64,000 nt of DNA from positions 83,948,001 through 84,012,000 of the forward strand of contig OZ024743.1 of NCBI GenBank assembly GCA_964016885.1, in the 5' to 3' direction. The DNA is from Eledone cirrhosa. Its lineage: Eukaryota. The position numbers and the translations under genes are program-made. Below are positions 1 to 64,000 of the stretch, one piece after another; within the stretch, counting starts at the first letter, position 1, and every line of letters begins with the position of its first letter. A model generated the notes under the pieces. That model made no database searches. It saw only the letters and a list, made by a program, of their open reading frames with translations, and was not told where the DNA came from.

Positions 1-3000
1 TACCACAACCTACCCTGGTACTACCACAACCAACACTATCACTACCACAACCTACATTGTCACTACCACAACCTACACTATCACTACCACAACCTATACT
101 ATCACTACCACAACATACACTATCACTACCACAACCTACATTGTCACTACCACAACCTACATTATCACTACCACAACCTACATTATCACTACCTCAACCA
201 ACACTATCACTACCACAACCTACACTATCACTACCACAATCTGCACTATCACTACCACAACACTATCACTACCACAACCTAGACTATCACTACCACAACC
301 TACATTATCACTAACACAACCTACATTATCAGTACCACAACCTACCTTATCACTGCCACAACCAACACTATCACTAACACAACCTACATTATCACTACCA
401 CAACCTACACTATCACTGCCACAACCAACACTATCACTACCACAACCTACACTATCACTACCACAACTTACACTATCACTACCACAACCTACACTATCAC
501 TACCACAACCTACACTATCACTACAACAACCAACACTATCACTACGACAACCAACACTATCGCTACCACAACCAACACTTTCACTACTACAACCTACACT
601 ATCACTACCACAATCTACACTATCTCTACAACAACCAACACTATCACTACCACAACCAACACTATCACTACCACAACCAACACTATCACTACTACAACCT
701 ACACTATCACTACCACAACCTACACTGTCACTACCACAACCTACACTATCACTAACACAACCTACATTATCACTACCACAACCTACACTATCACTACCAC
801 AACCAACACTATCACTACCACAACCTACACTATCACTACCACATCCTACATTATCACTTTTAACAACCTACACTACTACAACCACAACCTACCCTCTCAC
901 TACCACAACACTATCACTACCACAACCTACTCTATCACTACCACATCCTATATTATCACTATCACAACCTACACTACTACTACCACAACCTACCCTCTCA
1001 CTACCACAGCCTACACTATCACTACCACAACCTACATTATCACTACCACAAACTACACTATCACTACCACAACCTACACTATCACTACCACAACCTACAC
1101 TATCACTACCACAATCTACATTATCACAACCACAATCAACACAATCACTACCACAACCAACACTATCACTACCACAACCAACACTATCACTACTACAACC
1201 TACACTATCACTACCACAATCTACACTATCACTACCACAATCTACACTATCACTACCACAACACTATCACTACCACAACCTACACTATCACTACCACAAC
1301 CTACATTATCACTAACACAACCTACACCATCACTACCACAACCAACACTATTACTACCACAACCAACACTATCACTATCACAAACTACACTAACACCACC
1401 ACAACCTACACTATCACTACCACAACCTACACTATCACTGCCACAACCAACACTATCACTATTACAAACTACACTATCACTACCACAACCTACACTCTCA
1501 CTACCACAATCTACACTATCACTACCACAATCTACACTGTCACTACCACAACCTACACTATCACAACTTACACTGTTACTACCACAACCTACACTATCAC
1601 TACCACGACCTACACTATCACTATCACAAACTACACTATCACTACCACAACATACACTATCACTACCACAACCTTCATTGTCACTACCACAACCTACACT
1701 ATCACTACCACAACCTACATTATCACTACCACAACCTACATTATCACTACCACAACCTACACTATCACTGCCACAACCTACACTATCACTACCACAATCT
1801 ACACTATCACTACCACAACACTATCACTACCACAACCTACACTATCACTACCACAACCAACACTATCACTCACACAACCTACATTATCACTACCACAACC
1901 TACACTATCACTACCACAACCTACACTATCACTACCACAAACTACACTATCACTACCACAACCAACACTATCACTACCACAACCTACTACAACACTACCA
2001 CAACCTAGTTATCACTACCACAACCTACACTATCACTACCACAATCTACACTATCACTACCACAACCTACACTATCACTACCACAAACTACACTATCACT
2101 ATCACAACCTACATTATGACTACCACAACCTACACTATCACTACCACAACCTACACTATCACTATCACAACCTACATTATGACTAACACAACCTACACTA
2201 TCACTACCACAACCAACACTATCACTACCACAACCTACACTATCCCTATCACAACCTACACTGTCACTACCACAACCTACACTATGACTACCACAACTTA
2301 CACTGTTACTACCACAACCTACACTATCACTACCACAACCTACATTATCACTACCACAACCTACACTATCACTACCACAACCTACATTATCACTAACACA
2401 ACCTACATTATCACTACCACAACCTACACTATCACTTCCACAAACAACACTATCACTACCACAACCTACACTATCACTACCACAACCTACACTATCACTA
2501 CCACAATCTGCACTATCACTACCACGACACTATCACTACCACAACCTACACTATCACTACCACAACCTACATTATCACTAACACAACCTACATTATCACT
2601 ACCACAACCTACCTTATCACTGCCACAACCAACACTATCACTAACACAACCTACATTATCACTACCACAACCTACACTATCACTGCCACAACCAACACTA
2701 TCACTATCACAAACTACACTATCACAAACTACACTATCACTACCACAACCTACACTATCGCTACCACAACCTACACTATCACTACCACAATCTACACTAT
2801 TACTACAACTACACTATCACTACCACAACCTACATTATCACTAAGACAACCTACATTATCACTACCACAACCTACACTATCACTGCCACAACCAACACTA
2901 TCACTACCACAACCTACACTATCACTACCAAAACCTACACTATCACTACCACAACCTACACTATCACTACCACAATCTACACTATCACTACCACAACCTA

Positions 3001-6000
3001 CACTATCACTACCACAACCTACACTATCACTACCACAACCTACACTATTACTACCACAACCTACACTATCACTACCACAATCTACACTATCACTACCACA
3101 ACCTACACTATCACTGCCACAACCAACACTATCACTATCACAACCTACATTATCACTACCACAACCTACACTATCACTGCCACAACCAACACTATCACTA
3201 TCACAAACTACACTATCACTACCACAACCTACACTATCACTACCACAATCTACACTATCACTACCACAATCTACACTATCACTACCACAACACTATCACT
3301 ACCACAACCTACACTATCACTATCACAACCTACACTATCACTACCACAACCTACACTATCACTACTACACCTACACTATCACTATCACAACCTATACTAT
3401 CACTACCACAACCTACACTATCACTATCACAACCTACACTATCACTACCACAACCTACACTATCATTACCACAACCTACACTATCACTACCCAATCTACA
3501 CTATCACTACCACAACCTACACTATCACTACCACAACCTACACTGTCACTACCACAACCTACACTATCACTACCACAACCTACATTATCACTACCACAAC
3601 CTACACTATCACTACCACAACCAACACTATCACTACTACAACCAACACTATCACTACCACAACCTACATTATCACTACCACAACCTACACTATCACTACC
3701 ACAACCAACACTATCACTACCACAACCTACACTATCACTACTACATTCTACATTATCACTATCACAACCTACACTACCACTACCACAACCTACCCTCTCA
3801 CTACCACAACACTATCACCACCACAACCTACATTATCACTACCACAACATACACTATCACTACCACAACCTACCCTGGTACTACCACAACCAACACTATC
3901 ACTACCACAACCTACATTGTCACTACCACAACCTACACTATCACTACCACAACCTATACTATCACTACCACAACATACACTATCACTACCACAACCTACA
4001 TTGTCACTACCACAACCTACATTATCACTACCACAACCTACATTATCACTACCTCAACCAACACTATCACTACCACAACCTACACTATCACTACCACAAT
4101 CTGCACTATCACTACCACAACACTATCACTACCACAACCTAGACTATCACTACCACAACCTACATTATCACTAACACAACCTACATTATCAGTACCACAA
4201 CCTACCTTATCACTGCCACAACCAACACTATCACTAACACAACCTACATTATCACTACCACAACCTACACTATCACTGCCACAACCAACACTATCACTAC
4301 CACAACCTACACTATCACTACCACAACTTACACTATCACTACCACAACCTACACTATCACTACCACAACCTACACTATCACTACAACAACCAACACTATC
4401 ACTACGACAACCAACACTATCGCTACCACAACCAACACTTTCACTACTACAACCTACACTATCACTACCACAATCTACACTATCTCTACAACAACCAACA
4501 CTATCACTACCACAACCAACACTATCACTACCACAACCAACACTATCACTACTACAACCTACACTATCACTACCACAACCTACACTGTCACTACCACAAC
4601 CTACACTATCACTAACACAACCTACATTATCACTACCACAACCTACACTATCACTACCACAACCAACACTATCACTACCACAACCTACACTATCACTACC
4701 ACATCCTACATTATCACTTTTAACAACCTACACTACTACAACCACAACCTACCCTCTCACTACCACAACACTATCACTACCACAACCTACTCTATCACTA
4801 CCACATCCTATATTATCACTATCACAACCTACACTACTACTACCACAACCTACCCTCTCACTACCACAACACTATCACCACCACAACCTACATTATCACT
4901 ACCACAACATAAACTATCACTACCACAACCTACCCTGTCACTACCACAACCAACACTATCACTACCACAACCTACACTGTCACTACCACAACCTACACTA
5001 TCACTACTACAACCTATACTATCACTACCACAACATACACTATCATTACCACAACCTACACTATCACTACCTCAACCAACACTATCACTACCACAACCTA
5101 CACTATCACTACCACAACATACACTAGCACTACCACAACTAACACTATCACTACCACAACCAACACTATCACTACCACAACCTACACTATCACTACCACA
5201 ACCTACACTATCACGACCACAACCATCACTATCACTACCACAACCTACACAAATACTACCACAACCAACACTATCACGACCACAACCAACACTCTCACTA
5301 CCACAACCTACACTATCACTACCACAACCAACACTATCACGACCACAACCAACACTATCACTACCAAAACCTACACTATCACTACCACAACCTACACTAT
5401 CACTACCACAAGCTACACTATCACAACCTACACTGTCACTACTACAACCTACACTATCACTACCACAACCTACACTACTACAACCTACACTATCACTACC
5501 ACAACCTACACTATCACAACCTACACTGTCACTACTACAACCTACACTATCACTACCACAACCTACACTACTACAACCTACACTATCACTACCACAACCA
5601 ACACTATCACTACCACAACCTACATTATCACTACCACAACCAACACTATCACTACCACAACCAACACTATCACTATCACTACTAAAACATACACTACCAC
5701 TACCACAACCTAAACTATCACTACCACAACCAACACTATCTCTACCACAACCAACACTATCATTACCACAACCTACATTATCACTACCACAACCAACACT
5801 ATCACTACCACAACCTAGACCGTCACTACCACAACCAACACTGTCACTACCACAACCTACACTGTCACTACCACAACCTACACTATCACTACCTCAACCA
5901 TCACTATCACTACCACAACCTACACTATCACTACCACAACATACACTATCACTACCACAACCAACACTATCACTACCACAACCAGCACTATCACTACCAC

Positions 6001-6712
6001 AACCAACACTACCACTACCACAACCTACATTATCACTACCACAACCTACACTATCACTACCACAACCTACACTATCACTATCACAACCTACACTATCACT
6101 ACCACAACCAACAATATCACTATCACAACATACATTATCACTACCACAACCTACACTATCACTACCACAACCTACACTATCACTACCACAACCTCCATTA
6201 TCACTACCACAACCTACATTATCACTACCACAAACTCCTTTATCACTACCACAACCTACATTATCACTACCACAACCTACATTATCACTACCACAACCTA
6301 CACTATCACTACCACAACCTACACTGTCACTACCACAACCAACAATATCACTATCACAACATACATTATCACTACCACAACCTACACTATCACTACCACA
6401 ACCTACATTATCACTACCACAAGCTACATTATCACTACCACAACCTACATTATCACTACCACAACCTACATTATCATTACCACAACCTACATTATCACTA
6501 CCACAACCTACATTATCACTACCACAACCTACACTATCACTACCACAACCTACATTATCACTACCTCAACCTACATTATCACTACCACAATCTACATTAT
6601 CACTACCACAACCTACATTAGCACTACCACAACCTACATTATCACTACCACAACCTACATTATCACTACCACAACCAACATTATCACTACCACAACTAGA
6701 ACATTATCATCA
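1..6712. repeat. 21-bp tandem satellite, consensus ACTACCACAACCTACACTATC, with 15-bp and other indel variants; extends past the window start
   Basis: Direct tandem repetition over 6.7 kb; almost no G on the + strand; ORFs 57..314, 1678..2844 and 3917..4174 are 7-aa repeat translations (LPQPTLS / YHNLHYH / TTTYTIT). Confidence 0.97.
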
Positions 6713-6774
6713 CAAATTGGTTAATGACCAGCTCAAACAATCTTATGTCCACAACAACCAACCACATCATCTGT

Positions 6775-7030
6775 TTTTGCCCGTGTTTGTATGTTTATGG
6801 TATGGATGTGTTTGTTTGCGTCTGGGTGTATGTGTGCGTTTGTGAACAGGCGTGTGTGTTTGTGTACGCGTGCGTGTTTATGTGTGGGGTTCATATGTGT
6901 GTGTGTTTGTGTGTGAGTGTTTGTTTGAGCGTGTGTTTGTGTGTGTCTATGTTTGTGTGTGTGCTTGTATTTGTATGGGCGTGGCTGTGTGTGTTTGTGT
7001 TTATGTATTTGTGTATCTGTAAGTGTGTTT
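6775..7030. repeat. Degenerate (TG)-rich low-complexity tract
   Basis: Visible TG/GT-rich composition. Confidence 0.8.
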
Positions 7031-7049
7031 AATAATAATAATAATTTAA

Positions 7050-7226
7050 TTATTGAGTAAAGTGCTCAGTGTCTGTTTACATTGTTTGGTATACTCCATA
7101 AATCATGTTTGATAGTTAAAGATCGATAAAATAAATACCAAACTGAAATATATAGCAGGGTCAATATATGTTACTCAACTATGAAGGGCGGAGCCCTAAC
7201 AGTTCAATGGCTTAGAGCAATAAACA
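7050..7226 (+). mobile_element. Probable decayed SINE body/3' part
   Basis: GATCGATAAAATAAATACCA...GGGTCAAT...TGAAGGGCGGAGCCC...CAGTTCAATGGCT resembles my recollection of mollusc/cephalopod tRNA-SINE bodies; not verified by search. Confidence 0.35.
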
Positions 7227-7356
7227 GTGGTTTATTTATATACTTCTATCGATATTAATTTATCTTATAATAAAAGAATACATGTGTGTATACACGCACA
7301 TAACGCACATACACTTACACACAAGTATACAGACATACACACACACACACGCAACA

Positions 7357-7389
<33 letters not shown>

Positions 7390-7522
7390 CTGTAGAGAGA
7401 GTGAGAAAGAAAAAGAGAGAGGTGCGGATGTATGCATGTGAGTATGTGTGCATGAGTGTGTGTATACACACATATATATATATATATTTCTTTAGTCAAA
7501 AATACGGTGAAAGGTTCTATTC

Positions 7523-7570
<48 letters not shown>

Positions 7571-8003
7571 GGTGCTATGGTGGTTGTTGGTAGGTTACTT
7601 TCCTTTGATGTTATTGTTTTCGTTTACTTGATTCTCCGTTGTATCTATATATACCAAAGCTATATGTTAAACCCTGCAGTATTCCGATGATTTGATCAGA
7701 GACACACACTGTATTTAAGGTCGAGTGATGCAACTTCGAGTGATTAGCGGCCTTTAGACTCATCTGATCAATTAAACAGTTGTTAATACTCTAAATAAAA
7801 CCCTTTTTTTTACAGCCGACCATGTTATTCTTCACTCTTTTACTACTATTACTTCAAGAATGACCTGCATGGGAATTCTCGCAAACTCACCCCTAACTAA
7901 GGAAACCTTTTGTTGAGTCAAACAACGCCGTACGTTAAAACTATCCAGAGTACAGAGTACTCACAACCTCTAACTGGATTACCTTTAACAATAACTTGTT
8001 ATC

Positions 8004-8134
<131 letters not shown>

Positions 8135-8266
8135 TGTATATATAGTGTATTTTGCAATGCAATACACTGTATGCTTAATTAAAAGCATTTCGAAGACCTT
8201 ACGCTATTGTTTTAGAGTAGTGACAGTCTCACTTACTTTAAATTTTCAGCAAACAGGGGAGATAAA

Positions 8267-8309
8267 GCTGACAGAGCTCTGTTTCGTACTGATTGGTACT
8301 TATCAAAGC
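8267..8309 (-). ncRNA. Second, inverted copy of the same hammerhead ribozyme
   Basis: Exact reverse complement of 8548-8590. Confidence 0.72.
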
Positions 8310-8547
8310 CAAGTACTCCACCTGTTTGCTGAAAATCATGAATGTTTGATTCTTATAGAATTCTAGTAATAATTAGGAATTGATTATACAGAGCGATTGC
8401 GGTCAAGCAGAAATTGAAAATTAGAATTGGTGCTCTGAAATAGCGATATATATATTAATGTATATATAGTGTATTTTGCAATACATTGTAGGCTTAATTA
8501 AGAGCATTTCGAAGACCTTACGCTTCAACAAACAGGTGGAGTACTTG

Positions 8548-8590
8548 GCTTTGATAAGTACCAATCAGTACGAAACAGAGCTCTGTCAGC
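8548..8590 (+). ncRNA. Minimal type I hammerhead ribozyme with U3-A8 core variant
   Basis: GCT-TTGATAA-GTAC caatca GTAC-GAAA-CAGAGCTCTG-TC-AGC: stem I GCT/AGC, stem II GTAC/GTAC, palindromic stem III, GUC cleavage triplet at 8585-8587. Confidence 0.75.
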
Positions 8591-8751
8591 TTTATCTCCC
8601 CTGTTTGCTGAAAATTTAAAGTAAGTTAGACTGTCACTACTCTAAAACAAAAGCGTAAGGTCTTCGAATGCTTTTAATTAAGCATACAGTGTATTGCAAA
8701 ATACACTATATATACATTCATATATATATCGCTATTTCAGAGCACCAATTC

Positions 8752-8818
<67 letters not shown>

Positions 8819-8935
8819 TAGAACCTTTCGCCGTATTTTGGACTAAAGAAATTTTAGCCTGATAGTGGGGTTTAAAACCCTCTAAGACATGGAAAAAGAT
8901 GAGTATTGACGTACATATATATATATACGTATATG

Positions 8936-9053
<118 letters not shown>

Positions 9054-9281
9054 TATATACGATATATTAACAAATGGAAACTATATTTATAAAACCATAT
9101 TTATTTCATTATACATATTTCAAGGACACCAATTCAAATTATGGTGCGCTTTCATCAGATAAAATATAATATAGATCAGTTTTATAAATAAATATTGACA
9201 TACCCTTAAAGAATGCGACCATTTCTGTTGGAAGCTCCCGGATATTTGCTTGTTGTATCCCAACAATTTAAATATAACTTC

Positions 9282-9325
<44 letters not shown>

Positions 9326-9426
9326 GAAGTTATATTTAAATTGTATATATATATATATATATACTTATATATATATATTTATATATACACACACCAACAA
9401 TATAAGACTCAGAGACCCGCACGTAT

Positions 9427-9458
<32 letters not shown>

Positions 9459-9479
9459 ACACACACACAAACTGAAGCA

Positions 9480-9800
9480 ATACTGAAGCAATAATGCTCA
9501 CCTACCCATTTCACCCCATCAGCACACATACAACCACCCCCATGACACACCTGGATCCTTCATTTTGGCCCCCACTCTCAAATGCCTGTCCAATCGCTTA
9601 CCCCGCCCAACAATCTTTTCCCAACAATCTTTACCAAACTTTCATGTACCTACCTGTTCTCTCTTTATCCGAACTCTCCATTTCCTGATGAAGGATTTCC
9701 GTCCGAAACGTAGAACCCACCTCCACTTCCTCCCTGCGTGCTCCTAAGAAGACTTCGTATTTTTGCATCCCTGTGTTTATTTTGTTTTATTTGTTCGACT
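9480..9800 (+). mobile_element. Penelope-like terminal remnant (boundaries approximate)
   Basis: Pyrimidine-rich segment containing the CTGATGAAGG...CCGAAACGT hammerhead signature and ending at (TA)n. Confidence 0.45.
9682..9715 (+). ncRNA. Minimal type I hammerhead ribozyme motif
   Basis: TTC-CTGATGA-A-GGA tttccg TCC-GAAA-CG-TA-GAA: stem I TTC/GAA, palindromic ACGT stem III, GUA triplet; one extra A before stem II. Confidence 0.6.
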
Positions 9801-10261
9801 ATATATATATATTGAGAAACACAAGCATCATACATACTATATATGTTGTGATACCTTTAATTAGTATACAACTACTCTAAATTCTTTATGTTGAGCTGCT
9901 CATACTGTGACTAGTACTTCGCACTTCTTTCTAGTGGATATGACGTCCAGTCCTGATTATATTTGCAGCCAAGTTAAAACGTTCTTACATCATGTTGTCT
10001 ATAGAGTTGACCGAGCTCTCGGGTCCTGGCAGATATAAAAGTATTTTGCACTCTATACTATATTGAAACTTATTCAAAGACGAAATTCCTCTGATGATTG
10101 ATTCGCGTCTCTTATAGATTTACCAAAATCGATAGTTGGTGATCAATGATCGATTGCTTAGATCGATTTTAAGGAAAGAAGAACTTTTCCACCTTGAAGT
10201 ACTTATTTTTTCCTAAATATCATGGTCTTTATATGTGTACAAAATACTATTTCTCAAACGA

Positions 10262-10395
<134 letters not shown>

Positions 10396-10507
10396 GATAT
10401 ATTTTTTTATTTGAATTATATATATATTAATGAATGGTGTTTTAGAACTGTCTAATATTACCTGAATAACCACTCAACACATAACAGGATGTATAATATA
10501 TTTTACG

Positions 10508-10539
<32 letters not shown>

Positions 10540-10799
10540 TTTATGTATGTATGTATGTATGTATGGGTGTGCGTTCGTGTCTCTTCATAAATGTAAGTAT
10601 GCCATATGCACGCAGGTAATTATTCATACCAGGAAACTCAGGTGGAGAATCATTAGAATGTCTAACAAATCTTCATTATGAAGCTGTCTGACAAGATGTT
10701 GGGACGAGGGCGTTGGTTTGCTTTGTTTTGTCTTACATTTTCAGGTTTCTATTCAAATCTGTTGTTACACACCCCAGTGCACCTTTAACCATCAAGACG

Positions 10800-11490
10800 C
10801 ATAACCCACAACCCACAACAGCCCACAACAACCCACAGCAACCCACAACCCACAAATAGCAACAGACAACAGCCAACAACACATATATCAACTCGCCACG
10901 ACCCACAACACAGAACAACGTGCAACCTACAACACATATCAACCAACAACGACCTACAACAACCTAAATCAACCCACAATAACACACAACAACCACATCA
11001 ATCCAACAACAAACCAATCAACCAACAACATACTACAACACCCCACAGCATCACACATCAATACACATTGATCCACAACAAACCACATCGATCCTCAACA
11101 AACCACATCGATCCACAACAAACAACAACCCATTTCAAACCACAACAACCCACATCAACCAATAACAGCCCACAACACCCATCAATATACAATAACCAAC
11201 AACAACACTCAACGACCTACAACAACGCACAGCACACAACAACTCACAACACACAGTAACTCACAACACACAACAGCCCACAACAACACACAACAATCCA
11301 CAACAATCCAATAATAAACCACATCAACACACAACAGCCTACAACAATCCAACAACAGCCCACAACAACCCACAACAACCCATAACAGCCCACAACAACC
11401 CACAACATTCCACATCAACCCACAACAGTCCACAACCCACAGTAGCCCACAACAAGCCACAACAACTCACAATAACCCACAACAACCTAC
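10800..11490. repeat. Degenerate CAA-rich minisatellite (CACAACAACC-like ~10-bp units)
   Basis: Direct observation of repeated cacaacaacc/cacaacagcc. Confidence 0.8.
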
Positions 11491-11690
11491 AGTGTTGTGT
11501 CTGCTGGGTGACTAGTGTGTGTTTATGTGCTTGTTGTTATTGTGCTTGTGTATGTATTTATTTATCTTATTTTATTTAATTTTATTTAAAATTAAATAAA
11601 ATTAAATAAAATAAGATAAATAAATACATACACAAGCACAATAACAACAAGCACATAAACACACACTAGTCACCCAGCAGACACAACACT
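11491..11690. repeat. 200-bp palindrome (99-bp arms, 2-nt AA centre)
   Basis: 11491 AGTGTTGTGTCTGCTGGGTGACTAG... is the reverse complement of ...CTAGTCACCCAGCAGACACAACACT 11690; arms match by eye up to 11590/11591. Confidence 0.92.
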
Positions 11691-12124
11691 ATACACACTA
11701 GTCACACATCACACATAACACTATACACACACGCAAACGCATGCGCAAAGAAGACAAAATAAAATAAGATAAACAAACAAGCAAATAAATAAATAAATAT
11801 ATAGACAGACTGAATAGAATAAAAAATGGTGTAGGCATACAACACAACAGGAGGAACAATGAATATAACACCACTGACGATGTTGCAGATGTGCAACGAA
11901 AGATTTATGTAAATTATGTAAACTATATATATATATGTGTGTTTGTGTCTATATTGTATCTGTATTATTTTTGACCGCCGGTCAGTCAATGGCAACATTG
12001 AGGACCGAGTAAGTTAGATCGCAGATATAATAAAAGACAGCGAGAAGCGAAAACCAACCAAACAGTGAGTGTGTTCTGTTATTAATTCTGGCAATATTAC
12101 GCAAATATGACCCTCCCCAAGTAT

Positions 12125-12132
<8 letters not shown>
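11591..12132 (+). mobile_element. Probable Penelope-like terminal remnant related to 23101-23740
   Basis: 12107-12132 reverse complement ATATTGTTATACTTGGGGAGGGTCAT matches 23157 ATATTGTTATACTTTGGGAGGGTCAT; shared TTGGTTGG motif; fold-back at one end, (AT)n at the other. Confidence 0.45.
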
Positions 12133-12188
<56 letters not shown>

Positions 12189-12261
12189 AAAGAGTGGAGA
12201 ATAACGTGGTCGGCTGTACAATAGGTTTTATTTAAAGTATTAACAATTGTTTCATTAGTCC

Positions 12262-12308
<47 letters not shown>

Positions 12309-12339
12309 CTAATTATATCTAAATGTTTCTTCTCTCTTC

Positions 12340-12391
<52 letters not shown>

Positions 12392-12394
<3 letters not shown>

Positions 12395-15265
12395 TAGTCT
12401 TAGGTTCTTCCGCGCCTTTCGGTGGTGCATCAAACAGGAAGTAGTCCCCAACGGTCACGATCAGCGGCAACTTTTTCGAGACTGTGCCAAGTATTGTTGG
12501 CTGCCATTAGGTTTTTTCGGAACGTTCATCGCCAGGTGATCCTGGGGCAACCCCACCTTCGTTTGGCGCCAGGTGGAGTCCAGTTCATCGCTGTTTTCGA
12601 GTGTCGTTCGTCGGGCAGGCGCATAATATGGCCAGTCAGGCGACACCGGCACTCCACGACCATCCTCTGTAGCGTCTACGATTCGGCTCTCCGCAGGATT
12701 TCCTCGTTTCGCACTTGGTCGCGCCAGGACACACAAGGGATCATTCGCAGGCACCGCTGGTTGAAAACGTTCAGCCGTGCTCTTCCAGTTTTCGTTCGCG
12801 TAAAGCAGTGTCGGCGACATGATGCTCTTGTACAGGCGCAGCTTGATCCTGGTGCTGATGCGTGGATACGACCAGACTGGGCGCATCCGCTGGAAAACTG
12901 CTGCTCCTTTGCCAATCCGACAATTTATCTCGAGCTCCGCGTCGCCATTGCTTGCCATGGGATTCCATGGGATTCCTCGACCGGGTCCTTCATCTGTTCG
13001 CCTTAGAACGAAATTGGCTGCAGATAGGAACAACAGCGGAGAGAGAATGCAACCCAATTTGACTCCGGACTCAGTTCGTCCCACCGGACTCAGTTCGCAC
13101 GCAGCAACTGGAGTTTGCGTACAGGGCCTTGAAAATGGTGATGAATCTTGCAGGAATTCCGTTCGAGTGCGCGATATTCCACAGCGATTCCCGATGCAGA
13201 CTGTCGAATGCCTTCTGGAAATCAATGAAGTTGACAGCCAAAGGTTGCTGGAGATCAACGCATTGTTCGAGGATGTTGCGTAGTGTAAAGATCTGTTCGG
13301 TGCAAGATCGATTGTTTCGGAAGCCGGCTTGTTCCTCCTGGAGCACAGAGTTGACAGCCTGACGAAACGAGGCAGCAGCACTGTGCAGAACGCCTTGCCT
13401 GGGACTGACAATGCCAGTTGTTGCAGTCGGCCAAGTTTCCCTTCTTCGGCAGTTTGACGATGACACCACGTTTCCACTCAATAGGAGCCTGATCAACCCT
13501 TTGTCAACGCTGTTATCATGCTATCGTCACCGAATTTGAGCATCTCTGTAGAGATCTCATCCAGTTCGCCTGGTTTGCCGTTCTTCAAGTTGCTGATTGC
13601 ATCTCTCGTCTCCTGATTGGGGATTTGGTCCTCGCAAACCTTGAGTACCGCAACGGTTGCTGGGGTCTCTGAGGTCAAGTCTATCAGGGCGACTGGATTT
13701 TGTTGGCAACTCCCGGAAGTGCTCCATCCATCTCTGATCCTGCTCTGCTCCAGTCGTCAATATCTTCCCATTTTTGTCCTTCATTGGAATATTGGAACCG
13801 CTCGATACTCCCGTCAACTCCCTCCCGATGCGGAACAGACTGTTCGTGCGACCAGCAGCTTCCTCTGCCTCAGCACCATTTTTCTCCAGCCACACATGTC
13901 TGTCCCGTCGGCAGCTTCACTTTACTAGTCGGTCGATTTGACGGTATGCGGCATTTCTTTTCCCCTTGTCTTCCTCCGATCTGGCAGAATCTCGCTTAAC
14001 TTTCGCCTTCTTTCGTTTGTCCATCAGGTCCCACGCTGGTTCCTAGATCCATTGTTCTTTCCTCGTTCCTCGCCTTCGACCAGAAGTTTTTTTTGTGCTG
14101 CCTCAGTCAATGCTGTCGCAAACATCGCCCACTTATCTTCCAGATCTGCAGCCTCACTCAACTGCTAGAATCGGTTGTGCAATGCCAGTTGGTACAGTCG
14201 CGCTTGGCCAGGATCCTTCAGCTCCTCCACTGCATACGGCTTCGGTCTTTCCTGTCGTGTCCGTTTCTTTAGGCGCAGCTGAAGTTCGGCACTCAGTGGG
14301 TGGTGGTCTGAGCCCACATCTGCACCTCGGTACACTCTGACATCGCGCACCGAGGACCGCCAGCGCTGATTGATGCAGACATAGTCGATCTCGTTGTGGC
14401 TTTTCTGGTCTGGAGACTGCCAAGTAGCTTTGTGAATTGCCTTGTGTTTGAAGTAGGTGTTGCTGATGCACATGCTGTTGATGACGCAAAGGAGCTGCAG
14501 TCTCTCTCTGTTGTCCGTGGGGATTGCAGCAAAACCAAACGGTGACTTGTTCCAGTCCTTGTCTGTTGCAGTCAATCTGGGCGCTGAAATCGCCGATTAG
14601 TAGTTTGGTATCGCGATTGGGCAATCCATTGAATGTGTCCTGCAGCCATTTGTAGAAGGCGTCCTTGTCGATGTCGGCTGCATCATCAATCGGCGCGTAA
14701 GCTTGAACAACAGTGATTTTCGCATGCCTACTCTGAAAACAAGAGGTTATGACACGTTCGCTGACTGGGTCCCATCCGATCAACGCCCGAGTTGCTCGGG
14801 CGCTAAGCACAAGTTCTGCGCCAAGGCGTGCTTGTCTTGGTGTCCAGAGAAGAGCAGAGTTGTCCCTCCGCTGTCACTCATCTTTCCGCTGCCCGTCCAG
14901 CGCATTTTGCTCACGCCCAGAATGTCCAGATGGTAGTGGTCGAACTCGCATAGTAGCTGAACCAGCTTTCCTGTCTGGTATGGTATTCGGACGTTCCAGG
15001 TTCCAATTCGCGTCTTTGTTTTAGTGCTCAGAATCTGGCTCACATCCTTTTGGCTTTGGTTGAGGTCCGTCAAAAGTGGAGTGTTTCCTACGCCTTCATC
15101 TTTGCACCGATCATTTATGGTTTTCTGAGTTTTCCCTAAGGTTTCTTTACCGATTTTGAATTTTACAACAGTGCCGAGTTGCTAACCCGACACCTGCCGC
15201 CTGTATTTGCCGAGATCTGTGGTTGACACCCCTTCGCCACTATAAGGCGTCGACAAGACTAGTGG
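12392..15265 (-). mobile_element. Decayed RTE-clade LINE (APE + RT), near full length with internal deletions
   Basis: APE motifs RIGTWNVR, YAP, IGDFSAQ, IDYV, YRGADVGSDHH; RT motifs QAGFR, FIDFQKAFDS, GVKLGCILSPLLF; the YADD region is missing near 12960; 3' end ...CTAAGACTAAGA; flanked by (TA)n. Confidence 0.88.
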
Positions 15266-15284
15266 AATCATATATATATGTGTG

Positions 15285-15323
<39 letters not shown>

Positions 15324-15956
15324 ATTTATATATACATACATATATGTGTGTATATATATATATGTATGCGTGTATATATATATATATATATATATAGGTG
15401 TGTGCGTGCATACGATTAAGTATGATGGTTTATCTAGTGGGTGTGAGTTCAGTCCCTATCTTAGAGAATTTAAGGATATTAAGAAATAAGAAAAACATTA
15501 ATTTTTTCTGTTAAGGTTAGAAAACCTTTACAGAGTAGAAAATAGAAACTACCATTTTATTATTTTTATTTCTGAGTTATGTTGGGTGTAAATAACATTA
15601 CAAATTGTTTATAATTCTTACAGAATGAAAATACAAACACAAATATAAACATATATAATAAATACAATTGATTATTGCTAGGAGCCTCACAAATATAATG
15701 CGCAAAAATATGTGGCCAAAGTGAGAGAAAACCGAACAAAAATCAACCATCAATTCACCACCAAGTGTGACAATCAGCCGCACACTACAACCGTCAGCAG
15801 GAATTTTAATCAATTACTAAATCATAACATAACCCTAACCTATATGAACACTATAGCATAGATTTACAATAATAATATTTTATAATAACCCATAAAGAAT
15901 ACAGCTCATAAACTAGAATTAGGTAAGGGATTAGAAAGTTCATCTAAATGTAACGT

Positions 15957-16272
15957 GTATGTCACACTTAAGGATCATAAAGATTTTATCTCCAGCTCCG
16001 TATGTCACAATTAAGGACCATAAAGATAGGTTTATCTCCAGCTCTGTATGTCACACATAAGGACCATAAAGTTAAGTTTATCTCCAGCCCCTATGTCACA
16101 CTTAAGGATCATAAAGATACATTTATATTCAGTTCCGTATGTCACAGTTAAGGATTATAAAAATAAATGTATCTCCAGCCCCGTATGTCACACATAAGGA
16201 CCATAAAGATAAATGTATCTCCATCCCCGTATGTCACACATACAGACCATAAAGTTTAAGGTATCTCCAGCC
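15957..16272. repeat. 46-bp tandem minisatellite, ~7 copies (CGTATGTCACACWTAAGGAYCATAAAGATAAATKTATCTCCAGCYC)
   Basis: Direct observation. Confidence 0.92.
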
Positions 16273-16560
16273 CCAAATGCAGATTAATTTATATTAAATC
16301 CAAGATCGGATTAATTAGCAATAATATCTGAATATGTTAACGTTAACAATGACATTTGAAAGGCAACCAACATTTAACAGTGGAACAATAGTATTACAGT
16401 TATTGGTTGTTACTGTAATAATATTATTAATAATGAATAACATTAAATTAGCCTAATTTGATATTTTTGAGTTTTACCTCCTTATTTTCAAATCCACACT
16501 CATCACTGCCCTAGAATCTGCTAAGGTGTACAATGACATTGGCGATAATAAAATTAATAT

Positions 16561-16840
<280 letters not shown>

Positions 16841-17073
16841 TGCTACCAATTGCCATCTTTTAGAAGATATAAAGCTAGAAATGTGAACATCCGGTTGACT
16901 TAAGAAACATTGCGAAATTTTGAAATTTGAACTGTAGTCTCCCGAACGTAAATAACTGTTATGGTTTTACTTTTAATTATAATTCTATTTAACTGGACAG
17001 TTGTATTTTGATGTTGAAAAGAGTTGAATAGGGAAAACGTTATAATACACACACACATATATATATATATATT

Positions 17074-17192
<119 letters not shown>

Positions 17193-17797
17193 AAGTATGT
17201 GTTCCTACGTGTAAAAAATACATATAGGGATACAAGTATTATCCAACCGTATGCCAATGTGGTTCTATGGCAGGTTAATAAATTAACGAGCCAGAACAGA
17301 ACATATAAAATCAAGGTTTAGCAAATAGAGAAAAAGTTTTAAAATAAATTTTAAAAAGTTTGCTATACTTACTATACGTACCCTTACCGCGCGGTTTCAA
17401 ATCCTAAAATAAATGGATAATCCAGGCGGACCACCATTGAGAAGGGGATTCTCGTCAGAAGGTTCTTCTCGCTCGGAGAATATAAAATTCCCGAGTTCAA
17501 ATCACAAACTGACGCCATACAAAACTGTTACTGGATGAGAGTGAATGAGGAAGGGACCAATTCTGTCTAGTGCCGTGTGTAAAGACAGAAGGTAGGGGCG
17601 GACAGGTCAATATCCTGCCACTAGAAATAGCAGCAGTTCAAACATTTGGGATTATTTTTACCATGTCAAGATATTCAGATATACATCTGAACTGTTATCT
17701 TCCACCAAAGTATTTACTATCAGAGTCACAACAGTCATTGCACTCAACAGAACTGGTCTTTTTCCCATGCTTTACAAACAAATTTAACTCTTTGCTC

Positions 17798-17807
<10 letters not shown>

Positions 17808-17876
<69 letters not shown>
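17808..17876. repeat. (GATA)n microsatellite; tail/target of the adjacent Tx1-like element
   Basis: Direct observation; a shorter GATA tract flanks the other end of the element at about 21380-21400. Confidence 0.95.
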
Positions 17877-20800
17877 TTCTTTATTTGCCACAAGGGCGCA
17901 CAAGAAAAGGGGACAATACAAAGACACTTGCCGGGGATTTTACATACAGTCGAGTAAAAAATATAAAACAAACAATTATAACAATCGAAATCCCCAATCG
18001 GGTGGAAGCGCCACAAATGGGTTGTTTAATACCCCGATAGAACAACCCTCAAGTTCAGGAGTGTGTTGTGCAAGTGCTCCCTTCTTCCTTTTGCTCTCTT
18101 CTTTAACCTACAGGCTTATAAACAGAGAAGGCCCAATCACTAGGGCCATTTTCGCTTCATCCATCCACCTTTCAGTAAATTTACTGGGGTGCAGTGCCTC
18201 TCTCTCCACCCTGATTCTCCTTCTAAAGTGATACTTAAAGAAGGGAATCAATTGTTGTCAGTAGAGAAAGGCATCTGTCCTCAGTCCTTTCAATCTCGTC
18301 CAACATATAACTTCTTTCACCATAGCCACTGTACAGAGGAAAACCGCCTCTCTTTCGTTTTTGAAAGAGGCTGGCGGTTTGATCCTTACTATGGACTCGG
18401 CAGTCAACTGGATTTGTCCCATACGCGACAGCAGTTGTTCTGCATAATTCCACAGGTCGCTTACGCCAGGGAAGTGTACAATTGCGTGCAAGACGGTTTC
18501 AATGTCCTACTCGCATCTTGGACACGTCCTCTTGGAAGGATCCCTGCCGGGGCGTCCGTGCCTGTAGATCTTATCTCGAACTGGTAGAGCTCCTCAGTAG
18601 CACTGCCAGGCCAGGGACCTCTGGAAGTTGACCATAGGTCCCGGGTGGAAAGTCCTACCGAACAGACTGGTGAGCTCGTCGCCTTCGACGCCTAGAGTCT
18701 CTCCGAGCACGTCGTCGCACTTGTAAAGTACTAACCCTCTATAGAATGTCGAAGTGGAGTCTCCACTGATTGCCGTGCCCGCTTGACAGAGGTCTGTGAG
18801 CGTCTGAGCGCATTCAATGTGCCAGGTGCCCGTCTTTTTCGGTCTCCGCTTGACCCAAGACTGCAGCTCCGTCAGCGAGACAAGTTGCGGGAAGGCCTGC
18901 CTCACAAACGGTGCCCACACCGGTTGGTCAATGAGGAATACCTGGATATGCCGTAGTTTCAGAGCATGTTTGCGCATCATCAGCCACGGCATTCCCAGCC
19001 CTCCGTTGGAAGGGTGCTGACAGCAAACGGATCTCCTCACCAGTGGAGCCTGCTTCTTCCACAGAAACTGGAAGAGCATGCGTTCCATCTTGGTGAGGTG
19101 TTCACGGGGATAAGGCACGACGGTCAAGCGGTAGTAGATGACGGACGCTATGAAAGTGTTCGCCACCTCCGCTCGACCTTTCAATGGTAGTTTGCACTCT
19201 GCCCACTTCTGGGTGAGCGCAAATATCTTGGCTGTGACCTCGTTCCAGTTTTTCTCCACCTGGAGGTCCGGACCGAACCAGACCCCGAGAAATTTCACCT
19301 GTCCATCTGTCCAGCGTCCGACGCCGTTGTCGAATGGCATGGGTTTGCCTCTCCATGTGCCGAGCTGCAAACCGACGGATTTGATTGGGTTCAGTTTTGC
19401 TCCTGTGAGCCTTTCGTATTCCTGCAGTAAGTTGCCGATCGCCCCGATTTCAGAGGTTTCCGACACCACTACTGTCACGTCGTCGGTATAAGCTGACGCC
19501 ACTTTCCGCACTCCCGGTTCCAACGGGATGCCCTGCAGCAGCTCCAACTTCCGCAGTAGTGGCTCCAGAGCCAGTACGTACAGAATGGAAGAGAGAGGGC
19601 ATCCCTGTCGGATGGAACGCGTGATTGCGAACGGCTCCGATAGGTAGCCGTTCGCCTTGACCGTCGAGCAGATGTTAGTATGCATTGCAGCGATCCAGCC
19701 TCTGAAGACGGTTCCGAAACCGGCCGCCTTGAGAACTGCTTCCAAGTATCGATGGTCGACCTTATCGAACGCCTTAGACTGATCTAAATTGATCAGAGCC
19801 CCACGGAAGCCGGGTTTAAACCCCACCCTCTCTTTGATGTATCGCATGAGGTGGAGGTTGGTGTGTAAGGACCTGATCGGGATTGCACACGTTTGCGCTT
19901 TCCCTACCAGGTTCCCGACGACAAGCCCCAACCTCGTTGCCAACACCTTGGCCAAAATCGTTAACTGTGTTGAGCAGAGTTATGGGCCTAAAGTTGCTTA
20001 GTTCATCCCCCTTGTTCTCGTCTTTCCTGATCAGCGTTACTACGCCCCTGCCTCCAGAACTGGGAATTCTCCGTTCTGCTGCCAGTTGCAGTAGACGGCT
20101 TCGAGGACGCTAGAGAACAAGTCCGGCATGCCTATGTAAGGTACATAGGGTAGACATTCTTTTCGTTTCTCGCAGCGGCCCAGAGCGTCCCGTATCTCAG
20201 TGGCTGTGATCGGTCTTTCGCAGAACTCCGCGTCCTTGCTCGAGAGACGCGGTAGGCCGTCGAGGTATGAACCGAAATCCATTGCCTCGTTCGACGCACC
20301 GCCACTCTGCTCGAACAGTTGCGAAAAGTGCCGCTGAAAGGCCGCGCAATACCGCTTGGGGTCAAGTAGCACGCGTCCGTTTTCTTCTTTCAAAGACCGA
20401 ATCGTGGACTTGTTGCCACTTTTTGCCTCTGCCATTCAGGCCCAGCTAACAGCTTTTGCTCCTTCGTTTCCTAGAGCACGTGATTTACTTCTGACCACGC
20501 AGCCTTCGTGTTTCGCGTCGAAGAACTGATTCAGTGCCGTTCTCGTTGCTAGCACTCTAGCTACGTTGCCACTCCTAAGCGCCTCCTCTACTTAGGCTAC
20601 TAGTTCCGTTTCTGTTTTGTTTCCTCTAATGCTAACTCTCTGCTAAAGTCTATCAACTCTACTCTAATTGCTTTCTTGAGGGAGTACCACCATCTGTTGT
20701 TGACGATGGTTCCCGTCAACTGTTGCTTAACTAATCAACTTATCCGTTCACTGTACGCTTTACGTGTCGGTAGCGACACGTTCAGCTTCCAGTATCCGGG

Positions 20801-21379
20801 TCCTTGTCTATGTATTCTATCACGGTTGACTATGCAGATAACTAGTGTGTGGTCTGAATAGGCAACCATGTGCATAGATGTCCCGCTGAATAGGCACCCA
20901 TGTGCATAGATGCCCCGCTGTGGTTTGTCCACGTCCTCAGTGGTGCAGTCGGGAAATCTAGTCGATATCTATCGACCAGTTGGAATTGGCCGATGAAATG
21001 TTTGAGGCTGTTGCACCCCACTCTACTGGGACATGATCCAACATAGTCCCATAGTGCGTCTAGGATGCCATTCCAGTCCCCCACTAAAAGCAAGGAGCGA
21101 GACGTTCCCAGAAAAGACTCTAGACGCTTAAAGAAGTCTGGCCGCGATTGCCCAGTCGGGGCATAAACGGCCACCAGTCTGAAGGCTCCACCTCCAGCAC
21201 TGTTCACGTCTAGGACTACCAGTCTACCCTCCTGGTTCAAGTGTATTTGCTGTATTTTGAGGTCCAGGTTTTTCCGAAACATGACAGCCACTCTCCCTCC
21301 ATCTCCTGGCTGACAGAGAGATGCGTAGATCTCAAAGTCATTGAAGATGGGAGTTAACTGCCGCCTGTTGTGGATCTTG
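17877..21379 (-). mobile_element. 5'-truncated, decayed Tx1-like (L1 group) LINE, ORF2 only
   Basis: Fragments 20842..21291 (APE: VYAP, GDWN), 20735..20932 (SDH, GPGYWKLN), 18594..19955 (RT: LDQSKAFD, QGCPLS, YTDD) align to the intact ORF2 at 37220..40639; 3' end CCCTTGTGGCAAATAAAGAA then (ATCT)n. Confidence 0.92.
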
Positions 21380-21781
21380 GATAGATAAATAGATAGATAG
21401 AAACAAAATGACGGACAGGTGATATAAAAAAAAGAATCAAAAAAGAAAGAAAGACTTTTAAGTGTTGTGTTATGTCAGTTTCAGAAGTCGTGATGCTGGT
21501 TGATGTTTGTTTAACTTTGATCATTCCCCCTCTCTTTCTCCCTCTAATTATATATCTCTCCCTTTCTTTCTTTCTTTCTTTTTCTCTCTCTCTTTCTCTC
21601 TCTTTCTATAAATGTATATGCATGTGTGTGTATGGGAGTGTGTGTACGTATGTAACTATGTGGGTATGTATGTGTGTATGGATAAAAATGTGTGTTTGTT
21701 TATATAAACGGAAAAGAAATCGTAAATCAGTGATGGTGAGACGACGAGAAAACGTGTGAAATAACAGAGGAGGGGGGGGGC

Positions 21782-22345
21782 GAAATAGAGAGAGGGTGGT
21801 GAGAGAAATAGAGAGACAGAGAGTGGGAGATAGAGACAGAGAGTGGGAGATAGAGAGAGGGCAGTGAGAGAAAGAGAGACAGAGAGTGAGAGAAAGAGAA
21901 ACAGAGAGTGAGAGATAGAGAGAGACAGAGAGTGAGAAATAGAGAGACAGAGAGTGGTAGAATGAGTGATAGAGAATGAGAAATAGAGAGGGGGTGAGAG
22001 AAAAAATGAGAGAGAGAGTGAGAGAGAGAGAGACATAGAGGAAGAGATAGAGAGAGACAGAGAGTGAGAAATAGAGAGACAGAGAGAGGGAGAATGAGTG
22101 ATAGAGAATGAAAAATAGAGAGGGGGTGAGAGAAAGAATGAGATAGAGAGTGAGAGAGAGAGAGACATAGAGGAAGAGATAGAGAGAGACAGAGAGTGAG
22201 AAATAGAGAGACAGAGAGAGGGAGAATGAGTGATAGAGTATGAGAAATAGAGAGGGGGTGAGAGAAAGAATGGGAGAGAGAGTGAGAGAGAGAGAGACAG
22301 AGAGTGAGAAATAGAGAGACAGAAAGGGAAAGAGCGAGAGGGGTA
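21782..22345. repeat. GA-rich compound repeat with ~132-bp higher-order period (~3 copies)
   Basis: GACATAGAGGAAGAG at 22032 and 22164; 44-aa periodicity in the spurious SL-rich ORF. Confidence 0.85.
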
Positions 22346-22777
22346 GTTTATGAAGGTGGGGTATGCCTGACACAACCTCGCCCTACACAGTGAAATCAAC
22401 AACTTGGTTTTCTACATATAACAGAAATGAAGGCTTCTAAAATAATGAGTTCCATACATAGAACAGGATATACCCTTCACCGGCCTGTTATTTCTTCCTG
22501 GGTGTCACTCGTATATATTAGCAGCCCAGATATATTTAGTTATGCAATTAGTAAGCGGGTGGGAATGAGCAGTTGTTTAACTGATAGTCTGCAGATATCT
22601 GTGAGTGCCCTTCATGCATGCCCCTACCCACCGAGTACGTTTGTTACACATGTGTTTGCTGAGATACTTCAGATATTGCCTTACAGATCTACAAGTGTCC
22701 TTCAAATAAACTAGTACCCCACAAACAAGATTATATATATATATGTGTGTGTGTACCGGGAGGTAACTGTGTGTATG

Positions 22778-22873
<96 letters not shown>

Positions 22874-23069
22874 GATAAATCTACCAAGAGTTTACGGTAG
22901 TGTCCAATCCGTATGAAGAACGGATTAATTTTGTATAATTTTGTACATAGATCTGTTGAATATGCATGCCAATTCTAACACATATATATCCTAGAAACGA
23001 TCGTTAAATAATGAACTTTTTTTGTTTAATATAAGGAACTGTTTCATTGTTTTATTCATTATTTTTTTA

Positions 23070-23100
<31 letters not shown>

Positions 23101-23740
23101 TTCGTTTCTGAATTTGTTTAGCAAGATTCTTTATCTGAAAACGTGTGTTGAAACCGATATTGTTATACTTTGGGAGGGTCATGTTGCCAATAAGAAACAC
23201 ACGCACCAGTTGCATTCACTTCAATTTATTATAATAAATTTATAAATTTAGGAATTTATAAATTTCCGGTTGGTTGGTTGGTTCCACAACCAGATGGTTG
23301 TTTATATATTGTCAAAGTTCTTTCGTCACACATTCTGTGACCTCTTCAGTGACTGGGGATTCTTTTCTTTGTTTTTGTGTCTCTCCTTTGTTCTGTCTTA
23401 CGCCATTTTGTTTCTGTGTGTGTGTTGTGTGCTCAGTCTGCGCATGCGCCACCTCCGGGTGTCTGTGTGTGTTTATATTCGTTTATTTATTTGTTTATTT
23501 ACATGTTACAGGTTGGTTGTTTGTTCTATGTGCGTGTGTGTTTTCATTTTGTCCTTAATTGTAAGTTGTGATGTTGCTGTTCCACTCATGTTTTCTATTT
23601 AATTTTGGTTGTAATTATTTTATGTTTATTGCCTCTGTGATTTGTCTAAACATTGCGTCTTTTCTGTGTGTAGATTCTATTTTTATTTCTATGTTCTCTA
23701 ATTTACCCTTATGTTCTAATTTAGCATGTTGGTAGAGTAC
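23101..23740 (-). mobile_element. Probable Penelope-like terminal remnant
   Basis: Carries a hammerhead motif on the minus strand; shares motifs with 11591-12132; starts at (AT)n. Confidence 0.5.
23311..23353 (-). ncRNA. Minimal type I hammerhead ribozyme motif (possibly degenerate)
   Basis: GTCA-CTGAAGA-G-GTCACA gaatg TGTGAC-GAAA-GAAC-TT-TGAC: stem I GTCA/TGAC, 6-bp stem II, very short stem III. Confidence 0.55.
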
Positions 23741-23741
23741 A

Positions 23742-24080
23742 TGGCCTGCCCATTCGACACGAGAGTGCAAGAGAAGGAGAGGGAGAAAATTAACCGATAT
23801 CAGGACTTAAAGTGGGAGGTAAAAAGGATTTGGAACTGCCATGAAGTCAAAGTGATCCCGATTGTCATAGGCGCACTAGGGACTATCTCAAAAAGTTTCC
23901 AGGAATGGTTAAAGAAAATTGGCCCCTTCACGCTTTTTGGAACGCTTCAAAAGGCATGCTTGCTGGGAACAGCAAGAACTCTCCGATACGTCCTGAATAT
24001 CTGAGGCTGCAGGTAGTGGCTTGATATTCCTTTCAACAAACTTTCCAGTTAACTAATATCAATGACTGAGACTCAAAGAG
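23742..24080 (+). mobile_element. R4/Dong-like family A, copy 0: severely 5'-truncated (RLE C-terminus + 3'UTR)
   Basis: ACPFDTRVQEKEREK...RYVLNI* nearly identical to the end of ORF 25148..28540; same ~75-nt 3'UTR; (AAT)n at 24081-24150. Confidence 0.95.
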
Positions 24081-24087
24081 TAATAAC

Positions 24088-24152
<65 letters not shown>

Positions 24153-27100
24153 CTCTTAGTACAAATGCTACGTAAAGCACCCGGCTTGAGCCCCAAAAAA
24201 TTCGGACCCAAAATATATTGTTATAAGGCTCAAATATTCAAATATTCAACTTTGTATTGTACACTGTATATCCAAAAAAAAAAATGGCTATAAATGGAAG
24301 AAGAAGAAGAACCCCCCCCCCCCTCCTCTCCTCTGGCTACACTATATAGGACAGCTAAACTCACCAACACCAGAAACTAGATACACCACCCACCCCATCA
24401 TCTGTGTACACTAAACACAACAGCATTTTCACCTTCACCGCCACCGCTCACTACGGCCATCATTACCACCACTATCCCATCACCGCCGCCACCACCCCTT
24501 GACTCCTTCACTGCTGCTGCCACCGCTACAGCACCATCACTACAGTAATACGGTCGCATCACCGCCACCACTGCCTCGGTATCGACATCACCACCACCAC
24601 TGTCTCAGTATCGCCAACGCCGCCCTCTCCCACTTCTCCCTGCTGGCTGCTACTACTACTTCCACATTATAGAATCCCTACTACTAACAAAGAGGAAGGC
24701 ATCAAAATATATAGATAGACTCAAAAGAAAAAAGAAAAAACAAACAACAAAACCAAAGCAGCGCAGCAACAACAGCAAAAAACGAGAAAAACAAACAGAG
24801 AAAAACAAAAACAAAAAAAGAAACCCCAAAAACGTAAAGAAAATAAGAATGAAGAGGGAAGCAGGCGGACGGACAGAGAAGAGGGGGGAAAAAGTAAAAC
24901 TTAAAAAACAAAAACTAAGTCAGACATTCGAATACTACATTACAATGAAACTTATGCTTATCCATTTTTGGGGCCCTTTCTGCCCGTGTGTTTGTTTGTT
25001 TATGTGTGTTCGTATACAGCGTGGTGATAATGCCACACAAGGGCCAAGTGGGATGGCGGATCCACAGGTGGCTATGTAAACATACATTCGCCAATCCTCG
25101 ATAAGAGTGTTTAAATATCGAACATAAACAGTTCGAATAACGGTGAAATGGAGACTAGAACGTCATGTGACAGACTCTCACCCAACAGGTGCCCCCTGGC
25201 TCAGCAGCAGGAACCTGACTGTCAACCAAATACTGCTGATGTTGGAGGAAGAAGAAGAAGGAAAGGGGCCAGAACCAACTGGACGAAAGAATTGAATAGA
25301 ACTGTTATGCAATGCTACCTGAAAAGTAACCCCAAGGAGAGGGGCTACAGGAGACGGATGCATAACATCTGGAACGAGATTGGTTTATTTAAATTAGATG
25401 AACAAAAATTGGCCGGGCAGGCTCGGGTAATAAGAACTAATGGGTGGATAAGCGAGCTGGAACTGGAGGAACTGAGCAGAGAGAATGGCTTGGAGATGGC
25501 GGGTGTAGTATGCCAGACAAGCGAGCCGGTGGGAAATGAAGGTGAGGAGGTCCTGAGAACGGAGGAACCACCCGAAGCAGACAATGATCTGAATACTGAG
25601 ATAAATAATACCTGGAACAGAGATACGGCCACTGAGGAGATGAATGCTGACGGGCTAGGACAAGATTCGGTTGACATCCTAAATCTAGTGGTAGATGAAT
25701 TGAACAATGATAGTGGGAGACCTATGAACCTAAGATTTGTAGACAGGAAAAAGTTAAAAGAAACAACAGCTAAGGTAAACAAAGTCATCCCATACCTTGA
25801 GGCGAGGAGTCTTCACCAGTGCAACAATATCCTCAAAGCAACAGCAAATACGGTGAGGAAACTACTTGGTATAAAAGCGAGAGGAAACAACAGACAAGAA
25901 AGAGCAGAGCCGTGGTGGAAGAAGCGACTGAGTGGGCAAATCGGGGAAATGAGAAATGACATAGGAAAGCTTGAGTCACTACTGAATGGGACACTAAAAA
26001 ACATAGGCACTAAAAATAGACTGGAAATAAAATACAAAACTAGGAGTAAAAAGCTAAATATTATCATAGAGGAATTGAAGCAACGCATTGTAGCAAAGAG
26101 TGCCAAAATCAGGCGATACGAGAACAGAGTCAGTCAGTATAAACAGAACCGCATGTTCGACAACAACCAGAAGATGCTGTTTGGACAGCTTGAGGGGAAA
26201 GAAAGAGGCAACGACTTGATCCCTGGGGCGGAACAAGCTAAAACCTTCTGGAGAGGAATATGGGAGCAGGATGTTAGACACAATGCCCAGGCAGGGTGGA
26301 TTGAGACAGTACAGAGGGAGATCGGTGAGAAGGCACAACAACAGACTGATTTGAGTATCACAGTTGAAACTCTTAAGGGGCAAGCCAAAAAACTAACCAA
26401 TTGGAAATCACCAGGCCCAGATGGTGTGCAGGGGTATTGGATTAAACATTTAACATCCCTCCACCCGAAGCTGACGGCCATGTTCAATGACTGCTTGGTG
26501 TCGGGTGAGGTGCCAGAGTGGTTGACAAAAGGTACCACAGTTCTGATAATGAAAGACCGAATCAAGGGTAATGATGTTACCAACTATAGACCTATCACAT
26601 GTCTGCCCGTAATGTGGAAACTGTTGACGAGCATTGTGTCTGAGGAAATCTACCATCACCTCCACACAAACAACTTGTTACCGGACGAACAGAAAGGATG
26701 CCGAAAGAAGTCACGTGGTACAAAGGACCAGTTGCTTATTGATAAGATGGTAATGGGGAATTGCAGGAGGAGACACACTGATCTTGCCATGGGATGGATA
26801 GACTACAGAAAGGCATTTGACATGGTGCCTCATTCCTGGATCACCAAAAGCCTGGAGGTCTTCAGGGTGGCAGATAACATCAGACAGTTGCTGGGCAGGA
26901 GTATGGGGTCCTGGGAGACAGAGTTGACATCAACTGGAGTATCCTTGGGAAGCGTGAAGATCAAGAGAGGTATCTTCCAGGGAGATAGCCTGTCCCCTCT
27001 GTTGTTTGTCCTTGCCCTGATGCCCTTGACCATTATGCTGCGAAAAGTGAGAGCAGGATACAAGTTGGGAAGGGGAGAGCTTACCATCAATCACCTCCTC

Positions 27101-28614
27101 TTCATGGACGATCTTAAGCTCTTCGGGAAAAGTGAGAAGGAGTTGGATGTGCTTGTTGACACTGTCCGTATTTTCAGCAGTGATATATGTATGCAGTTTG
27201 GTATTGGTAAATGTGGAGTCATTGTGATGAAGAGGGGTAGGTTGAGCAGAAGTAACGGGATCCAGATACCAACAGGTGAGATGATAAAGGAAATTGACTC
27301 TGAGGAAGGATACAAGTATTTGGGCGTTCTGGAGGCTGATGGCATAAAGAACAAAAGAATGAAGGAATTGTTAAGAACTGAATACATTCGGAGAGTAAGG
27401 AGCGTATTGAAGTCACATCTGAACAGCAGAAATGCCATAAGCGCAGTAAATTCCCGAGCTGTGTCTATTATTAGGTACAGTGCGGGAATTCTGAGATGGA
27501 ATGTTGCTGAACAAAAAGAAATGGATAGGAAGACTAGGAAGCTATTGACTATCTACAACATGTTCCACAAGAGGAGTGATGTCGATAGACTCTACCTAAG
27601 GAGATCTGAGGGTGGAAGAGGTCTTATCAGCATAGAGGACTGTGTTCAGATGGAGAAAAACAACCTATACAAATACGTGACCTATAGTAAGGAGCCAATG
27701 CTCAGAACTGTACTGAAGGAGGGGACAGTAGGCCAGGGGATGTCCAAGGAGGAAATAACATCAAGGAGGAAGAGCAGCCTTAAGGGAAAATCCCTTCATA
27801 GTACCTTCTTTGAGAAAACTGAATTTAGAGATCCACAGACATGGAACTGGTTGAGAAGAGGAGACCTCAAAAAGGCTACAGAAGGAATGCTAATGGCTGC
27901 GCAGGAGCAGGCCCTCAAAACGAAGTGGTTGAAGCACCATATCTACAAGGAGGAGGCTAGCCCACTGTGCAGGATCTGTGGAGAGAGAGAGGAGACTGTG
28001 GCTCACATTGTGTCCGAGTGTAAACACCTAGCCCAGACCCACTATAAGGGCTGGAGACACGATGTGATGGGCAGGGTGATCCACTGGCACCTGTGCAAAG
28101 TAAACAATCTACCACATTCTGAGAAATGGTATGAGCATAGGCCAGAGGCGGTGATGGAGAACAGTCAGGTGAAGGTGCTGTGGGATTTTAGGATACAGAC
28201 GGACAAAAAACTGGAACACAATAGACCTGACCTGGTGGTTGTGGACAAAGAAAAAAGATCGTGCCTGATTGTGGATGTGGCCTGCCCGTTCGACACGAGA
28301 GTGCAAGAGAAGGAGAGGGAGAAAATTAACCGATACCAGGACCTAAAGTGGGAGGTGAAAAGGATTTGGAACTGCCATGAAGTCAAAGTGATCCCGATTG
28401 TCATAGGCGCACTGGGGACTATCTCCAAAGGTTTCCAGGGATGGTTAAAGAAAATCGGCCCCTTCACGCTTTTTGGAACGCTTCAAAAGGCATGCTTGCT
28501 TGGAACAGCAAGAACCCTCCGATACGTCCTGAATATCTGAGGCTGCAGGTAGTGGCTTGATATTCAATCCAACGGACTTTCCAGTTAACCAACATCAATG
28601 ACTGAGATTCAAGG
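24153..28614 (+). mobile_element. R4/Dong-like family A, copy 1: apparently complete RLE-type non-LTR retrotransposon
   Basis: ~1-kb leader, single intact ORF, short 3'UTR; (AAT)n on both sides (24081-24150, 28615-28668). Confidence 0.93.
25148..28540 (+). CDS. R4/Dong-like retrotransposon protein, 1130 aa: N-terminal Myb-like domain, reverse transcriptase, CCHC knuckle, restriction-like endonuclease
   Basis: RTNWTKELN...W...LAGQARVI (Myb-like); [42 protein letters not shown]; CRICGEREETVAHIVSEC; RHD; RPDLVV...DVACP...KEREK; no internal stops. Confidence 0.95.
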   Translation: METRTSCDRLSPNRCPLAQQQEPDCQPNTADVGGRRRRKGARTNWTKELNRTVMQCYLKSNPKERGYRRRMHNIWNEIGLFKLDEQKLAGQARVIRTNGWISELELEELSRENGLEMAGVVCQTSEPVGNEGEEVLRTEEPPEADNDLNTEINNTWNRDTATEEMNADGLGQDSVDILNLVVDELNNDSGRPMNLRFVDRKKLKETTAKVNKVIPYLEARSLHQCNNILKATANTVRKLLGIKARGNNRQERAEPWWKKRLSGQIGEMRNDIGKLESLLNGTLKNIGTKNRLEIKYKTRSKKLNIIIEELKQRIVAKSAKIRRYENRVSQYKQNRMFDNNQKMLFGQLEGKERGNDLIPGAEQAKTFWRGIWEQDVRHNAQAGWIETVQREIGEKAQQQTDLSITVETLKGQAKKLTNWKSPGPDGVQGYWIKHLTSLHPKLTAMFNDCLVSGEVPEWLTKGTTVLIMKDRIKGNDVTNYRPITCLPVMWKLLTSIVSEEIYHHLHTNNLLPDEQKGCRKKSRGTKDQLLIDKMVMGNCRRRHTDLAMGWIDYRKAFDMVPHSWITKSLEVFRVADNIRQLLGRSMGSWETELTSTGVSLGSVKIKRGIFQGDSLSPLLFVLALMPLTIMLRKVRAGYKLGRGELTINHLLFMDDLKLFGKSEKELDVLVDTVRIFSSDICMQFGIGKCGVIVMKRGRLSRSNGIQIPTGEMIKEIDSEEGYKYLGVLEADGIKNKRMKELLRTEYIRRVRSVLKSHLNSRNAISAVNSRAVSIIRYSAGILRWNVAEQKEMDRKTRKLLTIYNMFHKRSDVDRLYLRRSEGGRGLISIEDCVQMEKNNLYKYVTYSKEPMLRTVLKEGTVGQGMSKEEITSRRKSSLKGKSLHSTFFEKTEFRDPQTWNWLRRGDLKKATEGMLMAAQEQALKTKWLKHHIYKEEASPLCRICGEREETVAHIVSECKHLAQTHYKGWRHDVMGRVIHWHLCKVNNLPHSEKWYEHRPEAVMENSQVKVLWDFRIQTDKKLEHNRPDLVVVDKEKRSCLIVDVACPFDTRVQEKEREKINRYQDLKWEVKRIWNCHEVKVIPIVIGALGTISKGFQGWLKKIGPFTLFGTLQKACLLGTARTLRYVLNI

Positions 28615-28626
28615 AATAACAATAAC

Positions 28627-28667
<41 letters not shown>

Positions 28668-28668
<1 letters not shown>

Positions 28669-31600
28669 CCAACTTCAACACCATCACTACAGTAATACGA
28701 CCACATCACCACCACCACTGCCTCATTATCGCTACCGCCGCTATTCTCTCCCACTACCTCCTGTTAGTTCCTGCTAGCACAGCACCGCCACCACCACCAC
28801 CACCACCACCACCACCACTGCCTCATTATCACTACTGCCGCTATTCTCTCCCGCTGCCCCCTGCTACATTGTAGAATTCCCACTAAAAGAGGAAGGCATC
28901 AAAATATATAAATAGACTGAATTGATGACCCGGTCAAAATAAAAAAAAACAAAAGTAAAAATCATGTTTTAGTTTTAACAAAATGTTTAATTCCAATATT
29001 ATGGGTAAATGTCAACACATATACACGACTAACGATAATTTCACTAAAGATAATTTCACCACCAACACCACCACCACTACCACGATGAAAACTCTGGTCA
29101 AGTCGACTCAAATTTCTACTCCAACTTCAACACCATCACTACAGTAATACGACCACATCACTACCACCACTGCCTCATTATCGCTACCGCCGCTATTCTC
29201 TCCCACTAGTTGCTGCTAGCACAGCACCGCCACCACCACCACCACCACTGCCTCATTATCACTACCGCCGCTATTCTCTCCCGCTAGCCCCTGCTACATT
29301 GTAGAATTCTCACTAAAAGAGGAAAGCATCAAAATATATAAATAGACTGTATTGATGACCCGGTCAAATCAAAAAAACAAAAATCAAAATCAAAGCAGCA
29401 CAGCAACAACGAAAAACGTAAAGAAAATAAGAATGAAGAGAAAAACAAACAGACGGACAGAGAAGGGAAGGGAAAAACTAAGTCAGACATTCAAACACTA
29501 CATTACAATGAAACTTATGCTTATTCATTTTGGGGGTTTTTTCTGCCTGTTTGTTTGTTTATTTGTGTTCGTCTACAGCGTGATAATGCCACACAAAAGT
29601 CACGTGGAGTGACGAAACCACCGGAGACGATGAATTCACCGGTGGTTATGTAACCATACATTCGCCAATCCTCGATAAGAGTGTTTAAATGTCGAACCTA
29701 AACAGTTCGAATAATGGTGAAATGGAGACTAGAATGTCATGTGACAGACTCTCACCCAACAGGTGCTCCCTGGCTCAGCAGCAGGGACCTGGCTGTCAAC
29801 CAAATACTGCTGGTGTCGGAGGAAGAAGAAAAAGGAAAGGGACCAGAACCAACTGGACGAAAGAATTGAATAGAACTGTTATGCAATGTTACCTGAAGAG
29901 TAACACCAAGGAGAAAGGCTATAGGAAACGGATGCATAACATCTGGAACGAGATTGGTCTATTTAAATTAGATGAACAAAAATTGGCCGGGCAGGCTCGG
30001 GTAATAAGAACTAATGGGTGGATAAGCGAGCTGGAACTGGAGGAACTGAGTAGAGAGATTAGCTTGGAGATGGAGAGTGGAGTATGCCAGGCAAACGAGC
30101 CAATGGGAAATGAAGGTGAAGAGGTCGAGAGAACGGAGGAACCATCCAAAGCAGACAATGATCTGAATGCTGAGATAAATAGTAGCTGGAACAGAGATAC
30201 GGTCATTGAGGAGATGAATGCTGACGGGCTAGGACAAGATTTGGTTGATATCCTAAACTTAGTGGTAGATGAATTGAACAATGATAGTGGGAGACCTATG
30301 AACCTAAGATTTGTAGACAGGAAAAAGTTAAAAGAAACAACAGCTAAGGTAAACAAAGCCATCCCATACCTTGAGGCGAGGAGCCTTCACCAGTGCAACA
30401 ATATCCTCAAAGCAACAGCAAATACGGTGAGGAAACTACTTGGTATAAAAGCGAGAGGAAACAACAGACAAGAAAGATCAGAACCTTGGTGGAAGAAACG
30501 ACTGAATGGTCAAATCAAGGAAATGAGAAATGACATTGGAAAGCTTGAGTTCCTACTGAATGGGACACTAAAAAACATAGACACTAAAAATAGACTGGAA
30601 ATAAAGTACAAAACTAGGAGGAAAAAGCTAAATATTATCATAGAGGAACTGAAGCAACGCATTGTAGCAAAGAGTGCAAAAATCAGGCGATACGAGAACA
30701 GAGTCAGTCAGTATAGACAGAACCGCATGTTCGACAACAACCAGAAGATGTTGTTTGGACAGCTTGAAGGGAAAGAAAGAGGAGACGACTTGATCCCTGA
30801 GGCGGAACAAACTAAAACATTCTGGAGAGGGTTATGGGAGCAGGATGTTAAACATAATGACCAGGCAGTGTGGATTGAGACAGTACAGAAGGAGATCAGT
30901 GAACAGGCACACCAATAAACTGATTTGAGTATCACAGTTGAAACTCTTAAGGGGCAGGCCAAAAAACTAACCAACTGGAAATCACCAGGCCCAGATAGTG
31001 TGCAGGGGTATTGGATTAAAAATAAAGCATCCCTCCACCCGAAACTGACAACCATGTTCAATGACTGCTTGATGTCAGGTGAGGTACCAGAGTGGATGAC
31101 AAAAGGTACCACAGTTCTGATAATGAAAGACCGAATCAAGGGTAATGATGTTACCAACTATAGACCTATCACATGTCTGTCCGTAATGTGGAAACTGTTG
31201 ACAAGCATTGTCTGAGGAAATCTACCATCACCTCCACACAAACAACTTGTTATCGGACGAACAGAAAGGATGCCGAAAGAAGTCCCGTGGTACAAAGGAC
31301 CAGTTACTTATTGATAAGATGGTAATGAGGAATTGCAAGAGGAGACACACTGGTCTTGCCATGGGATGGATAGACTACAAAAAGGCATTTGACATGGTGC
31401 CCCATTCTTGGATCACCAAAGGCCTGGAGATCTTCAAGGTGGCAGATAACATCAGACAGTTGTTGGGCAAAAGTATGAAGTCCTGGGAAACAGAGTTAAC
31501 ATCAACTGGAGAATCCTTGGGAGGCGTGAAGATCAAGAGAGGTATCTTCCAGGGAGATAGTCTGTCCCCTCTGTTGTTTGTCCTTGTCCTGATGCCCTGA

Positions 31601-33185
31601 CCAGTGTACTGCGAAAAGTGAGAGCAGGATACAGGTTGGGAAAGGGAGGGCTTACCATCAATCACCTCCTCTTCATGGACGATCTTAAGCTCTTCGGGAA
31701 GAGTGAGAAGGAGTTGGATGTGCTTGTTGACACTGTCCGTATTTTCAGCAATGATATATGTATGCAATTTGGTATTAGTAAGTGTGGAGTCATTGTGATG
31801 AGGAGGGGTAAGTTGGGCAGAATTAACGGAATCCAGATACCAACAGGTGAGATGATAAAGAAAATTGACTCTGAGGAAGGATACAAGTATTTGGGTGTTC
31901 TGGAGGCTGATGACATCAAGAACAAAAAAATGAAGGAATTGATAAGATCTGAATACCTTCGGAGAGTAAGGAGCGTATTAAAGTCACATCTGAACAGTAG
32001 GAATGCCATAAGTGCAGTAAATTTCCGAGCTGTGTCTATTATTAGGTACAGTGCGGGAATTCTGAGATGGAATATTGCTGAACAAAAAGAAATGGATAGG
32101 AAGACTAGGAAGCTATTGACTATCTACAACATGTTCCACAAGAGGAGTGATGTCGATAGACTCTACTTAAGGAGATCTGAGGGTGGAAGAGGTCTTATCA
32201 GCATAGAGGACTGTGTTCAGATGGAGAAAAACAACCTACACAAATACGTGACTGATAGTAAGGAGCCAATGCTCAGAATTGTACAGAAGGAGGGGACAAT
32301 AGGCCAGGGTATTCCAAGGAGGAAATAACATCAAGGAGAAAGAGCAGCCTTCAGGAAAAATCCCTTCATAGTACCTTCTTTGAGAGAACTGAATTTAGAG
32401 ATCCACAGACATGGAACTGGTTGAAAAGAGGAGACCTTAAAAAGGCTACAGAAGGAATGTTAATGGCTGCGCAAGAGCAGGCCCTCAAAACGAAGTGGCT
32501 GAAACACCACATTTACAAGGAGGAGGCTAGCCCACTGTGCAGGATCTGTGGAGAGAGAGAGGAGACTGTGGCTCACATTGTATCCGAGTGTAAACACCTA
32601 GCCCACACTCACTATAAGGGCTGGAGACATGATGTGATGGGCAGGGTGATCCACTGGCACCTATGCAAAGTAAACAATTTACCACATTCTGAGAAGTGGT
32701 ATGAGTATAAGCCACAGGCGGTGATAGAAAACGATCAGGTGAAGGTGCTGTGGGATTTGGGGATACAAACTGACAAGAAACTGGAACACAATAGACCTGA
32801 CCTGGTGGTTTGGGACAAAGAAAAAATATCGTGCCTGATTTTGGATGTGGCCTGCCCATTCGACACGAGAGTGCAAGAGAAGGAGAGGGAGAAAATTAAC
32901 CGATACCAGGACTTAAAGTGGGAGGTAAAAAGGATTTGGAACTGCCATGAAGTCAAAGTGATCCCGATTGTCATAGGCGCACTAGGGACTATCTCAAAAA
33001 GTTTCCAGGGATGGTTAAAGAAAATTGGCCCCTTCACGCTTTTTGGAACGCTTCAAAAGGCATGTTTGCTGGGAACAGCAAGAACCCTCCGATACGTCCT
33101 GAATATCTGAGGCTGCAGGTAGTGGCTAGATATTCATTCCAACGGATTTCCAGTTAACTAACATCAATGACTGAGACTCAAAGAG
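28668..33185 (+). mobile_element. R4/Dong-like family A, copy 2 (disrupted ORF, duplicated leader module)
   Basis: ORF fragments 29689..30918, 30925..31215, 31208..31600, 31618..32328 and 32421..33110 are colinear with copy 1; (AAT)n at both ends. Confidence 0.95.
29689..33110 (+). pseudogene. Disrupted R4/Dong RT-RLE ORF (copy 2)
   Basis: Premature stop at 30918 and frameshifts near 31210, 31600 and 32320. Confidence 0.93.
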
Positions 33186-33213
33186 TAATAACAATAATAA
33201 TAATAATAATAAT

Positions 33214-33275
33214 TGTTTCTGCATTAGGCACAAGGCCAGCAATTACACAGTGCATTACTGGTACTAATAATTATT
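33214..33275 (-). mobile_element. Possible short SINE 3'-end fragment at an (AAT)n tract
   Basis: TTTCTGCATTAGGCACAAGGCCAGCAATT...ACTGGTACT is unrelated to the leaders of copies 1 and 2 and resembles my recollection of a common cephalopod SINE end; unverified. Confidence 0.3.
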
Positions 33276-33289
33276 CTATCACAGTTGTT

Positions 33290-36200
33290 GGAAAAAACAA
33301 AAACTAAGTCGGACATTCAAACATTACATTACAACGAAACTTATGCTTATTCTTTTTTGTTTTTTTTTTACCTAATTGTTTGTTTTTACCTATTTGTTTG
33401 TTTGTTTATTTATGTTCGTCTACAGCGTGATAGTGCCACACTAAAATCATCGGTGGTTATGTAACCATACATTCACCAATCCTCGATAAGAGTGTTTAAA
33501 TGTCGAACCTAAACAGTTCGAATAACGGTGAAGTGGAGACTAGAATGTCATGTGACAGACTCTCACCCAACAGGTGCTCCCTGGCTCAGCAGCAGGGACC
33601 TGGCTGTCAACCAAATACTGCTGGTGTCGGAGGAAGAAGAAAAAGGAAAGGGACCAGAACCAACTGTACGAAAGAATTGAATAGAACTGTTATGCAATGT
33701 TACCTGAAGAGTAACCCCAAGGAGAAAGGCTATAGGAAACGGATGCATAACATCTGGAACGAGATTGGTCTATTTAAATTAGATGAACAAAAATTGGCCG
33801 GGCAGGCTCGGGTAATAAGAACTAATGGGTGGATAAGCGAGCTGGAACTGGAGGAACTGAGCAGAGAGATTAGGTTGGAAATGGAGAGTGGAGTATGCCA
33901 GGCAAACGAGCCAGTGGGAAATGAAGGTGAAGAGGTTGCGAGAAAGGAGGAACCATCCGAAGCAGACAATGATCTGAATGCTGAAATAAATAATACCTGG
34001 AACAAAGATACGGCCATTGAGGAGATGAATGCTGACGGGCTAGGACAAGATTTGGTTGATATCCTAAACTTAGTGGTAGATGAATTGAACAATGATAGTG
34101 GGAAACCTATGAACCTAAGATTTGTAGACGGGAAAAAAGTTAAAAGAAACAACAGCTAAGGTAAACAAAGCCATCCCATACCTTGAGGCGAGGAGCCTTC
34201 ACCAGTGCAACAATATCCTCAAAGCAACAGCAAATGCGGTGAGGAAATTACTTGGCATAAAAGCGAGAAGAAACAACAAACAAGAAAGATCAGAACCTTG
34301 GTGGAAGAAACGACTGAATCAGGGAAATGAGAAATGACATTGGAAAGCTTGAGTTCCTACTGAATGGGACACTAAAAAACATAGACACTAAAAATAGACT
34401 GGAAATAAAGTACAAAACTAGGAGGAAAAAGCAACGCATTGTAGCAAAGAGTGCAAAAATTAGGCGATACGAGAGCAGAGTCAGTCAGTATAGACAGAAC
34501 CGCTGGTTTGACAACAACCAGAAGATGCTGTTTGGACAGCTTGAAGGGAAAGAAAGAGGCAACGACTTGATCCCTGAGGTGGGACAAACTAAGACATTCT
34601 GGAGAGGAATATGGGAGCAGGATGTTAAACATAATGACCAGGCAGTGTGGATTGAGACAGTACAAAAGGAGATTAGTGAACAGACACACCAACAAACTGA
34701 TTTGAGTATCACAGTTGAAACTCTTAAGGGGCAGGCCAAAAAACTAACCAACTGGAAATCACCAGGCCCAGATGGTGTGCAGGGGTATTGGATTAAAAAT
34801 ATAACATCCCTCCACCCGAAACTGACAACCATGTTCAATGACTGCTTGATGTCAGGTGAGGTACCAGAGTGGTTGACAAAAGGTACCACAGTTCTGGTAA
34901 TGAAAGACCGAATCAAGGGTAATGATGTTACCAACTATAGACCTATCACATGTCTGTCCGTAATGTGGAAACTGTTGACAAGCATTATGTCTGAGGAAAT
35001 CTACCATCACCTCCACACAAACAACTTGTTACCGGACGAACAGAAAGGATGCCGAAAGAAGTCCCGTGGTACAAAGGACCAGTTACTTATTGATAAGATG
35101 GTAATGAGGAATTGCAAGAGGAGACACACTGGTCTTGCCATGGGATGGATAGACTACAAAAAGGCATTTGATATGGTGCCTCATTCTTGGATCACCAAAA
35201 TCCTAGAGATCTTCAAGGTGGCAGATAACATCAGACAGTTGTTGGGCAAAAGTATGAAGTCCTGGAAAACAGAGTTAACATCAGCTGGAGAATCCTTGGG
35301 AGGCGTGAAGATCAAGAGAGGTATCTTCCAGGGAGATAGTCTGTCCCCTCTGTTGTTTGTCCTTGCCATGATGCCCCTGGCCATTATACTGCGAAAAGTG
35401 AGAGCAGGATACGAGTTGTGAAAGGGAGAGCTTACCATCAATCACCTCCTCTTCATGGACGATCTTAAGCTCTTCGGGAAGAGTGAGAAGGAGTTGGATG
35501 TGCTTGTTGACACTGTCCGTATTTTCAGCAATGATATATGTATGCAATTTGGTATTAGTAAGTGTGGAGTCCTAGTGATGAAGAGGGGTAAATTGAGCAG
35601 AAGCAACGGAATCCAGGTACCAACAGGTGAGATGATAAAGGAAATTGACACTGAAGAAGGATACAAGTATTTGGGTGTTCTGGAGGCTGATGACATCAAG
35701 AACAAAAGAATGAAGGAATTGATAAGATCTGAAAACATTCGGAGAATAAGGAGCGTATTAAAGTCACATCTGAACAGTAGGAATGCCATAAGTGCAGTAA
35801 ATTCCCGAGCTGTGTCTATTATTAGGTATAGTGCGGGAATTCTGAGATGGAATATTGCTGAACAAAAAGAAATGGATAGGAAGACTAGGAAACTATTGAC
35901 TATCTACAACATGTTCCAAAAGAGGAGTGATGTCGATAGATTCTACTTAAAAAGATCTGAAGGTGGAAGAGGTCTTATCAGCATAGAGGACTGTGTTCAG
36001 ATGGAGAAAAACAACCTATACAAATACGTGACTGATAGTAAGGAGCCAATGCTCAGAATTGTACTGAAGGTCATGTCCAAGGAGGAAATAACAAGGAGAA
36101 AGAGCAGCCTTCATGAAAAATCCCTTCATAGTACCTTCTTTGAGAAAACTGAATTCAGAGATCCACAGACATGGAACTGGTTGAAAAGAGGAGACCTTAA

Positions 36201-36943
36201 AAGACTACAGAAGGAATGTTAATGGCTGCCCAAGAGCAGGCCCTCAAAACGAAGTGGTTGAAACACCATATTTACAAGGAGGAGGCTAGCCCACTGTGCA
36301 GGATCTGTGGAGAGAGAGAGGAGACTGTGGCTCACATTGTATCCGAGTGTAAACACCTAGCCCACACTCACTATAAGGGCTGGAGACATGATGTGATGGG
36401 CAGGGTGATCCACTGACACCGATGCAAAGTAAACAATTTACCATATTCTGAGAAGTGGTATGAGCACAAGCCAGAGTCGGTGATAGAAATCGATCAGGTG
36501 AAGGTGCTGTGGGATTTTAGGATACAGATGGACAAAAAACTGGAACACAATAGACCTGACCTGGTGGTTTTGGACAAAGAAAAAAGAGCGTGCCTGATTG
36601 TGGATGTGGCCTGCCCATTCGACACGAGAGTGCAAGAGAAGGAGAGGGAGAAAATTAACCGATACCAGGACTTAAAGTGGGAGGTAAAAAGGATTTGGAA
36701 CTGCCATGAAGTCAAAGTGTTCCCGATTGTCATAGGCGCACTAGGGACTATCTCAAAAAGTTTCCAGGGATGGTTAAAGAAAATTGGCCCCTTCACGCTT
36801 TTTGGAACGCTTCAAAAGGCATGCTTGCTGGGAACAACAAGAACCCTCCGATACGTCCTGAATATCTGAGGCTGCAGGTAGTGGCTTGATATTAATTCCA
36901 ACGGATTTCCAGTTAACTAACATCAATGACTGAGACTCAAAGA
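33290..36943 (+). mobile_element. R4/Dong-like family A, copy 3 (disrupted ORF, short leader)
   Basis: ORF fragments 33500..34159, 34327..35421, 35455..36222, 36216..36416 and 36480..36869 are colinear with copy 1; same 3'UTR; (AAT)n at 36946-36974. Confidence 0.95.
33500..36869 (+). pseudogene. Disrupted R4/Dong RT-RLE ORF (copy 3)
   Basis: Frameshifts, small deletions and stops at 35421 and 36416. Confidence 0.93.
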
Positions 36944-37219
36944 ACAATAATAATAATAATAATAATAATAATAAAGTTTTCTTTATTAACCACAAGGGTT
37001 TACATAAAGTAGACATTAAGGACAGTACAGGACAATACAGGACGGTACAAATGGGCATTTCTGCGTGTAAAAAAAACAGAGGTTGAAATAAAATAACAAA
37101 GAAAAATTCCCCAATAGGGGGGAGACTTCCGAGGGACATTTGTGGAGAAAGCCCATTAAAAGACCACAGTGGCCCTGACCACCAGGGCAAGTGCCCTCTC
37201 CCAGTTTTCCACCTTTAAT

Positions 37220-40200
37220 TTACAGACACATGCTCAGAGAAGGCCCATTCATTCGGGCCATACTTGCTTCTCTCACCCATCTTTCAACAAAATGCTGGGA
37301 AGAGAGCACTTCCCTCTCTACCCTGATTTTCCTTTTCAAATGAAATTTGAAAAAGTTAATCAGGGCATCACCGAAGAGGTAAGTGCTCGTCTTCAGCCCT
37401 TTCAAACGTGTCCACCATACTATCTCTTTCGCCATGGCCACCAGACAGATAAAAACTGCCTGCCCTTCCCGGCTAAAGGAAGGGGGCGGGGCAATCCTCA
37501 CGATGGACTCAGCTGATAGCTGGATCCGTCCTACACGTGACAGCAGGTGTTCGACATAAACCCACAAGTCAGCAATGCTCGGACACTGGACGAGTGCGTG
37601 CAGGACGGTTTCGTCGCCCTGCGCGCATCTCGGACATGCCCGGCTGACGGCACCTCCATGCCTGTAGAGTTTATCCCGAACTGGCAAAGCTCCTCGGTAG
37701 CACTGCCAGGCCAGAGATTTCTGGAAGTTGTCCATAGGCCCCGGCCCGAAAGTCCTTCCGAAGAGATTGGCTAGTTGATTTTCGTCGACGCCTAGAGTTT
37801 CTCCAAGTACGTCGTCGCTCTTCCCCTCCACTAATCCCCTATAGAACGCCAAGGTGGAGTTTCCACCGATCACATTGCCCGATTGGTCGAGGGCTGTGAG
37901 CGCCTGAAGACATTCCAGTCTCCAAGCGCTCCCTCTCGGTCTTCGCTTGACCCAGGACTGCAGCTCCGTCAAGGAGACGAGCTGGGGAAAAACGTGTCTA
38001 GCAAACGGCGACCACACCTGATCACCGTCGAGGAAGAGGTGGAGATGTCGTAGCCTGAGCGCGTGTCTGCGCATCATCAGCCACGGCATGCCCAGCCCTC
38101 CACGTAGCGGGTGTTGACAGCAGATGGACCGCCTGAACATCGGAGCGCGTCCCTTCCACAAGAAGCGAAAGAGCAAACGCTCCAGCGCAGTCAGGCGGGG
38201 CTTAGGACAAGGTACGACGGTCAGGCAGTAGTAGATGACGGATGCGATGTACGCATTCGCCACCTCCGCTCGACCTTTCAGGGATAGCTTCCTCTCGGCC
38301 CATTTCTGGGTGAGAGAAGCCACCCTGCTCGTCACCTCGTCCCAGTTTTTGTCCGTCTGGAGGTCTGGACCGAACCAGACCCCTAGCAATTTAATCGGTC
38401 CGTCTGTCCAACGCCCGACGACGCTGTTGGACGGCATGGACCTGCCTCTCCAGGTGCCGAGCTGCAGGCCCACTGACTTTTCCTGGTTGATCATTGCTCC
38501 TGTCACCGCTTCGTATTCTCTTAGTGTAGTGCCGATCGCCTCGATGTGTTTGGCGTTCGACACCACTACGATGACATCGTCGGCATATGCTGACACGGAT
38601 CTTCCGCATCCTAGTTCGCGCGGGACCCCCCTCAACGTCTCCAGTTTGTGCAGTAATGGCTCGAGAGTCAATACATACAATAGGGACGAGAGGGGACATC
38701 CTTGGCGGACCGAGCGCATGATGTTGAACGGTTCCGAAAGGTGACCGTTCACTCTCACTACAGAGCAGATGTCGCTGTGCATGGCAGCGATCCAGCCTCT
38801 GAAGACGGGCCCAAAGCCAGCCGCCCTCAGGACTGCCGCTAGGTAACGATGGTCGACCCTATCGAAGGCTTTCGACTGATCTAAATTGATCAAAGACCCA
38901 CCCGTGCCAGGTTCCCTAGCTACCCTCTCTACGATGTATCGCATGAGGTGGAGGTTGTCGTGGATGGATCTGTCGGGAATGGCGCATGTCTGTGCCTCTC
39001 CCACCAGACCACCAACGACAAGCGCCAACCTCTTTGCTAGCACCTTGGCCAAAATCTTGAACTCTGTGTTTAGCAGAGTTATGGGCCTAAAATTATCTAT
39101 GTTATCCCCCTTGTTCGGATCCTTTCTCAGCAACGCCACCGCTCCTCGGCTCACAGAGCTGGGAATTCTCCCGTTCTGTTGCCAGTTGCAGTAGACGTCC
39201 GCCAAGAGGCCTCCGAACAAGTTTGGCATTTGTACGTAAAGTTCATAGGGCAGACCATCCAAACCAGGCGATTTACCCCTTGTGCAACTAGTCATTGCAT
39301 CCCGTACTTCAGCGGTTGTTATCGGCTTTTCGCAACACTTCGCCTCAGTGGCCGAAAGCCGCGGCAGTCCGTCGAGGTAGACACTAAAGTCCATCCCTCG
39401 ATCCGGCCCGCCACTGCCCCCGAACAGTTGAGCGAAGTGTCGCTGAAAAGCTTCACACATTTGCCCGGGATCGAGTAGCATGCGCCCGTCGTGGTCCACC
39501 AAAGACCGGATCGTGGCTTTGTTGCCACGACGCGCCTCCGCCACTCGGGCCCATTGAACGGCTTTCGTCCCCTCGTGTCTGAGAGCACGCACCCTAGCTC
39601 TGACAACGCAGCCTTCGTGCTTTGCATTGAAGAATTGGTCAAGGGCCAATTTCGCCGCAAGTACGTCGGTCGCGATGCCTTTGCTAAGCGCCTCATCTAA
39701 TTTTCTAACTAATTTTCCCTCTGATCTATTTTTCTCTATTGCTAAAGTCTTACTAAACCTAATGGACTCTATTCTAATTGCTCTTTTCAGAGCAAACCAC
39801 CACTTGTTGTTGACGATGGCCCCCGTCAACGCCCGCTTAACTAGCTCGCTAATCCGGTCTCTGTAGGCCTTGCGCGCTGGTAAGGACGCGTTTAGCTTCC
39901 AGTAGCCGGGTCCTCGTCTATGAAGCCTATCTAAGTCAAGCACACAGATCACGAATTTGTGGTCCGTGTAGCTGACTATCTTGAATTGTGGACAGCCTAT
40001 GCTAGACCTATTTATTTCCCTACAAAATACTCTATCTAGATATGATCTGGATGACCCTATGCGATTTGTCCAAGTCCACATTGGTACATTCGGGAAATCC
40101 ATTCGGTACCTGTCAGACAGTTCAAAACGTCTGAGCAGGTTGGTGAGACTCTTGCACCCTCCTTCCCTATCCACTAATCCCACACAATCCCAGCGTGCAT

Positions 40201-40639
40201 CTAAGATCCCGTTCCAGTCGCCCACTAACACTAAAGAGCGGGACGTTCCAAGAAAGGTCTCCAGACGCCGGAAGAAATCAGGCCGCCCTGCTCCTGTCGG
40301 GGCATAGACGGCCACTAACCTGAAAGCTTGCCCGTCACCGCTGGTCACGTCCAGCACCACCAACTTACCTTCTGGGTCCAGGAAGATGGCCCGTATGGCA
40401 AGATCCAAACCTCTCCGAAAAAGCACAGCAACTCCTCCCCCCGATCCCGGACGGCTGGGAGATGCGTACACATCGTAGCCGCCGAAGATCGGTGCGAAAG
40501 CCTGTGCTTCGGAGATTCTGGTCTCGCTGATGGCCACTACATCTATGTTTAGTGACCTGAGGTCATTGAGCAGGTGGCCCTGCTTCCATGACGACCCCAA
40601 GCCACGCGCATTTATGCTGCCTATTCTGAGTGAGGTCAT
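37220..40639 (-). CDS. Tx1-like ORF2, 1139 aa: APE endonuclease, reverse transcriptase, CCHC knuckle; intact
   Basis: SINARG, SET, VYAP, GDWN, YLDRV, TDH, GPGYWKLN; KSPGLDG, NFRPITLLN, LDQSKAFD, QGCPLS, YADD; CPRCAQGDETVLHALVQC. Confidence 0.95.
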   Translation of the reverse strand: MTSLRIGSINARGLGSSWKQGHLLNDLRSLNIDVVAISETRISEAQAFAPIFGGYDVYASPSRPGSGGGVAVLFRRGLDLAIRAIFLDPEGKLVVLDVTSGDGQAFRLVAVYAPTGAGRPDFFRRLETFLGTSRSLVLVGDWNGILDARWDCVGLVDREGGCKSLTNLLRRFELSDRYRMDFPNVPMWTWTNRIGSSRSYLDRVFCREINRSSIGCPQFKIVSYTDHKFVICVLDLDRLHRRGPGYWKLNASLPARKAYRDRISELVKRALTGAIVNNKWWFALKRAIRIESIRFSKTLAIEKNRSEGKLVRKLDEALSKGIATDVLAAKLALDQFFNAKHEGCVVRARVRALRHEGTKAVQWARVAEARRGNKATIRSLVDHDGRMLLDPGQMCEAFQRHFAQLFGGSGGPDRGMDFSVYLDGLPRLSATEAKCCEKPITTAEVRDAMTSCTRGKSPGLDGLPYELYVQMPNLFGGLLADVYCNWQQNGRIPSSVSRGAVALLRKDPNKGDNIDNFRPITLLNTEFKILAKVLAKRLALVVGGLVGEAQTCAIPDRSIHDNLHLMRYIVERVAREPGTGGSLINLDQSKAFDRVDHRYLAAVLRAAGFGPVFRGWIAAMHSDICSVVRVNGHLSEPFNIMRSVRQGCPLSSLLYVLTLEPLLHKLETLRGVPRELGCGRSVSAYADDVIVVVSNAKHIEAIGTTLREYEAVTGAMINQEKSVGLQLGTWRGRSMPSNSVVGRWTDGPIKLLGVWFGPDLQTDKNWDEVTSRVASLTQKWAERKLSLKGRAEVANAYIASVIYYCLTVVPCPKPRLTALERLLFRFLWKGRAPMFRRSICCQHPLRGGLGMPWLMMRRHALRLRHLHLFLDGDQVWSPFARHVFPQLVSLTELQSWVKRRPRGSAWRLECLQALTALDQSGNVIGGNSTLAFYRGLVEGKSDDVLGETLGVDENQLANLFGRTFGPGPMDNFQKSLAWQCYRGALPVRDKLYRHGGAVSRACPRCAQGDETVLHALVQCPSIADLWVYVEHLLSRVGRIQLSAESIVRIAPPPSFSREGQAVFICLVAMAKEIVWWTRLKGLKTSTYLFGDALINFFKFHLKRKIRVEREVLSSQHFVERWVREASMARMNGPSLSMCL

Positions 40640-40673
40640 GTTGAAAAGGAGTGGAAAAGATGGGAAAGACCAC

Positions 40674-42661
40674 TTACCTTACTTCTTGTAGGGGAAGGAC
40701 GGTTTTTCCATCCTTTTCACAGCTTGTGGCCTCCTCAGGAAGGATGTCCTTATAAATCCTCCTGGAGAGTGCTTGTCGGAAGTCTCCGATGTCTTTGGGG
40801 AATTTTTGTTTTAGTGTCATGTACGTTTTCTGTGTGATGCGAGTGATTTGTAAGTGTGGAGGTGGTGTGAATTTTGGGGTTGTTGTGTAGTCTTTTTCTG
40901 TGATGCTGGTGTTGTGTTGGATGTAGTGTAATAATTGCTTGTTGTTCAAATTTAATGCTGTGTAGTGTGTATCGTTTTGGTTGTTTTGTTTTGTTTGCGT
41001 TTGTTGTGGGTTTGTTTCTGTTTCGCATTTTGGTGACTTTTGTGGTGTAGGTGATGGTGGTGCTGGGGTTAATGATGGTGATGGTGTTGGTGTTTGGGTT
41101 GATGGGGTTGGTGATGCTGGTGTGGATGGTGGCATATCTGTCCTAACTTTTTTGTTTCTTAATTTATTTGTTTCCCTCTGTATTTTGTTTTTGGAGGAGG
41201 AAGGAAGAGAATTTTTTCTTTTTTGGTTTCTTTTTTTTTTCCGGATATCGTTTCCCACTCCTCGTCGTCACAATCTGTCTCCAGTTGTGATAGGCCGGGG
41301 AGTGGAAAATCCTCCACAGCCGTTAGTTTTGGTTGTGGTGTGGTGGATGGTGTAGGCGCTGGTGCTAGTTCTGAAGCGTTGGGTGGTGGTGGTGTTGGTT
41401 TTGCTGGTGGTGGTAGTGGTGTTGGTTTTGCTACTGTTGCTGGGGTTGTTGCTGTTATAGTTGCTTCTGTTGTTGCTGCTACAGTTGTTGCTGCCATCTC
41501 TGCTACTGGTGGTGTTGATCGTTGTGTCACTGGGGTGGGTAGGAGAGGTGGCCTCAACCTTTTAGCCTGAGGGCAGAAAGCCCTTAGGTGGTTTCCTTCA
41601 CCACAAACGACACACCTAGGTCTTCTGCCCTCGACAATTACCGTGAGGTGGCTGCCGTCAGTGAGGTCTATTACCTCTGGGATCTCCTCAATGCTCTTTT
41701 GGTCCGCTTGGATCAGGAGCTCCATCCCAGATCCGGACCAGTTTTCCTGCTTTTCTTTTGCTATTGCTATTATTTTCGTGTTGGCTTCGATGCCGGCGAG
41801 GACGGCCGCTATTAGCCAGGGAATTTCGATGGCCGGTGGAACGTGGGTCACCCTGATCTTTACGAGTCTCTGGCCACAATAGCTTGGGACGAGTGTGAAG
41901 TCGTCACTTTTTAATGGGGCCATGGAGTGTTCTCTAGCCTCCTCTGGTGTTTCAAAGAACACGTCCACGGTTCCATACTTTTGCCCACGTCTGATGTGGG
42001 TTTTTCTTGCCCACACATGTCCCAAAGCTTTTTGGATTTGGGACTCGGATGCCCGTTCCACTCGGCGCGATTTTACATTTATTGTTCTATACGACACGGT
42101 GCATAGGCGCCGATGCTCCATTTTATTAGGTGGGGGGGTGAGGCTGACCCTGTACCCATCTTTCTTTACCATTTGTTTGGCATTTTCTAAATCTTCCTGT
42201 GTTACCGTAAATGCTTCGAATTGTTTTGCTACTCTGGCGAAACTGAGGGGGGGGGGGGTTATAATGTCATTGTTGTTGTTGTTGCTATCGTTAATATTAA
42301 TTTTAGTTTCAGTTGTGGTGGTGGTGACGTCAGTCGTCTTTGGTGGGGAAGAGTCCATTTTGCTTGATTTCATTTCGACATCACGAGTTAATTTATTTTT
42401 TTCTTCTTTTGTTCTGTTGTCGCGGTGGTGGTGGTGGTGGTGGTTGTCGCGGTGGTGGTGGTGGTGGAGGCTTTAACACCTGCAGTCATTGGTAATGGCG
42501 GGAAATGAATGTCTGCCTGAGACAAATTTAAAATATTGCTACTGCTTATATTTTTTTTTTGTGTTGGCAAACGTAGTAACATTTACAATGGTGGTGTCGG
42601 TGTGAGGTGTTATTTTGTGAGGAAGGCTTTCAGCTGCTTCGTGCAGAGGTGAAGTAGCCAT
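40674..42661 (-). CDS. Tx1-like ORF1 (RNA-binding, CX2CX4HX4C knuckle, P/T-rich), broken only at A-homopolymers
   Basis: Segments 42388..42582, 41159..42373 (CVVCGEGNHLRAFC) and 40674..41258; likely start AAAAAAAATGGCT at 42661; frame changes coincide with T-runs near 42555, 42398 and 41235. Confidence 0.75.
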
Positions 42662-42894
42662 TTTTTTTTCAAAGAAATTTTTTGATAATAACAGAAGTTA
42701 AAATTTTGGGTACAAGGCCCCAATCTTTTTGGGTGTCCTTTTCGGAAAACAATGTATGTGTGCTTATAAACAGTTAACAATAACATTTTCCATAAATGGC
42801 AATTTTTAACAAACGGAAATAACAAACCTTTGCGGAGCTCACGATGATACGATTTACTACGTAGGTCGCCAATAATAATAATAATATTAATAAT

Positions 42895-42953
<59 letters not shown>

Positions 42954-43206
42954 TTTCTTTATTAACCACAAGGGTTTACATAAAGTAGACATTAAGGACA
43001 GTGCAGGACAATACAGTACGGTACAAATGGGCATTTCTGCGTGTAAAAAAACAAAAAAAAACAGAGGGTGTAACAAAAAATAACAATGAAAAATTCCCCA
43101 ATAGGGGGGAGACTTCGGAGGGACATTTGTGGAGAAAGCCCAATAAAAAGCCACAATGACCCTGACCACCAAGGCAAGTGCCCTCTCCCAGTTTTCCACC
43201 TTTAAT

Positions 43207-46200
43207 TTACAGATATATACTCAGAGTAGGCCCATTCACTCGGGCCATTCTTGCTTCTCTCACCCATCTTTCAACAAAATGCTGGGAAGAGAGCACTTCC
43301 CTCTCTACTCTCATTTTCCTTTTCAAATGAAATTTGAAAAAGTCAATCAGAGCATCACCGAAGAGGTAAATGCTCGTCTTCAGCCCTTTCAAACGTGTCC
43401 ACTATACTATCTCTTTCGCCATGGCCACCAGACAGATAAAAACTGCCTGCCCTTCCCGGCTAAAGGAGGAGGGCGGGGCAATCCTCACGATGGACTCAGA
43501 TGATAGCCGGATCCGTCCTAAACGCGACAGCAGGTGTTCGACATAAACCCGCAAGTCAGTAATTTTTGGACACTGGACGAGTGCGTGCAGGACGGTTTCG
43601 TCGCCCTGCGCGCATCTCGGACATGCCCGGCTGACGGCACCTCCATGCCTGTAGAGTTTATCCCGAACTGGCAAGGCTCCTCGGTAGCACTGCCAGGCCA
43701 GAGATTTCTGGAAGTTGTCCATAGGCCCTGGCCCGAAAGTTCTTCCGAAGAGATTGGCTAGTTGATTTTCGTCGACGCCTAGAGTTTCCCCAAGTACGTC
43801 GTCGCTCTTCCCCTCCACTAATCCTCTATAGAACGCCGAGGTGGAGTTTCCACCGATCACATTGCCCGATTGGTCGAGGGCTGTGAGCGCCTGAAGACAT
43901 TCCAGTCTCCAGGCGCTCCCTCTCGGTCTTCGCTTGACCCAGGACTGCAGCTCCGTCAAGGAAACGAGCTGGGGAAATACGTGTCTAGCAAACGGCGACC
44001 ACACCTGATCACCGTCGAGGAAGAGGTGGAGATGTCGTATCCTGAGCGCGTGCCTGCGCATCATCAGCTACGGCATGCCCAGCCCTCCACGTAGCGGGTG
44101 TTGACAACAGATGGACCGCCTGACCATCGGAGCGCGTCCCTTCCACAAAAAGAGAAAGAGCAAACGCTCCAGCGCAGTCAGGCGGAGCTTAGGACAAGGT
44201 ACGACGGTCAGGCAGTAGTAGATGACGGATGCGATGTACGCATTCGCCACCTCCGCTCGACCTTTCAGGGATAGCTTCCTCTCCGCCCATTTCTGGGTGA
44301 GAGAAGCCACCCTGCACGTCACCTCGTTCCAGTTTTTGTCCGTCTGGAGGTCCGGACCGAACCAGACCCCTAGCAATTTAACCGGTCCGTCCGTCCAGCG
44401 TCCGACGACGCTGTTGGACGGCATGGACCTGCCTCTCCAGGTGCCGAGCTGCAGGCCCACTGACTTTTCCTGGTTGATCATTGCTCCTGTCACCGCTTCG
44501 TATTCTCTTAATGTAGTGCCGATCGCCTCGATGTGTTTGGCTTTCGACACCACTACGATGACATTGTCCGCATATGCTGACACGGATCTTCCGCATCCTA
44601 GTTCGCGCGGGACTCCCCTCAACGTCTCCAGTTTGTGCAGTAATGGCTCGAGAGTCAATACGTACAAGAGGGACGAGAGGGGACATCCTTGGCGGACCGA
44701 GCGCATGATGTTGAACGGTTCCGACAGGTGACCGTTCACTCTCACCACAGAGCAGATGTCGCTGTGTATGGCAGCGATCCAGCCTCTGAAGACGGGCCCA
44801 AAGCCAGCCGCCCTCAGGACTGCCGCTAGGTAACGATGGTCGACCCTATCGAAAGCTTTCGACTTATCTAAATTGATCAAGGACCCACCCGTGCCAGGTT
44901 CCTTAGCTACCCTCTCTATGATGTATCGCATGAGGTGGAGGTTGTCGTGGATGGATCTGTCGGGAATGGCGCATGTCTGCGCCTCTCCCACCAGACTACC
45001 AACGACAAGCGCCAACCTCTTTGCTAGCACCTTGGCCAAAATCTTGAACTCTGTGTTTAGCAGAGTTATGGGCCGGAAATTATCTATGTTATCTCCCTTG
45101 TTCGGATCCTTTCTCAGCAGTGCCACCGCTCCTCGGCTCACAGAACTGGGAATTCTCCCGTTCTGTTGCCAGTTGCAGTAGACGTCCGCCAAGAGGCCTC
45201 CGAACAAGTCTGGCATCTGTACGTAAAGTTCATAGGGCAGACCATCCAAACCAGGCGATTTACCCCTTGTGCAGCCAGTCATTGCCTCCCTTACTTCAGC
45301 GGCTGTTATCGGCTTTTCGCAACACTTCGCCTCAGTGGCCGAGAGCCGCGGCAGTCCGTCGAGGTAGACACTAAAGTCCATCCCTCTACCCGGCCCACCG
45401 CTGCCGCCGAACAGCTGAGCGAAGTGTCGCTGAAAAGCTTCACACATTTGCCCGGGATCGAGTAGCATGCGCTCGTCGTGGTCCACCAAAGACCGGATCC
45501 TGGCTTTGTTGCCACGACGCCGCTCCGCCACTCGGGCCCATTGAACGGCTTCGTCCCCTCGTGTCTGAGAGCACGCACCCTTGCTCTGACAACGCAGCCT
45601 TCTTGCTTTGCATTGAAGAATTGGTCAAGGGCCAATTTCGCCGCAAGCACGTCGGTCGCAATGCCTTTGCTAAGCGCCTCGTCTAATTTTCTAACTAGTT
45701 CTCCCTCTGCTCTATTTTTCTCTATTGCTAAAGCCTTACTAAACCTAATCGATTCTATTCTAATCGCTCTTTTCAGAGCAAACCACCACTTGTTGTTGAC
45801 GATGGCCTCCGTCAACGCCCGCTTAACTAGTTCGCTAATCCGGTCTCTGTAGGCCTTGCGCGCTGGTAAGGACGCGTTTAGCTTCCAGTAGCCGGGTCCT
45901 CGTCTATGAAGCCTATCTAAGTCAAGCACACAGATCACGAATTTGTGGTCCGTGTAGCTGACTATCTTGAATGAATTGTGGACAGCCTATGCTAGACCTA
46001 TTTATTTCCCTACAAAATACTCTATCTAGATATGATCTGGATGACCCTATGCGATTTGTCCAAGTCCACATTGGTACATTCGGGAAATCCATTCGGTACC
46101 TGTCAGACAGTTCAAAACGTCTGAGCAGGTTGGTGAGACTCTTGCACCCTCCTTCCCTATCCACTAATCCCACACAATCCCAGCGTGCATCTAAGATCCC

Positions 46201-46629
46201 GTTCCAGTCGCCCACTAACACTAAAGAGCGGGACGTTCCAAGAAAGGTCTCCAGACGCCGGAAGAAATCAGGCCGCCCTGCTCCTGTCGGGGCATAGACG
46301 GCCACTAGCCTGAAAGCTTGCTCGTCTCCGCTGGTCACGTCCAGCACCACCAGCTTACCCTCTGGGTCCAGGAAGATGGCCCGTATGGCGAGATCCAAAC
46401 CTCTCCGAAAAAGCACAGCAACTCCTCCCCCCGATCCAGGACGGCTGGGAGATGCGTACACATCGTAGCCGCCGAAGATCGGTGCGAAGGCCCGTGCTTC
46501 GGAGATTCTGGTCTCGCTGAAGGCCACTACATCTATGTTTAGTGACCTGAGGTCGTTGAGCAGGTGACCCTGCTTCCATGACGACCCCAAGCCACGCGCA
46601 TTTATGCTGCCTATTCTGAGTGAGGTCAT
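43207..46629 (-). pseudogene. Disrupted Tx1-like ORF2 (copy 2)
   Basis: 4-bp TGAA duplication near 45970, frameshift near 45550, TGG-to-TAG stops at 44068 and 43402; catalytic YADD mutated to YADN. Confidence 0.93.
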
Positions 46630-46664
46630 GTTTAAAATAGAGTGGAAAAGATGGGAAAGACCAC

Positions 46665-48765
46665 TTACCGTACTTTTGGTAGAGGAGGGATGGTTTTTAC
46701 ATCCCTTTTCACTTGATCGTCTGGTGAAGGGACCGTTGAATCGTCCCTTCGGCTGGTTGTCGGCTCTTCTAAGAGAATGTCTGAATATACTCTTCGATTG
46801 ATAGTTCCTCCTAGATCCCTGAAATCACCAACTGCGTTGGGGAATTTCGTTTTAATGTTTGTGTATTGTTTCTGTGCTATTTTTAGCAGTCTTATGTTAG
46901 TTGGCGTTTTGATTGGTGCTGGTATTATGTAGTCGTGTTGTGAAATGTCTGTGTGTTCAATTATGTAATTCATTAGTTTCTTGTTGTGTGTATTTATTGC
47001 CGTGCATTTGTTTTTCTGGGGGTGGGGTGTGGTTCTGCTATTTTCTTGTCGTTGTTGCTGGGTGTGTGTGTTTTGTTGTTGTGTTTGCGATGTTGGTGCT
47101 TGTGGTGGTGGTGTTGAAGGTGTTGTTGGCGGTGGGGTTGTCGCCGGTGGTGATGGTGGTGCTAGTGTGGGTGGTGATGGTGTTGGTGGTGTTGCTGCTG
47201 TGGGTCTCTTTGCAGTAGACTTTACCCTTTTCTCATTTCTTTCCTCCCTTTTCAAAGGCGACGATGCGCTGCTTCTGCGTTTGTGCCTTCTTACGACCTT
47301 TTGCCATCCCTCTCCCACCTCACACTCCATGTCTGATTCTGTGAGGTCGGGGAAGGGTACCAGCTCCACTCTTTCACTTGTTGTTGTTGGTGATGTTTGC
47401 ACTGGAGTCTCTGTTGCAGCTGCATTTGGTATTGCTGTTGTTGTTGTTAATATTTCCACTGCTGCTGCTGTTTTTGATTTCCGTGGCGTGGGTATGGGTG
47501 CCACGGACCTATCGTTCCTGGTTGCCGCTTGTCCTGTTGCTGGTAGCCGTGGAGCCGGTTTCGGAAGGAGGGGGGGTTCTCCTTTCTCAGGGTCTTCTCG
47601 TTGCAGAAGGCCCTGAGGTGAGTCTTCGATCCACAGCGAAAGCATTTCGGGCGTTTTCCCTCAACACTTATGGGCAGTTGAGTGCCGTTATCGAAGTCTA
47701 TCACATACGGGATAGCTTCGATGCACTCCTGGTTGGTTTGGATTAGCATCTCAATGGAGGTGCCGACCCAATCTTCTCTTACTTTGTTCTGTACTTGCAG
47801 TACAGTTGTTTTGTCCTCGATTCCGACGAGGACAGACGCGGCCAGCCAAGAAGGGGCCATTCCGGGGGGGACGTGGGTCAGTTTGACCCTCACAATTTTT
47901 GCCCGCAGTAGGAGGGCACCAACACCATTTCCTCGCTCCTTAGGGTCACTACGGATTGGGCCTTTGCCTCCTGGGGTGTGGCAAAAAGTACGTCTACGGT
48001 GGCATATTTTTTGCCTCGGGTGATGTGCGTTTTCCGCTGCCACACAGACCCCAAGGCTTTTTGTATTTGAGCCTCTGTGGCTCTTTCCACCCTACGGGAT
48101 TTTGTACTTACTGTACGGTACGTGACCGTACAGTGCTGTTGGGTTTCGAAAAATTTTTCCGCTGCCTTGCAGATTGCTCGGTGTCCGTTCTTTGTCACCA
48201 TCTTCTTCGCTTCCTCTAATTCCTCATTTGTTATGAGGATTGTTTCCAAGTTTTTCGCAATACCTGCAAATGAGATTGGTTTTTCTTTGCTGCTGTTGTT
48301 GTTGTTGTCGTCAGAGCTGCTGTTACTTTTGTTGTTGCTGCAGGTACTACGACTACTGCCTCCGCCGCTGTTGCTGTGGTTGTTGTTGGTGTTGCTGCTG
48401 CTAATGCTGTTGTTGTTTATGCTGCTGGTGATGCTGTTGCGGCTGCTACTGTTGTTTTCATTGTCACTGTTGCTGTTGTTATTACGGCTGCTACTGCTAT
48501 TATTCCTGACGTCAGACGAATGAACTGGGTTTTCGTATTTCCCGCACACCTGTTTCGTCGCTGTCGTCGTCGTCGTGGAGAAACCTTGCACGCTTTGCAC
48601 GAGACTTTTCTTTTCTTTCGTCACTTGCGAAAGAGAAGGGAGGGAGAGAGACACATTTAAAGAAGGGAGGGAGAGAGACAATCTTCTCTCTGCTGTAGTG
48701 ACGATTGAGGAAGAAGAAGACGGAATGAGTGGGAGTGACCTATGCAAATTCTTTTTCGTAGCCAT
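46665..48765 (-). pseudogene. Tx1-like ORF1 of a different type (copy 2), frameshifted at homopolymers
   Basis: Segments 47890..48765, 47447..48043 (CFRCGSKTHLRAFC) and 46665..47645; homologous to but strongly diverged from copy 1 ORF1. Confidence 0.82.
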
Positions 48766-48983
48766 GTTGTTTTTTTTTTGTTTAAAATAAATATTGGGTA
48801 CAAAACCCCAATAAGCAGTTATTTAACCCCGAAGGGCCAAATAACGGTCAGAAAGACCCCTCTCACGAGGAGGAGGGTGTTTTTGTCTACAAGTTGGTCC
48901 AAGTTTTAAACAATTTACAATTGTTATAGCGTTCAAAATTTACAGTACCTTACAGAGCCGAGCCTCCGTCAACCATAGCATTC

Positions 48984-49050
<67 letters not shown>

Positions 49051-49052
<2 letters not shown>

Positions 49053-50226
49053 TGGATTATCTACATATTGGATTATCTACATATCTACAATTGGATTATC
49101 TACATATCTAAGGGAATCACATGATTGGATGATCAAACTCGTTTTGAAACACGAAAGCATCAAAAGATCATATTCCATTACAAAAGATGCACAAAGATAC
49201 AGTAATGGACTACAAATTTCAGAAGTCCCATTTACTGCTGAAATGGAAAACACAGAAAAAGCAAAGCAGGTAAAAGTAACTGCAAAGAAAGAACTGCTAC
49301 AGAAACTGGCTAAGAAATGGCAAGAAAAGCCTCTGTATGGAAAATACCCAGAGCGAGCTAACAATCCTGATGTTGACAAAACTTTAACCCATCAGTGGTT
49401 GGCATCCTCTGGACTGAAATCGGAGACTGAAGGACTGATTATATCGGCACAAGATCAGTGTCTGCCAACAAAAAATTACCAAGCCAACATAATAAAAAAT
49501 GGGTACAGCCCATTATGCCGAGTATGCAAAAAACAACCAGAGACCATTGACCATATAATTTCAATGTGCAGTCCTATAGCTCCAACCGAATACCTAAACA
49601 GGCATGACAGAGCTGCACAATACATACATTGGATAATGTGTAAGCATTTTGACCTGCCCCATCAAAAGAATTGGTGGGAGCATCAACCACCTCCCATACT
49701 TGAAAAAGATCACATCTCAATCTTGTGGAACTTTAGCATCCAAACAGACCGAAAAATAGATGCAAACAGACCTGATATAATATTGAAAGACTTTCAAAAG
49801 ATGGTATGCCTGCTAATTGATATGTCTGTTCCAATAGACAAGAATGTATCTATAAAAACATTTGAAAAATTGAGCAAGTATAAGGACCTGGAGATAGAAA
49901 TTGGAAAAATGTGGAAATTGAGAACTAAAACAATACCAGTGGTTGTAGGCGCTCTGGGAATGATACCTAAGGGGTCTAATGATTACTTATCGCAAATCCC
50001 AGGAAACCCGCGTATAGGAGAAATACAAAAGATAGTACTAATGGGAACTGCCCATATACTAAGGAAGATTCTGTCAATATAAGTACATCACAAGTCTAAA
50101 CACTAAAGATGCATGTGTGAATATGTATGTTCTTTCTTGAACATGGCGGACCTTGTTGTCTCTTGAGGTCACTGGTTGTGACTTGGTGATAACTCGTATG
50201 AACATAAAGCAAGATAAATGCAACTG
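49051..50226 (+). mobile_element. R4/Dong-like family B, 5'-truncated fragment (knuckle + RLE + 3'UTR)
   Basis: ORF 49129..50082: AQDQCL, CRVCKKQPETIDHIISMC, RHD, RPDII...DMSVP...KLSKY, GALG; (AAT)n on both sides. Confidence 0.92.
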
Positions 50227-50467
50227 TAATAATAATAATAATAAATAAATAAAAAATAAAAATAAATAAATATATATATATATATACACACACATACATA
50301 TATATATATACACATATATATACACACACACATATACATTAATAACAATAATAATAATAATAATAACAACAACAATAATAATAACGACAACAACAACAAT
50401 AATAATATACATATACATATATACACACACACGCACACAAATAAACATATCTATATACACACACACG

Positions 50468-53158
50468 ATACCAACTAACAGCGCTGCGATCAAATGTGGC
50501 TTTTTAGCCCAGCCAATGATCTAAAATGTCTTGCACAGAGTCGGCAACCAAAACATTCACTGAGAATAGCCGGCTGTGGTTGGAGTTCATGTACTTTTGC
50601 ATGTCGCTTGAGCCCTCCTGCTGATTTACATTCTCTACCACATGCTTGGCAAGCATGATGTGTAGCATCTCCAACAGCAGCCTGGTAGTCAACCACTGGT
50701 CTTACTTTATGACTGCGAAGATGACTTTCGAGTCCAGCTTTGCTTAGGCAGAGTCTCGCACAGATGCTGCATGTCAGCACCATAGGAGGACCCTTGCCGT
50801 CTGGAAGTGCAACAGCAATTCCCCTCCTCACATCCCGCTTTACTTTCTCGTATGCGATTCGAGATGCCTCAAAGGCAACTTTTCCCTCATATACAGTCTT
50901 TCTCCATTTATTACGATCAGCAGCAATATTTTCCCATATATCAGCAGAGATGTTAGCATCTTTCAAAGAGGCTTTCAAGGAATCCTTATACCTCTTTTGG
51001 GGTTTATGTGGCGGTCGTTTTCCTTTAACCAACTCTCCATAAGAGTTGTTTTGGTATTCTAGAATCCTTCATCCTGGCAAGGTGACCACTCCAACGGAGT
51101 CGTTGCACAAGAGCTTCTATACTGTCACACATAGAGCTTTCCAAAATCTCGACATCACTGATGTGGTCCCTCCAATGAACGCCATGGATCCGTCTGAGAC
51201 ACATCTGATGGAAACGCTCCAATTGCTTAAGGTGGTGTCGATATGTGACCCAGGTCTCGCAGGCATAAAGAAGACAAGAGAGCACACATGCCTTGTACAC
51301 CTTTACCTTTGTCCTCCTGCATATGTCTCGCCGACCCCAGAGTCGCCTTTCTAGCTTTCCGAAAGCATCACTTGCTTTCCTAATCCTAAGTGAGATTTCA
51401 CTGTCAAGGTTGCTGTATCGATTGACAGTGCTTCCCAGGTAGACAAACTGATCAACCACTCCAAGTCGTTTACCATACACATAGATATTTCGTTCAGTGT
51501 ACTGCTTACCAGGAGCAGGTTGGTACATGATGACGGTTTTCTTGAGACTGACAGTCAATCCTAGGGCAGTGCAAGCGTCAGAAAATGCATTCAAAATGTG
51601 CTGCATATCACTCTCTGTGTGCGCTACAAGATCACAATCATCTGCATACAAGAGGTCTCTTATGATTGATTTAAATACTTTTGTCTTTGCAGCAAAGCGC
51701 CTGATGTTAAATATGCTGCCTGAGGTTCGATATTGGATGTAAACACCATGCTCGCAATTCCTGAATGCAATACAGAAAACCATTGCAAAGTATATGGCAA
51801 ACAGGGTCGGTGCTGGAATATCCCCCTGTTTCACTCCCTTTTTTACTGAGATAGGCTCCGACATGTTACCTCCGACATTAACCCAAGCCTTCATGTCGTC
51901 ATGGAAAGACCTAACTAAAGCAAGGAACTTATCAGGGCAACCAAGTTTCTGGAGAACCTTCCATAATGCATCTCTGTTAACAGTATCGAAAGCTTTTGTC
52001 AGATCGACAAAAATCTGATACAGATCCAAGCCTTGTTCCATGCACTTCTCCTGGAGCTGTGTAGCTGAGAAGATCATATCAGTAGTGCCGCGTCCAGCAC
52101 GAAAACCAGATTGACTTTCAGGAAGAACACAATCTGCAATGTGTGTCAGCGGACGGTCCAGAAGCACCCTACATAAAACTTTCCCTACGACAGACAGCAA
52201 TGATATACCTCTGTAGTTCCCACAATCATTCCTGTTACCCTTTCCCTTGTACAAGACCACCATTACTGCATCTCTCCAGTCCTCAGGTACGGATTCATTA
52301 GCCCATATCCTGCCAAACAAAGAATGAAGATGTTGCAGGAGGCTCTCACCACCATATTGTAGGAGCTCAGCATGTATGCCATCCATACCTGGAGATCTTC
52401 CACTGTTCAGCTTCGAAATAGCCACTGCAACCTCCACAAGCGTCGGAGATTCTGCGAGAGCTACTTTCACAGGACTTTCCGGAATGAGATTGAGGAAATC
52501 TTCACTGACGACAGACGGCTGATTCAAAAGATCATCAAAGTGCTCTCGCCACCTTCGTAGAATTCCCTGTGAGTCACGAAGAAGTTCTTTGCCATCCTTG
52601 CTGCGAATCGGTGTCACCAGAGAAGAAGACGGTCCATAAACGTCACGCAAGAGACTGTACAACAGCTTTATGTTATTGGAATCTGACGCAGTTTGTATCT
52701 CACCAGCCTTCTCACTCCACCACTGATCCTTCATCTGAGAAAGACTCCGCCTAACACGTGATTTTACATCCTTGAGTTCCTAATGCAACGTATTCCTCTC
52801 CTGTGGTTTTGCCGTCAAGTAGCGTGACAGAGTACGCCCCTTATCAGCCAACAAGTCCTCTATATGTACATCATTCTCATTAAACCAGTCCTACATCATA
52901 AACCGACTTTTTAAGAGTTGGCCAATCCTCACCAAGATCTGCAGCCTGCATCTCTTCTTCCAATGTCCTTTTCACATTTTTATCCTTAAGACGAGCATCA
53001 TTCAATCTTTTGGGCAGGGCAACACCAGGAGCCCGGATTTTACGTTTAGTGATTAGTTTCACTTTTGCGCGTACCAGGCGGTGGTCCGTCCAGCACTCAG
53101 CTCCACGAAGAGCACGAACACACTGCACATCCTGTCTGTCACGCATCCTGACTAGGAA
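50468..53158 (-). mobile_element. 5'-truncated RTE-clade (BovB-like) LINE with C-terminal C2H2 zinc fingers
   Basis: 52880..53188 (RGAECWTDHRLV, APE end); 51025..52734 (NYRGISLLS, QSGFR, FVDLTKAFD, QGDI, YADD, FVYLGS, LYACETW); 50490..51032 (zinc fingers). Confidence 0.92.
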
Positions 53159-53159
53159 T

Positions 53160-56100
53160 AAGTGGGCGAAGACGAAAAGACAGAGCATACAACACCAGAA
53201 TCAGTAAAGAACCCACTAAATTGGAATTGGAAGCGGTGAACGAAATAGCTGGCAATTATCTGAAGGCTATACGATCTAAAGGTGTAGAAACGACATTTGA
53301 AACGCTTAATATTTTGTTATATGTTTCAGCTGTCACATTGCTATCATATAACACACATCTAAAACCACGCAATCAAGGTACAAACAAAAAGCCTGAACCA
53401 GCGTGGATGCGAAATTTAAAAAGCAAAATTTTGTCCCTGAGACGAAGTATCTCACACATTGCAGTCGTTATGAAATGCAACATAGAGAGCAACTTCACAC
53501 GACACCAGGAAGACGTTAAAAAAAGTTAGAGAGACGATTTGGAGATACAAAATTTAAAACTTTGAACTCCAAATTACACCAGTTGAAACAATAACTCACA
53601 GCTACAACAGAAAGACTAAAATATAAGTCAACAGCACATAAACAAGTGCTAAATAGATTGTTTGCCAAAGATCCTAAATCAGTTTATCGCAGCTTCGGTG
53701 GCAAAAGCTCAATCCCTGTAAATATCACCCCTTCAAAAGAACAGGTTGAGAGCTACTGGAGATCTATATGGGAAACGGATGACGGATTCAACAGACAAAC
53801 TAATTGGCTAAAAGAACTGGAACAGGACTACTGCCAACATGTCCAGACAAAACAATGATATAGATGGGTCAATACTGGAAACAGCTCTACAGAGAATGTC
53901 GAATAGGAAATCGCCAGGCCCAACCTCATTACAGGATACTGGTTGAAGAATTTCACTTTCTATCGGCAAGATCTCATACGGCTGTTTACAGAAACCATTA
54001 AAGGCACACAAGAACTGCCCAGATGGTTATCAACTGCCACTACTCTCCCCATTCCCAAAAATAGCCAAACCACCCTTGCTAAAAATTACCGCCCAATAGC
54101 CTGCCAAAACATCATGTATAAATTATATACTGGGTGCCTTAACCTGTTCTTACAGGATCACTGTGCTACCAACAACATCATAACACCTGAGCAAGCTGGT
54201 GGAAAGAGGGAGGTGTGGGGTTGCATAAATCACCTACTAACTAATAAAATGATTCAGGAAAAAACAACAAAGAATCGCAGAAACATGACTGTGGTGTGGC
54301 TGGACTATCAAAAAGCATTTGATAGTATACCTCATGGGTGGATTATTAAGGCTTTACAGTTAGCCAAAGTCCCACAACCATTGGTAGCTGCTGTTGAACG
54401 CCTGACCAAGAACTGGTACACCAATTTGATCCTTAGAGGTGAGAAGGAGCAAGTTAAGACTGATAAGATACATTACCAGAAGGGCATCTTTCAGGGTGAT
54501 AGCTTGTCAGTGCTACTCTTCGTTCTCTCACTAAATCCACTATCTTACCTACTCAGGAAACAAGGTGGACAAAGAAGTATCTCCCATCTTTTCTTTGTTG
54601 ATGACCTAAAGTTGTATGGGCCAAATATCAATGACATCAAGAAACAATTGGACCTCATTACACAATTTTCAACAGACATCAAAATGAAATTTGGTGAGTC
54701 CAAGTGTGCATATTTGGCAGTAAAACGTGGAAGAGCTGTGCCCTCTCTAGAAACCTAGAGATGAACGGCCTGACAATACAGCCTCTACAGTCAGGTGACA
54801 ACTACAGATATCTTGGACAGGATGAGAATGTCAGATATGATGGACCCATAAATAAAGAGAGAACCGGAACTGAATACCTCACAAGAGTAAAGAAAATATG
54901 GTCATCAGAACTGTCAGCGTACACAAATACATTGCCCACAATACTTATGCTGTGCCAATTCTAACGCCAACATTTGGCCTGCTGAACTGGTCATTGCAAG
55001 AACTAACTAAATGAGATGAATGTTAGAACTCACAAACTTCTCAGTGTTACTGGGAACTTTAACATCAATGGTGATGTGGATAGGCTATACTTCTCACGCA
55101 AGGATGGTGGCGGGGGTCTAAAATCCATATTAACAACATATGAGACCCGGATAGTAACACTGAAGCAACACCTTCAACAGAGGAAAAAGGTTGGCAACCA
55201 TCTTGCCCAGGTTTATGAGCATGAAAAAAAAAATATCATTAGAATAGCGACTGATCTGGAGGACAGATATGGAATAAAGCCTGATATAAATCTCTCACCC
55301 AGAGAAATCGGAAGATCCTATTCAATGTTCAAACAAGATGAAAAAATTGACCAATTTACAGAAAAAGTTGTGCGTGGATACTTGAGACGTAAAACACAGA
55401 CCATAGAGGGGATAAACCACTCAAAAAACCTGGCATGGAGTTCCGACAAGTTTATGACATCACACCTTGAAGGATATCTCTATGCAATACAGGAACAAGA
55501 ACTCCCTACCAAATATCTGCTGCACAAAAGGGGAGGGCCAGCAGCTAACAATAAATGTAGGCTATGTAAAACAAAGATCGAGGATGTAAGCCACATTGTT
55601 GCCAGCTGCGAAAGAATGTCATCTCGCTTCTACCTCCCCATGAGACACGATGGGATAGCTAGAACCATCTGGAACGCACTTCGGAAAACAAAATTAACAA
55701 CAAACGAGGAAGAATATATTGAGACAGATGGCATTAAGGAATAGTGGTGGAACCTGAAAATAAAAACTGCCACCAAATTAAAGCACAACCGGCCTGATAT
55801 TGTTGTTTGGGACCACACATTGAAAACGTGTTCTGTTGTGGAGATCAGCTGCCCACTTGATGTAAACGTTGTCAGAAAAATACAGGAGAAGGAGGACATC
55901 TACGGACCATTGATGAGGAGTTTACAAATCCAGTATCCAAGATACACGTTTAGCTTCATACCCATCATTATTGGAGCTACGGGTTATATACCAACCCGCT
56001 TGAACCAAAGTATGACTGAACTTGGATTTGCGGACAAAAAGCGCAGCTCCCTAATTCATAGTCTACAAATGGCTGCGATAGCTGGCATCTTCAAAATTTG

Positions 56101-56210
56101 CAAAACATTCTTGCGATTCAAGGGATGACAATTTCTTTTCTTTTACAACCTTGCCACCAGGAAGGTGGCCGGTCAAAAAAAATATACTCGAAATTAAGAG
56201 AAAGAGATAA
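53160..56210 (+). mobile_element. R4/Dong-like family C, 5'-truncated and decayed, with (TACA)n tail
   Basis: EPAW, NYRPIACQN, LDYQKAFD, QGDSLSVLLF, FVDD, YRYLG, AIQEQ, CRLCKTKIEDVSHIVASC, RHD, RPDIV...EISCP; stop at 56128; (TACA)n follows. Confidence 0.9.
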
Positions 56211-56302
56211 TACATACATACATACATACATACATAAATACATACATACATACATACATACATACATACATACATACATACATACATACATACATACATA
56301 CA
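56210..56302. repeat. (TACA)n microsatellite (second tract at 56906-56957)
   Basis: Direct observation. Confidence 0.95.
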
Positions 56303-56905
56303 TGGTGGCTGCCAACTCGTTTTCGAGTACGGCCACTACTTTATATCCATGTAGGAGAACCCCTACCGATGCGCTGAACGAGTGTGACTTTTTAGTCCAG
56401 CCAGCGACTTGAAAACTCTGGTACAAACACTACACTTTTGACAATTATTGACACATAGTGCTGGGCCCATGGTACCATGTGACGACAAGTGCAGAGAGAT
56501 CTCCAGATATAAAGCAATGCCTGTGCCGTGAAGCTTTTATAGTGAGCAAAGGCACTGCACAAAGCCAGTCCCACTCTCTTGACCAAGATGATATTTACCA
56601 AAAAGAAGAACAAGTCAACATCATTGGATACCATCAGAGTTGCAGGTGTTATATCAGAGTTTTCCTTCTCCTAGAATTCTGCCTTGACGAAGGCTAAGGG
56701 GTCATCTCTCCCGGTGATTTTGGATGGCCATTGACCTTATGAGCTCCTTTGCCCTTTGACAGGTTTTGTTTTTAGTCCTGCAGGATGTGCAAAGTCACCC
56801 TCCTCACCAAGAAACCTTGGTAGGGTTGCCAGTTTAGTCACCAACGACCCGACCATGAGACAGGTTGTACTGGGATACATGTTACCAATAGCACCAACTG
56901 GTGCC
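56303..56905 (-). mobile_element. ~600-bp non-coding element, probably an RTE-derived non-autonomous retroposon, inside (TACA)n
   Basis: Sharp boundaries against the same microsatellite on both sides; minus strand has CTAGGAGAAGGAAAACTCTGA, which I recall from RTE 5'UTRs; no RT ORF. Confidence 0.5.
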
Positions 56906-56926
56906 ATACATACATACATACATACA

Positions 56927-56958
<32 letters not shown>

Positions 56959-57169
56959 GACAGACAGAGAGATAGAGAGACAGGGATGTGTGTAGATTAT
57001 GTACTAACTACATATGTAAAACTGTTGTCTCCCGTAGCTTGTTATCACACAACAAATGTCAGTTTGTCCAACACAAACATTCCTTACTAAATCACTAAAT
57101 TTTATATCTTGATGAGATTCCAACATTTCAATCTTTTTTTAACGAAAAATATTCTATATTTATTTAACA

Positions 57170-58140
57170 CCAGGATGGTGGGGATAATGGATGGTGGTGT
57201 GCGGGTAGGTGGCAGTTGGGGTGATAGTGGCGGCGTCGGTGACGGTGGTGGTGGTTGTACTCGTGATGGTGGAGGTGGGGGCATTGGTGGTGGTTGAAGT
57301 TGTGTTGGAGGTGGTAGTGGTATAGAGGCGGTGGTGTTGGTGGTGTTGGTGGTGGTAGTGGGGTGAAGGGGATGGTAGTGGTTGTAGTGGTGGTGCTGAT
57401 GGTGCTGGTATGTGGTGGTGGTGCTGGTTGAAGTACTGGTGGTAGTGGTGGTGATGTGGGGTAGGAGTAATGGTGGGGGCAATGGTGGCGGTAGCAGTGG
57501 TATTGGTGGTGGGGGCGGCGGCGGTGGCGGTGGTCGTTGTAGTGGTAGTAGTAAAGGTGGGGTAGTGGTGGTGGTGCTGGTTGTGGTTGTAGTGGAGGTT
57601 GTAGTGGTGTAGAAGTGGTGGTGGCGGGGTGGGGAGCTAGTGTTTGGTGGCGGTGGCTTGGTACTGGGGTATGTATGGTGTGGGGGGTTGTAGATGCTCT
57701 TGTTGTTGAAGTTGTTGTGGCCGTGGTTGTAATCGTTGTTGGCTGTTGTGTTGAGGTTGTAGTTGTTGTATTGGTGGTGGCAGTGGTGGTGGTGGTTGTA
57801 GTTGTTATTGTAATTGTTGTTGTATATGTTGTTGCTGTTGTGGTGGTGGGGTGGTGAGGAGTGGGGTTGAGAGGAGTTAGTGGGGAAAGGTGGGAAGGTG
57901 GGAGAAGAAATGGAAGAATAAAATGAAGGGGATGCAGAGGAGGAAGGAAACTAGGGGAGGTAAGAGGGGTAAGAGGAAGAGTGGGGTGAGGGGGCTTTTG
58001 AGGTAGAGAGGGGGAAGAAGGGGAGAAGAGAAGAAAGGGCAGGAAATAGAGGAAGAGGAGAAGAAGGAAGAAAAGGAGAAAGATGATGAGAGCAATAAAA
58101 TTATAGGGGATTAAACTAAAAGAAAGAGGGGGATTGAGGT
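57170..58140. repeat. (GGT)/(GTT)-rich then purine-rich low-complexity region
   Basis: Composition; ORFs here are low-complexity artefacts. Confidence 0.85.
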
Positions 58141-58199
58141 TGGTTTTCATTTTAATATCCTATACTTTCTTTCTAATCTGCTATACTTTTATACCGTCA

Positions 58200-58615
58200 A
58201 TATCATTCTAATCTCTACAGATTTACTCTCAGGCCCTGTAGTTTTGTTATAAGGCCCTACATTTTGAGTCCCTGTGGCTTCATTGTAAGCCCCTTTACCT
58301 TCGTTATACTTTTATTTCTAGCCCCTATAGTTTCAACCGAAGACCCTATACATTCATTCTCAACCCTAATAGTTACAATATAATCCCCTTTGCTTTTCTG
58401 TTCAGCCACTCTAGTTTCACCCTTAGACCTTATAGTTTCATCCTAAGACTCTATAGGTTCATTCTCAGCCCCTGTAGTTTTCGTTATAATCCCCTACATT
58501 TTTATTGCATGTTCTTATAGTTTCACACTAAACCTCTATAGTTTCATCTTAAGCCCATATAGATTAATTCTCAGGCGATAACATTTCATTCTGAGTCCCA
58601 TAGTTATATTCTGAA
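58200..58615. repeat. Degenerate ~22-bp tandem repeat (CCCTATAGTTTCATTCTCAG-like)
   Basis: Recurring CCCTRTAGTTT / CTATAGTTTCA at ~22-bp spacing. Confidence 0.7.
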
Positions 58616-59172
58616 ACAAGTAATGGAGCTGCAATTGAGAGTAATACCAGTTGAATTATTTGAAGTAGTCCCTAAGCACTCAGTGATGCTAGAAATGAAT
58701 TGATTCCTCCGTCAGAATGAACACATTAAATTTTACGAGGGAAACACCATGAATAATATATAGATCGGGTGTATGCAGCCGTAGTATATAACAGCAACTT
58801 AAGGTCAATAGTCATGCAGTCTTGTATAACAGTTATCTGTGTATCTAGGATTTACGTCTTAATCAGTTAGCAACTGCTACAGCTAAAACAGACGACCATA
58901 TTTGATTTATCGAATCCATATGAACAGGCGACAGTTTTAATGACGACCGATTGTTTCTGTTTAAACATTCAGGAAGTTAATGAAATCTGTGAAACAATTC
59001 ATAAATTATTCAATGATTTAGAATTGTTCAACGATTATATCTCGATATATGAACATATAAGCAGGAAGAAGTAATAGCCGTTGTTAATATTTCAACTGTT
59101 AAATGGCCATGTCAATAGTAAATAAGAGAGAGAGGGGGGACAGAAAGACATACACAAAGAAAAAGAGAGAGT

Positions 59173-62810
<3,638 letters not shown>

Positions 62811-62899
62811 ACTGTATCCACAATAACTGGCAATGAAAAAACTGTGGGAAACTAAATCAGAACAACCTGCTCTCTCCTGCACATCATCATAGACTGAAA

Positions 62900-64000
62900 T
62901 CAAGGTAAAAATTGCTGTCCTTAAATGCACGTAGTCTATGCAACAAGATACATCTTTTTGATTCCTATGTCAAAAGTATCGACCCTGACTTCATTACAGT
63001 CTCAAAAACATGGGCACATTCCTTACTCTGTGATGGGGTTTTCAGCATAGCTGGCTACAACTTGTTTCATAAAGATGGCATTATTCGTCGTCGTTGTGGT
63101 GTAATGGTTCGTTCAAAATTTTCAGCAATTCCTTGCGTTGATTTGAACCAAGGAATTGCTGAAAATTTTGTTGGCCGCAAAGTGCAGATGATTTCCTTGA
63201 GCTAGTGCTGGACTCTATCCGGCCCTTGCAATTTGGATTTATCCATAACTCCAGCTGCTGTGATCAACTTATCCAGTTCCTTGAACACATTACCCGGATT
63301 ACTGACAGCGGCTCATGGGTGGATGTTGTTTACCTTGACTTTGCTAAAGCTTTTAATTCTGTGCCACACAAAAGACTTATGGCGAAACTCTCTGCAATGG
63401 GTGTGAAGGATGATCTTTTTAACTGGTTGAAGTCCTTCATTCTCAGTCGAAGAGAGGTAATCACGGTTCAGGACAGCATTCCTCACCATGTGAGATGTCA
63501 TCTGGTGTACCACAGGGATCTGTTCTTGGTCCCCTTTTGTTCGTGGCATATATTAATGATATAGATGCCAACTTAAAGAATGCCACAGTACTGAAATATG
63601 CAGATGACATCAAGCTGTACCTTGAGATAAAAAGGACAGATCCTGAACACTATAGATCTTTCCTGCAATCAAACCTGGACACAATGCAGCAATGGATCAT
63701 GGACTGGCAACTGAAGCTGGCTGTGGACAAGTGTACCACCATGCATTTTGGGAGGAAAAGCCCATTGTCCACATACTCCCTCCACAGCACTAATATCAAG
63801 AAGTCTTCATGTGAACGTGACCTGGGCATTACTGTCAGCAGCGATTTGCGGTGGACGAAACATGTCTCTAAAATTGTCAAGAAGGCCGAGGGTGTCTTAA
63901 CATCACTCAGCAAGACCTTTGTCAGCCGCTCTCCAGCTATCATTTAAAGCTGTATATAGCTATGGTGCGGCCCCACTTAGAATTTGCATCACCAATCTGG
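62900..64000 (+). mobile_element. CR1-like LINE fragment (APE N-terminus joined by deletion to RT), runs off the window
   Basis: LNARSLCNK...VSKTW; QFGF...SCCDQL; VDVVYLDFAKAFNSVPH; SGVPQGSVLGPLLF; YADD; ERDLG; VRPPLEFASPIW. Confidence 0.88.

What the first reader, a model, noticed from the sequence alone, without database searches (positions are those of the whole stretch)
23742..50243. 26.5-kb (AAT)n-anchored nest colonised from opposite strands by two unrelated retrotransposon classes
Seen: seven non-LTR elements lie back to back, and every junction is an (AAT)n tract (24081, 28615, 33186, 36946, 42871, 48984, 50227). All five RLE-type R4/Dong elements read on the AAT strand and both APE-type Tx1 elements read on the TTA strand. 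The tract at 36946-36974 is shared tail-to-tail. The tract at 48984-49052 lies between two 5' ends, so it cannot be a tail of either neighbour and points to a pre-existing target. Known: Bombyx Dong targets TAA repeats, some Tx1 families target microsatellites, and TRAS/SART occupy opposite strands of telomeric repeats. Inference: this is a self-amplifying safe haven in which each insertion leaves a new (AAT)n that recruits the next. The leftmost copy has no 5' (AAT)n and may have seeded the array.
Basis: partly seen in the sequence, partly recalled or inferred. Interest (0 to 1): 0.85.

Follow-up and report, generated by a model that had tools for sequence, protein, structure and literature searches.

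The report
Retrotransposon nests on AAT microsatellites
Two unrelated kinds of jumping gene sit in AAT repeats facing opposite ways, here and at many other places in this animal genome; each insertion likely leaves fresh repeat for the next, so the 26-kb nest is real but common and built from parts with known precedents.

Summary
The nest is real but not special. Five R4/Dong-like (RLE) copies read on the AAT strand and two Tx1-like (APE) copies on the ATT strand. The rule holds beyond the window. 60 of 60 sampled full-length Tx1 5' ends abut (AAT)n; for one subfamily 1,213 of 1,445 genome-wide do, and 0 matched the opposite polarity. 43 of 54 Dong 5' junctions abut (AAT)n, against a 0.045% background. 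85 of 89 neighbouring ends share polarity. Arrays as large occur elsewhere.

The seed is likely an AAT run inside an RTE 3' UTR at the right end. E1's left edge looks like a deletion, not a founder. Tandem duplication also builds some arrays. The window holds about 118 AAT units against 1-10 in empty RTE seeds, so target is likely regenerated. 'Safe haven' was not tested.

Dong on TAA, Tx1 on microsatellites and TRAS/SART opposite polarity are all in print. An ATT-specific Tx1 sharing Dong's target was not found in my searches.

The parts
23076..23741 (.). Penelope-like repeat, cut in its interior at 23741; left border of the nest
   Evidence: 94.7% over 666 bp to L173, which continues past this point into an RT ORF read by eye as Penelope-type; the continuation is absent from the window
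23742..24080 (+). E1: 3' stub of R4/Dong-like family A, no 5' AAT
   Evidence: 94-97% to the 3' ends of E2-E4
24081..24149 (+). (AAT)n tract, 23 units
24150..28614 (+). E2: family A, open 1141-aa frame at 25115-28540 (RT, CCHC, PD-D-K RLE); lacks the first 90 nt of the full-length 5' end
   Evidence: 99.6% to a dispersed copy
28615..28668 (+). (AAT)n tract, 18 units
28669..33185 (+). E3: family A, decayed (four frame pieces, one stop), internal 5' duplication
33186..33213 (+). (AAT)n tract, 9 units
33214..33291 (-).
   Evidence: 48 of 52 distinct copies in fetched loci abut AAT at this end; longer copies show target duplications
33292..36945 (+). E4: family A, 5'-truncated, decayed (four frame pieces, two stops)
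36946..36974 (+). (AAT)n tract shared tail-to-tail by E4 and E5
36975..42870 (-). E5: full-length Tx1-like element; ORF2 open, 1152 aa (APE, RT, CCHC) at 37220-40678; ORF1 in two frames with a CCHC knuckle
42871..42951 (+). (AAT)n tract, 27 units, between the E5 5' end and the E6 3' end
42952..48983 (-). E6: full-length Tx1-like element of a second 5' subfamily; ORF2 broken (four frame pieces, two stops)
48984..49052 (+). (AAT)n tract, 23 units, between two 5' ends
49053..50226 (+). E7: 3' 1.17 kb of R4/Dong-like family B (CCHC + RLE), with a short tandem filler at its 5' junction
   Evidence: 2,613 exact 3'-end matches genome-wide
50227..50244 (+). (AAT)6, the remaining right part of the likely seed tract
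50245..53150 (-). RTE-type LINE with C-terminal C2H2 fingers; its microsatellite-rich 3' UTR contains the AAT run that likely seeded the nest; the distal UTR end is missing; the 53150 border is approximate

Best explanation
This is one of many nested arrays in which R4/Dong-like (RLE) elements lie on the AAT strand and Tx1-like (APE) elements on the ATT strand of (AAT)n microsatellites; each class likely nicks its own strand and primes reverse transcription there, and each insertion likely splits and regenerates the repeat so that the next has more targets. Shown: target association at 5' junctions, fixed polarity, clustering, mixed copy divergence within the nest, and more AAT in the nest than in empty seeds. 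Inferred from standard target-primed reverse transcription: RLE nicks the ATT strand first, and APE nicks the AAT strand at T/A. The Tx1 3' junction is in phase (AAT followed by the element end) in 30 of 30 copies. Inferred: this nest was seeded by the AAT run in the RTE 3' UTR at 50227 and later lost its left edge by deletion. Inferred with the source unresolved: new AAT comes from target duplication, the short AAT/AAC end of the Dong RNA, reverse-transcriptase slippage or replication slippage.
For: Tx1 5' ends: 60 of 60 have at least 5 in-phase AAT-like units; 1,213 of 1,445 genome-wide are followed exactly by (AAT)3, and the opposite-polarity pattern found 0. Dong family A 5' junctions, mostly truncated so not element-encoded: 43 of 54 within 10 nt of (AAT)3, background 0.045%. 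Neighbouring 3' ends within 15 kb: 85 of 89 concordant, Dong-Tx1 pairs 36 of 38; random placement gives about 4.4 concordant and 4.4 discordant, maximum 12 concordant in 2,000 runs. The far side of a flanking tract is another Dong or Tx1 in 100 of 150 cases, 98 of 100 in the expected polarity, against 7 of 30 tract sides in 400 kb of evenly spaced samples (hand count). Window copies are 95-99.6% identical to their nearest sampled relatives, consistent with sequential arrival. 355 bp of AAT in eight tracts against 1-10 units in 11 empty RTE seeds; the longest single tract in any fetched locus is 42 units.
Against: 5'-truncated Tx1 copies are looser: 5 of the 15 junctions printed have at least 3 AAT units on the 5' side (2 of the 15 are internal joins; 2 have GAA runs, 2 only TAAT). 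So part of the perfect 5' tract of full-length Tx1 could be carried in the RNA. 11 of 54 Dong 5' junctions fail the 10-nt test; five are clear non-AAT joins (L016, L022, L144, L149, L150). One array holds two 812-bp family B pieces that are 100% identical with the same truncation point, i.e. tandem duplication. Elements may simply choose tracts that slippage had already lengthened. Samples come from the first matches on contig C1, overlap in part and are not independent. No empty allele and no spanning read was seen.
Confidence: 0.8

Rival explanations
1. Targeting without amplification: both classes target (AAT)n, but nests just mark rare, very long pre-existing tracts or permissive regions, and insertions only divide the repeat.
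For: Long tracts are a limited resource (31,790 perfect runs of 7 or more units ending in one phase) against at least 15,900 exact element 3' ends. Far-side occupancy (67%) exceeds sampled tract-side occupancy (23%), which a uniform model does not give, so site heterogeneity exists. Tx1 target duplications look short where visible (L056, L057, L214).
Against: The window's 118 units are nearly three times the longest single tract seen (42 units) and more than ten times the RTE seed. Tracts inside large arrays are mostly 7-37 units rather than shrunken.
Confidence: 0.13
2. Arrays arise mainly by tandem duplication or unequal exchange between tracts or elements, or by mis-assembly.
For: The array at C1:55.42-55.46 Mb has five Tx1 copies 98.7-99.2% alike and a repeated Tx1 + family B unit whose two B pieces are 100% identical. 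No read data confirm the window's array.
Against: Window copies differ by 3-9%, have different 5' ends and come from four families; E2 is closer to a dispersed copy (99.6%) than to its neighbours. Two-thirds of 150 sampled tracts show the same kind of adjacency.
Confidence: 0.05
3. The tracts are element-made ends (3' tails and RNA-carried 5' repeats), and the elements have no real target preference.
For: Dong 3' ends carry a subfamily-specific AAT/AAC start. Full-length Tx1 5' tracts are always in phase.
Against: Randomly truncated Dong copies have 5' AAT (43 of 54). Tx1 copies in non-AAT DNA have no tail. The sister Tx1 family with a similar 3' end abuts AGAT in 30 of 30 and (AAT)3 in 0 of 30.
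Confidence: 0.02

Closest known systems
Dong (R4 clade) of Bombyx mori, Anopheles, Biomphalaria and Darwinula
   Same: Single ORF with RT and C-terminal RLE; (TAA)n target, stated to hold in most insects, molluscs and cnidarians (PMC7998251 passages; PMC3812793 passages). Dong-R4 is the LINE group with most recently active insertions in Octopus vulgaris (PMC13282606, parts 1-2 of 3).
   Different: Two families here share the target with Tx1 and build multi-element nests. No HDV-like ribozyme was detected at the 5' end, whereas B. mori Dong has one (PMC3774820 passages). No tree against named Dong sequences was possible.
Kibi, Koshi and crocodilian microsatellite-targeting Tx1 families
   Same: Two-ORF APE elements inserted in microsatellites: (TC)n, (TTC)n, (TTCC)n/(TTTC)n (PMC4494074 passages).
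   Different: The target here is (ATT)n, with a sister family on (ATCT)n/(AGAT)n. Neither target turned up in my searches; Repbase Reports and Kojima & Fujiwara 2004 were not readable.
TRAS and SART in Bombyx telomeric repeats
   Same: Two families insert into one simple repeat in opposite orientation and form arrays (PMC10088271 passages).
   Different: Both are R1-clade APE elements, and telomerase supplies the repeat at chromosome ends. Here the partners use unrelated nucleases, the target is interstitial, and it is likely renewed locally.
R1 and R2 in 28S rDNA (recalled, no call)
   Same: An APE and an RLE element share one repeated target locus.
   Different: They use distinct sites in a gene array in the same orientation and do not multiply their target.

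Membership tests
R4/Dong clade | Single ORF with central RT | tested here: met
   1141-aa frame, RVT_1 at 487-738, FMDD at 663
R4/Dong clade | C-terminal CCHC followed by PD-(D/E)xK restriction-like endonuclease; no APE | tested here: met
   CCHC at 952, PD..D..K at 1038; weak alignment to the R2 RLE of 9nl3 (domain i-E 0.057); motif in 105 of 120 homologues; no Exo_endo_phos hit
R4/Dong clade | No N-terminal zinc finger (unlike R2 and NeSL) | tested here: met
   No C2H2-like pattern in P0001 or in the first 300 aa of 120 homologues (regex only)
R4/Dong clade | Diverged N-terminal Myb/SANT domain | tested here: inconclusive
   Atlas hit to a Rap1-Myb cluster at 0.84, a lead only
R4/Dong clade | (TAA)n target | tested here: met
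   43 of 54 5' junctions
R4/Dong clade | 5' HDV-like ribozyme (shown for B. mori Dong) | tested here: inconclusive
   No ribozyme family in an Rfam scan of 7 loci; a hand-made descriptor found only an AT-rich match at about nt 370 in 2 of 6 sequences; a short conserved stem exists
R4/Dong clade | RT phylogeny grouping with named R4/Dong | not testable with these tools
   No named R4/Dong sequence among the 120 listed homologues
Tx1 clade | Two ORFs; ORF2 = APE + RT + CCHC; ORF1 with zinc knuckle | tested here: met
   best solved relative is L1 ORF2p, E 2e-52
Tx1 clade | Target-sequence preference | tested here: met
Tx1 clade | RT phylogeny within Tx1 rather than L1 | tested here: inconclusive
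   The only named homologue of 6 is an automatically named 'Transposon TX1 uncharacterized 149 kDa protein' at 32% identity; no tree built
TRAS/SART-type telomeric system | Telomeric repeat target, both partners R1-clade APE | tested here: not met
   The target is interstitial (AAT)n, at least 84 Mb from the start of contig C4 and spread along C1; one partner is RLE
TRAS/SART-type telomeric system | Opposite fixed orientation on one repeat (works like) | tested here: met

The most novel reading that the evidence does not exclude
A genome-wide, self-renewing retrotransposon niche. An RTE LINE scatters short AAT seeds in its 3' UTR; RLE and APE lineages that converged on opposite strands of that repeat, plus a SINE, colonise the seeds and manufacture more target with each insertion. 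This yields hundreds of polarised arrays, a telomerase-free interstitial analogue of TRAS/SART. Sister Tx1 families have split the microsatellite space (ATT versus ATCT), with changes in the APE hairpin loop as the likely switch.
Probability: 0.4. Interest if true: 0.62.

Novelty: new variant of a known kind. Interest (0 to 1): 0.43.

Why it matters
If the amplification step holds, it gives a sequence-level cause for LINE hotspots in a large, probably cephalopod, genome. The hotspots in PMC13282606 are described without such a cause in the parts I read. It also supplies two natural comparisons with thousands of copies: an RLE and an APE reading the same repeat from opposite strands, and two Tx1 families about 60% identical in ORF2 with different microsatellite targets. 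The second pair makes the question of how APE target specificity switches directly testable. Practically, these arrays will confuse (AAT)n marker design, repeat annotation and insertion calling. The window itself is an ordinary example.

Tried and rejected
1. A DNA search of the own genome with a Dong 3' piece returned nothing because common words are skipped; exact patterns were used instead.
2. Laying public runs on 22900-42899 and on the 23741/23742 junction gave only short repeat pieces. No listed record bridged the junction and no empty allele was seen. This says nothing for or against the assembly.
3. Rfam on 7 loci gave only low-score matches, mostly on simple repeats. The HDV-like descriptor was not convincing.
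4. Tx1 target-duplication length could not be read inside pure repeats. Left and right tract lengths of 38 full-length copies are uncorrelated (rho 0.09) and similar (medians 13 and 11); 2 of 40 fetched copies had no 3' end in range and were dropped.
5. The SINE's target duplications (11-25 nt in 23 of 40 copies; none found in 12) are longer than the few visible for Tx1, so I do not claim Tx1 as its partner, although the 3' ends resemble each other by eye.
6. E1 as seed: rejected (see full report).
7. Segmental duplication for this window: rejected.
8. Earlier findings of this scan: two look-ups, nothing returned.
9. Literature searches found no report of ATT-specific Tx1 or Dong/Tx1 nests. 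Supplements of PMC4494074, which hold Tx1 flank figures, could not be read and may bear on novelty.
Full report
Setting. The window is G000:C4:83,948,001-84,012,000 in a 3.0-Gb genome. No call named the organism. A cephalopod is likely: that guess was recalled from the look of the repeats; the nearest Atlas cluster is mostly Mollusca; and the RTE with C2H2 fingers and a microsatellite 3' UTR resembles RTE-2_OV as described in PMC9115989 (section 6 read).

Observation. All seven listed AAT tracts exist. Self-BLAST, Pfam and tblastn give E1-E4 as one RT + CCHC + PD-D-K family on +, E7 as a second such family (39% aa identity), and E5 and E6 as APE + RT + CCHC elements on -. E2's frame and E5's ORF2 are open; E3, E4 and E6 are broken. 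One junction is not as described: a 51-bp SINE piece, TAATAAT and 20 bp of filler lie between the tract at 33213 and E4.

Is (AAT)n a target? Exact patterns give 7,209 family A 3' ends, 2,613 family B 3' ends and 6,107 Tx1 3' ends; these are lower bounds. I examined the first listed matches on contig C1, which is not a random sample. For family A, 43 of 54 5' junctions lie within 10 nt of (AAT)3 and 46 of 54 within 60 nt; the background is 0.045%. Most are truncated at different points, so the upstream repeat is not element-encoded. Of the 11 misses, three are 14-30 nt away, three are alignment stops in a diverged or interrupted 5' UTR, and five are true non-AAT joins. For full-length Tx1, 60 of 60 5' ends abut at least 5 in-phase units. 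Genome-wide, 1,213 of 1,445 E5-type ends are followed exactly by (AAT)3, and the opposite-polarity pattern gave 0. Tx1 3' ends abut AAT in 30 of 30 and (AAT)3 in 22 of 30; four sit on a lone TAAT in other DNA, so Tx1 need not add a tail. Against a strict reading, only 5 of the 15 printed 5' junctions of shortened Tx1 copies have 3 or more AAT units, so full-length RNA may carry or favour some repeat.

Polarity and clustering. Among 95 Dong and 100 Tx1 3' ends in the first 62.86 Mb of C1 (5 Dong ends beyond that limit were dropped), 89 neighbouring pairs lie within 15 kb and 85 share the window's polarity. Random placement gives about 4.4 concordant and 4.4 discordant pairs. The far side of a flanking tract is another Dong or Tx1 in 100 of 150 cases, 98 in the expected polarity. 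The two exceptions sit where AAT and ATT runs face each other (L030/L047 and L117). In 400 kb of evenly spaced samples there were 15 tracts of 5 or more units, and 7 of their 30 sides touched such an element (hand count, most recognised by terminal motif). The Fisher p of 2e-5 overstates, because sides are not independent. Three clusters that I chose for their size show arrays of about 24-32 kb with 7-10 elements. A geometric model suggests several hundred arrays of 7 or more elements; that is a model figure, not a count.

History of this nest. The right flank is the 3' UTR of an RTE-type LINE. In 11 of 19 copies found by one pattern, the UTR continues past the AAT position into a conserved distal end; the AAT run there is 1-10 units, median 4. 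Besides the window, two of the 19 carry a family A insertion in a UTR AAT run (L253, L257), two more end in an AAT run next to other sequence (L260, L262), and L020 shows a Dong inside this very run with the distal end still in place. The window lacks the distal end. The left flank is a Penelope-like repeat cut in its interior, and its continuation is also absent. Two half-elements at the two borders are most simply explained by a deletion that removed the nest's left edge; E1's missing 5' tract is then secondary. This is inferred; no run bridged the junction. The copies are 90.7-96.8% alike and 95-99.6% identical to their nearest sampled relatives, which fits separate insertions over time rather than duplication. 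Elsewhere duplication does occur: one array repeats a Tx1 + family B unit with two identical 812-bp B pieces.

Amplification. The eight tracts hold 355 bp, about 118 units, against 1-10 in empty seeds and 42 for the longest single tract in any fetched locus. Pure division of a seed would shrink tracts, yet most tracts in large arrays have 7-37 units. Net gain is therefore likely. Its source is unresolved: Tx1 duplications look short where visible; Dong ends carry a short AAT/AAC start and sometimes long duplications (L144); slippage can act before or after insertion.

Mechanism. By standard target-primed reverse transcription (established knowledge), an element's sense strand is set by which strand is nicked first. 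Dong on the AAT strand implies a first nick in the ATT strand; Tx1 on the ATT strand implies a nick in the AAT strand at T/A. No biochemistry was done.

A natural control. The Tx1 relative at 17877-21600 (70% DNA, about 60% aa identity) has 1,193 exact 3' ends. It abuts AGAT in 30 of 30 sampled ends, two or more units in 22, and (AAT)3 in none. Four full-length copies among 20 fetched also end in AGAT runs at about 5.7 kb. The APE loop reads WTNRIGSSRSYLDR in the AAT family (18 of 32 readable copies exact over the 21-residue stretch) and WTNPSGTSRSYLDR in the one readable fetched AGAT copy. I take this stretch as the hairpin region from recall of L1 EN; that region affects specificity in TRAS1 and R1Bm (PMC1919474 passages).

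Comparison with what is known. Dong on (TAA)n, including in molluscs: PMC3812793 and PMC7998251 (passages). Tx1 on TC, TTC and TTCC/TTTC repeats: PMC4494074 (passages; supplements unreadable). TRAS/SART in opposite orientation: PMC10088271 (passages). Recent Dong-R4 and L1-Tx1 activity and TE hotspots in O. vulgaris, with no target analysis in what I read: PMC13282606 (parts 1-2 of 3). PMC3774820 and PMC4640811: passages only. Kojima & Fujiwara 2004 and Xiong & Eickbush 1993 were seen only as citations. Searches found no ATT-specific Tx1 and no Dong/Tx1 nests; Repbase was not searchable.

Verdict. Real, rule-governed and common in this genome: a new variant of known site-specific retrotransposon behaviour. 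Interest 0.43.

Noticed in passing
window 17798-21600: Sister Tx1-like family (70% DNA identity to E5/E6) flanked by (AGAT)n instead of (AAT)n; 1,193 exact 3' ends; its APE loop differs from the AAT family's.
   Followed up: partly
window 53547-56303: A third, decayed R4/Dong-like element (28-32% aa to E2, + strand) just right of the RTE, followed by (ATAC)n and then a sequence like an RTE 3' end at 56316; possibly an analogous tail-to-tail junction on ATAC repeats.
   Followed up: no
L251-L269: The 11 RTE-C2H2 copies with an intact distal end abut ACAT-type or (AT)n repeats, suggesting a tail or target preference of their own.
   Followed up: no
L001, L005, L015, L077, L098, L338 and others: Several further Tx1-like subfamilies (75-85% to E5) also end in AAT tracts with the same polarity.
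   Followed up: partly
window 33214-33264; L139, L162, L168, L301: Abundant ~190-bp SINE-like repeat inserted at TAAT in Tx1 polarity, with 11-25-nt target duplications in many copies; its 3' end resembles the Tx1 3' end by eye; partner LINE unresolved.
   Followed up: partly
G000:C1:55423600-55455700: Five near-identical Tx1 copies with a duplicated Tx1 + family B unit (two 812-bp pieces 100% identical): tandem duplication or assembly artefact.
   Followed up: partly
L144: Dong insertion with about 75-80 bp of downstream flank repeated at its 5' junction (long target duplication or template jump).
   Followed up: no
L142, L122, L128 (5' ends of full-length family A): A conserved ~55-nt 5' segment with a GGGA/TCCC stem and an inner hairpin; not matched by Rfam; a possible ribozyme or promoter element.
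   Followed up: partly
L050, L052, L214, L291: Elements sit at the boundary of compound (AAT)n/(AAG)n tracts.
   Followed up: no
window 1-6696: 21-bp tandem array of about 322 copies with long open Thr-rich frames on +; satellite or mucin-like exon.
   Followed up: no
window 60881-61933: DUF4371 hit, probably a DNA-transposon remnant (label recalled); a further RT fragment at 63423-63947.
   Followed up: no

Follow-up and report, generated by a model that had tools for sequence, protein, structure and literature searches.

Analysis of a 64,000-nt window of Eledone cirrhosa DNA (contig OZ024743.1) revealed two adjacent LINE copies, A and B, which have near-identical ORF2 sequences and very different ORF1 and 5'UTR sequences. 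Family-level recombination is very probably behind this mosaic. A and B would be two subfamilies of one L1-group (Tx1-like) LINE, with a common ORF2 module and long-diverged 5'UTR+ORF1 cassettes; the shared module would comprise the final ~45 nt of ORF1, the spacer, ORF2 and the 3'UTR. ORF1 shows saturated synonymous divergence with a conserved protein, and the swapping of front halves is recurrent and lineage-wide. As both forms are present in the DNA of other organisms and many mixes are present in a distant relative, repeated recombination of the front halves is likely.

Layout and classification of the two copies

The features of the two copies are as follows.

36946..36974, no strand: (AAT)n run at the 3' end of A, also the tail of a plus-strand RT/REL element
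36975..42870, minus: element A, full-length L1-group (Tx1-like) LINE
36975..37219, minus: 3'UTR of A, with a pyrimidine tract and CAG (acceptor-like, last G at 37061) and AATAAA at 36987
37220..40639, minus: ORF2 of A, intact, 1139 aa (APE endonuclease, reverse transcriptase, zf-RVT)
40640..40673 in A and 46630-46664 in B, minus: inter-ORF spacer
40670..40683, minus: 14-nt motif AGTAAGGTAAGTGG across the ORF1 stop of A, which includes a consensus 5' splice site with GT at 40677 (46668 in B)
40674..42661, minus: ORF1 type A, frameshifted in this copy (low-complexity N-terminus; tandem RRM + CCHC core at 41567-42250; linker; C-terminal domain)
40677..40720, minus: counterpart of B2 in A, with a 7-bp hairpin (40715-40695)
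42662..42870, minus: 5'UTR of A, presumed internal promoter, with a 19-nt motif at 42706-42724
42871..42951, no strand: (AAT)n run separating the 3' end of B from the 5' end of A
42952..48983, minus: element B, full-length but decayed copy
42952..43206, minus: 3'UTR of B, with an acceptor-like site ending at 43037 and AATAAA at 42963
43207..46629, minus: ORF2 of B, broken (4-nt duplication at ~45968, 1-nt loss at ~45550, TAG at 44070 and 43404)
45832..46307, minus: 476-nt tract free of substitutions against A 39846-40317
46665..48765, minus: ORF1 type B, with frameshifts near 47895 and 47570
46668..46712, minus: B2, the A-like final 15 codons of ORF1-B, where the shared module begins, with a 7-bp hairpin (46706-46686)
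46713..46754, minus: B1, an additional 42 nt in B, anciently paralogous to the ORF1 terminal motif
48766..48983, minus: 5'UTR of B, with the 19-nt motif at 48794-48812
48984..49052, no strand: (AAT)23 run at the 5' end of B

The copies lie head to tail and are not nested; (ATT)n runs bound each of them on both sides, so that a tail is indistinguishable from a target-site duplication. A relative at 70% identity (17876-21380) ends in (ATCT)n. ORF2 is intact in A only, that of B having two frameshifts, two TAG stops and YADN in place of YADD, and ORF1 is frameshifted in both copies.

A and B belong to the L1 group of non-LTR retrotransposons. LTRs are absent, and AATAAA is followed by an (ATT)n tail. 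ORF2 possesses the L1-group traits, namely an N-terminal APE endonuclease, a reverse transcriptase (RT) and a cysteine-rich C-terminal domain, with Pfam Exo_endo_phos, RVT_1 and zf-RVT above cut-off; its best solved relative is human L1 ORF2p (E 2.6e-52), R2 reaching only 2e-21. A separate upstream ORF1 with predicted RNA-binding domains is present in both copies. Its AlphaFold model (pLDDT 94) matched tandem-RRM proteins at E ~1e-4 and TM 0.28-0.38, ESM matched it to ZCCHC3-like RBDs at 0.91, and zf-CCHC was detected in 9 of the 46 aligned ORF1 members. The label Tx1-like is a provisional reading of the sequence, no named Tx1 reference being among the matches. An MBD identity for the ORF1 cores was also considered from a weak Pfam match (E 0.003-0.012, below cut-off) and was rejected because the structure model shows RRM folds. 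As an HMM search with the ORF1-A core found 509 matches, the blank of the word-indexed ORF1-A search (0 among 1012 candidates) carries no meaning. No relative came from metagenome or viral contigs when these were scanned with single proteins.

Divergence and the junction at the ORF1 end

BLASTN aligned 36940-40720 with 42916-46712 at 95.8% identity over 3798 columns, bearing out an earlier note on this DNA, which had described ORF2, the 3'UTR and the spacer as near-identical. Per-100-column identity is 0.86-1.00 from 40667/46658 to the 3' end and ~0.4-0.7 over ORF1 and the 5'UTR. In ORF2, pS is 0.076 (bootstrap 0.057-0.095) and pN 0.019 over 1135 codons, with 36 of 549 four-fold sites differing, whereas the three alignable blocks of ORF1 (299 codons) give a pS of 0.74 (0.68-0.83) and a pN of 0.30, with 46 of 60 four-fold sites differing. 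Amino-acid identity of these blocks is 50%, in line with the earlier estimate that the ORF1 cores are roughly half identical. The same note had proposed that recombination placed one ORF2 beneath two old promoter+ORF1 cassettes, a proposal that similar divergence in both frames would have contradicted; synonymous divergence is instead about tenfold higher in ORF1 than in ORF2, and the proposal is upheld. The 19-nt motif that it reported in both 5'UTRs is present where claimed, with 17 of 19 positions equal, a value reached by none of 300 shuffles; it is absent upstream of the ORF1s at five tested loci of G001, in whose arrays a distant relative resides. The poly-A-ATGGC start, also put forward as a shared mark, is not diagnostic, as it recurs at 24284 (+) ahead of an unrelated element.

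It is extremely improbable that ORF1 and the 5'UTR merely evolved faster than ORF2, under positive selection or relaxed constraint, with no recombination at all. ORF1 is generally the less conserved frame, and the A/B family shares 41% ORF2 identity and ~25% ORF1-core identity with the distant relative. However, saturation of synonymous and four-fold sites is confined to ORF1, ORF1 pN is far under pS, the step in identity is abrupt, and the trees of the distant relative conflict (see below).

The earlier note had located the collapse of similarity at the ORF1 stop. The abrupt step was confirmed, but the boundary lies ~45 nt upstream of the stop (40720/46712) and is out of register. The terminal ORF1 stretches match at 37 of 44 positions with one gap. 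ORF1-B ends in two paralogous terminal motifs, of which B1 is in register with the upstream ORF1 alignment, and the join is displaced by 42 nt: the final 45 nt of A match B at 33 of 45 positions at offset 0 and at 23 of 45 at offset 42, the background for such matching being 12.7 (sd 3.1). B would be the original chimera, its donor ORF1 having been joined 42 nt out of register to an A-type ORF1 end. The 7 mismatches in the terminal 44 nt (p 0.047 against the synonymous rate) do not suffice to establish an older age for this stretch, and the outgroup ORF1 tails (P0075, P0079, P0081) are too variable to mark A or B as the chimera.

The hairpin at the ORF1 end shows one compensatory pair in two sequences, A and B, which is weak evidence; none was found in 14 G001 rows, and a comparable hairpin occurs in 5 of 131 tiles of A. 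A long hairpin pairing the ORF1 end with the spacer was not significant (z -1.67, -1.54 and +0.53). UGGGA is the core of the TURBS-like element. Such a reinitiation element (in the accessible text of PMC10275272) was rejected, since this core is missing from the hairpin loops.

The 14-nt motif across the ORF1 stop is identical in the distant family (locus L048), and its donor-like part is kept between families at 41% ORF2 identity, in different reading frames, and in 64 of 64 G001 ORF1 ends. This conservation favours an origin of B's junction by splicing, in which a tandem read-through RNA would have been spliced from the upstream ORF1-stop donor to a cryptic acceptor located 45 nt ahead of the ORF1 stop of the downstream copy and then retrotransposed. 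B1 terminates in AAG, at most 1 nt from the position homologous to the donor, A-type contigs would read CAG at the join, and splice-made L1 chimeras are described in the accessible part of PMC13174262. We nevertheless regard this origin as quite unlikely: the acceptor is poor, with several AGs between the pyrimidine run and CAG, crossovers in G001 keep register and lie upstream of the donor, and the 64 G001 ends include no spliced half-copies or ORF1-only copies. Moreover, a donor just as good is present by chance within ORF2 (40368), and the L070/L082 subfamily has no donor at its ORF1 end.

Recurrence in other runs and in a distant relative

The contig survey covered four runs (X1, X4, X5 and X8) of 20 with matches; X1 may be the source sample. 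Seven of the 20 have shares below 0.2, and no RNA run is among those listed, which has no bearing on expression. Both ORF1 types are present in contigs of all four, three of which carry organism labels other than the best-matching one, and in these three (X4, X5, X8) the identity is 97-99%. Two contigs of X5, one with A-type ORF1 (40649-41136, 7 differing letters) and one with B-type ORF1 (46640-48153, 17 differing letters), run across the boundary into the same spacer and stop at homologous positions after exactly 30 nt, those common to A and B, as is to be expected at a merger of two graph paths. A single 2370-nt contig in X8, differing at 33 letters, covers the junction of B and continues into ORF2. 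The A-type contig of X4 extends 38 nt into the shared end, and that of X8 ends at 40722. Among the matches listed, no single contig links A-type ORF1 to ORF2 coding sequence and none joins ORF1-B to a different ORF2; the best 15 of 2882 contig rows include no ORF1-only copy. At position 40721, other A-type contigs carry a different letter, which is almost fixed in X1, X4 and X5. Summed depth, which is not copy number, is about a thousandfold lower for type A than for type B in X4 and similar for both in X1, a hint that the types may succeed differently in different hosts.

These contigs bear on whether the mosaic is confined to this pair, local conversion or assembly collapse having put one ORF2 over the other. 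A and B alone share two of the 11 listed ORF2 letters that almost every contig reads otherwise, and their 476-nt substitution-free tract exceeds the longest (370 nt) in 2000 simulations, likely a product of later conversion (or else of polishing cross-talk). Yet A and B are distinguished by 138 of 3744 aligned positions, B carries private stops and frameshifts, and the distant family repeats the pattern. The presence of both junction types in runs of other organism labels largely refutes a pair-only mosaic, which we consider very improbable; the similarity is not limited to the two copies, and such a limit would have told against the earlier note.

The distant relative forms head-to-tail arrays in G001, with 12 ORF1-core types over 8 ORF2 types, and has undergone many independent ORF1/ORF2 swaps. 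Pairs c8/c6, c5/c9 and c13/c16b have ORF1-core pS values of 0.74, 0.77 and 0.45 and ORF2 values of 0.008, 0.003 and 0.000. Separate ORF1 and ORF2 trees, suggested in the earlier note and built for this relative, conflict (p-AU <0.001): the ORF1 data reject ORF2 sister pairs (p-AU 0.00036 and 2e-5), and the ORF2 data reject the ORF1 pair c8+c9 (p-AU 3e-6). Identity rises to 0.9-1.0 across the final ~80 nt of ORF1, in register. Exchange has also occurred between the ORF1 core and the C-terminal domain, which means that the stop does not mark a fixed boundary. The single recent event envisaged earlier is contradicted by these swaps and by the presence of both types in X4, X5 and X8. Its supposed link to tandem arrangement fared partly better: in 3 of 28 adjacent array pairs, ORF1 differs (0.66-0.69) while the ORF2 starts are 1.00 identical, and the 476-nt tract points the same way, but nesting was not borne out, the copies being serial insertions.

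Routes of exchange and comparison with known systems

Neighbouring full-length copies in target-site arrays likely recombine repeatedly, and the recombinants would then retrotranspose. If homology drives the exchange, it would mostly affect ORF2 and the well-conserved end of ORF1, leaving the ORF1 cores, which are ~50% diverged, apart. Crossovers would fall just before the stop because the donor-like motif and the small hairpin must travel with ORF2. Confidence in this explanation as a whole, the DNA-level array route included, is slightly better than even. The out-of-register join is unlike the product of a simple homologous exchange, and the accessible text of Sookdeo et al. 2013 (PMC3600994) reports that DNA-level recombination was discounted for rodent L1.

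The data fit DNA-level exchange and RT template switching alike. The latter, possible though rather unlikely, would have the RT copy an A-type RNA through ORF2 and jump to the RNA of another family near its ORF1 end, with a 2-nt AG overlap. The join is out of register, the letter of other A-type contigs at 40721 yields the AG overlap, and co-active mouse L1 families have exchanged 5' halves, template switching being one of three routes proposed in the available part of PMC3600994. Alone, this route leaves unexplained the internal 476-nt identical tract and the patchwork of in-register exchanges among adjacent G001 array units. Unlikely, too, is the idea of one recombining Tx1-like element with a single ORF2 and a long-kept allelic promoter+ORF1 pool, whose donor makes ORF2 an optional intron (giving an ORF1-only mRNA) and made B's junction by splicing between tandem copies, thus shuffling exons between LINE families.

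Returning to recombination among arrayed copies, the likeliest reason for the persistence of several ORF1 cassettes would be their different promoters, through expression niche or promoter-specific repressors. Because A and B have ~63% of the element in common, which would remain a small-RNA target, an escape from silencing, suggested in the earlier note, could at most concern promoter-specific repression. LINE families take their names, counts and dates from the RT or the 3' end. Because one ORF2 hides several ancient promoter+ORF1 types here, RT-based libraries would merge the types, and consensus sequences would be blends. Pairs that occur naturally with identical ORF2 but saturated ORF1 would isolate the effect of ORF1 and promoter on tissue, timing, repression and copy number. 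The conserved donor, if used, would be an unreported means of setting the ratio of ORF1p to ORF2p in a LINE. In the literature covered, from which most subscription papers and Repbase entries were absent, no report was found of Tx1 families with a common ORF2 under different ORF1s or of a splice donor at a LINE ORF1 stop, and the accessible parts of PMC6581046 and PMC5381506 contain no matching case. L1 recombination itself is already known from mouse Tf/Gf; the literature searched yielded no case of one ORF2 with a standing pool of ancient ORF1 cassettes.

According to the accessible text of PMC3600994, mouse L1MdTf/L1MdGf likewise carry the 5'UTR+ORF1 of one L1 lineage on the ORF2 of another, after several independent swaps in which a young 3' end recruited an older 5' part. 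As in Tf/Gf, divergence and tree conflict across the breakpoint and a recombinant multiplied as a family were found here. In mouse, the families joined are a few million years apart and the breakpoints fall within the 5' part of ORF2; here, by contrast, the break precedes the ORF1 stop, the cassettes are synonymous-saturated (50% aa), both types coexist under several organism labels, and 12 core types are present in a distant relative. Replacement of mammalian L1 5'UTRs, for which escape from KRAB-zinc-finger repression is invoked in the parts of PMC5753468 and PMC13174262 available, is similarly a promoter turnover by recombination, but ORF1 there stays relatively conserved with ORF2, whereas here the entire ORF1 moves with the promoter. 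HAL1, ORF1-only L1 derivatives (PMC5753468, in part), and SpIREs (PMC5860796, in part) resemble the product expected if ORF2 were spliced out from the ORF1-stop donor to the 3'UTR acceptor. Like target-specific Tx1-clade LINEs (accessible portion of PMC4640811), A and B are APE-type L1-group elements in a microsatellite, near R4/Dong-like elements, although any target specificity here would be drawn from this one locus. As far as the text of Metcalfe and Casane 2014 (PMC4120745) was accessible, CR1/L2/Jockey elements have a reticulate ORF1, a module moving between ORF2 lineages as it does here, and A and B have the type I ORF1 described there, with RRM upstream of CCHC; those are deep transfers between clades, whereas here exchange is ongoing among near-identical ORF2s (94-100%).

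Layout of the two LINE copies and their neighbourhood

The two neighbouring LINE copies, A and B, occupy the same microsatellite array as single-ORF RT/REL elements of opposite orientation, which we take to be R4/Dong-like. Features of the window are as follows.

42870-36975, minus: LINE A, full-length, head to tail with B, (ATT)n on each side
48983-42952, minus: LINE B, full-length, head to tail with A, (ATT)n on each side
40639-37220, minus: ORF2 of A, 1139 aa, with APE, RT and zf-RVT domains
23742-36974 and 49053-50244, plus: RT/REL elements ending in (AAT)n (three near-full-length single-ORF copies, 90-96% alike; one 3' fragment; one 5'-truncated member of another family)
17876-21380, minus: third Tx1-like ORF2, 5'-truncated and decayed, 70% identity to both copies, tail of (ATCT)n and not (ATT)n, internal duplication of 32 nt (20854-20920)
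1-6696, plus: 21-nt minisatellite, 322 copies, almost no G on the plus strand, with higher-order units of about 3.87 kb visible by eye
8040-8812: inverted duplication, about 295 nt, 91%, beside (AT)n runs
12390-15260 (minus), 50490-53160 (minus), 53170-56200 (plus), 59900-62800 and 63160-64000: other mobile-element remnants by eye (two APE/RT LINEs, an RT/REL element ending in (ATAC)n, a hAT-like DNA transposon and an RT fragment)

The window is eukaryotic in content and rich in microsatellites. A and B belong to the L1 group, with Tx1 used as a label only; among solved structures, human L1 ORF2p is the nearest to A ORF2, and ORF1 is predicted to contain a core of tandem RRMs with a CCHC knuckle behind it. 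In the first two RT/REL copies, the ORFs are 90-96% alike and the 5' regions about 0.46-0.71 identical (24150-24790 versus 28669-29366, plus strand), possibly through 5' replacement in this family too; the second copy has a 300-nt internal duplication (28665-28964/29117-29392). Dong-R4 and L1-Tx1 families are described as recently active in Octopus vulgaris (PMC13282606).

Divergence of the modules and the junction near the ORF1 stop

BLASTN gave 95.8% identity between A and B across the 3' 3.8 kb, and upstream of this shared part identity drops to about 0.4-0.7, which bears out the earlier note's description of near-identical ORF2s under differing ORF1s. Synonymous divergence is likewise dissimilar: pS is 0.076 and pN 0.019 in ORF2 (1135 codons), against 0.74 and 0.30 in ORF1 (299 alignable codons). 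The ORF1s are therefore old and have been kept by purifying selection, and fast evolution of ORF1 is practically excluded. A 19-nt 5'UTR motif, also noted earlier, agrees at 17/19 positions, a level reached by 0/300 shuffles, and shows that the two cassettes are distantly homologous.

The break in similarity is as abrupt as first described, but it lies about 45 nt upstream of the ORF1 stop (40720/46712; 37/44, one gap) instead of at the stop itself. The last 45 nt of A match B twice, with 33/45 at the stop and 23/45 at 42 nt upstream; the latter is the best among all other registers and agrees with the register in which ORF1 aligns further upstream. B thus ends in two versions of the terminal motif, first an old one and then an A-like one, and the simplest reading is that B is the chimera and was joined out of register, although comparison of outgroup ORF1 tails did not settle the direction. 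Such a join suits template switching during reverse transcription, which would yield the same mosaic product and which we consider a serious but rather unlikely alternative. An origin of the B junction by splicing is improbable; in its favour, the extra 42 nt of B end in AAG, at most 1 nt from the homologous donor position, but this explanation is not general. The shared module opens with a 7-bp hairpin carrying one compensatory and one consistent change; comparable hairpins occur in 5/131 tiles of A, and no covariation was found in the sequences of G001, a MAG labelled Arenicella.

Among 11 listed ORF2 variant positions, nine are private to B, and at the other two A and B agree with each other but differ from almost every contig. 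These two letters, together with a 476-nt substitution-free tract common to A and B (maximum of 370 in 2000 simulations), indicate that some later A-B exchange, or polishing cross-talk, overlies the family-level mosaic.

Recurrence of the mosaic

Part of the window was found in 20 runs (17 organism labels, 16 studies), four of which (X1, X4, X5 and X8; X1 may be the source sample) were taken into the contig comparison. Both ORF1 types were covered in 4/4, so that ORF2 sharing is not confined to this pair, and a purely local event or artefact is nearly excluded. In X5, two contigs cross the boundary of the shared module, one A-type (40649-41136, 7 mismatches to the window, depth 33.7) and one B-type (46640-48153, 17 mismatches, depth 44.1); both end after the 30 nt identical in the two copies, as expected where two paths merge in a k=31 graph. 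ORF2 contigs of this run have depths of 74.5-82.4, depths not being copy numbers. A single X8 contig (44920-47292) spans the B junction. The A-type contig of X4 reaches 40682, that of X8 stops at 40722, and it counts against the shared mosaic that in none of the contigs listed from the four runs does an A-type ORF1 continue into the coding part of ORF2. Other contigs read through the frameshifts of B, which are therefore decay of that copy. Across the four labels, each type is 97-99% identical (window 40600-48983). The summed depths of A and B are about a thousandfold apart in X4, a gap that X1 does not show; this may be read as closely related organisms or as horizontal transfer, the two types having amplified unevenly.

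An ORF2-alignment scan of genome contigs returned 43 loci, 41 of them in G001, a bin with a bacterial label, probably as host eukaryote DNA within it. These elements have two ORFs, a homologous ORF1 core and 41% ORF2 identity to A. They form head-to-tail arrays reminiscent of telomeric retrotransposon arrays; at L038-L075 and L078-L082, many contigs consist of nothing but such arrays, in which intact Tx1-like LINEs recur every 6.4-6.8 kb and no microsatellite separates the units. The single recent swap proposed earlier holds as an A/B mosaic but not as a single event, since 12 ORF1-core, 12 C-terminal-domain and 8 ORF2-start types occur in 16 combinations (56 unit observations, some units counted twice because loci overlap). 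ORF1-core and ORF2 pS are 0.74 and 0.008 for units c8/c6, 0.77 and 0.003 for c5/c9, and 0.45 and 0.000 for c13/c16b. AU tests on 11 chosen units show the two modules in conflict: the ORF2 sister pairs fail under the ORF1 data (p-AU 0.00036 and 2e-5), and the ORF1 pair c8+c9 fails under the ORF2 data (p-AU 3e-6), the pairs having been picked after identities were known. Identity is about 0.7 at a distance of 200 nt upstream of the stop and increases, in register, to 0.9-1.0 within the final 80 nt; some exchanges lie between the ORF1 core and the C-terminal domain. That tandem copies favour swaps is upheld insofar as 3/28 adjacent pairs change ORF1 type, with the first 400 nt from the donor-like motif at the ORF1 stop still identical; A and B themselves lie head to tail, not nested. 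At one type switch (L049 3198-8506), adjacent units are 5308 nt apart, others being about 6400-6850, which reads as a truncated or deleted unit.

The reading we lean towards is exchange between arrayed copies. Full-length copies would gather in target-site arrays and exchange DNA at their similar parts, namely ORF2 and the conserved ORF1 end; ORF2 would be homogenised across old ORF1 cassettes, and recombinant copies would then spread through retrotransposition. As the 63% of the element that is shared would stay a small-RNA target, only promoter-specific repression would be escapable.

Conserved motif at the ORF1 stop and comparison with known LINEs

AGTAAGGTAAGTGG straddles the ORF1 stop in both A and the G001 family, is their longest exact match outside conserved ORF2 coding motifs, and is kept at 64/64 G001 ORF1 ends found. 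The two lineages use different TAA triplets as the stop codon, so the constraint acts on nucleotides. The motif contains a consensus 5' splice site and is a candidate donor. A 3'UTR pyrimidine tract plus YAG is present in both lineages, and G001 has a second donor-like motif directly past the ORF2 stop (L048 8471-8760; also the L039, L055, L059 and L070 3'UTRs), with a pyrimidine tract plus TAG about 240 nt downstream, possibly delimiting a 3'UTR intron kept in genomic copies. Counting against function are an equally good donor inside ORF2 (40368) and the mimicry of acceptors by T-rich UTRs; the subfamily of L070/L082 has no donor at its ORF1 end, nor do five elements that are more distant, and no spliced copies were found among the 64 ends. 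A donor-like ORF1 end could promote exon capture. Four predicted proteins (P0084, P0106, P0124 and P0163) fuse an ORF1-core segment to unrelated host-like domains and are likely gene-prediction artefacts.

Known LINE systems offer partial parallels: mouse L1 Tf and Gf are reported to combine 5'UTR and ORF1 from one lineage with ORF2 from another (PMC3600994), L1 5'UTRs are described as turning over (PMC5753468, PMC13174262), and ORF1 transfer between LINE clades is described on a deep time scale (PMC4120745). A literature search (without Repbase entries, most subscription papers and supplements) returned no report of such multi-cassette ORF2 sharing or of a splice donor placed where ORF1 stops. 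In contrast to these cases, the elements described here pair a deeply split ORF1 with near-identical ORF2s, keep many cassettes side by side, show the pattern in two lineages that are distant from each other and carry a conserved motif at the ORF1 stop.
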